A stretch of 64,000 bases of DNA from Nannocystis bainbridge (GCF_028368995.1 NZ_JAQNDL010000003.1:352001-416000); one strand, 5' to 3'; numbered from the stretch's first letter, positions 1 through 64,000 are shown. Translations and numbers: made by a program. The notes: generated by a model from the letters alone, not told the origin.

Positions 1-159
1 AGCGCCGTCCTCGATGCCGCGATCGCGCCGCCTCGCCCTCGATCGTTCATCGCCGACGGGCCGCCCGACGCCGGCGTCCATCGTCGCAACGCGCGCCGTG
101 ACTCACCCTCGCGTCCTCACCGGCGATCGCTCCGCCTCGCGCGCGCCTCGCCGCGGCTC

Positions 160-2406
160 TCACTTGCGGGCGCGTGGCCTCTCGCCGCCGTCATGTTGCT
201 GCGGCCCGCGCACGCTCGCCACGCCGAGGAACCCACGCAACCACGCGTGACAGCGCGGCAGCACCTGCTCCGGCGTCAGCGACACCGCCTCCGGCATGTG
301 CAGCAGCAAGATCTCGGCGACGCGCTGCGGCGCCCACGACTGCCGCGCCACCCACTGCCAGTCGGCCGCGACCTGCCCCCGGCGCTCCTCGGGGAACGCC
401 GCCTCCGGGCGGCTCAGCGCCAGCAGCAGCGCGTGCACATCGTTTCGCCGGATCTCCGTGCGCGTCGGCACCAGCCGGCGGTCGACCGCATATAAGAGGA
501 TGACCACCACGAACGCCGCCAGGCGCTGCAGCCGCGGCTCGGACTCCGTCGCCGCCCGTGCGCGCGCCAGCTCGAGGTCTCGCGCCAGCTCGGGCGCCCC
601 GTCGGGCGTCAGCCGACTCGCCAGCTCGAGCGCCGCGTCGATGTGAATCAGCCGCGGGCTCAGGTTGCCGGCGCTGCGCGGGCCGGGCGGACGGGTCTCG
701 CCGAGCTCCGCGAGCAGGGCTCGGTCGAGCGCCGCGTCGAGGTCCTGATCGCGGGCGAGCACGACCTCGAGCACCTCGCGCTGCAGCAGCTCGTCGTCGG
801 CGGCGAGGCTCACGAGGGCCAGCTCGAGCAGCAGCGCGCGCTGGAACAGATCTCGCACCGTCCGGACCTCGGGCGGCGGGGTCTCGGCGAACAGCGCGGC
901 GGTCGTCACCGGGCACGCCGCGCCGCCCTCGGCGAGCACGTAGCCGAGCGGCGCGGCGCGCAGCAGCGGCAACGCGAACGTGCCCCACATCTCCTGCAGC
1001 CCGGCCAGCGCCTCGAACAGCGGCCGCGGCCGGATCGCGTGGTCGTCGACCTCGAACAGCCGCTCGCGCCCCGGCAGCCCGCGGTGCAGCACGAACGCGT
1101 GCTCCGGCCGCCACCAGCCCGCGCGGCGCCCGAACACCAGCAGCCGCGCCATCGCGTCGTCGCGCTCGCCGGCCGCGCCCGCGGCGAGCGGCGCCAGCCC
1201 GTCGGGCACCTGATCGCGGACCGCCGCCACCGGGCACCCGCCGGCCGCCCAGCCCTGCGCCGCCGTGCGCAGCGCCGCCTCGCCGACCGGCGCCAGCGCC
1301 GGGTCGCGGCCCAGCGCGTCGCCCAGCTCCGGGTGATCGTGGACCCCCGCCGCCGCCACCAGCGGCGCGACCCACTCGGCCCGCTCGCTCGCCGCGATCG
1401 GGCTGTCGCGATCGGCGACGATGCGCGCCATGAGCAAGCGGTGTGCCGGCCGCCCCGGCTCGAGCACCGCGAGCAGCTGCCGCTGCATCGCCTCGAGCGA
1501 GTCGGGCGCGACCTCGGTGCGGGCCAGCAGCACCAGCAACATCGCCAGCGTCACCGGCCGGCGCGCCAGGGCCCGCCGCGCCGGCGAGCCGTCGATCGCC
1601 GCCCGCACTCGCACCGCCGTCGCCGGCTCGAACGCCCCCGGCAGCCGCACCCAGCGATCGACGAAGCGGTCGATCGCCGGCCGCGCCAGCGGTTGCAAGT
1701 ACACCCGCCGCAGCGTCCCCGCCGCGCGCAGCGCTTCGAGCTCCGGCACCTCGGGCGAGCGCGTGGTCAAGAGCACCGGTGCCCCCGCCGCGCACAGCTC
1801 CGCGGCCCACCGCGCCGCCGCCTCGCGCTCCGGCTCCGGCAGCTCGTCGAGCCCGGCGATCAGCACCAGCGGCCGCTCGCGGCGAGCTCGCAGCTCGGCC
1901 GCGTTGAACCCCGGCGCGAACGCCCGCCGCACGTCGTGCTCCACCAGCGACCACCAGCGCTCCAGCGCCTCGGCCACCGTCTCGCAGCTGTCCCAGCGGA
2001 CATCCATGCCGAGCATCCCCAGCGGCCCGCGCACCGTCCGTCCGCACACCACCAGCGGCACCGGCAGCGCGTCACCCAGCCGCGCCCGCGCCCCGGCCGG
2101 GCCGCACAGCCCGAGCAGCAGGTCCTGCACCAGCGTGCACCCGCCGGCCCGCGTCGAGCCGACCGCCCACAGCGGTGACATGGCCGATGGGTCATGTCCT
2201 TGGAGACATGTCTCGAGGGACTGACCGCACTCCGCCAGCGTCGCCTCGTCGTCGTCGTCGTCGGCGACCGGCGCCGGCCCGACCCGCAGCGCGCGACACA
2301 GCTCGTGCCACACCACCGCCTGGTCGGGCGACATCAGGTCGTCGATGAACGACTGCCCGAGGCGGAGCTCCAACCACTGGCGGTAGGTCTCGTCGGCCGC
2401 GGGCAT
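160..2406 (-). CDS. NACHT/STAND-like NTPase domain protein with degenerate P-loop and helical C-terminus
   Basis: Walker B-like LVLIAGLDEL, sensor-like VLLTTR, LQPLARPAIDRFVDRW and LARRPVTLAML match the NACHT layout. The Walker A position reads VGSTRAGGCTL (no Lys). Start set at ATG 2406 (MPAADETY); upstream ORF sequence looks non-coding. Confidence 0.6.
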   Translation of the reverse strand: MPAADETYRQWLELRLGQSFIDDLMSPDQAVVWHELCRALRVGPAPVADDDDDEATLAECGQSLETCLQGHDPSAMSPLWAVGSTRAGGCTLVQDLLLGLCGPAGARARLGDALPVPLVVCGRTVRGPLGMLGMDVRWDSCETVAEALERWWSLVEHDVRRAFAPGFNAAELRARRERPLVLIAGLDELPEPEREAAARWAAELCAAGAPVLLTTRSPEVPELEALRAAGTLRRVYLQPLARPAIDRFVDRWVRLPGAFEPATAVRVRAAIDGSPARRALARRPVTLAMLLVLLARTEVAPDSLEAMQRQLLAVLEPGRPAHRLLMARIVADRDSPIAASERAEWVAPLVAAAGVHDHPELGDALGRDPALAPVGEAALRTAAQGWAAGGCPVAAVRDQVPDGLAPLAAGAAGERDDAMARLLVFGRRAGWWRPEHAFVLHRGLPGRERLFEVDDHAIRPRPLFEALAGLQEMWGTFALPLLRAAPLGYVLAEGGAACPVTTAALFAETPPPEVRTVRDLFQRALLLELALVSLAADDELLQREVLEVVLARDQDLDAALDRALLAELGETRPPGPRSAGNLSPRLIHIDAALELASRLTPDGAPELARDLELARARAATESEPRLQRLAAFVVVILLYAVDRRLVPTRTEIRRNDVHALLLALSRPEAAFPEERRGQVAADWQWVARQSWAPQRVAEILLLHMPEAVSLTPEQVLPRCHAWLRGFLGVASVRGPQQHDGGERPRARK
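2176..2213. repeat. 14-bp-period array (3 units) inside the NACHT-like CDS
   Basis: CATG cores at 2179, 2193, 2207 (gtgacatggcc / ggtcatgtcc / agacatgtct). Confidence 0.75.
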
Positions 2407-2647
2407 GCCGGTGGATCGTGCCCTACCCTCGGCGGGAGCGCCAAAACCCCGGCTCCACCGGCGAGTTCGCCCGGGCCTGCCGACCCGTGTCCGTCCGCGC
2501 GCACGCACCGCCGGCCTCGCACGAGCCCGTAAGCGCGCCCGCAGGTGGCCCCCGGGCGGGGGCGAGGTCGTCGGCCCCCGCTGCCCGTGGAAGTGACCTC
2601 GGTTCGGCCCGGAAGCGCTTCGGACCGCGCCGCGTCGACGGCGCGCC

Positions 2648-4117
2648 TCAGCGCGCCGCGCGGAGGTCGTGGGCCAGGTTGTCGAGCAGACAGTCGAACC
2701 CGCCCGCGAGGTCCGGGTTGCAGACCGACTCGAAGCAGCAGCGGCTCCGCCCCTCGTCGCCCGGCGTGCCTGGATCGTCGGCCACATCGAGCGCCTCGCA
2801 CAGCTGACGGATCCGCCCCGGCGGCAACCCGTGACCGGTCGCCTCGCTCGAGCACCCGGGGCCGATCCCGTAGTCGAATTCCAGCTGTTCCGGAGAGTCG
2901 AACTCGCCCGGCAGCAGGTCCTCCGGCGCCCATCCGCGGTGCACCAGATCGCCGATCCCCGTCAGCGGGATCCCCGTCACCACCAGCATGTGCACCGGCT
3001 TGTCCTCCACCCCGCCGAGCACATCGACCAGCAGCTCGGTGTAGCGCGAGATCGGCTGCAGCACCCCCTTCTCCTCCGGCACGCACGAGTCGTACGCCAG
3101 ATCGGGATCGCTGTCCTCGCAGGTCATGCTCGCGTTCCAGCAGACCGCGCTGGTCGGCTCGCTCTTGTTCCCCGGAACGCCCTGCGAGTCCTCCCAGAAC
3201 ACGTTGAACTCGGGGTCGTCCACGTTCTTGGGATCGAAGTGACGCAGGTCCAGCGCCGAGCAGTCGGTCTCGTCGCTGACGAGCACGATCGCAAGCGCCG
3301 CCCCCGGGCGCAGGAACGGCTCGGGCGCGGTGTTCCACGCCGCCGACGGATCCAGCGCCTGCAGCATCGCCTCGAGCGGCGACTCGATGCCGCAGCCGTC
3401 GATGCCCTGCGGCATGATGCACTGCAGCGCCCGGATCACCTTGTCGCCGTCGCCGCCCTCCAGCACGTTGTCGCCCTCGGGCGTGAAGTGCACGAAGGGA
3501 TCGCTCGGCACCTCGAACTGTCCCTCGGGACAGGCATCGAGGCACACGTCCGGCCGCGACGGCACGTTCGGGCCTAAGCCGGTGAAGCGCTCGAGCCGCT
3601 CGGCGCACGCGGTGGCGATCGGCGCGCCCATGGCCGGGAAGTAGTCGGGCTTGGCGAACGGCGCGCACAGCGGGTGGTCCATGTCCGTGGTCGTCACCAT
3701 CACGTGGACGTCGGGCCCCACCGGCACGCCGTCCTCGCCGACCAGCTGGCGCAGCCGCGTCACCAGGTGCGGCAGCGCGGCCACCAGATTCTTCTGCTCG
3801 TCGGCCATCCCGGCCGAGTTGTCGATCACGAACAGCAGGTCGAGGCGGTTGCACCCGCCGGTCGCCGCGCAGGCATCGGGCTCGCCGGTGGTCGGCTCCG
3901 GCCCCCCGAAGTCGAGCCCTCCGGGGAGCGTCGAGCTCGTCGTCGTCCCCGTGGTCCCCGGCGCCCCGGACGTCGTCGGCGGCCCGTCGACGGTCGTCGT
4001 GCCTTCGCTGGTGGCCGCGCCGGAGGACCCTGCCGTGTCGGTCGCCATCTCCGGCGCCCCGGGACCACACGCGAGCAACGACAGGAGCACGGCGGGAGCG
4101 AACGAGGCGGCGCGCAT
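2648..4117 (-). CDS. Myxobacterial Cys-rich lipoprotein with VWA-like domain
   Basis: Lipobox LLAC, Thr/Ser-rich linker, DLLFVIDNSAGM MIDAS-like motif, FLRPGAALAIVLVSDETDCS, many Cys. Alternative start at 4129. Confidence 0.8.
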   Translation of the reverse strand: MRAASFAPAVLLSLLACGPGAPEMATDTAGSSGAATSEGTTTVDGPPTTSGAPGTTGTTTSSTLPGGLDFGGPEPTTGEPDACAATGGCNRLDLLFVIDNSAGMADEQKNLVAALPHLVTRLRQLVGEDGVPVGPDVHVMVTTTDMDHPLCAPFAKPDYFPAMGAPIATACAERLERFTGLGPNVPSRPDVCLDACPEGQFEVPSDPFVHFTPEGDNVLEGGDGDKVIRALQCIMPQGIDGCGIESPLEAMLQALDPSAAWNTAPEPFLRPGAALAIVLVSDETDCSALDLRHFDPKNVDDPEFNVFWEDSQGVPGNKSEPTSAVCWNASMTCEDSDPDLAYDSCVPEEKGVLQPISRYTELLVDVLGGVEDKPVHMLVVTGIPLTGIGDLVHRGWAPEDLLPGEFDSPEQLEFDYGIGPGCSSEATGHGLPPGRIRQLCEALDVADDPGTPGDEGRSRCCFESVCNPDLAGGFDCLLDNLAHDLRAAR

Positions 4118-4323
4118 GAGAACTTCCATTTCACCTCGTATCACGGCGCGCCCGGACGCCCTCACGCTGTTGGCGTGCGCTCGCGTCCACGCTGGCTCTG
4201 ACGGAAACTCATTCGCTCGGCCAACCTCGCCAAGCCGTGGACGACGCCCCCCACGCGCTCCGGGCACGCTCTTCGCCGCTGTTCGACCTGTCTTCAAAGC
4301 CATCCGAGGCGCGGCCGAATCGG

Positions 4324-4765
4324 CCTGACTCAGGGCACATCTCACCCGCGCCGAACGACCTGTCCCGACGGACACATTGCCCCGCGACGATTACCTCTCG
4401 GAGGGACGTGCACCGCGCGGCGCACCGATATGCTGTGAAAGCCACCCGCCGCGAATCTATCTATCCCGAAGGACACATCGAAACGCCGCTTACCGACCTG
4501 CCCTGAAGGACACATCGAAACGCAACGTACCGACCTGCCCTGAAGACCTGTCGTCCCCCCTCGACATGACCTGAAGAACACCTCGCGGCCGCGAGACATG
4601 TCCCCAAGGACACCCCCGCGCCGCCACGAGCCTCGCGCCGCCGACCTGTCCCCGGGGCCAGCTCAGCTCCGCCGCCGCGCGAGACATGTCCCCAAGGACA
4701 CCCCCGCGCGCCGCCACGAGCCTCGCCGCCGACCTGTCCCCGGGGCCAGCTCAGCTCCGCCGCCG
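4324..4765. repeat. Composite repeat region: paired 14-bp-spaced motifs, 37-bp direct repeat and 88-bp direct repeat
   Basis: gaaggacacatcgaaacg...accgacctgccctgaag recurs with period 37 (4474/4511, 4497/4534). gcgagacatgtccccaaggacaccccc...gacctgtccccggggccagctcagctccgccgccg recurs with period 88 (4597/4685, 4645/4733). Confidence 0.85.
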
Positions 4766-7198
4766 CCGACGCAGCCCCAGCAGCCCGCCGAGCAGCCACC
4801 ACGGGGCAGGCTCCGGCCCGCTCGCGCAGCCGCAGCCGCGGCGCTCTTGCGGGCACGTCGTCGCCAGCGCCGCAGCACCTGCCGCGGCCGGCCCCGGGCT
4901 GCCCTCGCCGGTGTGCGACCGGGCCCCCGCCACTCGCAGCCCGCCGACCCCCAGCTCGTCCAGCAGCGCGCCCGCGTCCTCGACCTGGTCGAGCAACCAC
5001 AGCAGGTAGCGTACGTCGACGATGATGTTGCGCGAGCGCTCGCTGTAGCCGAAATCGCCGGCGATGTTCTCCCACACCCGGTCGAAATTGAGGCCGATGA
5101 ATTGCCCGCGGCCGTTGATCACCGGGCTGCCGGAGTTGCCGCCGGTGGTGTCGGCGCTCGACAGGAAATCGATCGGCACGTCGCCGAGGATCGGGTCGGC
5201 CCAGTACGTGTCCCTGGCCTTCGGGACAGCCGCGAGCACCCGCTCCGGCATCGTGAACGGCTCCTCGCCGGTGACCTTCGCCAGCTGCCCCGACAGCGTC
5301 GTCTGCGGGGTCGCCATCAGCCCCTCGCGCGGCTTGTAGCCGGCGATCGACGCGTACGACAGGCGCAGCGTGCCGTTGGCGTCCGGGTAGACCGGCCCGG
5401 AGCGGACCTTGCGGAGCATCGTGAAGTAGGCCGGGCCGAGCCGCGACAGCACCCCCGCGCGCGTCTCGCCCCGCGCCTCGGCCGCCTCGATCGCCGGCGC
5501 CAGCGCCAGCGCCAGCGCCACGATCGGGTCGCCGCTGGCCGCCAGCGCGGCCGGGTCGGCGGCGTCGAACAGCCCCTTCGCCTTGCCCTCGCCCAGCAGC
5601 TTGGTGCGCGCGATCAGCTGCCGTGCCTGCTTGAGGTAGCGCTCGCGCCCCGAACCTGTCTTTGCGTCCATGTCCTTGAAGGCAGCCGCGCCGAGCACCC
5701 CCACCATCTTCGCCGCAGCTGCCTCTGGGGACATGTCCTTGAAGGCATACAACTTCCAGCCGGCCGGCAGCGCCTGCGCGCGGGCGATCACCGACGCCAG
5801 CAGGTGGGCCTCGACCTCCGGATCGAAGTCGCGGAGGCGCCGCTCCTGGCGGTCCCACAGCTTCTTCTCGTTGCGGTCCATGTAGCCCGCCGAGCGCTCG
5901 AGGTCGGGCTTTTGCCGCTCGCGCGCGCGGCGGACCAGGTCGATCGCCAGCCCCAGCAGGTTCGGCCCGTTCGGCACCTGCTCGAGCAGGTAGTCGTGGG
6001 CGAAGCTGTCCTTGCGGTCCTGGCTGAGCGCGCGCAGGGCCGGCAGCACCTTCTGAAACGCGCGGTCGTCGGCCTCCGCGGCCCACTTCTCGAGCGCGGC
6101 CTCCTCGGCGCGGCGGCGCTCGAGCAGGCCGATCGCCGAGAACCCGGCCAGCATGCCGCGGGCGTTCTTCAGCCGGTTGGCCAGGCTCTTCTTGCTCGAC
6201 GCCACCTTGATCCCGCGCGCCTTGTCGGTCGCGCCGAGCTCCTCGAGGATCGCCACCCACTCGCCGAGCAGGTCGATGCGGGCCGGGAAGATCTGCGACT
6301 CGTGGCGCTCGACCTCCGACAGCGGCAAGTAGCGCTCCGTGTTGCCCGGGTAGCCGAGCACCGCCACGAAATCGCCGGCCTTGACCCCCGTGTGCGCCAC
6401 CGGCAGCCACGCCTGCGGCTTGTAGGGCACGTTGGCCTCGGCCTTGTCCGCCGGCTCGCCCGCGGCGCCGACGTACGCGCGCAGCAGCGTGAAGTCGCCG
6501 GTGTGGCGCGGCCACATCCAGTTGTCGACCTCGCCGCCGAACTCGCCGATCGCCGCCGGCGGCGCGTACACCAGCCGCACGTCGCGGAGCTCGCGGTAGG
6601 TGAAGCGCTGGAACAGGCTCATGTTGTAGAACGCCGCCACCTCGCAGCGCAGCCCGCCGCCCGGCTTCTCGCAGGCGTCGACGAGCTGCTTGCGGGCGCG
6701 GTCGATCGCCTGCGCCCGCGCCCGGTCGTCCTTCAGCGCCGACGCCTCGGCCAGCACCTCGGCGGTGACGTCGTCGATGCGCTCGAGCACCCGCACCGTC
6801 AGGCCCTTGCCCGCCAGCTCCTCCGCGCGTGTGCGGGCCAGGAAGCCGTCCTTGAGGTAATCGTGCTCGACGCTGCTGACGGCCTGGATCGCCCCGTGCG
6901 CGCAGTGATGATTGGTGGCGATCAGGCCCTCGGCCGACACGAACGCCGCCGAACAGCCCGACAGGTTGACGGCCGCGCGCATAAGCCCGGTGTTGTCGCT
7001 CCACAGCTGCTCCAGCGGCAGCTCGAGGCCCATCGCGCTCAGCTTGCCGCGGTCGAGCTCGACGATCTGGCCCGGCATCCACTGACCCTCGTCGGCGCGG
7101 GCCGGTGCGGCCGTCAACGCGACGACGGCGACGAGCCCGAGGCAGCGGGCGGAGCGCGACAGGACGAGGTGCGGCCGGGTGTGCATCCCGGCCACCAT
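4751..7198 (-). CDS. S46 family dipeptidyl peptidase (DPP11-type) with C-terminal MYXO-CTERM sorting signal
   Basis: Signal peptide then DEGQW, GCSAAFVS, TNHHC (His), DNWMWPRHTGDF (Asp), YPDANGTLR, TTGGNSGSP (Ser), FDRVWE. C-terminus GCGCASG..PWWLLGGLLGLRRRRRS. Confidence 0.92.
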   Translation of the reverse strand: MVAGMHTRPHLVLSRSARCLGLVAVVALTAAPARADEGQWMPGQIVELDRGKLSAMGLELPLEQLWSDNTGLMRAAVNLSGCSAAFVSAEGLIATNHHCAHGAIQAVSSVEHDYLKDGFLARTRAEELAGKGLTVRVLERIDDVTAEVLAEASALKDDRARAQAIDRARKQLVDACEKPGGGLRCEVAAFYNMSLFQRFTYRELRDVRLVYAPPAAIGEFGGEVDNWMWPRHTGDFTLLRAYVGAAGEPADKAEANVPYKPQAWLPVAHTGVKAGDFVAVLGYPGNTERYLPLSEVERHESQIFPARIDLLGEWVAILEELGATDKARGIKVASSKKSLANRLKNARGMLAGFSAIGLLERRRAEEAALEKWAAEADDRAFQKVLPALRALSQDRKDSFAHDYLLEQVPNGPNLLGLAIDLVRRARERQKPDLERSAGYMDRNEKKLWDRQERRLRDFDPEVEAHLLASVIARAQALPAGWKLYAFKDMSPEAAAAKMVGVLGAAAFKDMDAKTGSGRERYLKQARQLIARTKLLGEGKAKGLFDAADPAALAASGDPIVALALALAPAIEAAEARGETRAGVLSRLGPAYFTMLRKVRSGPVYPDANGTLRLSYASIAGYKPREGLMATPQTTLSGQLAKVTGEEPFTMPERVLAAVPKARDTYWADPILGDVPIDFLSSADTTGGNSGSPVINGRGQFIGLNFDRVWENIAGDFGYSERSRNIIVDVRYLLWLLDQVEDAGALLDELGVGGLRVAGARSHTGEGSPGPAAAGAAALATTCPQERRGCGCASGPEPAPWWLLGGLLGLRRRRRS
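5652..5752. repeat. Two short 14-bp-period arrays inside the S46 peptidase CDS
   Basis: Cores at 5655, 5669, 5683 and 5718, 5732, 5746; they encode a duplicated AFKDM peptide. Confidence 0.65.
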
Positions 7199-7217
7199 AG
7201 CAGCGCGAGATCGGCGC

Positions 7218-7577
7218 TCAAAGCCCGACGATCGTGCGCGCGCGGCGAGCGAAGCCGAAGTGCAGCCCGGCCAGCTCGAGGAACTCGACCATCACCATCA
7301 CGGGCCCCATCAGCCACGAGATCGGCCGCTTGAGCAGCGCCGGCTTGTTGCCCTCGATGCGGTGCCCCGCGATCTGGAACGCCCAGCCGATCGTCCACCC
7401 GATCACGAACATCTTCCAGCTCAGCGTCGCCACCGCGCCGACGCCGGTCACCACCAGGATCGGCACCCCGAACATGTGCGTCAGCCGATTGAGCGGGTGG
7501 CGGTGCTCGTGCAGGTAGTACGCGAACTCGCGGGTCCAGAACTCGTCGATGCTGGCGATCCGATTCAGGGTGCTCAC
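7218..7577 (-). CDS. DUF962/Mpo1-like small membrane protein
   Basis: YLHEHRHPLNRLTHMFGVP and FQIAGHRIEGNKPA His motifs; GTG start estimated. Confidence 0.85.
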   Translation of the reverse strand: MSTLNRIASIDEFWTREFAYYLHEHRHPLNRLTHMFGVPILVVTGVGAVATLSWKMFVIGWTIGWAFQIAGHRIEGNKPALLKRPISWLMGPVMVMVEFLELAGLHFGFARRARTIVGL

Positions 7578-8201
7578 GGGTCCTGTTGTATCGCATCCCC
7601 GGCGCCGCTGGCACACCCCGCCTGCGCGCCGGCGCGCCAGCCCACACCTCGCGGCGCCGGGCGAGACCACCGGCCACGCACCGCCGCCCGCCGGCTCGTC
7701 GCCAGTACCGGCTCGCATCCCGCCGGATCTGCCAGCGCTCCCGCGACTCGCCGGCTCCGCGATCCGGGAGAGCGCGACGCCCGACCGCCTGCTCCGGCCG
7801 AGGCGGTCCGGCGCGACGCGACGTCACCGGCTCCTGACCGCCGCGGCGGCCTGTGACCGCAGCATCGCCGCCGCCGGCGGAGGCGGCATCTGTCCCTTCG
7901 GACAGCTCGGAGATCTCGGCGGCCCGCGCCCGCCGGTCGGCCGCGCCCCGATCCGGCGCTCCAGGACGCCGCTGCCGGCGGCGAGGACGGCGGCGCCACG
8001 GCGTCGCCGCCTGACTGGCGACGTCACCGAGCTCGGGCGACGACGTCGCCGCCGCCTCGCATGGGACCCCGCGCACGGACAGCTGCCCGGCGGCCATCGC
8101 GGTCGGCGAGCTCGACGAGCGGGCCTCGGAACGCGACGCGTCGCCCCCATTTTTCCGTCGACGTCGCGGCCCGAAGGATCCATAGTTCGCCCGCGTTGGA
8201 C

Positions 8202-8882
8202 ATGGCAAAAGCCCCCTTTCCCGAGCCGCTCTCCGAAGCGGCGCGTCGTTGGCTGCTTCACCTCGCCCGCCGGTCGTTGCGAGACGCCATGGCCGTGAAA
8301 GACCCGGACGCCAGGGATCTGGCTATCGGCGAGGCCGAACGCCCTGACGACGACCCGCGGCTCGAGGCCCCGGCGCGGGTGTTCGTGTCGTGGCACGACG
8401 TCCGCGAGTTGGTCGGTTGCATCGGCTCGCTCGAGCCGTGGCCCAACCTCGAGCAGGCTGTCGTGCGCTACGCGGTGCAGGCCGGCCTGCACGACCCGCG
8501 GACCTCGCCGGCCCGTCCGTCCCGCTGGCACCGCCTGAACGGCGAGATCTCGATCCTCGGCGAGCCGCAGCAGCTCGAGGCCGTCGGCTTCGACGCCATC
8601 GCCGAGGCCATCACGCCTGGACGCGACGGCGTCATCCTCGGCATCGGCTCGCGCCAGGCCGTGTTCTTGCCGGTGGTGTGGCGCCAGTTGCCGCGCCCGC
8701 ACGACTTCCTGGCCGCGCTCATGCGCAAGGCCGGGCTGTCGCCGGTGCACGACGGCCCCCGGATCCGCGCCCGCGTGTTCCTCACCGAGACCTTCGGCGA
8801 GCCCGTGCTCGCCCCGGCGCACCCGGGTCCCGCTGCCAGCCACGCCGGCGGTCACTCGCTGCTCGTCCAGTACGTCCACTGA
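8202..8882 (+). CDS. AMMECR1 family protein (AmmeMemoRadiSam system protein A)
   Basis: VFVSW...LVGCIGSL, AGLHDPR, EISIL, PGRDGVIL, AVFLPVVW, LMRKAGL. Confidence 0.88.
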   Translation: MAKAPFPEPLSEAARRWLLHLARRSLRDAMAVKDPDARDLAIGEAERPDDDPRLEAPARVFVSWHDVRELVGCIGSLEPWPNLEQAVVRYAVQAGLHDPRTSPARPSRWHRLNGEISILGEPQQLEAVGFDAIAEAITPGRDGVILGIGSRQAVFLPVVWRQLPRPHDFLAALMRKAGLSPVHDGPRIRARVFLTETFGEPVLAPAHPGPAASHAGGHSLLVQYVH

Positions 8883-8920
8883 CCGCCGCTCGCGGCTACT
8901 TCCTTAAGTAGGTCACCACC

Positions 8921-8945
8921 GCGGCTCGCCTCTCCGGCGAGCCGC
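8921..8945 (+). other. Strong GC stem-loop downstream of the AMMECR1 gene
   Basis: GCGGCTCGCC-tctcc-GGCGAGCCGC, a perfect 10-bp stem with no U-tract. Confidence 0.5.
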
Positions 8946-9320
8946 TGGCAATTCAGGGGTCGAGGTCCGGGCTCGACGACCGCCGAGCCGCTGCGAACCC
9001 GCCGAGAGTCGGACCGTGAATTCGACACACGGCCCGCGCTCTCACCGTCCCCGCGCCGCTCGTGCTCCGCCCACGCGCGCCCGCTTGCGAGCTGCGCGGC
9101 CGATCTGCGGTCGCCGTGCGCCTCGCCCCTCGCCGCGCCTGTGATTCTCGCTGTCACGGCCTCCATCGCGCGCTGCGACCGGTTTGGCGCGCCCTGGGGG
9201 TGGCGGGCGCGCGGTCGGAAACCTTGCGGGTCCCCGCGGGCCCGTGTCACAGTTGCCGCGCCAGCGGGCCTTTTCGCGCATGTGCGCGGCGGGGCCCGCA
9301 CCACCTGCGAGCTTCTACTC

Positions 9321-9965
9321 ATGCGTACGATCCTCATCGGCCCGCCCGGCGCCGGCAAAGGCACCCAGGCCCAGTTCATCGTCAAGACCCACGGGATCCC
9401 CCACATCTCCTCGGGGGACATGCTGCGTGAGGCGGTCCGCACCGGCACCGAGCTGGGCAAGCAGGCTGACGCGGCGATGAAGCGCGGCGACCTCGTCACC
9501 GACGACGTGGTGATCGGCATGGTGATCGAGCGGATCCAGCGGGCCGACTGCGCCCGCGGGTTCTTGCTCGACGGCTTCCCGCGCACGCGGCCGCAGGCCG
9601 AGGCGCTGGACGTCGCGCTCGCCGCCGCCGGCGTCGGGCTCGACGTAGTCGTCCTGGTCGAGGTCCCGGACTCGCTGCTCGTCGAGCGCGTCACCGGCCG
9701 GCGCAGCGACCCCGAGACCGGCGCCATCTACCACCTCAAGTTCAACCCGCCGCCGGTCGAGGTCGCCGGGCGGCTGGTCCACCGCAACGACGACTTCGAG
9801 GTCGCCGTCAACGCGCGGCTCGACAAGTACCACCGCGAGACCGCGCCGATCGTCCCGTTCTACGAGGCCAAGGGCCTGCTCAAGCGGATCGACGGCGTCG
9901 GCGCGCCTGACGAAGTCACCGCGCGACTGCTGGCGGTGCTCGGCGCGCCGCGAACGGCCGGCTGA
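9321..9965 (+). CDS. adk: Adenylate kinase
   Basis: ILIGPPGAGKGTQA, HISSGDMLR, GFLLDGFPRT, LID region. Confidence 0.97.
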   Translation: MRTILIGPPGAGKGTQAQFIVKTHGIPHISSGDMLREAVRTGTELGKQADAAMKRGDLVTDDVVIGMVIERIQRADCARGFLLDGFPRTRPQAEALDVALAAAGVGLDVVVLVEVPDSLLVERVTGRRSDPETGAIYHLKFNPPPVEVAGRLVHRNDDFEVAVNARLDKYHRETAPIVPFYEAKGLLKRIDGVGAPDEVTARLLAVLGAPRTAG

Positions 9966-9974
9966 GGCGGAACC

Positions 9975-10808
9975 ATGTCGAAGGTCCCCTACCTCGCGCC
10001 GAACTTCATCACCGTGGGCGCCATGGCCTGCGGTCTCGGGGCGATGCTGCTCGCGCACCGTGGGGACTTCGTCGCGGCCGCCTGGCTGCTGCTGTTCTCG
10101 ACCTTCCTCGACCGGGCCGACGGCTTCGTCGCGCGCCGCCTGCAGGCCACCAGCAGCTTCGGCGTGCAGATGGACTCGTTCGCCGACTTCTTCAACTTCG
10201 GCGTGGTCCCGCCGTTCATGATCTTGACCGCGCTGAGCTCCACCCCTGGCCTGCCCTTCGGGACAGGTTCGGGCCTGGCCTGGGCGCTCCTCGCGGCCGG
10301 CTTGTGGCTGGCCGCCGCGGCCGTGCGGCTGGCCCGCTTCAACGTCCTCAGCGACGCCGGCACCACCGACAAGACCATCTTCCACGGCGTGCCGACCACC
10401 CTCGCCGCCGGCTTGCTGGTCAACTGGTTCCTGGTCTGCCTCAAGTACGGCGGGCCCGACAACCCGCTGGCCGCGCCCGACCGGTTCGCCGAGGGCCGCC
10501 TGTTCGGCGACCTCCTGCTCGGGCCGGGCGTGTGGGCCGCGTTCCCGTGGGCGATGATCGCCGGCGCCCTGCTGATGGTCTCGAACCTGCGCAACAAGAA
10601 GTTCGGGGCCCTGAGCGCGCGCTGGGCCAACCTCGCCGTCGCCGCCCTCTCGCTGGTCGCGTTCGCCTTCATGGTCATGCGCGTCTACCCCGAGTTCATG
10701 GTCCTGCTGCCGTCGACGTGGCTGGCCATCTGGCTGGTGTGGGGCCAGATCGGCCCGGGCTACCGCGGCCAGCCCAAGCCGCCGCTGTTCCCCGTCGGCG
10801 ACGAGTAG
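9975..10808 (+). CDS. CDP-alcohol phosphatidyltransferase (PssA-like)
   Basis: PNFIT, DRADGFVARRLQATSSFGVQMDSFADFFNFG signature, RLARFN, FHGVPT. Confidence 0.88.
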   Translation: MSKVPYLAPNFITVGAMACGLGAMLLAHRGDFVAAAWLLLFSTFLDRADGFVARRLQATSSFGVQMDSFADFFNFGVVPPFMILTALSSTPGLPFGTGSGLAWALLAAGLWLAAAAVRLARFNVLSDAGTTDKTIFHGVPTTLAAGLLVNWFLVCLKYGGPDNPLAAPDRFAEGRLFGDLLLGPGVWAAFPWAMIAGALLMVSNLRNKKFGALSARWANLAVAALSLVAFAFMVMRVYPEFMVLLPSTWLAIWLVWGQIGPGYRGQPKPPLFPVGDE

Positions 10809-10918
10809 CTGCCTGTCCTCGCGGACATGTCCTCGGGAGCCTGTCCTCGGGAGCCTGTCCTCGCGGACATCTCGCTCCGCCCAAAAACACGAAGGGACAT
10901 GTCCTCACGGACATGTCC
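10809..10918. repeat. 14-bp-period array (5+2 units) between convergent genes
   Basis: Cores at 10812, 10826, 10840, 10854, 10868, then 10898, 10912; starts immediately after the stop at 10808. Confidence 0.9.
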
Positions 10919-10954
10919 CTTTCGACGCTCCAGGCTACGCGAGCCCGTCGCGGA

Positions 10955-11914
10955 TCACGCCGGGATGGCGCAGGCGCCGATGTTCTCCTGGCCCGGAGGG
11001 GCCATGCCCTCGGTGTACCAGGGCACGCACTCCTGGCCGTCGGCCATGCCGGGGCAGGTGTTGGGCTCCTGGACGTTGCAGTACGAGCTGCAGCAGCCGT
11101 CGGCGTTGTCGCAGCCGGGCACGGACTCGGGCGTGGCGCAGTACAGGCCGTAGTCGCACACGTTGATGTAGGCGCACGGGTCGCCGTAGGCGCCCATGTC
11201 GCCGCTGGCGTCGAAGTCGCAGATGAACTGGTCGAGGCCGTCGAAGAAGCAGATCTGGCCCGCGGGGCAGCTCTGGATCAGCGGGTCGCAGGTCTCGAGG
11301 CAGAGGATCAGCACCCCGTCGTTCGACACGTCGCAGGTCTGGCCCATGTCGCACGACGGCGTGTCGGGCGTGCCCTTGCACATGTCGATGCACGAGCCGT
11401 TGTTGTTCTCGTCGAAGTACCAGCACAGCAGGCCGATGTCGCAGGTGTCGACGCCGCTGACCGCGCTGCCCTCGACCGTGCACGGATCGCCTTCCTTGCC
11501 CGGGTTGGCGTCGATCGGCGAGCACTTGGTGGCGTTCCACGAGCTGGCGCCGTTGTCGGCCCACGGCATGCACTTCTGGCCCGACGGGCAATCTTGCGTC
11601 CACACGTCGCACTCCTTCACGCCGCCGCCGCCGTCGGGCGGGGTGATGAAGGAGCCGTCGGTGGTGTCGGGGCCGACGCTGGTGGCGCTGTCTTCGGTGG
11701 TCGTCGGGTTCGGCGCCGTCGTCGTGACCGGGTTGGTCGAAGTCGTCCCGTCGCTCGTCCCGCCGCCGGTCGACGTGTCGCCCTCGGTCGCGTCGTTGGT
11801 CGGATTGGTGCTCGGGTTGGTCGCGTTGGTCCCGCTGCCCTTCCCATCGTCTTCTTTACAGGCTCCCAGCGCCAGCGCGGCGCCGATGACAGTGAATCGA
11901 ACGTAATTGAGCAT
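10955..11914 (-). CDS. Cys-rich myxobacterial lipoprotein
   Basis: Lipobox LGAC, Thr-rich linker, CDVWTQDCPSGQKCMPW..., more than 20 Cys, GGAG RBS upstream. Confidence 0.85.
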   Translation of the reverse strand: MLNYVRFTVIGAALALGACKEDDGKGSGTNATNPSTNPTNDATEGDTSTGGGTSDGTTSTNPVTTTAPNPTTTEDSATSVGPDTTDGSFITPPDGGGGVKECDVWTQDCPSGQKCMPWADNGASSWNATKCSPIDANPGKEGDPCTVEGSAVSGVDTCDIGLLCWYFDENNNGSCIDMCKGTPDTPSCDMGQTCDVSNDGVLILCLETCDPLIQSCPAGQICFFDGLDQFICDFDASGDMGAYGDPCAYINVCDYGLYCATPESVPGCDNADGCCSSYCNVQEPNTCPGMADGQECVPWYTEGMAPPGQENIGACAIPA

Positions 11915-12173
11915 GGTCTTCTCCTGTGGCCGGCGCGTCCGGCGCTAGTGTTGCGATGATTGGCCAAAGCGCGCCAGGACGCAAACCCGAACCCGCCGAG
12001 TGGTCCGAGGTTCGATCGGCCTCGACGGTGCAGCCGACAGCCGGGCGCCGAGCGCCGCTGCCAGCCGCTGCACGAGTCGCAGGGCCTGCGTGCTGCAATC
12101 GGGTCCAGGATCCCCACCGACCGGCCACCGCCCGGGACGAGCGCAGGACAGGTTCGGCGGCCCGTCGCCGTCT

Positions 12174-13253
12174 CTAGCCGAGGGCGTAGATCATGTTCTT
12201 GGTGCCAGCCGCCGCGCAGGTCGCGTGGGCCACTGCCTTGAGGCCCGGCGTCGCCACGAATTTGCGGTCCTTGAACACCTTGAACGGGTAGCGCTCGCGC
12301 AAAGCGCGATAACGCGCCTGCTCCTGATCTCGCAGACGGTCGCGCAGGAGCGGCGAGAGCGGGTCGTTGCTGCGTTCCTCGCGGATGTCGAGCGCGGCCG
12401 AGTCGGTGGCGAACGCGGCGAGCAGCTCGGGCCGCTCGTGCTCCGCCGCGCCGGCGCCGACCGACCACGCGTGCCACTCGCGGCCCAGCGCGTCGTCCGG
12501 CGCCTCCGCCGTACGCATCACCTGGACCCCGCTGCCGACCGGCATGGCGAACAGCACCGGCCCGATCACCCCGCGCTGGACCTTCTCGACGCTCACCCCC
12601 TCGACCCCGTGCAGGCGCATGAACAGCGCCTCGGCGTCGAGGTCGGCGCAGCGGTAGACCATCGCCCCGAACGCCTCGCTCGCGGCTGCCGTCTCGCCGT
12701 CGTGGGCCAGGTCGATCACCTTGCGCCGCCACAGCGACGACACCTGCGTCAGCTCGATGCCGAGGCGCAGGTACACCCCGCTGGCGTCGAGCTTGGTCAG
12801 CTCGATGCGGAACGCCGCGGTGCCGCTGGCAGGATCGTGGCGGCGCAGCAGCACCCGCTGGTGATCGACCGGCGCCAGCTCGCGGTCCTGCAGCTTCTCG
12901 TAGTAGCCGTGCTTGGCCGCCAGGCGGGCGAACACCTCCGCCTCGCCGGCGCGGGCCTCGAGCGCGGCGCGGTCGCCCATGCGCGCCAGCGACTCGCGGG
13001 CCACGCTCTTGTCGGTCAGCGCCCGCGTGAAGCTGGCCAGGTTGGGCAGGCCGGCGCGCGAGTCGACGAACAGCTCGCCGTGGAGCCCGAGGCGCAGCGA
13101 CTCTGCCAGCGTCTCGAGCGACTGCTGCAGCGGGCGGCGCTCGGGGAACGCGTTCGAGAGGCGGGCCGCGTGCAGCGAGCGACCGAGCAGGTCGAGGTAG
13201 GTCGCCGCCTCGGGCAGGACGAGCGCCTGGGTGTGGAGCGCGACGACCGTCAT
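12174..13253 (-). CDS. Hypothetical protein, probably co-transcribed with the TelA-like gene
   Basis: Typical codon usage, GAGG RBS, 20 bp downstream of the preceding gene; no family recognised. Confidence 0.75.
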   Translation of the reverse strand: MTVVALHTQALVLPEAATYLDLLGRSLHAARLSNAFPERRPLQQSLETLAESLRLGLHGELFVDSRAGLPNLASFTRALTDKSVARESLARMGDRAALEARAGEAEVFARLAAKHGYYEKLQDRELAPVDHQRVLLRRHDPASGTAAFRIELTKLDASGVYLRLGIELTQVSSLWRRKVIDLAHDGETAAASEAFGAMVYRCADLDAEALFMRLHGVEGVSVEKVQRGVIGPVLFAMPVGSGVQVMRTAEAPDDALGREWHAWSVGAGAAEHERPELLAAFATDSAALDIREERSNDPLSPLLRDRLRDQEQARYRALRERYPFKVFKDRKFVATPGLKAVAHATCAAAGTKNMIYALG

Positions 13254-13272
13254 CGCCACCTCGGCGCGGGCC

Positions 13273-14349
13273 TCAGGTCCCTGACGGCGACGACGCCGGC
13301 GCCGCCGGGGCCGCGGCCCGCTTGACCGCCTTGTCGACGGCCGCCTGGATGCGCGCGTCCTCGATCTCCTTGGACTTGCGGAGGTTCTCCTCGAGCACCG
13401 ACGAGGTCTTCTCGTCGAAGGTGTCGAGCTCCTTGACGAGCTCGTCGAGGTTGCTGCGGAAGAAGATCTGGGTGTCGCTGACGAACTGCGTGGTGACGTT
13501 CATCGACTCGGTCATCACGTCGAGGCTGCGCTTCATCTCGAGCATGACGGTCGACGCGTCGGCGGCGCGGCCGATCGCCTGGATCTGGGCCGACGCCATG
13601 TCGAGCTTGATCGACGACGCCGTGGTGTACTGCTGGATGTCCTGCGCCAGGTTGCGGATCGTGTCCGCCAGCTTGCGGGTGTTCTCCTTGAGCCGGGCGT
13701 AGCGCTCCTCGGCCGAGCCGTAGAGCAGCACGTTGGACGAGTGCTCGGCGAGCTTGGCCCGGACCTTGTCGATGTTGGCCTGGATGTCGCGCTGCTCGAC
13801 GCTGCCGGCCTCGACGGCCTGCTCCTCGCCCTCGAGCTGCTCCTGGACCTGCTTCAGCTCGAGCACGTAGTGCAGGGCCTCGCGCTCGTTCTTGGCCATC
13901 TCGACGATCCGCACGTTGATGCGGTCGATCTCTTTGTAGAGGTCCTGCTCGCTCTGCTTGAGCGTGTCGACGTATTCGGCGGCCTCTTTCACGCGGCGGG
14001 CCGAGACCTGGTACTGGGCCTTCAGCAGCTCCTCGATCGAGCGCTGGCTCATGCTCATCGACCCGAGCCCGGGGATGAAGCTGAGGACCTCCTTGAACCC
14101 GGCCCAAAACCCGCCCTTGACCGCCGTACCATCGAGGTAATCGCTGAACTTGCGCAGCTTCTTCAGCTCTTCGGCCATCGCGTTCTGGATGGACACGTTG
14201 CGCTCGCGCAAGACCTTGAGCTCGTCGACCTTGTTGTCCTGGATCGTGCGTTCTTTTTGGATGTCCGTCTCGAGCGACTTGACGGAGATCCCTTCACCGG
14301 AGTACGCGACCTGGCGACTCAGGACGTCGAGGTTTGCCTTCGAACTCAT
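13273..14349 (-). CDS. Long coiled-coil protein, possibly TelA/toxic anion resistance-like
   Basis: Heptad-rich. Amphipathic GGFWAGFKEVLSFIPG followed by KAQYQVS and LKENTRKLADTI resembles TelA organisation (by-eye similarity). Confidence 0.6.
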   Translation of the reverse strand: MSSKANLDVLSRQVAYSGEGISVKSLETDIQKERTIQDNKVDELKVLRERNVSIQNAMAEELKKLRKFSDYLDGTAVKGGFWAGFKEVLSFIPGLGSMSMSQRSIEELLKAQYQVSARRVKEAAEYVDTLKQSEQDLYKEIDRINVRIVEMAKNEREALHYVLELKQVQEQLEGEEQAVEAGSVEQRDIQANIDKVRAKLAEHSSNVLLYGSAEERYARLKENTRKLADTIRNLAQDIQQYTTASSIKLDMASAQIQAIGRAADASTVMLEMKRSLDVMTESMNVTTQFVSDTQIFFRSNLDELVKELDTFDEKTSSVLEENLRKSKEIEDARIQAAVDKAVKRAAAPAAPASSPSGT

Positions 14350-14659
14350 CGTGGCCGAAGGTTGACACAAATCGGCGCTCAAGGGGGGCGGCAAGTCGCG
14401 CCGCGAGCCTCGCGTCGGCTCTGCGCCCTCGCGCGCGCCGCGGGTCCGACGCGACACCCTCGGCGGCCGGCCGCGTCGCGTCGCCGAGACCTCGCGCGAC
14501 GAGCCGCCGTGAGACCTCGCAGATGCCCGCGCGGGCGAGCCGCCGCCGTCTCAGCGCGACGCCGCCTGTCCGCCGCGCGATCTCCGCAGCAAAACCATCG
14601 CGGCCGCGGCGTCCCGTTCGTTGTCACGAACGCGCAAACGAGTATGCTGCGGCCGGCCT

Positions 14660-18743
<4,084 letters not shown>

Positions 18744-18749
18744 CCTTTC

Positions 18750-18781
18750 AGGCATGTCCTCTCCGACAGGTCCGTAACACC

Positions 18782-18801
<20 letters not shown>
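18750..18801. repeat. 14-bp-period array filling the sucB-lpdA gap and covering the lpdA ATG
   Basis: CATG 18753, CAGG 18767, CATG 18781 (start codon at 18782), CCTT 18795. Confidence 0.8.
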
Positions 18802-20182
<1,381 letters not shown>

Positions 20183-20205
20183 GCCCGCGCGGGGGTACCC
20201 GCCCG

Positions 20206-20237
20206 ACGGCCTCCAGGGGTCCCCTGGGGGCCGTTTT
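20206..20237 (+). terminator. Intrinsic terminator after lpdA
   Basis: acggcctccaggg-gtc-ccctgggggccgt followed by a T-run. Confidence 0.7.
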
Positions 20238-20294
20238 GCGCGCCTGCAGCCCGCCGTGATCTCGCGGCCCGCGCCGTGTTAGGCTGCCCGGGTC

Positions 20295-21878
20295 ATGCGG
20301 CGCCAGGCCCCCATCAAGCGCTCGAGCACCGGTCAGCGGACCATCGCCGGCTCGAAGTCCGCCGATGTCGCCAACCTCGACGATCGCCCGCTGTCGATCC
20401 ACATCACCCGCGACGGCAAGCACCTCGTCGTCCCGCTGCCGTACGAGCTGTGGATCCTCGGCGTCAACAGCTTCGAGGTCGTGCGCACGATCGAGTGCGC
20501 CAACCCGGAGCCGTCGGTGAGCGAGGGCGCCAAGGACGGCCAGCTGTGGATCGGCGGCCATCACCTCTACTTCGGCAGCGTGTTCTCGACCGCGCTGACC
20601 AAGGTCGGCAGCAAGCTCGGCGACTTCGTCGATCGCGTGGCCCTGGTCCGCGGCGGCGTGCTGTGCGGCGTCGGGGCGACCGGCGAGATCCTGTTCGACG
20701 TCGACAAGGAGACCCCGCTGCACCGGCGCAAGGTGTCGGAGCGGGTCGTCACCGGCCTCGTCAACCTCGACGGGCGCGCGCTGTGGGCCGACGGCTCGAG
20801 CACCGCGTGGCTCATCGATCCCGATCGGCCCTCCGGCTACACCCAGCTCAAGCTGCGCGCCACCAGCCCGACCGAGGTCGACGCCGAGGGCATCGCCGCG
20901 CTCGGCGCCACCACCACCGGCCGCGCGATCCTCTGCGCCCGCGACGGCGCGGTCGCCTGGACCGGCAAGCACCTGCGCGTCGACGGCGAGCGCTTCCCTC
21001 GCCTCGCCGCGCGCCAGGCCGCCCCGCTGGCCTGCGGCGGCGACGAGCGCCACGTCTACGTGCTGCGGCCCAAGGGTCTGCTGCAGCGGTTCCTCATCGA
21101 GCAGCCCAGACCCCAACCTGGCGAAGAGGACAGCTTCGTCCCGCTGCCCGAGGCCGAGGAGACGCGGCTGCAGTGGCCGGCGACCTGCATGCTGGTCCTC
21201 GGGACAGGTCACGGCGCGGCCCGGATCGTGCTCGGCGGCCCGCAGGCCGAGGGCATGCTCGGCCGGCTGTGGCGCGTCGATCCCGACGCCCTCACCTGGC
21301 AGAAGGTCGCGCCCGGCAAGCGCGCCCTCGTCGAGCCGCGCCCCGCCGAGCCCGAAGAGGCCAACAAGCGGCCCGACTTCACGCCCACCCGCAGCAAGCT
21401 GACCGGCGCCCCGATCTCCGCGCTCAAGGTCGACGCCGTGCTCGCCGCCGACCTCGCGCAGGTGTTCGTCAGCCACGGCCACGGCGCGCTGCTCGAGCGC
21501 CCGGTCGTGCGCCGTCCGGCCAGCGATGTCCTGCCCGGCGACGCCCTGCTGCTGCCGGCGATGGTCCGCTTCCACGAGGGCACGGCGCGCCCGGCCCTGG
21601 TGCTGTGGCCCGGCACGCCCGACGCGGGCCGCGAGCCGCCGCCGCTGCGCTGGCTGGCGTGGGCCGACAACCCGCGCGGGTGGATCGAGCTGACGACGCC
21701 GGAGATCCGCAAGCAGGGCTGGTCGCGCGCCGACGTGTTCCCGCTGCAGGTCGCCGTCGCCGCCGCGCCCGCGGTCGCCGGCAACCGCGAGCCGATCCCC
21801 GACAAGTGGGTCGACCCCGAGCTGTTCGCCGCCCTCGCCCGCGAGTGCAAGAAGCTGCTCAAGGTGCTCTGGGAGTAG
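20295..21878 (+). CDS. Hypothetical protein with probable N-terminal beta-propeller
   Basis: 527 aa, GC3-rich. Repeated beta-strand/turn units (ITRDGKHLVV, KDGQLWIG, ARDGAVAW) plus a separate Pro/Trp-rich C-terminal domain. Confidence 0.75.
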   Translation: MRRQAPIKRSSTGQRTIAGSKSADVANLDDRPLSIHITRDGKHLVVPLPYELWILGVNSFEVVRTIECANPEPSVSEGAKDGQLWIGGHHLYFGSVFSTALTKVGSKLGDFVDRVALVRGGVLCGVGATGEILFDVDKETPLHRRKVSERVVTGLVNLDGRALWADGSSTAWLIDPDRPSGYTQLKLRATSPTEVDAEGIAALGATTTGRAILCARDGAVAWTGKHLRVDGERFPRLAARQAAPLACGGDERHVYVLRPKGLLQRFLIEQPRPQPGEEDSFVPLPEAEETRLQWPATCMLVLGTGHGAARIVLGGPQAEGMLGRLWRVDPDALTWQKVAPGKRALVEPRPAEPEEANKRPDFTPTRSKLTGAPISALKVDAVLAADLAQVFVSHGHGALLERPVVRRPASDVLPGDALLLPAMVRFHEGTARPALVLWPGTPDAGREPPPLRWLAWADNPRGWIELTTPEIRKQGWSRADVFPLQVAVAAAPAVAGNREPIPDKWVDPELFAALARECKKLLKVLWE

Positions 21879-21882
21879 TCGT

Positions 21883-21948
21883 CTACATGTCCCCCGGGGC
21901 ATGTCCTGAAGCGCATGCGCCATAGGACATGTCCTCAGGAGCATGTCC
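21883..21948. repeat. 14-bp-period array (5 units)
   Basis: CATG at 21886, 21900, 21914, 21928, 21942; begins about 5 bp after the stop at 21878. Confidence 0.95.
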
Positions 21949-22042
21949 TGAAGTGACCATCGGTGCGACGCCCCTCGGCGTCGCCCTCGCGCCGCGGAGG
22001 CCGGACTCCGGCTGACGCAGGCCTCGCCCGCGAGCGGGCACG

Positions 22043-22074
22043 AAAAAGGGCGGCGCGGTCGCCCGCGTCGCCCT
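22043..22074 (-). terminator. Intrinsic terminator after the LeuA-family gene
   Basis: Minus strand AGGGCGACGCGG-gcga-CCGCGCCGCCCT followed by TTTT. Confidence 0.75.
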
Positions 22075-22095
22075 CGTGTGCGCGAGCGCGGCGGA

Positions 22096-23346
<1,251 letters not shown>

Positions 23347-23352
23347 GGCCTG

Positions 23353-24372
23353 TCAGTCCTCCGTTCCGGTCGCCACCTCGAGCCCCTCGAGGCGGAAGAA
23401 GCGGCGCAGCTCGTCGACGAGACCGATCATCAGCAGCTCGGGGATGTCGTCGTCCCCTTCGATCTCGTCGAGCAAGAAGTCTCGCATGAGCACGATGCTG
23501 TCCAGCCGGGCGTCGGCGTCGTCGGTGCGTGCGCGACCGACGAACGTCACGATCCCGCGCGGATCCGCACCGGCCTCGACCTGGGTGGTCGTCGGCCGCG
23601 GCTGCACGTTGATCGGCGCGCTGGCGACCAGCTTCAGCACCTGGTCCGGGATGTCCTCGAGCAGCGCCTCGAAGTGGCCGCGCAGGTCCTCGGCCAGTTC
23701 CTCGGTGACCGGCTCCTGGTCCTCGAGATCGCGCGCGTCGAGCTCGAGCACCTTGAGCATCTCGTTCCGCGCGCCAGTGAAGTCGCCGAGCACCTCGAGC
23801 GCCTGGGCGTACCAGTAGTGGACGTCCGGATCCTCCGGATCGACCGCGACCGCGCGCCCGAGCGACTCCGCCGCCTCCTTGGGCCGGTTCGAGTTCATGA
23901 GCACGAAGCCGTGGATGCTGAGGTACGCGGCGTCGTTCTTGCGCTCGGCGCTGATGCCCTCGAGCAGCTCGAGCGCCTCGTCGGTGTCGTCGTCGCTGAG
24001 GCGGATCTGCGCCAACAGCAGGCGCGCTTGATCGATCGAGTCGGTGTCGGCCCCCTCGAGCCGGAGCACCGCGCGCGCCGCGGCCTCGGCCTCGTCGAGA
24101 TCCTCGCCGTGCGAGAGCAGGCACTCGGCGCAGTCGAGGTAGATCTGCGGATCCTCGGGCGCCCCGTCGGCGGCCTGCATCAGATAACCCGCGGCCTGAT
24201 CGAGGCGACCTTGCGCCCAGGCGACCATCCCGGCCAGGTGCAACACCCGCACGTGGTTCTCGCCGCCGAGCCGAGCCGCCTCCTCGAGGGCGTCCTCCGC
24301 CGTCTTGAGGTCGTCGTCATCGACGGCTGCGAGCCCGCGGTCGACGATTGCATCCAGTGACTGCTGCTTCAT
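23353..24372 (-). CDS. TPR protein with C-terminal degenerate zincin-like (Zincin_1-type) domain
   Basis: Several TPR motifs. C-terminal LLEDIP..INVQPRP..DPRGIVTFVG..SIVLMR..GLVDELRRFF, with the expected HExxH replaced by DELRR. Confidence 0.7.
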   Translation of the reverse strand: MKQQSLDAIVDRGLAAVDDDDLKTAEDALEEAARLGGENHVRVLHLAGMVAWAQGRLDQAAGYLMQAADGAPEDPQIYLDCAECLLSHGEDLDEAEAAARAVLRLEGADTDSIDQARLLLAQIRLSDDDTDEALELLEGISAERKNDAAYLSIHGFVLMNSNRPKEAAESLGRAVAVDPEDPDVHYWYAQALEVLGDFTGARNEMLKVLELDARDLEDQEPVTEELAEDLRGHFEALLEDIPDQVLKLVASAPINVQPRPTTTQVEAGADPRGIVTFVGRARTDDADARLDSIVLMRDFLLDEIEGDDDIPELLMIGLVDELRRFFRLEGLEVATGTED

Positions 24373-24452
24373 GGGCGCGAACTCTAACACGGCGTCTCGC
24401 GCGACCGACCGGGCGCGTGCGGGCCCGCGCTCGAGGTACAAGCCGGCGCGAC

Positions 24453-24995
24453 ATGCCGGCCCCCGCATCGCTCGACTCGCCAGACGTGAGGCTGCTCATG
24501 AGGCTCCTGCAGGAGCGCTGGGTGTTCGCCCTCGCCACGCGGGACGACGACGACGGCCTGCCCTACGCGACTCCTCTCTTCTATGCCGCCGCCGCGCTGC
24601 CGGGCTCGCCCGCGCCGGTCCTCGTGTTCGCCAGCCGGCCCGACACCCGCCACGGGCGGGCGATCGGCGACGGTCCGGCCGCGGTGGCCGCCGCGATCTA
24701 CCTCGAGACCGAGGTCCTCGGCGAAGTCCGCGGCGTGCAGCTGCGCGGCGAGGTCGTGGTGTGCACGGGGCTACACGCGGACGCCGCCGCCAGCCTGCGC
24801 GCCGCCTACCTCGAGCGCCACCCGGTCGCCGCGGCGCACCTCGGCGAGCGCGACCGGCTGTACGCCCTGGCGATCACCTGGGCCAAGCTGACCGACAACC
24901 GCATCGGCTTCGGCAAGCGGCTGGTATGGACCTTCGAGCCGCCCTGGCGCCGTGAAAATCCCGCCGGGCCGGGTGAACAAATCGCGCTACCCTGA
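24453..24995 (+). CDS. Pyridoxamine 5'-phosphate oxidase/YhbP-like FMN-binding split barrel protein
   Basis: FALAT..PYATPLFYA, FASRPDTRHG, VRGVQLRG, KLTDNRIGFGK. Confidence 0.85.
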   Translation: MPAPASLDSPDVRLLMRLLQERWVFALATRDDDDGLPYATPLFYAAAALPGSPAPVLVFASRPDTRHGRAIGDGPAAVAAAIYLETEVLGEVRGVQLRGEVVVCTGLHADAAASLRAAYLERHPVAAAHLGERDRLYALAITWAKLTDNRIGFGKRLVWTFEPPWRRENPAGPGEQIALP

Positions 24996-25013
24996 CGTCG
25001 TCGGGATTTGCGC

Positions 25014-25601
25014 ATGATCACTCGGCGACTTTGGCTCTCGGCGGCAGCAGCGGTTGCGACGACCCTCATCCCCGGCCCGGCGATCGCGGCCGAGCCGCTC
25101 GAGGTCACGGCCCCCACGCGCGTGCTCGGGGCCATCGTCGCCGCCGAGGGCGGCGCGGCTGTGGTCGTCCGCATCGACGCCACGCTCGGCCCGGCCGACC
25201 TCCGCGTCGCTGGCGCTGTGCACAGCGTCGCCGTCAGTCAGCGCGGTCTCCTCGACGACCCGCGCAACGCCCCCCGCGTCGGCGCGGGCGTGCGCAAGAT
25301 CCTCTCTGCCGTACGACCCGACCTCGCGGCAACGTTCGAGGCCAATCACAAGGCGTGGACCCTGACCTTCGTGCGCAAGGTGCTGGCGTGGAACGCTCGC
25401 CTCGCCGCCTCGCCGGTCCGGGGCAAGCGGATCGTCGACTCCTTCGACCGCGCAGCCTTGCTCGCGTGGGCGGGGGCGGTCGTCGACCCCAAGGGACAGC
25501 CGTCGCCGCCGGCCCTCGCGCGCGCGCCGAAGGACGCGGCCGCGAGCACGCTCGAGAGCTACGTCGCATACGTCGAAGCGCTCGTGCGTAGCCTCGAGTG
25601 A
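25014..25601 (+). CDS. Exported protein resembling a shortened ZnuA/TroA metal-binding domain
   Basis: TRRLWL..PAIA signal. LLDDPRNA...RPDLAATFEANH resembles the TroA linker helix, but the metal-ligand His residues are absent. Confidence 0.55.
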   Translation: MITRRLWLSAAAAVATTLIPGPAIAAEPLEVTAPTRVLGAIVAAEGGAAVVVRIDATLGPADLRVAGAVHSVAVSQRGLLDDPRNAPRVGAGVRKILSAVRPDLAATFEANHKAWTLTFVRKVLAWNARLAASPVRGKRIVDSFDRAALLAWAGAVVDPKGQPSPPALARAPKDAAASTLESYVAYVEALVRSLE

Positions 25602-25745
25602 GCCGCGGGTGCGTGCTTCGACATGGCGCACGTAGCTTGTGCTGGCTCACGGGCCTGGCCCAGGGCTCGCCATGACAATGAAACCGGCCACGGCGCATAC
25701 TCCTGACACGCGCGCGGGCCACGTCTGCGCGCGCTCGTTGCGGTC

Positions 25746-27614
25746 ATGGATACGTTCGCTTCCACAAATTCGACCTCCCAGCGCGAGCTCATCGAATCGG
25801 TCGTGATTCGCTTCGCCGGCGACTCCGGCGATGGCATGCAGCTCACCGGCTCCCAGTTCTCGGACACGACCGCGCTGATGGGTAACGACCTGTCGACGCT
25901 GCCCGACTTCCCGGCGGAGATCCGCGCCCCCGCGGGCACGACCTTCGGCGTGTCGGGCTTCCAGGTCCACTTCGCCGCGCACGACATCATGACGCCGGGC
26001 GACGCGCCCGACGTGCTGGTGGCGATGAACCCGGCGGCGCTGAAGGTCAACCTGCGCGACCTCAAGCCGGGCGGCCTGCTCGTCGTCAACACCGGCGCCT
26101 TCACGGCGGGCAACCTCAAGAAGGCCGGCTACGACAAGAACCCGCTCGACGACAGCAGCCTCGACGGCTACCGCCTGCTCAAGATCGACATCACCAAGCA
26201 CACGCTGCAGTCGGTGGAGTCGTTCGGCCTCGGCAACAAGGAGGCCGTGCGCGCCAAGAACATGTGGACGCTCGGCCTGATGATGTGGATGTTCGGCCGC
26301 GAGCGCGAGAGCACCGCCGAGTGGTTGCGCGGCAAGTTCGCCAAGAACCCGGCCGTCGCCGACGCCAACATCGCCGCGCTCAACGCCGGCCACGTCTACG
26401 GCGAGACCGCCGAGATGCCGCAGGGCATCCACGCCTACGAGGTCCCCAAGGCCAAGCTGCAGGAGGGCCACTACCGCAACGTCACCGGCAACGAGGCGAC
26501 CGCGTGGGGCCTGCTCGCCGGCGGCAAGCTGGCCGGCCTCGAGCTCATGCTCGGCAGCTACCCGATCACGCCGGCCTCGACGATCCTGCACTACCTGTCG
26601 AACCTGCGCGCCTACGGCATCACCACCTTCCAGGCCGAGGACGAGATCGCGGCGGTGTGCGCCGCGATCGGGGCCTCGTACGCCGGCGCGCTCGGCATCA
26701 CCACCACCTCGGGTCCCGGCCTCGCGCTCAAGACCGAGGCGATCGGCCTCGCGGTCACGACCGAGCTCCCGCTCATCATCGTCGACGTCCAGCGCGGCGG
26801 CCCCTCGACCGGCCTGCCGACCAAGACCGAGCAGAGCGACCTCCTCTTCGCCATCTACGGCCGCAACGGCGACTGCCCGCTGGTCGTGCTGGCCGCCTCG
26901 ACGCCCGGCGACTGCTTCACCATGGCGATCGAGGCCGTGCGCCTCGCCACCAAGTACATGACCCCGGTCATCCTCCTGACCGACGGCTTCCTCGCCAACA
27001 GCGCCGAGCCGTGGAAGATCCCGGACATCAGCAGCTTCGAGCCCTTCCCGGTCAAGCAGCGCACCGACCCGGTCGGCTTCCACCCGTTCCTGCGCGACCC
27101 GCAGACGCTCGCGCGCAACTGGGCCATCCCCGGCACCCCCGGCCTCGAGCACCGCATCGGCGGCCTCGAGAAGAGCTACGACTCCGGCAACATCTCCTAC
27201 GACCCGGACAACCACCACAAGATGGTCAAGGTCCGCGCGGCCAAGGTCGCCGGCGTCGCCGAGGACGTCCCGCTGCAGGCGATCGACCAGGGCGAGGACA
27301 GCGGCGACCTGCTCGTGGTCGGCTGGGGCTCGACCTTCGGCGCCATCAGCTCGGCGGTGCTCGGCGCGCGCAAGGCCGGCCTCAAGGTCTCGCACGCGCA
27401 CATCCGCTACATGCACCCGATGCCGAAGAACCTCGGCGAGGTGCTGCGGCGCTTCAAGCACGTCCTCGTGCCCGAGATGAACAACGGCATGCTGGTCAAG
27501 ATCCTGCGCAGCGACTTCTTGATCGACGCGCGCGGCCTCAACAAGATCGCCGGTCAGCCCTTCAAGATCGCCGAGATCGAGGCCGAGATCCGCGGCCTCC
27601 TCGCCTCCTCCTGA
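25746..27614 (+). CDS. korA: 2-oxoacid:ferredoxin oxidoreductase alpha (gamma-alpha fusion)
   Basis: RFAGDSGDGMQ, PAEIRAP, YPITPAS, QAEDEIAA, QRGGPSTGLPTK. Confidence 0.93.
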   Translation: MDTFASTNSTSQRELIESVVIRFAGDSGDGMQLTGSQFSDTTALMGNDLSTLPDFPAEIRAPAGTTFGVSGFQVHFAAHDIMTPGDAPDVLVAMNPAALKVNLRDLKPGGLLVVNTGAFTAGNLKKAGYDKNPLDDSSLDGYRLLKIDITKHTLQSVESFGLGNKEAVRAKNMWTLGLMMWMFGRERESTAEWLRGKFAKNPAVADANIAALNAGHVYGETAEMPQGIHAYEVPKAKLQEGHYRNVTGNEATAWGLLAGGKLAGLELMLGSYPITPASTILHYLSNLRAYGITTFQAEDEIAAVCAAIGASYAGALGITTTSGPGLALKTEAIGLAVTTELPLIIVDVQRGGPSTGLPTKTEQSDLLFAIYGRNGDCPLVVLAASTPGDCFTMAIEAVRLATKYMTPVILLTDGFLANSAEPWKIPDISSFEPFPVKQRTDPVGFHPFLRDPQTLARNWAIPGTPGLEHRIGGLEKSYDSGNISYDPDNHHKMVKVRAAKVAGVAEDVPLQAIDQGEDSGDLLVVGWGSTFGAISSAVLGARKAGLKVSHAHIRYMHPMPKNLGEVLRRFKHVLVPEMNNGMLVKILRSDFLIDARGLNKIAGQPFKIAEIEAEIRGLLASS

Positions 27615-27627
27615 AAGTTCCACGCCG

Positions 27628-28677
27628 ATGACGCCCCTCGACCCTCCGAACCCGCCGCTGACCCGCAAGGACTTCACCTCCGACCAGGAGGTCCGCTGGT
27701 GCCCCGGTTGTGGTGACTACGCGATCCTCGCGGCGGTTCAGCGCATGCTCCCCGAGCTCGGGGTGCGGCGCGAGAACACCGTGTTCATCTCCGGCATCGG
27801 CTGCTCGAGCCGGTTTCCGTACTACATGAACACGTACGGCTTCCACACGATCCACGGCCGCGCGCCCGCGGTCGCCACCGGCCTCAAGCTCGCCAACCCG
27901 CAGCTCGACGTCTGGCTGATCACCGGCGACGGCGACGGCCTCAGCATCGGCGGCAACCACCTGATCCACGTCCTGCGGCGCAACCTCAACCTGCAGATCA
28001 TCCTGTTCAACAACCGGATCTACGGGCTGACCAAGGGCCAGTACTCGCCGACCTCGCTGCTCGGCAAGCGCTCGCCGTCGTCGCCGATGGGCTCGGTCGA
28101 CAACCCGATCGCCCCGGCCGCGTTCGCGCTCGGCTGTGGCGCGCGCTTCGTCGCCCGCGGCGTCGACACCGACGCCAAGAACCTCATCAACACCCTCAAG
28201 CGCGCCCACGAGTTCCAGGGCACCGGCTTCGTCGAGGTGTTCCAGAACTGCCCGGTCTTCAACGACGGCGCGTTCGACCACTTCACCGCCAAGGACGTCG
28301 CGGCGCAGCAGCAGCTGCACCTCGAGCACGGCAAGCCGATGCGCTTCGGCGACGGCAAGGGCCTGCGCCTGCGCCCCGGCAGCCTCGACATCGAGGTCGT
28401 CACCGTCGGCGAGAACGAGGTCACCGAGGCCGACCTGCTGGTGCACGACGAGACCAACCGGTCCCAGGCGTTCCTGCTCGCCAACCTCGACCCGCCGACC
28501 TTCCCGGTCGCCGTCGGCGTGCTGTTCTGCAGCGACGAGAACCTGGTCCCGTTCGAGGTCGGCACGCACGAGCAGAACAAGCAGGCGCGCGCCCGCGGGC
28601 TCGGCGATCTCAACGCCCTCATGCGCAAGGGTCACACGTGGAAGGTCGACGCCGACCACGGTGACGAGGCCGGCTGA
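27628..28677 (+). CDS. korB: 2-oxoacid:ferredoxin oxidoreductase beta
   Basis: WCPGCGD, SGIGCSSR, HGRA, TPP motif GDGDGLSIGGNH..NN, QNCPVFN. Confidence 0.93.
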   Translation: MTPLDPPNPPLTRKDFTSDQEVRWCPGCGDYAILAAVQRMLPELGVRRENTVFISGIGCSSRFPYYMNTYGFHTIHGRAPAVATGLKLANPQLDVWLITGDGDGLSIGGNHLIHVLRRNLNLQIILFNNRIYGLTKGQYSPTSLLGKRSPSSPMGSVDNPIAPAAFALGCGARFVARGVDTDAKNLINTLKRAHEFQGTGFVEVFQNCPVFNDGAFDHFTAKDVAAQQQLHLEHGKPMRFGDGKGLRLRPGSLDIEVVTVGENEVTEADLLVHDETNRSQAFLLANLDPPTFPVAVGVLFCSDENLVPFEVGTHEQNKQARARGLGDLNALMRKGHTWKVDADHGDEAG

Positions 28678-28892
28678 GCGCGCTGGCTCGCGCACTCGAC
28701 CGTCACGTGCGTGTCTGCACGACGCTCGCGGGCCTCGGCCGTTCGCGCGTCGCTGACGACCGCGCACGACCGTCTGCGACGGCATCGGCGTGAAACTACG
28801 CGCGCGGCGCGAGAGCGCGGCGCGCGTACTTTTTGCGAAGAATCAACCACGCGCCCCTGTCGTCGGACCCATTGATTCCACAGGATCGAGTC

Positions 28893-29852
<960 letters not shown>

Positions 29853-29861
29853 GCCGCCCGG

Positions 29862-29941
29862 GGACCTGTCGCTTCAGCCAGGTCCCATCGCACATGGCCA
29901 TCAGGCCATGAATCTACGGACAGGTTCTTCGGGACCTGTCC
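29862..29941. repeat. 14-bp-period array (6 units) filling a convergent gap
   Basis: Cores CCTG 29865, CAGG 29879, CATG 29893, CATG 29907, CAGG 29921, CCTG 29935. Confidence 0.92.
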
Positions 29942-29947
29942 GTTCGT

Positions 29948-30208
29948 TCATCCGCGCCAGCGGACCAGCCGCGCCTGCCCGCTGTGCTTCAGCACCCGCG
30001 CCAGCTTGAGCAGCTCGCCGGCCACCCACGCGTCCTCGGGCGCGGGCGCGAGGATCGCCTGGCCGGCCGCGTCCCACGTCAGCTCGGCGGCGACGGTCGT
30101 CCCGTCGGCCACGAACACGCGCGCTTGATAGCGCAGCGGCTCGCTGGCTTCGCGTTCGCACACGAAGCGCGCGCCGGCGGTGGGGTGCAGCTCCTGACTC
30201 GAGACCAC
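29948..30208 (-). CDS. Small hypothetical protein
   Basis: GAGGAG RBS about 7 nt before GTG; protein-like C-terminus ELLKLARVLKHSGQARLVRWRG. Confidence 0.65.
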   Translation of the reverse strand: MVSSQELHPTAGARFVCEREASEPLRYQARVFVADGTTVAAELTWDAAGQAILAPAPEDAWVAGELLKLARVLKHSGQARLVRWRG

Positions 30209-30219
30209 GGCCACGCTCC

Positions 30220-30975
30220 TCAGAACCGCAGGCCCAGGCCCGTGGGCGCCTCGCCGCGCGTGGGCCCGATGTTGCCGAGCTCGGACGGCCCGTTCGCCTT
30301 GCTCTGGCTCACCAGCACCCCGGCCGTCACGCCGCCGGCGACCGCGAGCACGCCGACGACGATCACGCCCCAGAACCAGCCCTTCTTGTAGACCGGCTGC
30401 TTGCTCGGCGGCGGCGCGTCGCCCCCGCGCGGCGGCGCGGTCTCGACGGCCTCGGACGGCCCCTCCGGCGTCGCCGCGGCCGGCGTGCGCGCGGCGATCT
30501 CCGCCAGCTGCTCGTCGATCTTGGCGATCTGCGCCTCGGCGTCGTCGCGCTGCTCCTGATCCATCTTCGGATCGTCGGCCAGCGCCTTGAGGTAGTTCTG
30601 GAACAGCCGCCGAGCCTTGCGCAGGTTGCCGGCGTCGCTCGAGAGCCCGTACCACTGGGTGTAGGCCAGGCCGAGGTTGTAGAGCAGGTAGGGGTGGTTC
30701 GACAGCGCGTAGCTGCGCTCGAAGTGGACGATCGCCTGCTCGTAGTTGCCGAGCGCGTAGGCCTGCGTGCCGGCCTTGTACTCGACCGCAGGATCGTCCG
30801 ACAGCGGCACCTTCGACGTCGCCTTGTCGCCCTCGCCTGCTGTCCCGGAGGACCTGTCCCCAGAGACAGCCGGCTCGTCGGCCACGCGCGCGCGCGCGCC
30901 GGCCGGAGTGAACACGATCGCCCCCGCCAGCGCGACGGCGAGCGAGGGACCCGAGGACCGCGCAAGCAGGTTCAC
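30220..30975 (-). CDS. Secreted/membrane TPR protein (myxobacterial type)
   Basis: Signal ..PAGARA, TPR YKAGTQAYALGNYEQAIVHFERSY..LLYNLG, PVYKKGWFWG plus TM segment, GLGLRF end. Confidence 0.75.
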   Translation of the reverse strand: MNLLARSSGPSLAVALAGAIVFTPAGARARVADEPAVSGDRSSGTAGEGDKATSKVPLSDDPAVEYKAGTQAYALGNYEQAIVHFERSYALSNHPYLLYNLGLAYTQWYGLSSDAGNLRKARRLFQNYLKALADDPKMDQEQRDDAEAQIAKIDEQLAEIAARTPAAATPEGPSEAVETAPPRGGDAPPPSKQPVYKKGWFWGVIVVGVLAVAGGVTAGVLVSQSKANGPSELGNIGPTRGEAPTGLGLRF

Positions 30976-31088
30976 GCCGCGAGCGTGCCATCGCCCGTCG
31001 GCAAATGCCACACCCCGCCCCGGACCGCCGGGCGCGCCTTGCGCTGATTGCGCCATCCGCATCACGACAACCTGGCCTTCGGGCCAGC

Positions 31089-32189
31089 TCAGACGTTGAA
31101 GCGGAAGTGCATCACGTCGCCGTCCTGGACCACGTACTCCTTGCCCTCGACGCGGAGCAGGCCCTTGGACTTGACGGCGGCTTCGGAGCCGAGCCGGACC
31201 AGATCCTCCCAGCCCTGGACCTCGGCGCGGATGAAGCCACGCTCGAAGTCGGTGTGGATCTTGCCGGCCGCCTGGGGGGCATGGGTGCCGCGGCGGATGG
31301 TCCAGGCGCGGACCTCCTGCTTGCCGGCGGTGAAGAAGGTGATGAGGTCGAGCAGCGCGTAGGCCTGGCGGATCAGGCGGTTCAGGCCCGGCTCGGTGAC
31401 GCCGAGGCCGTCGAGGAACTCGCGCCGCTCGTCCGGCGACAGGCTGACGACCTCGGCCTCGATCGCCGCCGAGATCACCACGACCTCGGAGTTCTCGCGC
31501 GCCGCCAGCTCGACGACCTTGGCCACCAGCGGATCGGAGGTCCCGGCCGACAGCTGCGACTCGGCGACGTTGGCCGCGTAGAGCATCGGCTTGGCGGTCA
31601 GCAGCGTCAGCGACTTCATCACCTCGCGCGCCTCGTCGTCGAGCTCGATGGTCCGCGCCGGCTGGCCGCGGTTCATCGCCGCCAGCAGCTTCTCGCAGGT
31701 CGCGGCCGCCAGCTTCTCCGCCTTGTCGCCGCTCTTCGAGTTCTTGACCGCCTTCTGCAGCCGCGACTCGACCGACTGGATGTCGCGCAGCAGCAGTTCG
31801 GTGTTGATCACCTCGGCGTCGTCGACCGGGTCGACCTTGCCGTGGACGTGGACGATGCCGCCGTCGTCGAAGCAGCGGACCACGTGGACGATCGCGTCGA
31901 CGTTGCGGATGTGGCTGAGGAAGGCGTTGCCCTTGCCCTCGCCCTGGCTGGCGCCCTTGACGAGGCCGGCGATGTCGACGAACTCGACCGCCGTCGGCAC
32001 CTCTTTGTGCGGCTCGAACAGCTTGATCAGCGCGTCCATCCGCGGGTCCGGCACCGGGACCACGCCGATGTTGGGGTCGATCGTGCAGAACGGGTAGTTG
32101 GCCGCCTGAGCGCCGGCGTTCGACAGCGCATTGAACAGGGTGGACTTGCCGACGTTGGGCAGACCGACGATTCCGACAGCGAGCGACAT
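31089..32189 (-). CDS. ychF: Redox-regulated ATPase YchF
   Basis: GIVGLPNVGKSTLFNAL, ANYPFCTIDPN, DIAGLVKGAS, EGKEYVVQDGDVMHFRFNV. Confidence 0.98.
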   Translation of the reverse strand: MSLAVGIVGLPNVGKSTLFNALSNAGAQAANYPFCTIDPNIGVVPVPDPRMDALIKLFEPHKEVPTAVEFVDIAGLVKGASQGEGKGNAFLSHIRNVDAIVHVVRCFDDGGIVHVHGKVDPVDDAEVINTELLLRDIQSVESRLQKAVKNSKSGDKAEKLAAATCEKLLAAMNRGQPARTIELDDEAREVMKSLTLLTAKPMLYAANVAESQLSAGTSDPLVAKVVELAARENSEVVVISAAIEAEVVSLSPDERREFLDGLGVTEPGLNRLIRQAYALLDLITFFTAGKQEVRAWTIRRGTHAPQAAGKIHTDFERGFIRAEVQGWEDLVRLGSEAAVKSKGLLRVEGKEYVVQDGDVMHFRFNV

Positions 32190-32280
32190 GAGCCGCGGGG
32201 AGGTAGCACGATCCCCCGCGGTCCGCGAACCGGGTTTTCACACAAGCGCGCCGCTCGCGCGGGCGCGCCGGGGCGCGACC

Positions 32281-33015
32281 TCAGAACCGGTGTTCGACGA
32301 TGAGCGGCAGGACTTCCATGCCGATCAGGAAGTTGGCGTTGGTCTCCGGCGGGCGGGCCAGCGGGCGATCGCGGGAGATGGTGAAGCCGAGGACGACGTT
32401 CACGTCGAGCCCCAGCGCCAGGTTGCGCAGCAGGAAGATCCGCAGGCCGCCGCCGCCGCGCACGCTCATCGACCAGGTGCGCTCGCGCGACTGCTGGCGC
32501 GACTCGGTGAGGTACGGGTACCACCACGCGCCGCCGTTCAGGCCCACGCGGGCGATCGGCACCAGGTACGGGTGCTCCTTGAGGAACCACTTGTGGGCGT
32601 AGCCGAGGCCGAGGTCGAAGCCCGCCACGGTGCCGCGGTTGCACGAGCCCAGCGACGCACCGAGGCCGCACTCCGGCAGGCGGAAGGTGTGCCAGTCGCC
32701 GCGGTCGAGCAGGCCGGCGATCTGCACGTAGACCCAGTGCGCCTTGTAGAGCTGGCGCTCGTACTGGAAGCCGATGCGGACCCGCGGCAGGTAGCCGGCG
32801 AAGCCGACCTGGACCGGCAACAGCGCGGTGATCGCGTTGCCGCCGATGATGTTCTCCGGCAGCTCGAAGCCCCGCTTCGGGCCGCTGGCCGAGCCGCTGG
32901 CGCCGCTGGAGTCGACCTTGCCGCCGACGGTGACCGGCGCGGCCTCGGCAGCCCGCGGCAGCAGCGCCAGGGCGCACAGCAGGGTCCACAGCACGAACAG
33001 CTTGCGATGGGTCAT
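32281..33015 (-). CDS. Putative outer-membrane beta-barrel protein
   Basis: Signal peptide, alternating amphipathic strands, terminal Phe (IVEHRF). Confidence 0.7.
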   Translation of the reverse strand: MTHRKLFVLWTLLCALALLPRAAEAAPVTVGGKVDSSGASGSASGPKRGFELPENIIGGNAITALLPVQVGFAGYLPRVRIGFQYERQLYKAHWVYVQIAGLLDRGDWHTFRLPECGLGASLGSCNRGTVAGFDLGLGYAHKWFLKEHPYLVPIARVGLNGGAWWYPYLTESRQQSRERTWSMSVRGGGGLRIFLLRNLALGLDVNVVLGFTISRDRPLARPPETNANFLIGMEVLPLIVEHRF

Positions 33016-33287
33016 TGAAGAGGCTCCTGGCGCATCCGGCCCGCCGGGCCGGGAGGACGGGCGGGACCCGGAGAGAGATCCGGGTCCGGCGGCGTCACCG
33101 CCTGCGCGGGCGCGCCCGCAAGGGTAGCACCGCACCCGCGGGCGCCAGCAAATTCCCGGCGATGCCGGCAGTGCGGCCGACCGGACGCGGGCTGGCGCAC
33201 AATTTCCCGCCCCCGGGTGCGCCTGCGCGTCGCAGCGCGTCGATCGCGGAAATAAGGCCGACCCGCCGGTGTTACGCTTGTCGTCCC

Positions 33288-33518
33288 ATGCGTCGTGACG
33301 TCCGCGAACTGCTCGCGCTGATCGCCGCCGGCCTCGTCCTCGGTGCGCTGCACCTGGCTCTTCGGCCAGATCTGCCGTGGGTCCCGCCGCCCCGGGAAGA
33401 GGAGACCATGTGCGGCGAGGTCGAGCCCGACCTCGAAGCCTCCGCCGACGACGGGGCGCCCGCCTCGTTCGCCCCGGCGGCGCCGATGTCCAGCCCGGGC
33501 CCGGAGGATGTCCGATGA
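33288..33518 (+). CDS. Small membrane-anchored protein
   Basis: ELLALIAAGLVLGALHLALRPDLPW TM segment; ATGA overlap with the next gene. Confidence 0.6.
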   Translation: MRRDVRELLALIAAGLVLGALHLALRPDLPWVPPPREEETMCGEVEPDLEASADDGAPASFAPAAPMSSPGPEDVR

Positions 33519-33555
33519 GCCAGGTTCAAGAGGACATGGCCGATCGGGCATCCCG
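33504..33555. repeat. Degenerate 14-bp-period array across a gene junction
   Basis: GATG 33507, CAGG 33521, CATG 33535, CATC 33549. Confidence 0.55.
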
Positions 33556-33979
33556 GTGGCGACGCGGCGGCATCTGGGCGCTGCGCCTGGTCGTCGCCGG
33601 CGTGCTGCTCGCCGCCGCCGCGCCCAAGCTGGCCGACCCGGCCGGGTTCGCGGCCAAGCTGCCCAACTACCGCCTGTTCCCCGACCTCCTCGTCAACATC
33701 GTCGCCACCACTGCGCCGATGCTCGAGCTGTTGGCCGCGCTGGCGCTGCTGTCCGGGCGGCTGTACCGCGGCGGCGTGTGGCTGGCGGTCCTGCTGATGG
33801 CGACCTTCACGCTGCTGATCGGCTCGGCGCTGGCGCGGGGGATCGATCTCGACTGCGGCTGCTTCGGCAACGCCGTCCAGGCCGAGCCGGTGGGCGCGCT
33901 CGACCTCGTGCGCAACGTCGTGTTGCTCGGCCTCACCCTGGTCCTGGCGCTCGACCTCGGGCGTGAGCCGGCGCGGTGA
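33515..33979 (+). CDS. MauE/DoxX family membrane protein
   Basis: KLADPAGF..YRL, PMLEL, GIDLDCGCFG, RN motif. Confidence 0.9.
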   Translation: MSQVQEDMADRASRWRRGGIWALRLVVAGVLLAAAAPKLADPAGFAAKLPNYRLFPDLLVNIVATTAPMLELLAALALLSGRLYRGGVWLAVLLMATFTLLIGSALARGIDLDCGCFGNAVQAEPVGALDLVRNVVLLGLTLVLALDLGREPAR

Positions 33980-34060
33980 GGAGCTTCACGCGTCCGGACG
34001 CCGGTCACCTTCCCTTCGTGACCGCGAGAGCCGCCGGGCCCGCGTGGTAGACACGCGTCG

Positions 34061-35248
34061 ATGACCGGCGTCCCGTACATCCTCTCGATCGATCACCTGC
34101 TCACCGACGAGGAGCGCCTGACCTGGCAGGCCGCGCGGGACTTCGGCGCCCGACGGATCGCCCCGGTCATCGAGCAGCACTACGAGCGCGGCAGCTTCCC
34201 GCGCGAGCTCATCCCCGAGTTCGCGGCCATGGGCTTCCTCGGCGCCCCGCTGCACGGTTACGGCTGCGCCGGCATGAACCCGGTCGCCTACGGCCTGACG
34301 ATGATCGAGCTCGAGCGGCAGGACAGCGGCATCCGCAGCTTCTGCTCGGTCCAGTCGGCGCTGGCGATGTGGCCGATCTTCGCCTACGGCGACGAGGCCC
34401 AGCGCGAGCGCTGGCTGCCCGGCATGGCCCGCGGCGAGATCATCGGCGCCTTCGGCCTGACCGAGCCGAACAGCGGCAGCGACCCCGGCTCGATGCGCAC
34501 CCACGCCCGCCAGCACGAGGCCGGCGGCGACTACGTGCTGACCGGCCAGAAGATGTGGATCACCAACAGCCCGATCGCCGACGTGCTGGTGGTGTGGGCC
34601 AAGACGCTCGACTTCGGCAGTGACACCCCGGTCATCCGCGGCTTCCTCGTCGAGCGCGGCATGGCCGGGCTGCAGACCCCGGAGACCCACGGCAAGCTCA
34701 GCCTGCGCGCCTCGATCACCGGCGAGATCGTGCTCGACGAAGTGCGCGTGCCCGCGGCCAACCTGCTGCCCGGCGTGCGCGGCCTCAAGGGTCCGCTCGG
34801 CTGCCTCACCCAGGCCCGCTACGGCATCGGCTGGGGCGCCGTGGGCGCGGCCATGAGCGTGTACGAGCGAGCCCGCGACTACACCCTCGAGCGGACCCAA
34901 TTCGGGCGCCCGATCGCCGGCTTCCAGCTCACCCAGCAGAAGCTCGTCGAGCTGCACAACGACATCGGCAAGGGCCTGCTGCTCGCCTTCCACTTCGGTC
35001 GGCTCAAGCAGGACGGCAAGCTGACCCCCGAGCAGGTCTCGTACCTCAAGCGCGACAACGTGCGCATGGCCCTGGAGTCCGCCCGCACCGCCCGCTCGAT
35101 GCTCGGCGGCAACGGCATCATGGGCGAGTTTCACATCATGCGGCACCTGTGCAACCTCGAGACGGTCTTCACCTACGAGGGCACCCACGAGATCCACACT
35201 CTGGCGATCGGCCGCGCCCTGACCGGGCTGGCGGCCTTCAACGGCTGA
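34061..35248 (+). CDS. gcdH: Glutaryl-CoA dehydrogenase-like acyl-CoA dehydrogenase
   Basis: ERQDSGIRSFCSVQSAL, FGLTEPNSGSDP, KMWITN, LSLRASITG, TYEGTHEIH. Confidence 0.88.
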   Translation: MTGVPYILSIDHLLTDEERLTWQAARDFGARRIAPVIEQHYERGSFPRELIPEFAAMGFLGAPLHGYGCAGMNPVAYGLTMIELERQDSGIRSFCSVQSALAMWPIFAYGDEAQRERWLPGMARGEIIGAFGLTEPNSGSDPGSMRTHARQHEAGGDYVLTGQKMWITNSPIADVLVVWAKTLDFGSDTPVIRGFLVERGMAGLQTPETHGKLSLRASITGEIVLDEVRVPAANLLPGVRGLKGPLGCLTQARYGIGWGAVGAAMSVYERARDYTLERTQFGRPIAGFQLTQQKLVELHNDIGKGLLLAFHFGRLKQDGKLTPEQVSYLKRDNVRMALESARTARSMLGGNGIMGEFHIMRHLCNLETVFTYEGTHEIHTLAIGRALTGLAAFNG

Positions 35249-35320
35249 CGCGAACCAGCGACGTCGCCGTCACCCTCGGGGACGTCTCGCTATCGGCAGC
35301 GCTGCCCGACCGGCGCTGGC

Positions 35321-35476
35321 TCACCACGCCAGCGGGATGACGCCCTGGACCACCAGGCCGATCAGCACCAGGGACAGCGACAGAATCAGCACGAAGAACC
35401 CGGTCGATGGCGCGGCGCCCGGCGTCGCGGGCGAGGGCGCGTGGCAGGAGCAATAACCGGGGCCGTGGATCTGCAT
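35321..35476 (-). CDS. Possible small single-TM protein
   Basis: MQIHGPGYCSCH..FFVLILSLSLVLIGLVVQGVIPLAW, hydrophobic and GC3-rich. Confidence 0.5.
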   Translation of the reverse strand: MQIHGPGYCSCHAPSPATPGAAPSTGFFVLILSLSLVLIGLVVQGVIPLAW

Positions 35477-35709
35477 CGGGGCTGATTCGCAGCTTAGCAC
35501 GCCGGGCTGGGCTGCGAACAAACCGGGCCTCTCGGGCCGCCGTGCGGGCACGTGCACATGGGGCGGGCCGCCTGCGCGGCGAGCGGACGTGCCGAGCGGC
35601 GCGTCCGAGGGCCCTCGCGTCGCGGGGGCTATCGTGGTGGACCGGGCGCCGCGCGGAAAGGGCCGCGACCCTCGCCAGTCCGGTCGACTTCCGCTAGGTT
35701 AGGCGGGCC

Positions 35710-36300
35710 ATGGTCCACCCGGTCCAGAGTGTCATCGAGTCGCTGTACGCGGCCGGTCGCTGCCCCCGCCTTCACGTCGACGCGACCCATGCCTCGGTGA
35801 CGGTGCCGGACTTCATCCGCCAGCAGTGGCGAGAGCGCCTCATCATCGACCTCGACGCCAGCTATCCGCTCGACCTGGTGTTCGGCGAGACCGGCCTCGC
35901 GGCCGACCTCTCGTTCGGCGGGCAAGTGACCCGCTGTTCGTTCCCCTGGGAGTCGATCTACATCGTCACCGACCGCTCGACCGGCCGCGGCATCGTCCTC
36001 GACCGCCACGTCCCCGAGTCGGTCAAGCGCCAGGCCGCCGGTCAGCAGCCGACCCCCGCCTTCGACAGCGCGATCACCAAGCTCGAGCTGCCCACCGAGC
36101 CCAAGCCGGAGCTGCGCCGCGTCGACACCGCGCCTGCCGAGGCCGAGTCCGATGCCGACTCCGATGCCGATGGCGAGTCCGAGACCGCGGCCGAGCCGGC
36201 CGTGGCCGAAGCCGCACCGCCCGCCGCCGCGGCCAGCCCGAGCGACGATCAGGCCAAGAAGCGGCGCGCGGCCTTCCGCGTCATCGACGGCGGCGGTTGA
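35710..36300 (+). CDS. sspB: Stringent starvation protein B (ClpXP adaptor)-like
   Basis: LHVDA..VTVP, LSFGG..CSFPWESIY, acidic tail ending RAAFRVIDGGG (XB-like). Confidence 0.8.
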   Translation: MVHPVQSVIESLYAAGRCPRLHVDATHASVTVPDFIRQQWRERLIIDLDASYPLDLVFGETGLAADLSFGGQVTRCSFPWESIYIVTDRSTGRGIVLDRHVPESVKRQAAGQQPTPAFDSAITKLELPTEPKPELRRVDTAPAEAESDADSDADGESETAAEPAVAEAAPPAAAASPSDDQAKKRRAAFRVIDGGG

Positions 36301-36431
36301 TCGCCAGGCGTGGCACGCTCCTGCTCCTCCGCGCTCGCCTCGCGACCGTCGCCGCGATCGCACGACAGCCGGCCGGCCCGCGCACGGCGGGCTGACCCGG
36401 CGCTCACCCTTCGCCCCCACGGAGCCTGGCG

Positions 36432-36728
36432 ATGAAGCTCGCGGCCACCTTCGTCATCCTCTTCCTCGCCCTGCTCGCGGCGCTGTGGATCGCCTTTGTC
36501 CGGGCCCCTGCGCCGCACGAGGTGTGCCAGCGCAAGGCCGACATCCTGCGCGCCGAGGCCGGCGGCGAGCACGGCGAGGCCGTCGACAACTTGCTCGACC
36601 AGTACCGCCTCGGCTGTCGCAAGCAGGCCGAGGCGCTGCTCCAGCTGCGCGGCAAGCTCGTCTACGCGCGGCACGCCAAGTGTGTGATGGCGGCGCGTAC
36701 GTTGGCTGACGCCGAGCGGTGCGGCTGA
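36432..36728 (+). CDS. Small secreted/membrane Cys-containing protein
   Basis: GGAG RBS, N-terminal TM, four spaced Cys ending AKCVMAARTLADAERC. Confidence 0.7.
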   Translation: MKLAATFVILFLALLAALWIAFVRAPAPHEVCQRKADILRAEAGGEHGEAVDNLLDQYRLGCRKQAEALLQLRGKLVYARHAKCVMAARTLADAERCG

Positions 36729-36771
36729 GCCCTCGACCCGCCGGGCCGGACCTCTATACTCCGGCCTCGCC

Positions 36772-37659
36772 ATGACCACGCAGTTCATCCCGAGCGCCGG
36801 CTTGCTGTCCACGCGCAAGGCCGCCGCCCCGGCCGCCCTCGACGACGAGACCAGCACCTACAAGCTCCACCGCCGCTTCGACCGCATGGGTCGGTTGGTC
36901 GGCGATCCCGGCATGCAGCGGCTGTTCGCCAGTCACGTGGTCGTCGTCGGCCTCGGCGGCGTCGGCAGCTGGGCCGCCGAGTCGCTGGCCCGCAGCGGCG
37001 TCGGCAAGCTCACGATCGTCGACTTCGACCTGATCTGCGTCACCAACGCCAACCGCCAGCTGCACGCCGTGCGCGGCACCACCGGCAAGCCCAAGGCCGT
37101 CGTCATGGCTGAGCGCCTGCGGCTCATCAACCCTCGCTGCGAGGTCGAGCCGCGCCAGGAGTTCTACAACGCCGAGGCCAGCGACGCCTTGTTGGCCGGC
37201 GCGCCCGACCTGGTGGTCGACGCGATCGACAACCTGGCCGCCAAGACCCACCTGATCGCCACCTGTCGCAAGCGGCAGATCCCGCTGGTGGTCTCGGGCG
37301 GCGCCTCGGGCCGCATGGACCCGACCCAGATCCGGATCGCCGACCTCAACGCCGTCGAGAACGACCCCTTCCTGGCGGCCACCCGCAAGCTGCTGCGCAA
37401 GCACCACGAGTTCCCCCACCGCGACAAGGAGTCGTGGGGGATCCCCGCCGTCTACTCGCCCGAGCCCGCGCGCGACCCGCTCGACCTCGACTACGACGGC
37501 GGCGAGGGCTTCCGCTGCGTGTGCCCGCAGGGCGAGAACGACCTCCACGGCTGCATGCACCGCAACGTCATCTACGGCACCGCCAGCTTCGTCACCGGCG
37601 CCTTCGGCCTCGCCTGCGCCAGCGCGGCCGTCCGCACCCTGCTCGGCCAGCCGGTCTGA
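36772..37659 (+). CDS. tcdA: tRNA threonylcarbamoyladenosine dehydratase
   Basis: VVGLGGVGSWAAESLARSG, DFDLICVTNANRQ, DAIDN, DPTQIRIADL, VYSPE, GTASFVTGAFG. Confidence 0.9.
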   Translation: MTTQFIPSAGLLSTRKAAAPAALDDETSTYKLHRRFDRMGRLVGDPGMQRLFASHVVVVGLGGVGSWAAESLARSGVGKLTIVDFDLICVTNANRQLHAVRGTTGKPKAVVMAERLRLINPRCEVEPRQEFYNAEASDALLAGAPDLVVDAIDNLAAKTHLIATCRKRQIPLVVSGGASGRMDPTQIRIADLNAVENDPFLAATRKLLRKHHEFPHRDKESWGIPAVYSPEPARDPLDLDYDGGEGFRCVCPQGENDLHGCMHRNVIYGTASFVTGAFGLACASAAVRTLLGQPV

Positions 37660-37671
37660 AGCTGCCTGAAG

Positions 37672-37751
37672 GGGCATGTCCTGCGGGGCATGCCCTCATG
37701 GGCATGTCCAAACGAGCATGTCGCATCGGACATGCTCCATCGAACATGTGA
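37672..37751. repeat. 14-bp-period array (6 units) filling a convergent gap
   Basis: CATG at 37675, 37689, 37703, 37717, 37731, 37745. Confidence 0.95.
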
Positions 37752-37757
37752 CGATCT

Positions 37758-38888
37758 CTAGCTGCCCCAGCGGACGAACTGGGCCACCAGCTCGGCCAGG
37801 TCCGCCACCGAGGTCGGCGCCGGGTCACGCAGCGGCAGCAGCCACAGCGGCAAGCGCGGATAGGCGGCGGTCAGCGCTTGCCCGGCCGCCACCGACTGCT
37901 CGCCTTGCACGCGCAGCCCCGCGTACACCCCGAGCACCCGCTGCAACGTGTCCTCGAGGACAGCCGGCTCCACCTGCTCGGCCAGCGTCGCCTGCACCGC
38001 CTCGGTCGGCGGCGGCGGCGGGAACGGCGGCAGCACCCGATTGAGGACCACGCTGTCGACCCGCAGCCCGCGCTCGTGCAGCACGCGGAGGAAATCGAGC
38101 CCCTCGCGCACGCTCAGCGGCGACGCGGAAGTCGCCAGCACCACCCCGGTGTCGGGCGACGTGAGCAGCGTCGAGAAGTCGCCGGCGCGCTGCTGGAAGG
38201 CGGAGAGCACCCCGGAGAAGTCGCGGAGGAACGCCCCCAGCTCGGCCAGGAATTCGCCGCCCCCGATCGCCCCGAGGGCCTTCAGCACCACCCCGTTGCC
38301 GACCCCCAGCAGGCGCGCGCCGAGCTTGCCGCCGCCGGTGAGGATCCGCGTCGCCGGGTTGGTCACGACCTCGTGGATCCGCTCGGGCGCGCTGAGGAAA
38401 TCGATCGCGTTGGCCGTCGGCGGCGTGTCGAGCACGATCAGGTCGTAGCGGCGCTCCGCGTGCAGGATCTGCAGCTGGGCCATCGCCGCGTACTCGAGCG
38501 CCCCGCCGAGGTTCTCCGCGATCGCCCGGTAGATCGGGTTCTGCGTGATCTGGCGGGCCGCCGCCGGCGTCTCCGCGTAGGCGCGGACGATGCGGTCGAA
38601 CACCACGTCGGGCGCCAGCAGCAGCGCGTGCAGGCTGCCCTTGCCCTCGAGCGGCAGCGGCACCGGCAGCTCCTCGCCGGCGCGGGCCCGGTCCTGGCCG
38701 AGCGCCTGGGCCAGGCGGCGCGACGGATCGATCGTCACCACCAGCACGCGCTTGCCCTGGCGGGCCGCCCCCAGCGCCAGCGCCGCCGCGCAGGTCGTCT
38801 TGCCGACCCCGCCCGGGCCGACGCACAGCAGCACCCGGCGCGACGGCCCCGCGGACAGCGGGTCCCCTCCTGGTCGGGGTGAGGTCAT
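37758..38888 (-). CDS. ArsA/Get3-family ATPase
   Basis: CVGPGGVGKTT, VTIDPSRRLA, YDLIVLDTPPT. Confidence 0.88.
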   Translation of the reverse strand: MTSPRPGGDPLSAGPSRRVLLCVGPGGVGKTTCAAALALGAARQGKRVLVVTIDPSRRLAQALGQDRARAGEELPVPLPLEGKGSLHALLLAPDVVFDRIVRAYAETPAAARQITQNPIYRAIAENLGGALEYAAMAQLQILHAERRYDLIVLDTPPTANAIDFLSAPERIHEVVTNPATRILTGGGKLGARLLGVGNGVVLKALGAIGGGEFLAELGAFLRDFSGVLSAFQQRAGDFSTLLTSPDTGVVLATSASPLSVREGLDFLRVLHERGLRVDSVVLNRVLPPFPPPPPTEAVQATLAEQVEPAVLEDTLQRVLGVYAGLRVQGEQSVAAGQALTAAYPRLPLWLLPLRDPAPTSVADLAELVAQFVRWGS

Positions 38889-38954
38889 CGCCGGTCCCCC
38901 GCCCCGCCGCGGGCCGTGGACGCGCCCGAAAGAAATGCCGTAGTCTCGCCGCCC

Positions 38955-39476
38955 GTGAGCGCGAGCAGAGAATTTGTCGTGCGCATCGGCGAGCGCGAGC
39001 TCGTCGCGCGAGTGACCGCCTCCGACCCGCCCGTCGTCGTCGTCGACGGCGTCGCCCACGAGGTCACGCCGGTCGCCGGCGGGCGCAGCCACGTGCGCGT
39101 GCAGGGCGAGGCGGCCCAGCGGATCGTCAGCCTCGACGGCGCGGCCTCGCCGACGGCCGCCGCGATCGGCGGCGTCGCCTTCGCCCTCGACGTCCGCACA
39201 GCCCAGGCGGCCGCCCGCGACGCCGCCCTCGCGGCCACCGGCAGCGCCAGCGCCGGCGGCGGCCTCGTCAAGGCGCCCATGCCCGGTCGCGTCGTCCGCG
39301 TGCTCGTCAGCGCCGGCCAGACCGTCGAGCGCGGCACCCCGCTCGTCATCGTCGAGGCCATGAAGATGGAGAACGAGCTGCTGGCCACCGTCGCCGGCGT
39401 CATCAAGGCCGTGCACGTCGGCGAGGGCGTCGCCGTCGACGCCGGCCAGGCCCTGGTCGAGCTCGACCCGTCCTGA
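38955..39476 (+). CDS. Biotin carboxyl carrier/biotinyl domain protein
   Basis: KAPMPGRVV..VEAMKMENE; start estimated. Confidence 0.9.
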   Translation: MSASREFVVRIGERELVARVTASDPPVVVVDGVAHEVTPVAGGRSHVRVQGEAAQRIVSLDGAASPTAAAIGGVAFALDVRTAQAAARDAALAATGSASAGGGLVKAPMPGRVVRVLVSAGQTVERGTPLVIVEAMKMENELLATVAGVIKAVHVGEGVAVDAGQALVELDPS

Positions 39477-39477
39477 A

Positions 39478-39515
39478 GGTCATGTCCTGAGGGACCTGTC
39501 CGATTGACCATCTGA
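39478..39515. repeat. 14-bp-period array (3 units) filling a convergent gap
   Basis: CATG 39481, CCTG 39495, CATC 39509. Confidence 0.8.
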
Positions 39516-39516
39516 T

Positions 39517-40482
39517 TCACGCCGCCCTCCGCGGCTCGAGCGTCGCCAGCACGTCTTCGACGTCGGCCAGCCCCGCGAAGCCCTGGAAGCGCCACGGCAG
39601 CGGCACCACCGGCGGCACCCGGCGGCCCGCCTCTTGCTCGCCGGCCAGCCACGTCTCGACGTGACCGCGCTGGCGCGCCGCCTGTTGCGCCACCACATTG
39701 GTCGCGGCCAGCATGCGCGCCACCTGGCCGTCGGGGTCGAGCGCGGGCGGACCGGCCTGGAACGCCGGCAGCTCGGGCCACGTGCCGTTGACGAAGATCC
39801 CGCCGATGTGCACCCGCGACTCGCTGCGCAGCGACGCCGCCATCTCGCCCAGCTCGGTCAGCGGCCAGCGGTCGGGCAGGCCGACCAGCACCGCCTGCGT
39901 CACCATCGGATCCTCGAGGCTCGCTTGCATCGCCTGGGCCTCACGCGGCAGCGGTCCGACCCGCACCGCCTTCAGGATCGCTTGCGGGATCCCCAGCGTG
40001 TAGCGGAGGTGGCCCGTCGCTGGCCCGTCGAACACCACCACGTCGAAGCTGCGCGCCCGGACCGCCTCGTGCCAGATCTTGCCGAGCACCGCGAAATCGT
40101 CGAGCCCGGGCACCGCGCGGACCAGGCGGCGGATCGGCGCGCTGTCGAAGACCGCGCCGGCGATCCGCTCGCTGCGCAGCACCATCGTCCCGTACTCGCG
40201 CACGCACACCGTCGGCACCACGCGCTGGACGAACAGGCCCGGGCCTGCGACCGACGGCGTCTCGCTCAGCGTGCGGTGGCCGAGCATCCACGCCAGGCGG
40301 TCGTCGAGGCCGACTGTCGCCACCAGCACCCGCCGGCCGCGCCGGGCCAGGGACAGGCCGAGGAGCGCGGCGACCGTCGTTCTGCCGACGCCGCCTTTGC
40401 CGCTGACGACCAGCAGCTGACGCTGGGCGAGGGCATCGAGGACGGCTCCGAACCCGGAGGCGGGGGCGCTGGAGACAGCCAT
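39517..40482 (-). CDS. ArsA/Get3-family ATPase (second partner)
   Basis: VSGKGGVGRTT, PGLDDF..LGK, FDVVVFDGPATGH. Confidence 0.85.
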   Translation of the reverse strand: MAVSSAPASGFGAVLDALAQRQLLVVSGKGGVGRTTVAALLGLSLARRGRRVLVATVGLDDRLAWMLGHRTLSETPSVAGPGLFVQRVVPTVCVREYGTMVLRSERIAGAVFDSAPIRRLVRAVPGLDDFAVLGKIWHEAVRARSFDVVVFDGPATGHLRYTLGIPQAILKAVRVGPLPREAQAMQASLEDPMVTQAVLVGLPDRWPLTELGEMAASLRSESRVHIGGIFVNGTWPELPAFQAGPPALDPDGQVARMLAATNVVAQQAARQRGHVETWLAGEQEAGRRVPPVVPLPWRFQGFAGLADVEDVLATLEPRRAA

Positions 40483-40642
40483 GGAATGGGGCGAACCTTG
40501 GCACAGACCCGGGCCGCTCGCTACCACAAGGCGCCAAACCCTCACGTGTGGCCGCCCTCCCCGGGAGGTCTCCGGCTGCGCCCTTGACCTCCCCGCCGCC
40601 GGCGACCATTCTCCGCCCACGATCGGCCGGGAGATTACGGAC

Positions 40643-41434
40643 GTGGCAGTCGAGATCAAGAGCAAGCGCGACATCGAGAAGATGCGGGCCACGTGCCGGC
40701 TGGCGGCCTCCGTGCTCGACCACATCGCCCCGCACGTCGTCCCCGGCGTCACCACCGGCCAGCTCGACAAGATCTGCCACGAGTACATCGTCGGCCACGG
40801 CGCCTACCCCTCGCCGCTCAACTACAAGGGCTTCCCGCGCTCGATCTGCACCTCGGTCAACGAGGTCATCTGCCACGGCATCCCTGGCGACCAGGTCCTC
40901 GCCGCCGGCGACATCGTCAACATCGACATCACCACCACCCTCGACGGCTACTTCGGCGACTGCTCCGACATGTTCGTCGTCGGCGGCAGCACCACCCCCG
41001 AGGCGCAGCAGCTGATCGACGTCACCCGCGAGTCGCTGTGGCTCGGCATCGCCGAGGTCAGCCCGACCAAGCGGATCGGCGACATCGGCGCGGCGATCTA
41101 CGAGTTCGCCCACGGCCGCCACGGCTACGGCGTCGTCGAGGCCTTCTGCGGCCACGGCATCGGCCGCGAGTTCCACATGGCGCCGCAGGTCTCGCACGTC
41201 GGCAAGCGCGGCAACGGCCTGCGCATGAAGCCGGGCATGACCTTCACCATCGAGCCGATGATCAACATCGGCACCCCCCACTGCGACATCCTGGCTGACG
41301 GCTGGACCGCCGTCACCAAGGACCTCAAGTGGAGCGCCCAGGTCGAGCACACGATCCTCGTCACCGACCACGGCTACGAGGTCCTCACCCTGCGCGACGC
41401 CTCCTGGCGGCCCTCCTGGGCCCGCGCCAGCTGA
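40643..41434 (+). CDS. map: Methionine aminopeptidase type I
   Basis: SICTSVNEVICHGIP, DIVNIDIT, GHGIG..FH, FTIEPMIN, SAQVEHT; GTG start after GGAG. Confidence 0.96.
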   Translation: MAVEIKSKRDIEKMRATCRLAASVLDHIAPHVVPGVTTGQLDKICHEYIVGHGAYPSPLNYKGFPRSICTSVNEVICHGIPGDQVLAAGDIVNIDITTTLDGYFGDCSDMFVVGGSTTPEAQQLIDVTRESLWLGIAEVSPTKRIGDIGAAIYEFAHGRHGYGVVEAFCGHGIGREFHMAPQVSHVGKRGNGLRMKPGMTFTIEPMINIGTPHCDILADGWTAVTKDLKWSAQVEHTILVTDHGYEVLTLRDASWRPSWARAS

Positions 41435-41459
41435 GCGCCCGCCGGACCTGCCCTCGGGC

Positions 41460-41530
41460 CAGGCTCCCGCGCGAGCCTGCTGAGGTCTCTTTGGACATCA
41501 ACCTTGGGTCAGGCTCTCCGCGCGAGCCTG
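41460..41530. repeat. Two copies of a small hairpin CAGGCTC..GAGCCTG
   Basis: Copies at 41460-41479 and 41510-41530. Confidence 0.65.
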
Positions 41531-41531
41531 G

Positions 41532-41611
41532 CAGCATGTCTCTTCAGACATGACCTTCGGGACATTCCCGTACGCGCATGTCCCGAAGGTCATGTCCTTC
41601 AGGACATGACC
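41532..41611. repeat. 14-bp-period array (6 units)
   Basis: Cores 41535, 41549, 41563 (CATT), 41577, 41591, 41605; ends about 10 bp from the TetR stop. Confidence 0.93.
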
Positions 41612-41621
41612 TCCGCACGCC

Positions 41622-42230
41622 TCACCGGCTCGTACGCGGCCGGGCCAGCGCCCCGTGCAGCAGCAGGTCGACCAGCTGTTGCAGCCAGGCCTCGTCGAGC
41701 GGCTCGCGCTCGAAGAACAGCCGCCGGTTGAGCGCCGCGCCGAGCACGTCGAACAGCAGCTTCGGGTCGACCCCGGGCGCCAGCTCGCCGCGCCTGTCGG
41801 CCGCCTCGAGGATCGCCCGCGGCACCGCCTCGAAGCTCGTGCGCAGCGAGCGGACGATCGCCACCAGCTCCGGGTCGCCGCCCTCGACCACGAACAGGCG
41901 GTACAGCCCCTGGTACTCCGCCTGCGCCCCGAGCGACGCGATCCGGCGCGCGATCGCCAGCAGGTCCTCGCGCAGCGAGCCGGCGTCGGCGACCGTCAAC
42001 GCCGCGCCCGCGATCGACAGCAGCGCGTCGCGGACCAGCTCCTGCTTGGTCGGCCAGCGCCGGTACACGGTCGTCTTGTTGACCCCCGCCAGCGCCGCCA
42101 CGTCCTCGATCCTCAGCCCGTGGTAGCCGGCCCGCGCGGCCTCGCGCAGCGTCGCCGCGAGCACCCCGCGCACGACCGCCTCGCCGCGCACCAGCGGCTC
42201 CGATTTGCCCTTCCGCCTCGCCTGGACCAC
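41622..42230 (-). CDS. TetR family transcriptional regulator
   Basis: LRIEDVAALAGVNKTTVYRRWPTKQEL HTH. Confidence 0.93.
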   Translation of the reverse strand: MVQARRKGKSEPLVRGEAVVRGVLAATLREAARAGYHGLRIEDVAALAGVNKTTVYRRWPTKQELVRDALLSIAGAALTVADAGSLREDLLAIARRIASLGAQAEYQGLYRLFVVEGGDPELVAIVRSLRTSFEAVPRAILEAADRRGELAPGVDPKLLFDVLGAALNRRLFFEREPLDEAWLQQLVDLLLHGALARPRTSR

Positions 42231-42268
42231 GCGCCCGCCCAGCCTATCACCGCGCTCGTCCGCTCATC

Positions 42269-42328
42269 GCAACAATTTGTTGCCATCCCCTCGCGGCGTG
42301 TCACCCTACGATCGCAACAAATCGTTGC
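42269..42328. promoter_or_regulatory. Two palindromic operator-like sites between divergent TetR and P450 genes
   Basis: GCAACAATTTGTTGC (42269-42283, perfect dyad) and GCAACAAATCGTTGC (42314-42328). Confidence 0.8.
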
Positions 42329-42337
42329 GGTACCGCC

Positions 42338-43579
42338 ATGACCGACACCCACGACCTTTTCAGCCCCGCCATGCTCGCCGACCCGTACCCCGTCTACGCC
42401 CGCCTGCGCGAGCAGGCCCCGGTGCTGCACGTGCCGCAGATCGGCATGTGGCTGGTGACGCGCTACGACCACGTCCAGCACATCCTCAAGTCCCCCGACC
42501 TCTTCTCTTCCTCGCGCACGCCGGCGCTCGAGCAGCTGCGGGACCCCCGGCTCACCGAGGGCGTGGAGATGCTGGCCAGCAGCTCGCTCGTCGCCCTCGA
42601 CCCGCCCGATCACACCCGGCTGCGGCGGCTCGTCAACGTCGCCTTCACCCCGCGGGCGGTCCAAAGCCTCGAGACGAGGATCCGCCAGCTCGCGCGCGAG
42701 CTCGTCGACGAGCTCGCGCGCAAGGACAGCTTCGACCTCATGGAGGACCTCGCCGTCCCGCTGCCGGTGATCGTGATCAGCGAGCTGCTCGGCGTCGACC
42801 CGGCGCGGCGCGTCGAGTTCAAGCGCTGGTCGGACGACCTGCTCCTCGGCTCGCGGCTCGACGGGCACCTCGACACCGCGGAGATCGATCGCGTCGTCGC
42901 CAGTCGCCGCGAGTTCATCGCGTTCTTCCACGCGATGATCGAGCACCGCCGCCGCGCGCCCGGTGACGACCTGCTGAGCGACCTGGTGCGCGCCGAGGCC
43001 GAGCGCGACGCGCTGACCGCCGAGGAGGTGCTGACGATGGCGCTGCTGCTGATGGTCGCCGGCAACGAGACCACCACCAACCTGATCGGCAACGGCGTCG
43101 TCGCCCTGCTCGAGCACCCGGACGTGCTCCCGCGCCTGCGCGCCGAGCCGGCGCGGATCCCCGCCTTCCTCGAGGAGGTCCTGCGCTGGCGCTCACCGGT
43201 CGTCATGCTGGTGCGCACGACCCGGCGCCCCGTCACCCTCGGCGACGTCGAGGTGCCGAAGGACGCCGTGCTCGGCGTCCTCGTCGACGCGGCCAACCAT
43301 GACCCGGCGCAGTTCCCCGAGCCGGCGCGCTTCGACATCGAGCGTCAGCCGGCCCACCTCTCGTTCGGCCACGGCATCCACTTCTGCGTCGGCGCCCCGC
43401 TGTCGCGCCTCGAAGGGCGGGTCGTCTTCGAGGAGCTGCTCGCGCGCGTGCCCGCCTTCACGCGCGAGCCCGGGCCGCTCGAGTGGGCGCCGAGCTTCGG
43501 CCTGCGCGGCCTGAAGCGCCTCGTGCTGCGCCGCGGCGAGCCGCTCAGCGCTGCAGCGTCACGCGGAAGTACGGCATGA
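42338..43579 (+). CDS. Cytochrome P450
   Basis: DPPDHTRLRRLV, AGNETT, EEVLR, FGHGIHFCVG heme motif. Confidence 0.96.
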   Translation: MTDTHDLFSPAMLADPYPVYARLREQAPVLHVPQIGMWLVTRYDHVQHILKSPDLFSSSRTPALEQLRDPRLTEGVEMLASSSLVALDPPDHTRLRRLVNVAFTPRAVQSLETRIRQLARELVDELARKDSFDLMEDLAVPLPVIVISELLGVDPARRVEFKRWSDDLLLGSRLDGHLDTAEIDRVVASRREFIAFFHAMIEHRRRAPGDDLLSDLVRAEAERDALTAEEVLTMALLLMVAGNETTTNLIGNGVVALLEHPDVLPRLRAEPARIPAFLEEVLRWRSPVVMLVRTTRRPVTLGDVEVPKDAVLGVLVDAANHDPAQFPEPARFDIERQPAHLSFGHGIHFCVGAPLSRLEGRVVFEELLARVPAFTREPGPLEWAPSFGLRGLKRLVLRRGEPLSAAASRGSTA

Positions 43580-44252
43580 TCGCCTTCCAGTCCTGCTGGA
43601 TGGCGCGGGTGTCGCCGTACGGGTACTCCGTGCGGGCGATGTAGAGCACGTCGCCGTACGGGAACATGAACTGCTGGATCTCGCGGGTCGCGTTGCCCGA
43701 CTCGTCGGTCACCTGCAGCTTGGCGTAGATGCCGGTCTTGTCGAAGTAACCGTCGTTGAACGACAGGTCCTCGATGCTGAGGCCGGCCTCCTGGTACTGG
43801 TTGCGGTAGTAGGCCACCGCGCGCTCGTCGACCGGGCGCTCTTTCGGCGCCAGGTAGAACGTCAGCGCGATCGCCTCGCTGTCCGACGAAGCGCTGGCGC
43901 CGAGGTCCTCGTCGGAGCTCGACACGGCGCCGCCGGACGAGCAGGACGCCACCGTCACCCACCCCGGGTTGCTCTCGAGCTCACCCTTCGAGTGGCCGGT
44001 CTCCTCGCAGTTCTTGAACACGTACAGCGTGTCGGGGATCTCGAACTCGAGCCCGATCTGCGGGATCTTGATGGTGTTGCCCTCTTTCTTCCCGCTGGTC
44101 GGATTGTCGATCCACTGCCGGGCCGCGGACTGCTTCCCCTTGCGCCGGGAGCTGCTGCCGCCGCAACCGGCCGCCGTGAGCGAACCGGCCGCCACAGCCA
44201 GCGCGAGAGCAAAGGACACGTTCTTGGGGAAGCTGCGAGAGAGAGACATCAT
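43545..44252 (-). CDS. Hypothetical lipoprotein
   Basis: Lipobox AAGC; 3' end overlaps the P450 3' end by 35 bp. Confidence 0.75.
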   Translation of the reverse strand: MMSLSRSFPKNVSFALALAVAAGSLTAAGCGGSSSRRKGKQSAARQWIDNPTSGKKEGNTIKIPQIGLEFEIPDTLYVFKNCEETGHSKGELESNPGWVTVASCSSGGAVSSSDEDLGASASSDSEAIALTFYLAPKERPVDERAVAYYRNQYQEAGLSIEDLSFNDGYFDKTGIYAKLQVTDESGNATREIQQFMFPYGDVLYIARTEYPYGDTRAIQQDWKAIMPYFRVTLQR

Positions 44253-44432
44253 GGCTGCTGAAAACCGCTCGCGCGCACAGTACCCAAGTGCGTCCCGGGC
44301 GGCAAGCGCTCGCCCGCTCGCTGCCCGCGCCGCCTCGGGCGCTCGCCTCTCGCCGGTGTCACCGGCTCGTCACGCAGGTCCTCCGCCTGCGAGCGTCCGC
44401 ATGCGTGCGCGGGCCCAGGGGCGCGTGCACGC

Positions 44433-46055
<1,623 letters not shown>

Positions 46056-46074
46056 GTCCCTATCCTCCCTGTCC

Positions 46075-46806
46075 TCAAAACCATGCCTGGTAGGCCAGCG
46101 TCACGTTGAGGAGCATGTCGAACACCACGCTGTCCGGCGGCGTGCCGACCGGCGCGGCCGGGTCGACCACCACCCGCGTGCGTGAGAACGCCTTCTGGAA
46201 ATCGACCCCGAGCGCGAGCCCGTGGTTGTTGCGGATCGGCACGCCGATGCTGGCCCCGACGCGGATCAGCGGGTCGTAGGCGACGGTCTGCTCGTCCTCC
46301 CACGGGTTGGCCGACCGCATGCGCCGCCAGTTGGAGATCATCAGCCCCGCGCCGGCCCCGAACTCGATCACCAGCACCCGCGCCGGGATCTGAAAGGATG
46401 GCCCGAGCGTCAGGTCGGTGTGAGACAGCGACGAGACCCGCGTCACCTGCTGACCGATCGGCGCGCCCGTGTTCGGATCGATCGGCGTGGTCGGATCGGC
46501 CGGCACGGTGAAGCGGTTGCGATCGGGGAAGCGGGTGTGCCCGCCCTGGAACTCGAAGCCGAACCGCATCGGCCCGAGGCGCAGCGCGTGGTAGCGCAGG
46601 GCGATGCCGAAGCCGAACCCGAGCGGCGGCCGGCGATCGAACAAGACGTCGCCGGCGCCGATCAGGATGCCCATGCGGCCGATGATCGACACCCCGAACA
46701 CCCGCTTCTTCTCGGCGATGTCGAGCACCGTGTTGCCGCGCGGCGCGGGCAGACCCGAGGCGCCGTAGGCGAGACACGTGGCCAGGAGCGCCGCCAGAGG
46801 AAGCAT
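46075..46806 (-). CDS. Putative outer-membrane beta-barrel protein
   Basis: Signal peptide, amphipathic strands, terminal YQAWF. Confidence 0.65.
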   Translation of the reverse strand: MLPLAALLATCLAYGASGLPAPRGNTVLDIAEKKRVFGVSIIGRMGILIGAGDVLFDRRPPLGFGFGIALRYHALRLGPMRFGFEFQGGHTRFPDRNRFTVPADPTTPIDPNTGAPIGQQVTRVSSLSHTDLTLGPSFQIPARVLVIEFGAGAGLMISNWRRMRSANPWEDEQTVAYDPLIRVGASIGVPIRNNHGLALGVDFQKAFSRTRVVVDPAAPVGTPPDSVVFDMLLNVTLAYQAWF

Positions 46807-46852
46807 GCGAGGGGCACCATAGCAAAACTTTTTCGCGCATAATCCCCCGCGC

Positions 46853-47995
46853 ATGACCACTCGCGTCGCACTCCGGCGAGACGCCGGCCGGATCGGCCCC
46901 GAGACCGGGCCGTGGATCCGTCAGCGCCAGGTCGCCAAGATCTGGGGACCCCCGGACCCCGCGAGCCTCGCGCAGCTCGTCGACCACCGCGACGTCGTCC
47001 TCGGCTGGGGCCTGCTCGCCGTCGACGCCGACATCCCGCTGCGCGTCGTCAGCTGGGGCACCGCGCCGCCCGACGCGGGCTGGTTCGAGCGCAGGCTCGC
47101 GGCCGCCCTCGCCGCCCGCGCCGAGCTCGGCCTCGCCGCCGATCCCGGCACCACCGCCTATCGCGAGGTCAACAGCGAGGGCGACGGCCTGCCTGGCCTC
47201 GTCGTCGACCGCTACGGCGACGACCGCGTGGTCCAGCTCGGCACCACCGCGGTCGCCGCTCGCCGCGCCGCGATCCTCGAGTTCCTGCGCCCGCGCACCC
47301 CCGGCCGCCTGTTCGTGATCGCCGACGAGGCCGCGACCGACGAGCCCGAGGCCGCGCTCGAGTTCCAGGAACATGGCCTTTGGTTCAGCTGCCCGGCCCC
47401 GCCGGCGCAGAAGACCGGGGCCTACCTCGATCAGCGCGACAACCGCCGCCTGGCCGCTCAGCTCGCCGTGCGCGCCGCCGGCCCCATGCTCGACCTCGGC
47501 TGTCACGTCGGCGGCTTCGTCGTGCACGCGGCCGCCGCCGGGATCGCCGCCGTCGGCCTCGACCAGAGCGCGCGCGCCCTCGATTTCGCCCGCCGCAACG
47601 CCGCCCGCAACGACCTGGCCGATCGGACAGCCTTCGTCCAGGCCGACATGTTCGGCGCCCTCGATCACCCCGACCTGGCCGGGCCGTTCGGCGTGATCGT
47701 GTTCGACCCGCCGCGGATCGCCACCGGCTCGCAGGGGCGCGAGCGCGCCGTAGGAGCCATGGCCCGCAGCCTCGGCCGCCTGCTCCCGCGCCTGCAGCCC
47801 GGCGGGTTCCTGCTGGCCTGCAGCTGCTCGCACCACGTCGGCCGCGCCGACCTCGACGCCGCGCTCCTGGCCGCCGGCGCCCGCGACCTGGCCCGCGTGC
47901 ACGCCGTCGGCCCCGGCCCCGACCACCCCGTCTGGCCCGGCCACGCCGAGGGCGAGTACCTGCGCGTCAACGTCTACCAGCGCCGCGCCGTCTGA
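46853..47995 (+). CDS. RlmI-like class I SAM-dependent rRNA methyltransferase
   Basis: NSEGDGLPGLVVDRY, QKTGAYLDQRDNR, LDLGCHVGGF, FDPP, SCS, GEYL. Confidence 0.85.
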   Translation: MTTRVALRRDAGRIGPETGPWIRQRQVAKIWGPPDPASLAQLVDHRDVVLGWGLLAVDADIPLRVVSWGTAPPDAGWFERRLAAALAARAELGLAADPGTTAYREVNSEGDGLPGLVVDRYGDDRVVQLGTTAVAARRAAILEFLRPRTPGRLFVIADEAATDEPEAALEFQEHGLWFSCPAPPAQKTGAYLDQRDNRRLAAQLAVRAAGPMLDLGCHVGGFVVHAAAAGIAAVGLDQSARALDFARRNAARNDLADRTAFVQADMFGALDHPDLAGPFGVIVFDPPRIATGSQGRERAVGAMARSLGRLLPRLQPGGFLLACSCSHHVGRADLDAALLAAGARDLARVHAVGPGPDHPVWPGHAEGEYLRVNVYQRRAV

Positions 47996-48001
47996 CCCTG
48001 C

Positions 48002-48138
48002 GGACATGCCCGCCCAGACATGTTTCTAAAAGCATGCCCGATCGGACATGTCCTTCAGTGCATGTTTCGAACCAGCGGTCGCTGTTGAGTATGCCCGATC
48101 GGGCATGTCCTTCAGTTCATGTCCATGCGGACATGCCC
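48002..48138. repeat. 14-bp-period array (5+4 units)
   Basis: CATG 48005, 48019, 48033, 48047, 48061; then 48090 (TATG), 48104, 48118, 48132. The block atgcccgatcggrcatgtccttcagt is duplicated. Confidence 0.95.
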
Positions 48139-48281
48139 GGCCGTGCCCACCTATTCGGCCGCTCGGCGCTCGCCCCGATCCGGCGGTCGCTATTCACCCC
48201 GCCGCGCGACGCATCGTCGTCGACCGCCGTCCATCGCTGAACTGTCGCCGTGTGGCGCGAGCGCTCGGCCAGCGCCACGAT

Positions 48282-48319
48282 CGACATGCTCCTCAAGACA
48301 TGCCCGCGAGGCCATGTCC
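48282..48319. repeat. 14-bp-period array (3 units)
   Basis: CATG 48285, 48299, 48313. Confidence 0.85.
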
Positions 48320-48334
48320 CAGGGACCAACCCGC

Positions 48335-49402
48335 TCACAGCCCTTCGACGGGCGCCAGCGTGACCGAGCGCAGCGGCTCGCCGGCGCGCTGGACCTGCAG
48401 CTCGATCGGCCCGTCGACACCGATCAGCTGCGTCAGATACGCCACCTCGGACACCCGGCTGACCGCACGGCCCGCGACCGAGAGGATGAAGTCGTCGACC
48501 TGCAGCCCGGCCTTGGCGCCCGGGCCGGCCGCCTCGACGCGCGTCACCTTGACCGTCGCCATGCGCCCGGGGAACTCGTCGTCGTCGACCGCGCGGATGC
48601 CGAGGCGGACCCGGCGGAAGCGGCCGTGCGTCAGCACCTCTTCGAGGTAGCGGCGGACCATCGGCGCCGGCACGGCGAAGCCGATCCCCGTGCCCTCGCC
48701 GCGGACCGCGGTGGCGATCCCCAGCACCTCGCCGCGCAGGTCGACGATCGGCCCGCCCGAGCTGCCGGTGTTGATCGACGCGTCGGTCTGCACGAAGCTG
48801 AAGAACCCGTCCTGCGGCAGATCTTCCGGCTTGCCGACGTCGCTCCAGTCGCGCCCGAGGCCCGACACCACGCCGACCGTCACCGTGTCACCGAGGCCGA
48901 ACGGGTGGCCGACGGCCAGCACCCACTCGCCCGGGCGCACCGGTCGCTCGCGGAACACCACCGGCGCCTGATCGACGCGAGGCGGCTCGGGGGCGATCAC
49001 CGCCAGGTCGAGCAGCGGTTCGCGGTGGATCACTTGCGCCCGCACCCGCTCCTGATTGGCGTACTCGACGTCGATCGCGCTGGCGGTGAGCGGCACCACG
49101 TGGGCGTTCGTCACCACCAGCCCGTCGGCGCGCACGACCGTGCCGCTGCCGACCCCTCGCTTGGATCGGCCGGTCGCCTGCGGCAGCGTGCAGATCACGC
49201 TGACCACCGACGGGGCGATCTGCTCGGTCACCGCCGCGAAGTCGGGCAGCGCCGCGGGCGGCCGCGGCGGTCGCACTTGTGGCGGGCCCGGCGTGGGCTC
49301 GGCTCGCGGGCTGTCCGCAGGGACAGGTGAGGGCGCGTGCTCGTCGTCGAGCGGTCGGCACGCGACGAGCGCGACCAACCCGACGACCACCGACGCCCGC
49401 AC
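48335..49402 (-). CDS. HtrA/DegS-like S1C serine protease lipoprotein with one PDZ domain
   Basis: LVAC lipobox, TNAHVV, DLAVI, QTDASINTGSSGGP, PDZ GPGAKAGLQVDD. Confidence 0.9.
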   Translation of the reverse strand: MRASVVVGLVALVACRPLDDEHAPSPVPADSPRAEPTPGPPQVRPPRPPAALPDFAAVTEQIAPSVVSVICTLPQATGRSKRGVGSGTVVRADGLVVTNAHVVPLTASAIDVEYANQERVRAQVIHREPLLDLAVIAPEPPRVDQAPVVFRERPVRPGEWVLAVGHPFGLGDTVTVGVVSGLGRDWSDVGKPEDLPQDGFFSFVQTDASINTGSSGGPIVDLRGEVLGIATAVRGEGTGIGFAVPAPMVRRYLEEVLTHGRFRRVRLGIRAVDDDEFPGRMATVKVTRVEAAGPGAKAGLQVDDFILSVAGRAVSRVSEVAYLTQLIGVDGPIELQVQRAGEPLRSVTLAPVEGL

Positions 49403-49408
49403 GCGCGC

Positions 49409-50005
49409 TCAGCCCTCGTCGTTGGCGTCGCCAGCGTCGACCACGTCGCTCGCCGGAGCCTCGGGCTCGCTGGGCTCGCTCGCGGGCTCGGCAGCGGCAG
49501 GCTCGGGCTCGGCAGCGACGGGCTCGGGCTCGGCAGCGACGGGCTCGGGCTCGGCAGCGACGGGCGCGGGCTCGGCAGCGACGGGCTCGGCAGCGACAGG
49601 CGCGGGCTCGGCAGCGACAGGCGCGGCAGCAGCCGGCGCGGGCGCGGCAGCGGCGGCAGCGGCGGGCGCGGCGGCGACGTCATCGGCCTCGTCGGCCTCG
49701 TCAGCCTCACCGGCCTCGTCGCCGTCGTCCTCGTCCTCATCGTCGTAGTCGTCGTCCTCGTCGTCCTCGTCGAACGGCGCGCTGACCAGCGGACGCGTGG
49801 GAGAAATCACGGGGAACCGCGGCGCAGCGGCGCGCCGCGCCTCACGCTCCTCGTCCTCGAAGCTCACCGTGGCGACGTTGTCGGCCGCGTCGGGGAGCGT
49901 CTTGAGCCACTCCTCGTAGCGTTCCTTGGTGATGAGCCCACCGCGGATGTTGCGGCGGACGGTGCGGAGGTCGAAGAGCCGTTCGAGCTGGCGCGGGGCA
50001 ACCAT
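49409..50005 (-). CDS. Small N-terminal domain plus acidic, repeat-rich disordered tail
   Basis: DLRTVRRNIRGGLITKERYEEWLKTLPD, poly-D/E tract, (V/A)AAEP(E/A)P repeats. Confidence 0.75.
   Translation of the reverse strand: MVAPRQLERLFDLRTVRRNIRGGLITKERYEEWLKTLPDAADNVATVSFEDEEREARRAAAPRFPVISPTRPLVSAPFDEDDEDDDYDDEDEDDGDEAGEADEADEADDVAAAPAAAAAAAPAPAAAAPVAAEPAPVAAEPVAAEPAPVAAEPEPVAAEPEPVAAEPEPAAAEPASEPSEPEAPASDVVDAGDANDEG
49483..49630. repeat. Coding tandem repeat of about 21 bp (ggctcggcagcgacgggctcg)
   Basis: Six to seven imperfect copies encoding VAAEPEP. Confidence 0.85.
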
Positions 50006-50362
50006 GCGGCGGACCTTTTAGAACACCGGCCGCCGTCCGTCAAACCCGCGCGTGTGCGCTGGTGCGCGGCCGCCGGCCCGTTCGCCGCCGGCGGCCGGAA
50101 ATCGCCGCGAAACCCGGCCCGTGCGTGACACCGATCTCCCGCCCGGCGGGTCCGGACCGGGAGCGAGCGTCCCGCTGCGGCATCCGCGAGTCGGCGCTCG
50201 GCACCCGAAAACTCCGCGCCCGCGCGCCGGCCTGCGGACCCGCAGACCGGGAAATAACCGGCCACTTTGCCTGGTAGGCGGCCGGGCGTATAGATCCGGC
50301 GCACCACGGGTCGCGCCGCCCGCCGCGGCCCCCCTCGCCTCCAGCCACAGCAAGCGACAGCC

Positions 50363-51370
50363 ATGACCGTAGGAGCCTACGACATCCGCGTGATCAACGA
50401 CCTCGTCGAGCGCGAGAGCGCCTTCGTCGAGCGCCTCATGACCGAGGTCCACAAGGTCATCGTCGGCCAGGACGAGATGATCGAGCGCGTCTTCATGGGC
50501 CTCTTGTGCCACGGCCACGTCCTCCTCGAGGGCGCCCCCGGCCTGGCCAAGACGCTCACCGTCAGCACCCTCGCCCGCTGCCTCCACATGGAGTTCAAGC
50601 GGGTCCAGTTCACGCCCGACCTGCTGCCGTCCGACGTCCTCGGCACCGTCATCTACAACCATCAGACCGGCAACTTCACCAACCGCAAGGGCCCGGTCTT
50701 CACCAACCTGCTGCTCGCCGACGAGATCAACCGGGCCCCGGCCAAGGTCCAGAGCGCGCTGCTCGAGGCGATGGCCGAGCGCCAGGTGACGATCGGCGAC
50801 ACCAGCTACCCGCTGCCGAAGCCGTTCCTGGTGCTGGCGACCCAAAACCCGATCGAGCAGGAGGGCACCTACACCCTGCCCGAGGCCCAGCTCGACCGCT
50901 TCATGTTCAAGATCAAGGTCGGCTACCCGACCGCCGAGCAGGAGCTGCAGATCATGCAGCGCATCGGCGGCGCCGCCAGCACCGCCAAGGTCGAGATCCA
51001 GCCGGTGATCAGCCCCGACGACATCGCCCAGGTCCAGCAGACCATGGACCGCATGATCGTCGAGCAGCCGGTCCAGAAGTACATCGTCGACGTCGTCGCC
51101 GCGACCCGCACGCCCGGCGCCGTCGGCCTCGAGAAGCTGGCCCCGTTCATCGACTTCGGCGCCTCGCCGCGCGCCACGATCGCCCTGTTCCAGGCCGCGC
51201 GCGCCCACGCCTTCATGCGCCACCGCGGCTACGTCAGCCCCGAGGACATCAAGGCCGTCGCGCCCGACATCCTGCGCCACCGCATCATCCTCTCTTACGA
51301 GGCCGAGGCCGAGGGCAAGACCGTCGAGGAGGTCGTGCGCGCGATCCTCGAGCACGTGCAGGTCCCGTAG
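50363..51370 (+). CDS. moxR: MoxR AAA+ ATPase
   Basis: LLEGAPGLAKT, QFTPDLLPSD, LADEINRAPAKVQSALLEAM, ATQNPIEQEGTY, GASPRA. Confidence 0.95.
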   Translation: MTVGAYDIRVINDLVERESAFVERLMTEVHKVIVGQDEMIERVFMGLLCHGHVLLEGAPGLAKTLTVSTLARCLHMEFKRVQFTPDLLPSDVLGTVIYNHQTGNFTNRKGPVFTNLLLADEINRAPAKVQSALLEAMAERQVTIGDTSYPLPKPFLVLATQNPIEQEGTYTLPEAQLDRFMFKIKVGYPTAEQELQIMQRIGGAASTAKVEIQPVISPDDIAQVQQTMDRMIVEQPVQKYIVDVVAATRTPGAVGLEKLAPFIDFGASPRATIALFQAARAHAFMRHRGYVSPEDIKAVAPDILRHRIILSYEAEAEGKTVEEVVRAILEHVQVP

Positions 51371-51378
51371 CCGCCGCC

Positions 51379-52356
51379 ATGGCCCGCCCGTCCGCCGATA
51401 AGTCGCCGCCGAGCCGGAGCGACGCCGAGGCCGCGAAGGAGCGCACCACCCAGCTCCTGCGCGAGATCCGTCGCATCGAGATCCAGACCTCGCGGCTCGT
51501 CAACCAGCACCTCGCCGGCTCGTACCAGTCGGTGTTCAAGGGCCAGGGCGTCGCCTTCTCCGAGGTCCGCGCCTACACCCCCGGCGACGACGTGCGCGCG
51601 ATCGACTGGAACGTCACCGCGCGCACCGGCGAGCCCCACGTCAAGCTGTTCACCGAGGAGCGCGAGCTCACCGTCATGCTCGTCGTCGACATGTCGGGCA
51701 GCCTCGACCTCGGCTCGCGCGACTACGACAAGCGCCAGCTGGTGGCCCGCCTGGCCGCCACCTTCGCCTTCTCGGCGATCCGCAACAACGACCGCGTCGG
51801 CCTGATCGGCTTCACCGACGGCGTCGAGGTGTTCGTCCCGCCGCGCAGCGGTCGCAAGCACGTGCTCGCGGTCGTGCAGCAGGTGCTGACCCACGTGCCG
51901 CAGAGCCGGGCCACCCGCGTCGCCAGCGGCCTCGAATACCTGGCGCGGCTCGGTCAGCGCCACACCGTCGCCATCCTCATCAGCGACTTCGTCGACGCCG
52001 TCCCCGACGACGCCCCCGAGGCCGCCCGCGCCTTCGAGCACGCGCTCAAGATGGTGCGCCGCCGCCACGACCTGATCCCGATTCGCGTCGAGGATCCGCT
52101 CGAGCTCGAGCTGCCGGCCCTTGGCCTCGTCGCCCTCGAGGACCTCGAGCTGCTCGGCCTCGGCGGCGACAGCTTCCTCGACCTCAGCCCGCGACGGGCA
52201 AAAAAATACCGCGCCCGCGTCGACGCCGAGCGCGCCCGCCTCGACCAACTGCTGCGCAAGCTCAGCCTCGACAGCATGTCGATCCGCTGCGGCGACAACT
52301 GGCAGCAGCCCCTCGTCAACTTCTTCGCCCGTCGGGCCCGGAGGATGCGCCGGTGA
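51379..52356 (+). CDS. DUF58 family protein
   Basis: FKGQGVAFSEVRAYTPGDDVRAIDWNVTAR, VDMSGS, ISDF. Confidence 0.92.
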   Translation: MARPSADKSPPSRSDAEAAKERTTQLLREIRRIEIQTSRLVNQHLAGSYQSVFKGQGVAFSEVRAYTPGDDVRAIDWNVTARTGEPHVKLFTEERELTVMLVVDMSGSLDLGSRDYDKRQLVARLAATFAFSAIRNNDRVGLIGFTDGVEVFVPPRSGRKHVLAVVQQVLTHVPQSRATRVASGLEYLARLGQRHTVAILISDFVDAVPDDAPEAARAFEHALKMVRRRHDLIPIRVEDPLELELPALGLVALEDLELLGLGGDSFLDLSPRRAKKYRARVDAERARLDQLLRKLSLDSMSIRCGDNWQQPLVNFFARRARRMRR

Positions 52357-53708
52357 TGCTGTCGTTCGTCCACGGTCTGCTGCTCGCCGCCCTGCTCGCC
52401 CCGGCCCTCGCGCCCGCTCCCGAGCCCGAGCCCGCTCGAGGCCCCGCGCCCGAACCCGCCGACGCCCCCGCCCCCGCGAACCCGTCCGCGCCTCCGCCCG
52501 CGCGAGGCCCCGCGCCCGAGCCCGCCGACGCCCCCGCACGAGGCCCCGCGCCCGAGCCCGCCGACGCCCCTGCGCCCGCGCGTGGCCCCGCACCCGCCCC
52601 CGCGCCGAGCGTCGCCCCGATCGCCGCCGCGCCGCTCGACGAACCTGTCCCCGAGGACATGGCCGCTGCGCCAGCCCTCGACAGCCCGGTGGCGATCAGC
52701 GCGCGCGTGACCCCCGACCCCTCGCAGATCGGCGACCTCCTCAAGCTCGAGGTCACCGTCGCCTACCCGACCGGCTACGCCGTCAACGTCCCGCTCGGGC
52801 TCAAGCTCGACCCGATGTACCTGGTGTCGGTCGAGGAGAGCGAGCCCGAGAGCACTGGCCAGGGCCTGCGCAAGGTCTTCACCTTCACGATCCAGCAGTT
52901 CGCCGTCGGCGAGGGCAAGACCCCGAGCTTCCCGATCACCTACGTCGCCCCCGACGGCGCCGTGCAGACCGCCCAGGTCCCGTCGCACAACTTCGGCGTC
53001 ACCGCGCTGCTGGCCAACGAGGCCGACCCCAAGCGCCAGGGCGAGGACCCCCCGGTCTCGCTCGAATACCCCAACAACACCGCCGAGACCGCGATCTACT
53101 TCACCGCCGGCGCGCTGGTGGCCGGCTTCGTCTCGGCGCTGCTGTGGCTGCGCTGGCGTCGGCGGCCGCGCCCCGTCGTCCTGCCGCCGCCCGAACCGGC
53201 TGACCGCGTCGCCCTGCGCGCGCTCGATCGCCTCAAGGAGGCCGACTACGCCGGCCGCGGCGAGTTCCAGCTGCACTACCTCATGCTCACCGAGATCCTC
53301 AAGGGCTACCTCGAGGGCCGCTTCGGCATCGACGCCCTCGAGCGCACCACCGACGAGCTGCGGGCCGCCCTGCTCCGCTCCGAGGCCGAGATCGCCCCGC
53401 TCAAGCCGACCGACGTGATCCGCTTCCTTCAGCAGTGCGACCTCGTCAAGTTCGCCCGCTTCGCCCCGCCGCCGACCGAGGCCGCCGCCGCCGTCGAGCA
53501 GGCCCGCGGCATGGTCGTGGCCACCACCGCGGTCGCGGCCGCCCCGACGACCGGTCCCAAGGACCAGGTCCCGAAGGACAGGGCCCCCGAGACATTGCCC
53601 CAAGACCAGGGTGCAAAGGACATGTCCTCCGCGCCAGCCCACAAGTACCCGCCCGAGTCGGACATCCCGACCGAGCCGGTGCCGCGGTTCAAGGGGGGTG
53701 ACGAGTGA
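52356..53708 (+). CDS. Bat-operon membrane protein (DUF4381/BatD-like) with Pro-Ala repeats
   Basis: Signal, ARGPAPEPADAP repeats, Ig-like domain, TM segment, YLEGRFGIDALERTTDEL, CDLVKFA. Confidence 0.8.
   Translation: MLSFVHGLLLAALLAPALAPAPEPEPARGPAPEPADAPAPANPSAPPPARGPAPEPADAPARGPAPEPADAPAPARGPAPAPAPSVAPIAAAPLDEPVPEDMAAAPALDSPVAISARVTPDPSQIGDLLKLEVTVAYPTGYAVNVPLGLKLDPMYLVSVEESEPESTGQGLRKVFTFTIQQFAVGEGKTPSFPITYVAPDGAVQTAQVPSHNFGVTALLANEADPKRQGEDPPVSLEYPNNTAETAIYFTAGALVAGFVSALLWLRWRRRPRPVVLPPPEPADRVALRALDRLKEADYAGRGEFQLHYLMLTEILKGYLEGRFGIDALERTTDELRAALLRSEAEIAPLKPTDVIRFLQQCDLVKFARFAPPPTEAAAAVEQARGMVVATTAVAAAPTTGPKDQVPKDRAPETLPQDQGAKDMSSAPAHKYPPESDIPTEPVPRFKGGDE
53548..53627. repeat. 14-bp-period array (6 units) in the C-terminal tail of a CDS
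   Basis: Cores 53551 CCGG, 53565 CAGG, 53579 CAGG, 53593 CATT, 53607 CAGG, 53621 CATG. Confidence 0.8.
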
Positions 53709-54781
53709 GCGCCCCCGCCGAGCGGCTCGTCGCCGTGCTGCGCAACCTCATGCCGATCCTCGGCTTCGCCGGGCTCGCCGTCGCCCTGGCGCTGGCGGGC
53801 CTCGCCGCCTACCTCGGGTCCGACCTGCGCCACGTCGTCATCGCCTCGCCGTGGTGGCTGCTGGCGGCCCTCGTGCCCCTGCTGGCGGTGGTCATCCGCG
53901 GCGTCGTCTCGCCGCGCCCGGCCACGCTTCGGTTCTCGCGCGCGAGCTCGGCCCGCCGCCTCGGCCCCGGCCTGGCCGCCCGCCTCGCCCACCTGCCCGA
54001 CGGCCTGCGCCTGGCCGCCGCGATCTTGCTGGCGCTCGCGCTGGCGCGCCCCGAGTCGAGCCGCGCCACCGACCGCGTCGAGCACAAGGGCATCGACATC
54101 GTCGTCGCGCTCGACCTGTCCGACTCGATGGAGGCCGACGACCTGTACCCCAACCGCCTCGAGGCGGCCAAGGACGTCATCGACAGCTTCATCGCCCGCC
54201 GCCGCCACGACCGCGTCGGCATGGTCGCGTTCGGGGCCACCGCCACCACCGTCTCGCCGCTGACCGTCGACCACGGCGTGCTGCGCCAGCTCGTGCGTCG
54301 CCTGCAGCTCGGCAGCTTCGACGGCAGCAAGACCGCCATCGGCGCCGGCCTCGGCCAGGCGCTCAATCGCCTCAAGGAGCCCGACGCCGGCAGCGGTGAG
54401 TCCGGCGCCGAGAGCAAGGTCATCGTCCTGCTCACCGACGGCGTCCACAACGCCGAGGGCGTCGACCCCGACTCGATGGCGCGCATGGCCGCCGACCGCG
54501 GCGTCCACGTCTACACCGTCCTGATCGGCCGTCAGGCCGCCTCCACCGACCCCGCCCGGCTCGAGCGGATCGCCAGCACCACCGGCGGCTACGCCTACAC
54601 CGCCGTCGATCAGCAGGCCCTCGTCACCACCTTCCAGGACCTGCTCAACAAGCTCGATCGCTCCGTCATCCTCGGCGAGCACATCCGCGCCCAGCTGTTC
54701 CACCTGGTCCTGTGGCCCGCCCTGCTCCTCCTCATGCTCGACATCCTGCTCCGCTCGACCCGCCTGCGGAGGTTCCCATGA
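53705..54781 (+). CDS. batA: BatA-like VWA domain membrane protein
   Basis: ALARP, GIDIVVALDLSDSM, NRLEAAK, DRVG, PLTVD, TAIG, LLTDG. Confidence 0.88.
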   Translation: MSAPAERLVAVLRNLMPILGFAGLAVALALAGLAAYLGSDLRHVVIASPWWLLAALVPLLAVVIRGVVSPRPATLRFSRASSARRLGPGLAARLAHLPDGLRLAAAILLALALARPESSRATDRVEHKGIDIVVALDLSDSMEADDLYPNRLEAAKDVIDSFIARRRHDRVGMVAFGATATTVSPLTVDHGVLRQLVRRLQLGSFDGSKTAIGAGLGQALNRLKEPDAGSGESGAESKVIVLLTDGVHNAEGVDPDSMARMAADRGVHVYTVLIGRQAASTDPARLERIASTTGGYAYTAVDQQALVTTFQDLLNKLDRSVILGEHIRAQLFHLVLWPALLLLMLDILLRSTRLRRFP

Positions 54782-54789
54782 GCAGCCTC

Positions 54790-55018
54790 GTACATGTCTC
54801 CAAGGACATGCCCCTTCGAGCATGCCCCCGAGGCCATGCACTCTCGGACATGTCTCTCGCGCACGCCGCGGAGGCCCGCACGAGCCCCGCCGCCCGAGCA
54901 CCGGCCGCGCTCTCCCGGACTCCTCGCTCGCGCGCGCCCGTGGCCCTCCTCTCCACGTGTCTCCAAGGACATGCCCTTCCGGGCATGCTCCTCGGGACAT
55001 GCGCTCCTGAACATGTCC
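54790..55018. repeat. Two related 5-unit 14-bp-period arrays in the batA-batB gap
   Basis: Cores 54793, 54807, 54821, 54835, 54849 and 54956, 54970, 54984, 54998, 55012; both blocks begin tgtctccaaggacatgccc. Confidence 0.95.
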
Positions 55019-55043
55019 CTCAAGCCCGCCCGCGGAGGTGCGC

Positions 55044-56213
55044 ATGAGCCCCGCCGAAGTGGTCCGCGACCTGGCCCAGGACGCCGAGACGAAGGACGTC
55101 CTGACCCTCTTCGAGGAGGTCGTGCTCGCCCGCGAGGACCTGTTGTGGCTGCTCGTGCTGGTGCCGCTGGCCGCGGCGGCCTACCTCTGGGCCGCCCGCC
55201 AGCGCCGGCGCGGCCTCGCCAGCCTCGGCAGCCCGATCCTGGTCGAGCGCCTGGTCGGCAGCGTCAACCATGCCAGCCGGGTCGTCGCCGCCGTCGTCTC
55301 CGTGCTCGCGGTGCTGCTGCTGTCGGCCGGCCTCATGCGCGTGCAGTACGGCGGCGAGACCACCATCGTCGCCACCACCGGCCTCGACATCGTGCTCGCC
55401 GTCGACTACAGCAAATCGATGCTCGCCCGCGACGTCTACCCGTCGCGCAGCGAGCGACTCGCCGCCGAACTGCAGCGCTTCCTCGACGAGGCCGACCGTC
55501 GCGGCGACCGCGTCGGCCTGGTGGTGTTCGCCGGCGCCGCGCGCGGCCTGCCCGTCAGCCGCGACGCTCGCGTCCTCAAGCTCTACCTCGACAAGGCCGA
55601 CCCGCGCACCGAGAACCCCGGCGGCACCGCGATCGGCAAGGCGCTCAAGCTCGCGCTCACCTTCCTCATCGATGCCCGCCGCGCCGCCGCGGCCGGTCCC
55701 GAAGGCGGCCCGACCAAATCGATCCCGACCAGGGAAGGCAAGGCCGTCGAGGACATCCCGCCCTCCGAGTCCGACCAGGTCGTCATCCTCCTGACCGACG
55801 GCGAAGACACCGTCTCGCGCCCGCTCGAGATCGCCGCCGAGGCGGCCAAGCTGGGCGTACGGATCTACACCGTCGGCATCGGCTCGAAGTCCGGCGAACC
55901 GATCCAGAAGTTCGACAGCGAGGGCAACCCCGACGGCTTCGTCACCGACGAGCAGGGCAACTACCTCATGACCCGCGTCGACGAGGCCACCCTCAAGGAC
56001 ATCGCCAAGACCACCGGCGGCGACTACGTCCTCGTCGAGCCCGACAAGTTCGGCCTCGACCGCGTGTCCGAGTGGATCCGCGAGCTCTCGAAGGGCCAGC
56101 GCGAGGACACGGTCACCGCCCACCGCGAGGAGGGTTACGCCTTCCTCATCATCCCCGCGCTGCTGCTGCTCGCGCTGTCGCTCGCGCTGCCCGAGCGCAA
56201 GAAGGGGCCCTGA
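55044..56213 (+). CDS. batB: BatB-like VWA domain membrane protein
   Basis: GLDIVLAVDYSKSM, DRVGLVVFAG, GTAIGKAL, LTDGED, IYTVGIG. Confidence 0.88.
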   Translation: MSPAEVVRDLAQDAETKDVLTLFEEVVLAREDLLWLLVLVPLAAAAYLWAARQRRRGLASLGSPILVERLVGSVNHASRVVAAVVSVLAVLLLSAGLMRVQYGGETTIVATTGLDIVLAVDYSKSMLARDVYPSRSERLAAELQRFLDEADRRGDRVGLVVFAGAARGLPVSRDARVLKLYLDKADPRTENPGGTAIGKALKLALTFLIDARRAAAAGPEGGPTKSIPTREGKAVEDIPPSESDQVVILLTDGEDTVSRPLEIAAEAAKLGVRIYTVGIGSKSGEPIQKFDSEGNPDGFVTDEQGNYLMTRVDEATLKDIAKTTGGDYVLVEPDKFGLDRVSEWIRELSKGQREDTVTAHREEGYAFLIIPALLLLALSLALPERKKGP

Positions 56214-56378
56214 TCGATGCAGCTCTGCCGGACACCCGTCTCCCCGCCCCGCAAGAAGGGGCCCTGATCGATGCAGCTCTGCCGGACACCCCTCTCCCCG
56301 CCCCGCGAGAAAGGGCCCTGATCGATGCAGTTCTGCCGGACATCCTCCGTCGCCCCGCCCCGCGAGAAAGGACGCTGA
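56198..56378 (+). repeat. 54-bp tandem repeat (about 3.3 copies) starting at the batB 3' end
   Basis: caagaaggggccctgatcgatgcagctctgccggacaccc.tctccccgccccg; TGA at 56211, 56265, 56319 and a partial copy at 56376. Confidence 0.92.
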
Positions 56379-56382
56379 CCCC

Positions 56383-57222
56383 GTGCCGCTCGTATCGACC
56401 AGTAAGTTGCTCGCCGTCATCCTCGCTGCCGGCTGGCTCGCCGAGGCGCTCGCCGGCAAGAACGGCGACATCGAGGCCGGTATCGCCGCCTACACCAGCG
56501 GCGACCACGAAGCCGCCCTCGCCGCTTACGCCGCCGCCGAGGCCGAGTTCGGCGAGCGCCCCGAGATCTTCTACAACCGCGGCCTGGCGCTCGTCGCCAA
56601 GGGCGACAAGGACGAGGCCCGCAAGGCGTTCGAGCGCGGCACCGAGTCCACGCACCCCGACGTCCACTCGAGCTCCGAATACGAGCTCGGCAACCTCGAC
56701 CTCGACGCCGAGGCCTTCGACCCCGCCATCGAGCACTACATCAAGTGCCTCAAGGCCAAGCCCGACCACGCCAACGCCAAGTGGAACCTCGAGCTCGCCC
56801 TGCTGAAGAAGAAGCAGAAAGAGGAAGAGGAGAAGAAGAAGCAAGAGGAAGAAAAGAAGGACGAAGAGAACAAGGACGAAGAGAAAAAGGACGAAGAGAA
56901 GCAGGACGAAGAGAAAAAGGACGAGCAGAAGCAGGACGAGAAGAAGGACGAAGAGAAAAAGGACGAGCAGAAACAGGACGAGAAGAAGGACGAAGAGAAA
57001 AAGGACGAGCAGAAGCAGGACGAGCAGAAGCAAGACCAGCAGAAGCAAGACCAGCAGAAGCAGGACGAGCAGAAGCAGGAGAAGGGCGAGCAGCCCCAGC
57101 CGCAACCGCAGCCTCAGCTCGACAAGGCCGACCTCGACAAGGCGCTCGAGCAGCTCGACGCCGAGGACAACTTCCAGCTCGACCGCCCCTCGCGCCAGAT
57201 CCGCGTGGAGAAGGACTGGTGA
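56383..57222 (+). CDS. batC: BatC-like TPR protein with K/D/E/Q low-complexity region
   Basis: YNRG, YELGN, NAKWNLELA, KKDEE/QKQD repeats, terminal EKDW. Confidence 0.88.
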   Translation: MPLVSTSKLLAVILAAGWLAEALAGKNGDIEAGIAAYTSGDHEAALAAYAAAEAEFGERPEIFYNRGLALVAKGDKDEARKAFERGTESTHPDVHSSSEYELGNLDLDAEAFDPAIEHYIKCLKAKPDHANAKWNLELALLKKKQKEEEEKKKQEEEKKDEENKDEEKKDEEKQDEEKKDEQKQDEKKDEEKKDEQKQDEKKDEEKKDEQKQDEQKQDQQKQDQQKQDEQKQEKGEQPQPQPQPQLDKADLDKALEQLDAEDNFQLDRPSRQIRVEKDW

Positions 57223-57289
57223 CCATGAGGGCCGACCTCCAGCTCGACCGAGCCTCGCCCCGACTCCGGACGGAGAACGACTGGTGACC
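57163..57289 (+). repeat. Diverged 65-bp duplication of the batC 3' end; second copy is a 20-aa mini-ORF (57225-57287)
   Basis: FQLDRPSRQIRVEKDW* versus LQLDRASPRLRTENDW*; gactggtgacc occurs twice, 65 bp apart. Confidence 0.85.
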
Positions 57290-59218
57290 GCGGCGCCGCA
57301 TCGCCCAGGCCAGCGCGGCCAATCCTCGCCCTCGCTTCACCTGCCCGATGAGCCAGGCGAAGCGCACGCGACCTCTGCCGCCCTTCCGCCCCCTGCGCCC
57401 GATCCTCACCACCTCGCCCGTCGCCGCCTCTTGCAGCTCGCCGGCGCCGCAGGGCTCGGCCTCTATCTATCCCCGAGGACAGCTCGCGCCGACACCAAGT
57501 CGCGCATCGTCGCCGAGATTGATCGCGAACGGGTCGAGGTCGGCGAGGCCTTCGAGCTCACCGTCCAGGTCGACAGCGAAGGCGAGCGCGGCGCCGAGGT
57601 CCCCGAGCCAGTGCTGCCCGACATGACGGCTCTCGGCCTGCAGATCGTCGGCATGCCGGCCAACTACCGCAGCACCAGCAGCTCGTTCAGCTTCGGCACC
57701 GGCCGCGGCTCGACGATGACGACCCGCACGACTCAGACCAGCGTCTACACCCTCATCGCCAGCAAACCCGGCCGCATCGAGCTGCCGGTGCACATCCTGG
57801 AGGGCAAGACGAAGGTGACGCCGCCGCGGATCCCGGCGATCGAGGTCACCGGCCAGGCCGCCCCGACCGAGCCGGTCCCGGCGGCCGCCGACGGCCCGAC
57901 CGAGCCGCAGGGCGACATCTTCCTGTGGACCCGCCTCGACAAGCCGACCCTGTTCGTCGGCGAACAGCTGACGTACACGCTCGAGATCTACGAGCGCCTG
58001 CCCTTCCTGCAGATCCAGCTGCGTCAGTTGCCGGGCTTCCAGGACTTTTGGAGCGAGGAGCTGCCTCAGGGCCAGATGCGCCAGGCGGTCGTCGGCAACA
58101 CCGCCTACCGCGTCCACCCCGGGCTCCGGCGGGCCCTGTTTCCCCAGCGCGCCGGCACCCTCACCCTCTCGCCCGCCGAAGTCGGCATCGGCATGCGCCG
58201 CCGGATCACCGGCCGTCCCGTCACCGTCGAGGTCAAGCCGCTGCCCGCCGGCGCCCCCGCCGGCTTCTCGCCCAACAACGTCGGCGTGTACTCCATCCGC
58301 GCCGAAGCCGACCGCACCAACATCAAGGTCGGCGAGCCCTTTACGCTCACCGTCGCCATTCAGGGCACCGGCAACATCCGCGTCATCGACCCGGGCGCCT
58401 GGCCCGAGATGCCCGGCCTGCGCCGCTACGAGCCCAAGATCGAGACCGACGTGACCACCGGCGCGCAGCTCGGCGGCGAACGGCGCTACGCCTTCCTCGT
58501 CATCCCCGAGCGCGGCGGTACGCTGACCGTCCCACCGCACACGTTCCACTACTTCGATCCGGCCAGCGAGAGCTACCAGACCGCCACCAGCGCCCCGATC
58601 GAGCTCACCGTCGCCGGCGATCCGAACGCCGCCCCGACGCTCGCCAGCGACGCTCCGCCGCCCGCCGCCGCCGAGGAGGAGGGCATCCTGGCGCCGATCG
58701 TCGAGCCGGCCGCGTTGCCGCGGGCGACGCCGTCGCCCTCGTGGCTCACACCGTCGCGCTGGGCCTGGGCCATGGCGGGAGCGCCCGTGCTCCTGGCTCT
58801 CGGGACAGCTGCTTCCGCGCTTTGGCGCCGGCTCGGCCCCGACGAACACAGCCGGGCCGCCGCCGCCAGAGCCGCCAAACAGCGCGAGCTGCTGGCCCAG
58901 GCCGAACGCGGACTCGGCACCGGCGAGGGCTTCTATCCCGCCCTCGCCCAGCTGCTTCAAGCTGCCGCGATCGATCGCGCCGGCCCCGAGGGCGAAGGCC
59001 TGCCCCGTCACGCCCTGCTCGCCTTGCTGGCCGGCAAGGGCGTCTCCTCCGCCGACTGCGAGCGCTTGCGAGACCTGCTCGATCGCTGCGACGCCGCCCG
59101 GTTCGGCGCCCGCGGCGAATCTGCCAGCGAGCGGGAGGTCGCCCTCCAGGCCGCACGCGAGCTCCTGCACAGCTCGGCCGCCTTGAAGCCGGGCTCGCCC
59201 GCACGACCGCCCTCGTGA
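57284..59218 (+). CDS. batD: BatD family protein
   Basis: Repeated Ig-like modules (VEVGEAFELTV, FVGEQLTYTL, KVGEPFTLTV..GTGN, YFDP), TM segment, CDAARFG; start uncertain. Confidence 0.85.
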   Translation: MTAAPHRPGQRGQSSPSLHLPDEPGEAHATSAALPPPAPDPHHLARRRLLQLAGAAGLGLYLSPRTARADTKSRIVAEIDRERVEVGEAFELTVQVDSEGERGAEVPEPVLPDMTALGLQIVGMPANYRSTSSSFSFGTGRGSTMTTRTTQTSVYTLIASKPGRIELPVHILEGKTKVTPPRIPAIEVTGQAAPTEPVPAAADGPTEPQGDIFLWTRLDKPTLFVGEQLTYTLEIYERLPFLQIQLRQLPGFQDFWSEELPQGQMRQAVVGNTAYRVHPGLRRALFPQRAGTLTLSPAEVGIGMRRRITGRPVTVEVKPLPAGAPAGFSPNNVGVYSIRAEADRTNIKVGEPFTLTVAIQGTGNIRVIDPGAWPEMPGLRRYEPKIETDVTTGAQLGGERRYAFLVIPERGGTLTVPPHTFHYFDPASESYQTATSAPIELTVAGDPNAAPTLASDAPPPAAAEEEGILAPIVEPAALPRATPSPSWLTPSRWAWAMAGAPVLLALGTAASALWRRLGPDEHSRAAAARAAKQRELLAQAERGLGTGEGFYPALAQLLQAAAIDRAGPEGEGLPRHALLALLAGKGVSSADCERLRDLLDRCDAARFGARGESASEREVALQAARELLHSSAALKPGSPARPPS

Positions 59219-59398
59219 GCCACCCGCCCCCGGTCGTGCCGGTCGGCCTCCCCCCGACACCCGCGGGCCCTCGCGCTCGCCCGCAGCCTGCCGTCCTCCG
59301 AGGCTCTCCTGAACCGCCCTGACCCCGCCTCCTCGCCCGACCGAACCCAGGACTCGTCCCCGCCTCCGCCGCGCGACCGACCCCGCTCGACAGAACTC

Positions 59399-60232
59399 AT
59401 GACCCGCATGCGAATCCGCGCGCTCTCGATCTTCGCCCTGTTCGCGCTCACGGCCGCCTCTGCGCGCGCCGACGTGGTCGACGACGCCTTCGCGCGCGGC
59501 AACGCCCTGGCGGCCGCGCGCGACTATGCAGGCGCCGTGCGGGCGTACGAGGACGCCGAGGCGCTGCTGCCCGGCCGCAGCGCCGCCCTGTCGTTCAACC
59601 TCGGCACCGCGTATGCGCAGCTCGGCGAGCTCGGTGCCGCGACGTATCACCTGCGCCGCGCCCTGCAGCCGCAAGCCGAGGCCAGCGTCGACATCGCCGA
59701 GGCCGCGCGCCGCAACCTCGGCGTGGTCCGGCAACGAGCCGAGGTCGCCGCCACCGCCGCCAACCTCCAGATCGATCGACCCGAGACGTGGCGCGACGCG
59801 GCCCTGTCGGCCCTCCGCTCGCCCGCGTTCGGCTGGTTGTCGGTCATCGCCGGCTGGCTGGCGCTGCTGTTGTGGATCACCCGGGCCCGCTACCGCGAAG
59901 CTGCCCGCAGCGCCCTCGCCGGTCTCGCCGCGGTCCTGGCCGCGCTCTATCTGGTGATCGGCGGCCTCCACGGCTACGCGCTGCGCACCGAACTCGGCGC
60001 CCCGCAAGCGATCGCGCTGCCGGCCAAGCTCGAGGTCCGCGAAGGCCCAGGTATTCACCGCAAGACCGTCTTCACCGTGCAGGGCGGGAGCCGTCTGAGC
60101 CTCGTCGAGCGCGGCGCCGGTTGGGGTCGTGTCCGTCTGCCCGGCGGGCTCGAAGGTTGGGCGCCGCTGTCGGGCCTCGGCGAACTCGCTGCGCCGCCAC
60201 GCCGCCTGGCCAGCGAACCATCGTCGCCGTGA
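59399..60232 (+). CDS. batE: BatE-like TPR-TM-SH3 protein
   Basis: FARGN..Y..A, FNLGTAY, ARRNL, two TMs, VREGPG..GWGRVRLPGGLEGW (SH3b). Confidence 0.88.
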   Translation: MTRMRIRALSIFALFALTAASARADVVDDAFARGNALAAARDYAGAVRAYEDAEALLPGRSAALSFNLGTAYAQLGELGAATYHLRRALQPQAEASVDIAEAARRNLGVVRQRAEVAATAANLQIDRPETWRDAALSALRSPAFGWLSVIAGWLALLLWITRARYREAARSALAGLAAVLAALYLVIGGLHGYALRTELGAPQAIALPAKLEVREGPGIHRKTVFTVQGGSRLSLVERGAGWGRVRLPGGLEGWAPLSGLGELAAPPRRLASEPSSP

Positions 60233-60443
60233 AGCTCTTGCGCTATCGCCCGCGTTCGCGTCCATTCGCAGCGTACAGCCGTCCGATCGCAGCGACGCTT
60301 GCAGACCTGCCTTCGCCCGGAGTGTGACCGTCGCCCGAACATCGTGGAGCGACTGCCGCCCGCGCGCTCCGCGTGTCGCCCGCCGCGTCCGGGTCGAAAA
60401 TGGGCGTAGCGTTTTTTCACTGCCACGATACTGTAAACGTGTC

Positions 60444-60752
60444 GTGCTCGCGGTCCTCGCCACCAAGATTCGCAGCAACGGTGAAGGGTCGGTCGTAACC
60501 GCCATCAAGAAGCCATACGAGGGCTTTCTGATCAGCGAGCCGATGGTCGGGCGAGGCATGGTGATCTTCCGCGACCCCAATGGCCGTCGCATGGTGACGA
60601 CCGTGGTGCGCAGGATCTTGACCACCGCCGAGACCGAGGGCCGCGAGGACCCGCGCGAGCGCCGGCTGATGTACGTCGAGACCGAAAACTCCGTGTATCG
60701 GCTGGCCTTCCTCGACGCCTCGCGCCACGCCGCCTCCGCCGCCAGCGGCTGA
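60444..60752 (+). CDS. Small hypothetical protein
   Basis: Protein-like C-terminal part of ORF 60129-60752 (EGFLISEPMVG..MVTTVVRRI..YVETENSVYRL); start estimated. Confidence 0.6.
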   Translation: MLAVLATKIRSNGEGSVVTAIKKPYEGFLISEPMVGRGMVIFRDPNGRRMVTTVVRRILTTAETEGREDPRERRLMYVETENSVYRLAFLDASRHAASAASG

Positions 60753-61109
60753 ACCCCGCCCCTGGCAGCTCGCCGGCGCCTCGCCCGAGCGAAGGTCCGC
60801 TCGCTCTCGCAGCCCGAGCTGCGACGGAGCGCAGCCGAGGCGCTCACGATGCCGGCTCCTCTGCGGCCTTCGCCGCGACCAGACTCGCGCTCGTCGGGCC
60901 GCTCGAATCACCCGTCGCTGAACTCGCCCGCGAGCCGCTGTCGGTATCGCCATGCGCCGCCGGCCCACCCAGCGTCATGGACCCGAGGATTGTCGATACA
61001 CCGATCGTCTGAACCATCGCTCGCCAGGCTACTCGCTCCGCGACGCCGCGCAATGGACGACTCGAGTTGGTGCTCACGAACTCCAGTGGGGTATCCGCGG
61101 CCGAGCACA

Positions 61110-61147
61110 GAGCATGTCCCATCGAACATGTCCTCACAGACATGCGA
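61110..61147. repeat. 14-bp-period array (3 units)
   Basis: CATG 61113, 61127, 61141. Confidence 0.85.
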
Positions 61148-61341
61148 TGATCATGCCAGCCCACGCGCACGCTGCAAGACACAACCGAGCTTGGGGCTCA
61201 CCAACTCCGCTTGCGAGTTTGCCTCACGCCGGTGCCCACGAAAAAGCACTGGTTCGAGATCCACCGCCAGCTACATCTCTCGTCACCATGCTCGAAGCCA
61301 TCGCTCCACGAGCCGACCCCGCGACGCCCGAGGCCTGCCCG

Positions 61342-62460
61342 TCACCCGGGGATGTCGGCCGCGAACTCGAGCACCACTGTCTCCGCCGGCATCGCCGACG
61401 ACGGGGCCACCAACGATCCGATCGTCCACCCCTGCCCGCCGCTGGCCCGCAGGGCCTCGACCAGCGCCGCAGCCCGCTCAGCGGGCACGGTGAGCAGCAG
61501 CCCGCCGCTGGTCTGGGCGTCGGCGGCGAGGATGGTCCGCAGCGGTTCTTCGCGGCCCTCGACGACCAGGTTCGGCCGCACGAACGCCAGGTTGGCCTTC
61601 GAGCCGCCCGGGACGCGTCCGGCCGCCGCGTGGCCGAGCGCCCCGGGCAACGCGGGCAACGCCGCCATGTCGAGGCGCGCCGCCAGCTGCGACCCGCGGA
61701 GGATGTTGCGCAAGTGCCCGAGCAGGCCGAAGCCGGTCACGTCGGTACAAGCGGTCACGCCGAAGCCGCGCGCGATCGCCAGCGCCGGGCCGTTCAGCGT
61801 CGTCATGCTGGCGATCGCCGCGGCCATTTCGCCCGCCTCCGCCTGCCCCTGCTTGATCGCCTGGGCGATGAAGCCGGTCCCCAGCGCCTTGGTCAGCACC
61901 AGCGCCTGTCCTTCGCGCCCTGTCCGATTCGACAGGACCTCCGAGACAGCCACCTCGCCCGTCACGCTGAGCCCGAATTTGAGCTCCCCGTCGCGGACGG
62001 TATGGCCGCCGACCACCGCCACGCCGGCGCGGCTGCAGGCCCGCGCCGCGCCGCGCAGGATCGCCTGCAGCACCGACAGCGGCAGCTTGTCGTCGGGGAA
62101 GCCGACGATGTTGAGGGCGAACAGCGGGCGCCCGCCCATCGCGTAGACGTCCGACAGCGCGTTGCAGGCGGCGATCTCGCCGAACGTCTCGGGGTCGTCG
62201 ACCAGCGGCGCGATGACGTCGACGGTCAGCACGGTCGCCCGCGTCGGGTCGTCGCCGACGCGCACGACCGCCGCGTCGTCGGCGAACTCCGTGCCGACGA
62301 TGACCCGCGCGTCACCCCGTTCTTCGGGCGGGGGCATGCCCTCCAGGACCTGAACCAGGTCACCCAGCCGCAGCTTGGCGGCTCAACCTCCGCCGCGGGC
62401 AAACTCGGTCAAGCGGAGCGGTCGGGGGGCATCGCGCGGATCGTCGGGCTCGCTGCTCAT
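61342..62460 (-). CDS. selD: Selenide, water dikinase; selenoprotein with in-frame UGA (Sec26)
   Basis: [17 protein letters not shown] continues in frame into [48 protein letters not shown]; UGA at 62383-62385. Confidence 0.93.
61902..61953. repeat. 14-bp-period array (4 units) inside selD
   Basis: CCTG 61905, CCTG 61919, CAGG 61933, CAGC 61947. Confidence 0.7.
62347..62382 (-). promoter_or_regulatory. Putative bacterial SECIS element of selD
   Basis: After UGA: GCCGC-caagct-GCGGC, then GACCTG-GTT-CAGGTC hairpin with its loop G 28 nt downstream of the UGA. Confidence 0.65.
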
Positions 62461-62505
62461 GCACGAGCAGTGTATCGCAGACCCCGGGCCGCTACACTGC
62501 GGCGC

Positions 62506-64000
62506 ATGGCCAAGCCCGTGCGTGACCTGGTCCTCGGGACCGCCGGCCACATCGACCACGGCAAGACCGCCCTGGTCCGCGCCCTCACCGGCGTCGACAC
62601 CGATCGCCTGCCCGAGGAGAAGCGCCGCGGGATCACCATCGACCTCGGCTTCGCCGCCTGGCAGCTCGGCCCCGGCCTGGTCGCCAGCATCGTCGACGTG
62701 CCCGGTCACGAGGCCTTCGTCCGCACCATGGTCGCGGGCGCCGGCGGGGTCGACGCCGTGCTCCTGGTCGTCTCGGCCGAGGAGGGCGTGATGCCGCAGA
62801 CGCGCGAGCATCTGCTCGTCTGCCGCCTCCTCGGCATCACCCACGGCGTGGTCGCCCTCAGCAAGGTCGATCGCCTGAACGGCGACGACGAGGCCCTCGC
62901 GCTGGCTGAAGCCGACGTGCGCGCCGCCCTCGAGGAGCTGGCCCCGGGCCTCGCCGCCGCCCCGATCCTGCCCTGTTCGGCGCACACCGGCGCCGGCATC
63001 TCCGAGCTCTCCGCCGCCGTCCGTCGCGTCGCCGCGGCGCTGCCCGCCCGCCCCACGCGTGACCGCCCGATCCTCCCGATCGATCGCTGCTTCGTCCTCA
63101 AGGGCCACGGCACCGTCGTCACCGGCACCTTGCTCTCGGGCCAGCTCGAGATCGCCGCCGATCCCTACCTCACCCTCGTCCCTGGCGAGCAGCGCCCGGT
63201 CCGCCCGCTGCGGGCCCGCGCCCTGCATGTTCGCGGGGCCGCGGCCACGCGCGTGCCGGCGGGCGCGCGCGCGGCGGTCAACCTCGGCGGGGTCGCGGTC
63301 GCCGAGTTGGCCCGCGGCGACGTGCTCACCCGCGGTCACCGGGTCGTCGCCGCGGCGGCCGTCCACGTCCTCCTCGAGCACCTGCCGCACGACACCCGCA
63401 CCTGGCGCAGCGGCACCAGCGTCCAGGTCTGCGCCGGCACCGCGCACACCACCGGTCGCCTCGATCCCCTGGGTCCGCGGGACGGCGACGAAGATGCCCC
63501 GAAGACCATGTCCATTCCGCCAGGTGCTTCGGCGCTGGTGCGGATCCGCCTCGACGCTCCTCTGCCCGCCTGGCACGGCCAGCGGCTGGTCCTCCGCAGC
63601 CAGGGCGGCGACCTCGTCCACGGCCATACGTGCGGCGGCGGCGTCGTCGTCGACCCCGGGCCTCGCCCGGGCCGGGGCCAGCGGAGCCGCTGGCTGCGGG
63701 TCGCTCGCGCCCTCGCGGGATCGGACCTGCGCGCCCGCGTGACCGCGCTGCTGGCCGATGCCGGCGCCCTCGCCATCTCGCGCGACGAGCTCGAGCTGCG
63801 GGCCGGTACGCACGATCTCGATGCTGTCCTTTCAGACATGTGCCAGAGCACCGACGCCGTGCGGCTCGGCGACAGCCGACACGTCGCCGCCGCCGTGCTG
63901 CCCGAGCTGGCCGCCGCTGCCGTCGCCGTCGCCGTGCGGTTCCAGGCCGCCCACCCCGACCGCCCCGGTCTGTCGCGCGCCGCCTTGCTCGGCGGCCTGC
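62506..64000 (+). CDS. selB: Selenocysteine-specific elongation factor (partial, runs off the window)
   Basis: Read directly, absent from the ORF track: [80 protein letters not shown]. Confidence 0.95.

Follow-up and report, generated by a model that had tools for sequence, protein, structure and literature searches.

Arrays of a 14-bp palindromic unit: a Nannocystis-specific family of cis elements at transcription-unit 3' ends

The stretch of Nannocystis bainbridge DNA analysed here (64 kb, hereafter the window) contains arrays of a short palindrome repeated on a strict 14-bp lattice. These arrays belong to a family of cis elements that is specific to the genus and located at the 3' ends of transcription units. 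An array finder returned 23 arrays of at least two units in the window, 16 of them with at least three units, and 3398 and 1385, respectively, in the whole genome, the two-unit families including chance matches. The median array size is 2-6 units across the 3398 loci. Each unit consists of GGACATGTCC, a 10-base palindrome, followed by four variable bases (genome-wide consensus nnGGACATGTCCnn). It can also be read as GGACA and TGTCC half-sites that alternate at spacings of 0 and 4 bp. The information profile reaches about 2.1 bits at each of A6 and T7 and falls off outwards, CATG being the invariant core. The original prediction had described this palindrome lattice, including its reading as TGTCC-N4-GGACA dyads, and its anatomy holds. 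All the CATG positions that it cited are correct (21886/900/914/928/942, 37675...745, 48005...61 and 54793...849), as are the mixed cores at 29865-29935; the stop codons that it named coincide with ORF ends, and its 'more than 20 loci' agree with the 23 arrays found.

The arrays are confirmed to be real and far above chance. The window carries 253 CATG, with 33 pairs at distance 14, 22 at 28, 13 at 42 and 7 at 56, versus none at distance 13 and one at 15. Tandem Repeats Finder reported period-14 arrays at 10814, 21899, 37670, 37703, 39470, 41535, 53549, 54967 and 61106. Throughout the 11.05-Mb genome, 3736 CATG pairs are 14 bp apart versus 72 at 13 bp and 262 at 15 bp, and there are further peaks at 28, 42, 56, 70 and 84. 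With a threshold of 6 bits for matches to the motif matrix, 6117 pairs are spaced by 14, versus 71 at 13, 147 at 15 and only 26 at 14 when the genome is read backwards; the genome-wide autocorrelation peaks at 14, 28 and 42 that had been anticipated are therefore present. Exact TGTCC-N4-GGACA dyads number 1987, versus 16 with N3, 5 with N5 and 3 with N6. Single-base phase breaks are nearly absent and the phase is exact to the base across up to 12-20 units. In the 478 pairs of neighbouring arrays lying within one gap, the relative phase is uniform modulo 14 and none is held in common, which indicates that the spacing constraint acts inside each array. Furthermore, 28-31% of array ends are faced by one extra half-site, versus 2% in the background, and half-sites thus count as independent modules. 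Outside the arrays, CATG occurs at about its compositional expectation.

Most arrays lie no further than about 20 bp from a stop codon (median distance 17-20 bp). With gene positions given by a crude GC3-based gene caller, they occupy 495 of 1295 convergent gaps (38%), 230 of 1944 and 190 of 1837 co-directional gaps (10-12%) and 61 of 1426 divergent gaps (4%). The link to stop codons and convergent gaps, first noticed in the window, is therefore genome-wide. Arrays of at least four units are intergenic in 697 of 830 cases, and convergent, co-directional and divergent gaps hold 420, 287 and 28 of these arrays, respectively.

Several arrays of the window directly follow a stop codon. A three-unit array (18748..18789) begins 5 bp past the stop at 18743 in a 38-bp co-directional gap and keeps three in-phase units in all four orthologues. 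Another one, of five units (48000..48069), begins 4 bp past the stop at 47995, behind which the four orthologues carry 5-7 units; the same gap holds a three-unit array that is out of phase with it (48099..48140). A further three-unit array (48280..48321) ends 14 bp before the stop of a minus-strand gene at 48335. The stop at 54781 belongs to a CATGA that extends the lattice of the five-unit array starting 6 bp further on (54788..54857), and the far end of that gap harbors a four-unit array (54965..55020). A two-unit array (39476..39503) overlaps the stop at 39476 and is nearly invariant (five loci, four genomes). The three-unit array 2174..2215 lies in the gap after an ORF end (2178/2224), and 2-3 units are kept in phase at the orthologous gaps of the four sister genomes.

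Other arrays fill or border convergent gaps. The five-unit array 21881..21950 lies in such a gap, 3 bp past the stop at 21878, and its orthologues have 5, 5, 5 and 4 units. Beyond it, at about 22035-22070, the minus-strand gene has a canonical terminator made of a hairpin and a T-run. A six-position lattice with five scored units and mixed CATG/CCTG/CAGG cores (29860..29943) fills the gap 29852-29948. The six-unit array 37670..37753 occupies the gap between the stops at 37659 and 37758, its orthologues having 4-5 in-phase units in gaps of 103 to 235 bp. Another six-unit array (41530..41613) ends 8 bp before the stop of a minus-strand gene at 41622. The gene caller ran over the five-unit array 17683..17752 (CCTG/CAAG/CAGG cores), which was recognised by the array finder and orthologue comparison; since the orthologue lengths (61, 79, 67 and 91 bp) differ by non-multiples of 3, this array is non-coding. 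The three-unit array 61108..61149 was recovered by the array finder, Tandem Repeats Finder and orthologue comparison.

Two weak three-unit matches are probably coding. The first (33502..33543) shows 88-95% identity with its orthologues, typical of coding DNA, and is possibly a chance match or an embedded array; the second (53546..53587, CCGG/CAGG cores) shows about 80% identity and is in phase in one of four orthologues. The status of five matches found by the array finder alone is uncertain: four of two units (5650..5677, 52639..52666, 62330..62357 and 63488..63515) and one with two scored units on a three-position lattice (61900..61941).

The arrays are restricted to the genus Nannocystis, being found in this genome and its sister species only. 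In four sister species, the orthologous gaps carry at least two in-phase units in 48 of 56 array-by-species comparisons. The CATG cores of orthologous arrays show an identity of 0.88-0.95, a value inflated by the consensus since non-orthologous arrays already reach 0.82-0.93 at C and A, and the remainder of the gap is not alignable. Spacers are nearly randomised (identity of 0.44-0.51 between orthologues versus 0.31-0.39 in the non-orthologous control) and the number of units per array differs between species. Hence, arrays persist at the same gene ends in five species, with their core and exact phase held while spacers turn over.

Arrays arise and change length through duplication and loss of whole units. 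For instance, the four-unit array 10821..10876, which begins 13 bp past the stop at 10808, includes two units with the identical spacer TCGG, indicating a local duplication. This block is specific to this genome: none of the four orthologues has at least two in-phase units, and single GCTGTCC-N4-GGACAGC dyads are found in its place. A perfect two-unit dimer, GGACATGTCC-N4-GGACATGTCC (10893..10920), adjoins the 3' end of a minus-strand gene encoding a Cys-rich protein (10955-11914) and is conserved in all four orthologues. A few arrays are homogeneous, with eight near-identical units for example, and a duplicated 56-bp block was found as well; identical spacers within an array account for about 4% of pairs, 3-fold over background. 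Slippage, too, automatically preserves an exact period. The original prediction had set the arrays apart from slippage repeats. This fails in part because unit duplication clearly drives array growth, some arrays being plain slippage products. The usual trait of slippage minisatellites, a higher similarity among copies of one locus than between different loci, holds for a minority of arrays; most units are unlike their neighbours yet match the genome-wide consensus.

These observations could be viewed as those of a selfish or neutral, slippage-prone, minisatellite-like repeat that spread in the ancestor of the genus and survives, with no host function, where it is harmless, i.e. behind genes and not in promoters. 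The active duplication, the variable unit numbers, an avoidance of divergent gaps like that of REPs and MITEs and the 850 triple-core matches of this genome, versus 475-536 in its relatives, agree with such an origin. However, independent slippage cannot yield one consensus at 1385 dispersed arrays of at least three units, for which the reversed-genome control is almost empty. The retention of the same gaps in five species, with spacers close to the non-orthologous control, and the scarcity of phase breaks also argue against it, as does the fact that arrays adjoin stops in two phases, those where TGA fits the motif. Moreover, no mobilising enzyme was found. The Y1/RAYT transposase domain (PF01797) has no match in this genome (90.5% complete), the same search giving matches in 6 of the 14 genomes used as controls, E. 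coli among them. Arrays flank 201 genes on both sides, the largest family having six members. Four of these array-flanked families were scanned against Pfam and none resembles a mobilising enzyme: the largest has no match (its members are Cys-rich, with a signal-peptide-like start by eye), two others correspond to an ALK/LTK glycine-rich domain and a histidine kinase, and one member of the fourth has no match. We therefore consider an origin without host function unlikely.

The reading that we prefer, although tentatively, is that the arrays are sites of a sequence-specific reader acting on duplex DNA, putatively a dimeric protein forming a cooperative lattice. It is favoured by the exact N4 spacing, the lack of compensatory covariation, the negative covariation at positions 4-9 and loops without strand bias. 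In a sample of units chosen regardless of their own score, no compensatory covariation was detected at positions 2-11, 3-10 or across the dyad, the observed and expected Watson-Crick fractions of the 5-bp dyad stem being about equal (0.409/0.407, 0.504/0.509 and 0.551/0.547). At positions 4-9 covariation is negative (0.326 observed versus 0.404 expected), the outcome given by threshold selection on additive binding energy. The spacers had been said to vary freely, which is incorrect: CTTC/GAAG, TTCG/CGAA, GATC and TCGA are 3.7- to 6-fold above expectation, whereas TAG-containing and GC-rich tetramers are avoided. They tend to palindromy and AT-richness (GATC 5.3-fold, TCGA 3.7-fold, inner pair 347 versus 241 expected) and look like duplex DNA features. 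On the sense strand they show no preference (TTCG 68 versus CGAA 66, CTTC 76 versus GAAG 62), hence no sign of selection for UUCG or GNRA-type loops.

Such a trans-acting reader would keep the arrays in place. A candidate dimeric DNA-binding protein would sit on each dyad and polymerise cooperatively along the lattice, with successive sites rotated by about 120 degrees so that three units would span four helical turns. The nucleoprotein block thus formed right behind stop codons could act as a boundary, which would either block or insulate against read-through and converging polymerases or be a topological barrier. A DNA-binding lattice was also what the original prediction had favoured. The exact N4, the lack of covariation and the strand-symmetric spacers are in line with it; the nucleoid, termination and supercoil roles that it attached to the lattice are conjectural, and the earlier interpretation is, overall, partly supported.

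Alternatively, the arrays may be transcribed 3'-UTR elements acting as RNA: behind the stop, CAUGUCC-N4-GGACAUG hairpins would follow one another in chains, or longer stems would form between units, and an RNA-binding factor may read them. Their effect could be protection of the mRNA 3' end, polymerase pausing or termination that needs no U-tract, or stalling of the terminating ribosome. The last role has a precedent, an excerpt of PMC12306157 stating that close to half of the E. coli REPs could cause ribosomes to stall at the stop codon. Arrays are found 0-20 nt past stops and also behind tRNA genes (downstream of 8 of 102, upstream of 1-2). Classical terminators made of a hairpin and a T-run are rare (2-3% of 3' ends), so that other 3'-end devices are needed. 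The three rRNA operons, on the contrary, all have a classical terminator after the 5S rRNA gene and none ends in an array.

RNA folding gave z-scores of -2.5 to -8.1 against dinucleotide shuffles for six arrays, some long stems including spacers. The z-score is -4.0 for 21881..21950, -5.0 for 37670..37753, -7.4 for 29860..29943, which folds into three adjacent-unit hairpins, and -8.1 for 41530..41613, in which the complementary spacers TTCG and CGAA extend pairing to a 19-bp stem. Reverse-complement spacers two positions apart are 2.7-fold enriched, and complementary asymmetric cores in neighbouring units (CCTG beside CAGG) are about 2-fold above expectation (31 versus 14.5 and 23 versus 11.8). 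Furthermore, after removal of the replication effect, the sense strand of co-directional gaps shows an excess of G.U-compatible over A.C-type deviations (t = 1.17, z = 4.2), all the more for arrays at most 60 bp from a stop (t = 1.28), with flat controls (transversions t = 0.99, spacers t = 1.00). Such a wobble-specific asymmetry is more in keeping with RNA pairing than with DNA binding. The tetraloop hairpins that the original prediction had named as its alternative thus gain from the G.U bias and lose on both the loop argument and covariation, including within units. In addition, a loop length of 4 is held a hundredfold more strictly than hairpin stability needs, and Rfam gave no match at the gathering score on either strand of the window. 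An action as RNA is therefore possible, if somewhat doubtful.

A link to replication, in which the palindromes would act on single-stranded or modified DNA, for instance as hairpins of the lagging-strand template or as clusters of CATG methylation sites recognised once replication has passed, would agree with the invariance of CATG and with the replication-strand skew at variable array positions, which exceeds that of other intergenic DNA more than twofold (GC skew 0.197 versus 0.086), the spacer GAAG occurring 316 times on the G-rich strand versus 92 for CTTC. Nevertheless, this skew is a general enrichment in G and, being strongest in transversions, looks mutational rather than structural. 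Arrays also follow gene ends, not replication landmarks, and CATG is not over-represented outside them, which makes this explanation highly improbable.

No description of 14-bp palindrome arrays was found in the literature searched, in line with the original prediction, which had not recognised the element as a described one. It had also distinguished the arrays from CRISPR, MITE and REP copies, with which we agree. CRISPR arrays have unique spacers and usually a leader and cas genes; they were rejected since a 10-bp core with a 4-bp spacer is at odds with repeats of 21-48 bp separated by spacers of similar length. MITEs were rejected because the arrays have neither flanking duplications nor defined termini, their ends being ragged half-sites, and because orthologous gaps differ by unit number rather than as insertion versus empty site. 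Like intrinsic terminators, the arrays lie behind genes with a dyad symmetry usable from both directions. However, they lack a T-run, and a hairpin with a T-run is equally frequent at convergent 3' ends with arrays (28 of 975, 2.9%) and without (38 of 1473, 2.6%), so this identity was also discarded.

Lineage-specific repeats such as HIP1 of cyanobacteria, BOX and NIME reach hundreds to thousands of copies and their function is unresolved. The arrays resemble them as short palindromic or modular repeats, but HIP1 is scattered, also inside genes, and unphased, and BOX and NIME modules measure 45-150 bp. CRP/FNR-type operators have a 5-4-5 organisation (TTGAT-N4-ATCAA) and are single sites in promoters. 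TGTCC-N4-GGACA shares this 14-bp architecture, with half-sites as independent modules, whereas array dyads directly adjoin one another and are scarce in divergent gaps. At parC/ParR, omega heptads and met boxes, neighbouring ribbon-helix-helix or HTH dimers cooperate in binding, and the DNA is thereby wrapped in a helical filament. Such iteron- or centromere-like lattices also consist of short head-to-tail units at a fixed period, and the arrays share with them a binding-site-like information profile without pairing covariation. However, a replicon contains only one or a few of those lattices, next to the gene that encodes the binding protein, while the 1385 arrays lie at gene 3' ends with no adjacent candidate gene.

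REP/BIME repeats of Enterobacteria and Pseudomonas, including REP-RAYT systems and REPINs, have been proposed to protect mRNA 3' ends, to terminate transcription or to bind gyrase or IHF. PMC3733652 defines REPs by a GTAG or CGTC tetranucleotide heading an imperfect palindrome of 20-40 bp. The array unit is, in contrast, a self-symmetric 14-mer, its phase is strict to the base, its copies are degenerate around a consensus instead of near-identical, and GTAG and CGTC are absent from both the unit and the favoured spacers. This absence and that of a RAYT/Y1 transposase led us to reject a REP/RAYT system proper. Nevertheless, both are abundant short extragenic palindromes located behind genes and in convergent gaps, often very near the stop, and both are lineage-specific, clustered in tandem (as BIMEs) and credited with the same roles. 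Hence, the Nannocystis arrays look like an undescribed relative of the E. coli REP/BIME repeats.

Within the window (C2:352001-416000; 71.6% G+C), 253 CATG are present, and pairs of them lie 14, 28, 42 and 56 bp apart in 33, 22, 13 and 7 cases, respectively, versus none at 13 bp and one at 15 bp. Tandem Repeats Finder detected period-14 arrays at nine places. The bases at the core positions cited in the original prediction match their description, and the 14-bp autocorrelation that it anticipated stands above control throughout the Nannocystis bainbridge genome (11,048,555 bp in five contigs): two CATG are separated by 14 bp 3736 times, versus 72 times by 13 bp and 262 times by 15 bp, with harmonics, including 28 and 42, up to 84 bp. 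An iteratively built position matrix gave the unit consensus nnGGACATGTCCnn, a palindrome followed by a four-base spacer. A6 and T7 carry ~2.1 bits each, C5, G8, A4 and T9 ~1.1-1.2 bits, and the four spacer positions 0.16-0.33 bits. Matches above 6 bits are spaced by 14 bp 6117 times, versus 71 times by 13 bp and 147 times by 15 bp, and the reversed genome yields 26 pairs at 14 bp.

Chaining these matches produced 3398 arrays of at least two units, 1385 of them with at least three, the longest reaching 12 and 17 scored units. Together, the arrays comprise 9797 14-bp units, or ~1.2% of the 11-Mb genome; the window holds 23 arrays, including 16 of at least three units. Spacer length is strictly four, TGTCC-N4-GGACA occurring 1987 times versus 16, 5 and 3 times for N3, N5 and N6, and neighbouring arrays share no common phase. 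Since 28-31% of array ends bear an extra inward-facing half-site (GGACA or TGTCC) versus 2% of the background, the half-site is an independent module. Strong palindromes that stand alone, outside arrays, number 2253 versus 617 in the reversed control. Most of them lie within called genes and no claim is made on them, because reversing the sequence gives a weak control where DNA is coding (GAC-ATG-TCC consists of favoured codons).

Some other features of the window should be distinguished from this element. Tandem repeats at 56196-56368, 56806-57084, 49481-49772 and 52397-52634 are unrelated to it; they comprise a 54-bp repeat in three copies, a lysine/glutamate-rich coding repeat (AAG/GAG, periods 15-42) and G+C-rich coding repeats of 21, 24 and 36 bp. 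In an 88-bp direct repeat at 4590-4766 (two copies, 95% matches), the cores GACATGTCC and GACCTGTCC occur off the 14-bp lattice. By coincidence, the unit consensus GGACATGTCC is also a perfect p53 half-site (RRRCWWGYYY), from which we infer no biological link; among the literature matches listed for this decamer, most concern p53 and none concerns bacteria.

The arrays mark the 3' ends of genes. Gene calling by GC3 contrast gave 8131 genes (83-85% coverage; stops exact, starts rough). Among the 830 arrays of at least four units, 697 are intergenic, 50 lie across a gene end and 83 are inside called genes. Part of the latter are miscalls, for instance at window position 17683, where orthologue lengths differ by non-multiples of three. 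Arrays of at least three units occupy 495 of 1295 convergent gaps (38%), 230 of 1944 (++) and 190 of 1837 (--) co-directional gaps (11.8% and 10.3%), and 61 of 1426 divergent gaps (4.3%). The first palindrome is found at a median of 17-20 bp after the stop and ~170 bp from the downstream start, and the suspected tie to stop codons and convergent gaps is thereby borne out. Two phases of the stop-to-array distance are favoured, both letting TGA match the motif with one mismatch: the stop lies within TGAcc-N4-GGACA (d mod 14 = 6, n = 203) or within TGAcatgtcc (d mod 14 = 11, n = 196), the least-used phases having ~60-80 cases. Furthermore, an array is present within 200 bp downstream of eight of the 102 tRNA genes and upstream of one or two. 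Therefore, the arrays are linked to where transcription units end rather than to translation itself.

A classical hairpin with a T-run, and no array, comes after each of the three 5S rRNA genes (C1:2062846, C1:4462953 and C5:64878); all three rRNA operons are closed in this way. Otherwise, classical terminators are rarely seen in myxobacteria of this size (here, 2-3% of 3' ends in a simple scan). Their frequency was dropped as a discriminator, being equally low with and without arrays. One lies in the window at ~22035-22070, and such terminators are conserved across species. We also asked whether generic hairpins are stronger in convergent gaps that lack arrays than in those that have them; over 50-nt windows, the best free energy is ~-25 kcal/mol in every gap class, divergent included, and is uninformative at 71% G+C. 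The gap of one six-unit array also contains another type of 3'-end structure: a G+C-rich hairpin (CAGGCTC-N6-GAGCCTG), present twice just upstream of the array at 41440-41530 and once in orthologues. Since classical terminators are scarce, how transcription units are closed and converging polymerases kept apart in these myxobacteria is poorly understood, and the arrays offer a concrete handle on this closure.

A two-unit pattern is present in eight of ten other genomes of the genus; 14 other genera of the family and 16 genomes from other families of the class all lack it. Among 185,579 species, each represented by one genome, 78 loci match it, 75 of them in records titled Nannocystis, Nannocystaceae or Myxococcales bacterium. 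The other three (L014, L019 and L069), considered as arrays outside the genus, proved to be isolated two-unit hairpins. An exact triple pattern had zero matches in the genome-contig collection searched. A looser three-core pattern matches 850 times in N. bainbridge (0 backwards, 11 at period 13 and 0 at period 15), 475-536 times in each of five large relatives, seven and five times in two fragmented genomes of the genus (G002 and G006), and never in the 64% complete G004 or in G011 and G024 from other genera. Therefore, the element is a trait of the genus Nannocystis.

Within the genus, position is conserved while sequence turns over. The window is syntenic throughout with four sister species (G001, G005, G007 and G010; 88-95% identity), and alignment blocks break at the array gaps. 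All four relatives have arrays at every one of the larger array gaps, usually directly behind the corresponding stop and similar in unit number (e.g., 5/5/5/5/4 at 21881). Units and spacers differ between orthologous gaps, and the rest of the gap is unalignable. At least two in-phase units were found in 48 of the 56 array-by-species comparisons with flanks found (48000 and most of 48280, having no usable flank, fall outside this count); the misses are at 10821, a block specific to N. bainbridge (0/4), 53546, probably coding (1/4), and 61108 (3/4). Orthologous arrays are identical at a fraction of 0.44-0.51 of spacer positions, 0.58-0.75 of arm positions and 0.88-0.95 of CATG positions, versus 0.31-0.39, 0.45-0.68 and 0.64-0.93 when the same arrays are placed on non-orthologous ones. 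Hence, spacers are homologous but near saturation, and the consensus alone accounts for part of the core identity. Metagenome and metatranscriptome contigs matched only 6-14% of sampled words; the four that we aligned come from related organisms (90-99% identity) and are uninformative on transcript ends, strand or level. Their alignments also break off at array gaps, for instance at 37695/37764 and 54783/55025. The arrays are hypervariable markers usable for Nannocystis strain typing.

Growth by unit duplication is visible in arrays of eight near-identical units and in one duplicated four-unit block, and identical spacers are 3-fold enriched within arrays. The original view that the arrays are unlike a slippage repeat therefore holds only in part: they do grow by duplication, but one consensus and an exact period are shared by 1385 loci. 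What has to be explained is that these last at so many loci and across species amid decaying surroundings. A selfish repeat devoid of function, which such duplication might suggest, is in our opinion unlikely, and the uniformity of the family seems to be kept by selection on the lattice rather than by transposition.

Pairing was examined on units lying between two strong units, whose own score was ignored to avoid ascertainment bias. No excess complementarity was found for the intra-palindrome pairs 2-11 and 3-10. Pair 4-9 even shows a deficit (0.326 observed versus 0.404 expected), doubly changed G4/C9 units numbering 199 versus 265 expected, and the five dyad pairs across the spacer are at expectation. 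The sole positive pairing signals in this test are neighbouring units with complementary asymmetric cores (31 versus 14.5 and 23 versus 11.8 expected) and a tendency of spacers towards palindromy. Folding of six arrays gave z from -2.5 to -8.1, with spacers drawn into the long stems of some of them, and reverse-complement spacers at distance 2 are 2.7-fold enriched (61 of 1844 pairs). Dyad symmetry of the whole array, true of a minority only, was rejected as a general design. The exactness of N4, the covariation result, the half-sites and the spacer features agree better with a sequence-specific reader whose geometry is fixed than with a structure that pairing maintains.

Where units deviate from the consensus, they do so with a strong skew that follows the replication (GC-skew) strand. 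GAAG is found 316 times on the G-rich strand versus 92 for CTTC, and GC skew reaches 0.197 in spacers, over double the 0.086 of other intergenic DNA, independently of transcription direction. Since transversions show it most strongly, we read this skew as mutational, its size being unexplained; a role linked to replication or methylation, to which a replication-strand pattern might point, appears very improbable. Contigs C1-C5 have a strong GC skew (~0.06-0.1) that changes sign near C3:1.5 Mb and C1:4.25-4.5 Mb, probably terminus and origin, and gene orientation is almost unbiased relative to it (3561 versus 3757).

After the replication effect is separated, a smaller, wobble-specific effect of the transcribed strand is left in co-directional gaps. 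G.U-compatible deviations exceed A.C-type ones on the sense strand (t = 1.17, z = 4.2). The excess stems from position 4 A>G versus position 9 T>C (t = 1.28), and arrays within 60 bp of the stop reach t = 1.28; transversions (t = 0.99) and spacers (t = 1.00) served as controls. These figures include the first unit, as leaving it out creates an edge artefact in the transversion control. This bias argues for a degree of RNA-level selection, and it keeps alive the reading of the arrays as transcribed 3'-UTR hairpins, which we regard as possible though rather doubtful. The tetraloop argument originally advanced for such hairpins falls, since CTTC/GAAG, TTCG/CGAA and the other favoured spacers show no preference for the sense or the antisense strand.

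We tentatively favour a cooperative protein lattice on duplex DNA that would act as a boundary behind genes, without holding it to be probable. More specifically, and with greater reserve, 3' ends (~38% of convergent pairs) might be marked by a chromatin element. A putative sequence-specific protein would polymerise on the 14-bp lattice into a helical filament, and this filament could form a general, protein-made boundary to transcription, end it as a roadblock, or stop supercoils from passing. If true, this would be a protein-filament boundary device with no described counterpart in bacteria. Because the motif and the spacing rule are sharp, such a reader should be easily isolated.

As originally proposed, the arrays belong to none of the REP/RAYT, MITE or CRISPR classes: no Y1/RAYT transposase was found in the N. 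bainbridge genome, no MITE termini or empty sites were seen, and the dimensions are not those of CRISPR arrays. No Rfam family matches in the window. Arrays flank 201 of the 8131 genes on both sides, and these genes were considered as RAYT-like mobilising enzymes. A Pfam scan of four of their ten families led us to reject this: one family, Cys-rich and secreted by reading, has no match, another carries an ALK/LTK glycine-rich domain, the third is a histidine kinase, and for the fourth one member had no match. The Cys-rich proteins (~300 aa, probably secreted; P0001 and P0002) form the largest double-flanked family, with six of ~30 paralogues flanked on both sides; they are encoded at 10955-11914 (minus strand) in the window, at C1:3451384-3453269 and at ~30 other loci. 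[quoted passage not shown]

Hence, the arrays are an abundant, genus-specific 3'-end element resembling REP/BIME, the palindromic extragenic repeats of E. coli and other bacteria. They share with these their distribution and palindromy, but their unit is of another size, their lattice is strict, no RAYT accompanies them and they persist in another way. Their core and exact phase have been retained at the same gene ends throughout a genus, and they broaden the REP/BIME concept to a case independent of a RAYT transposase.
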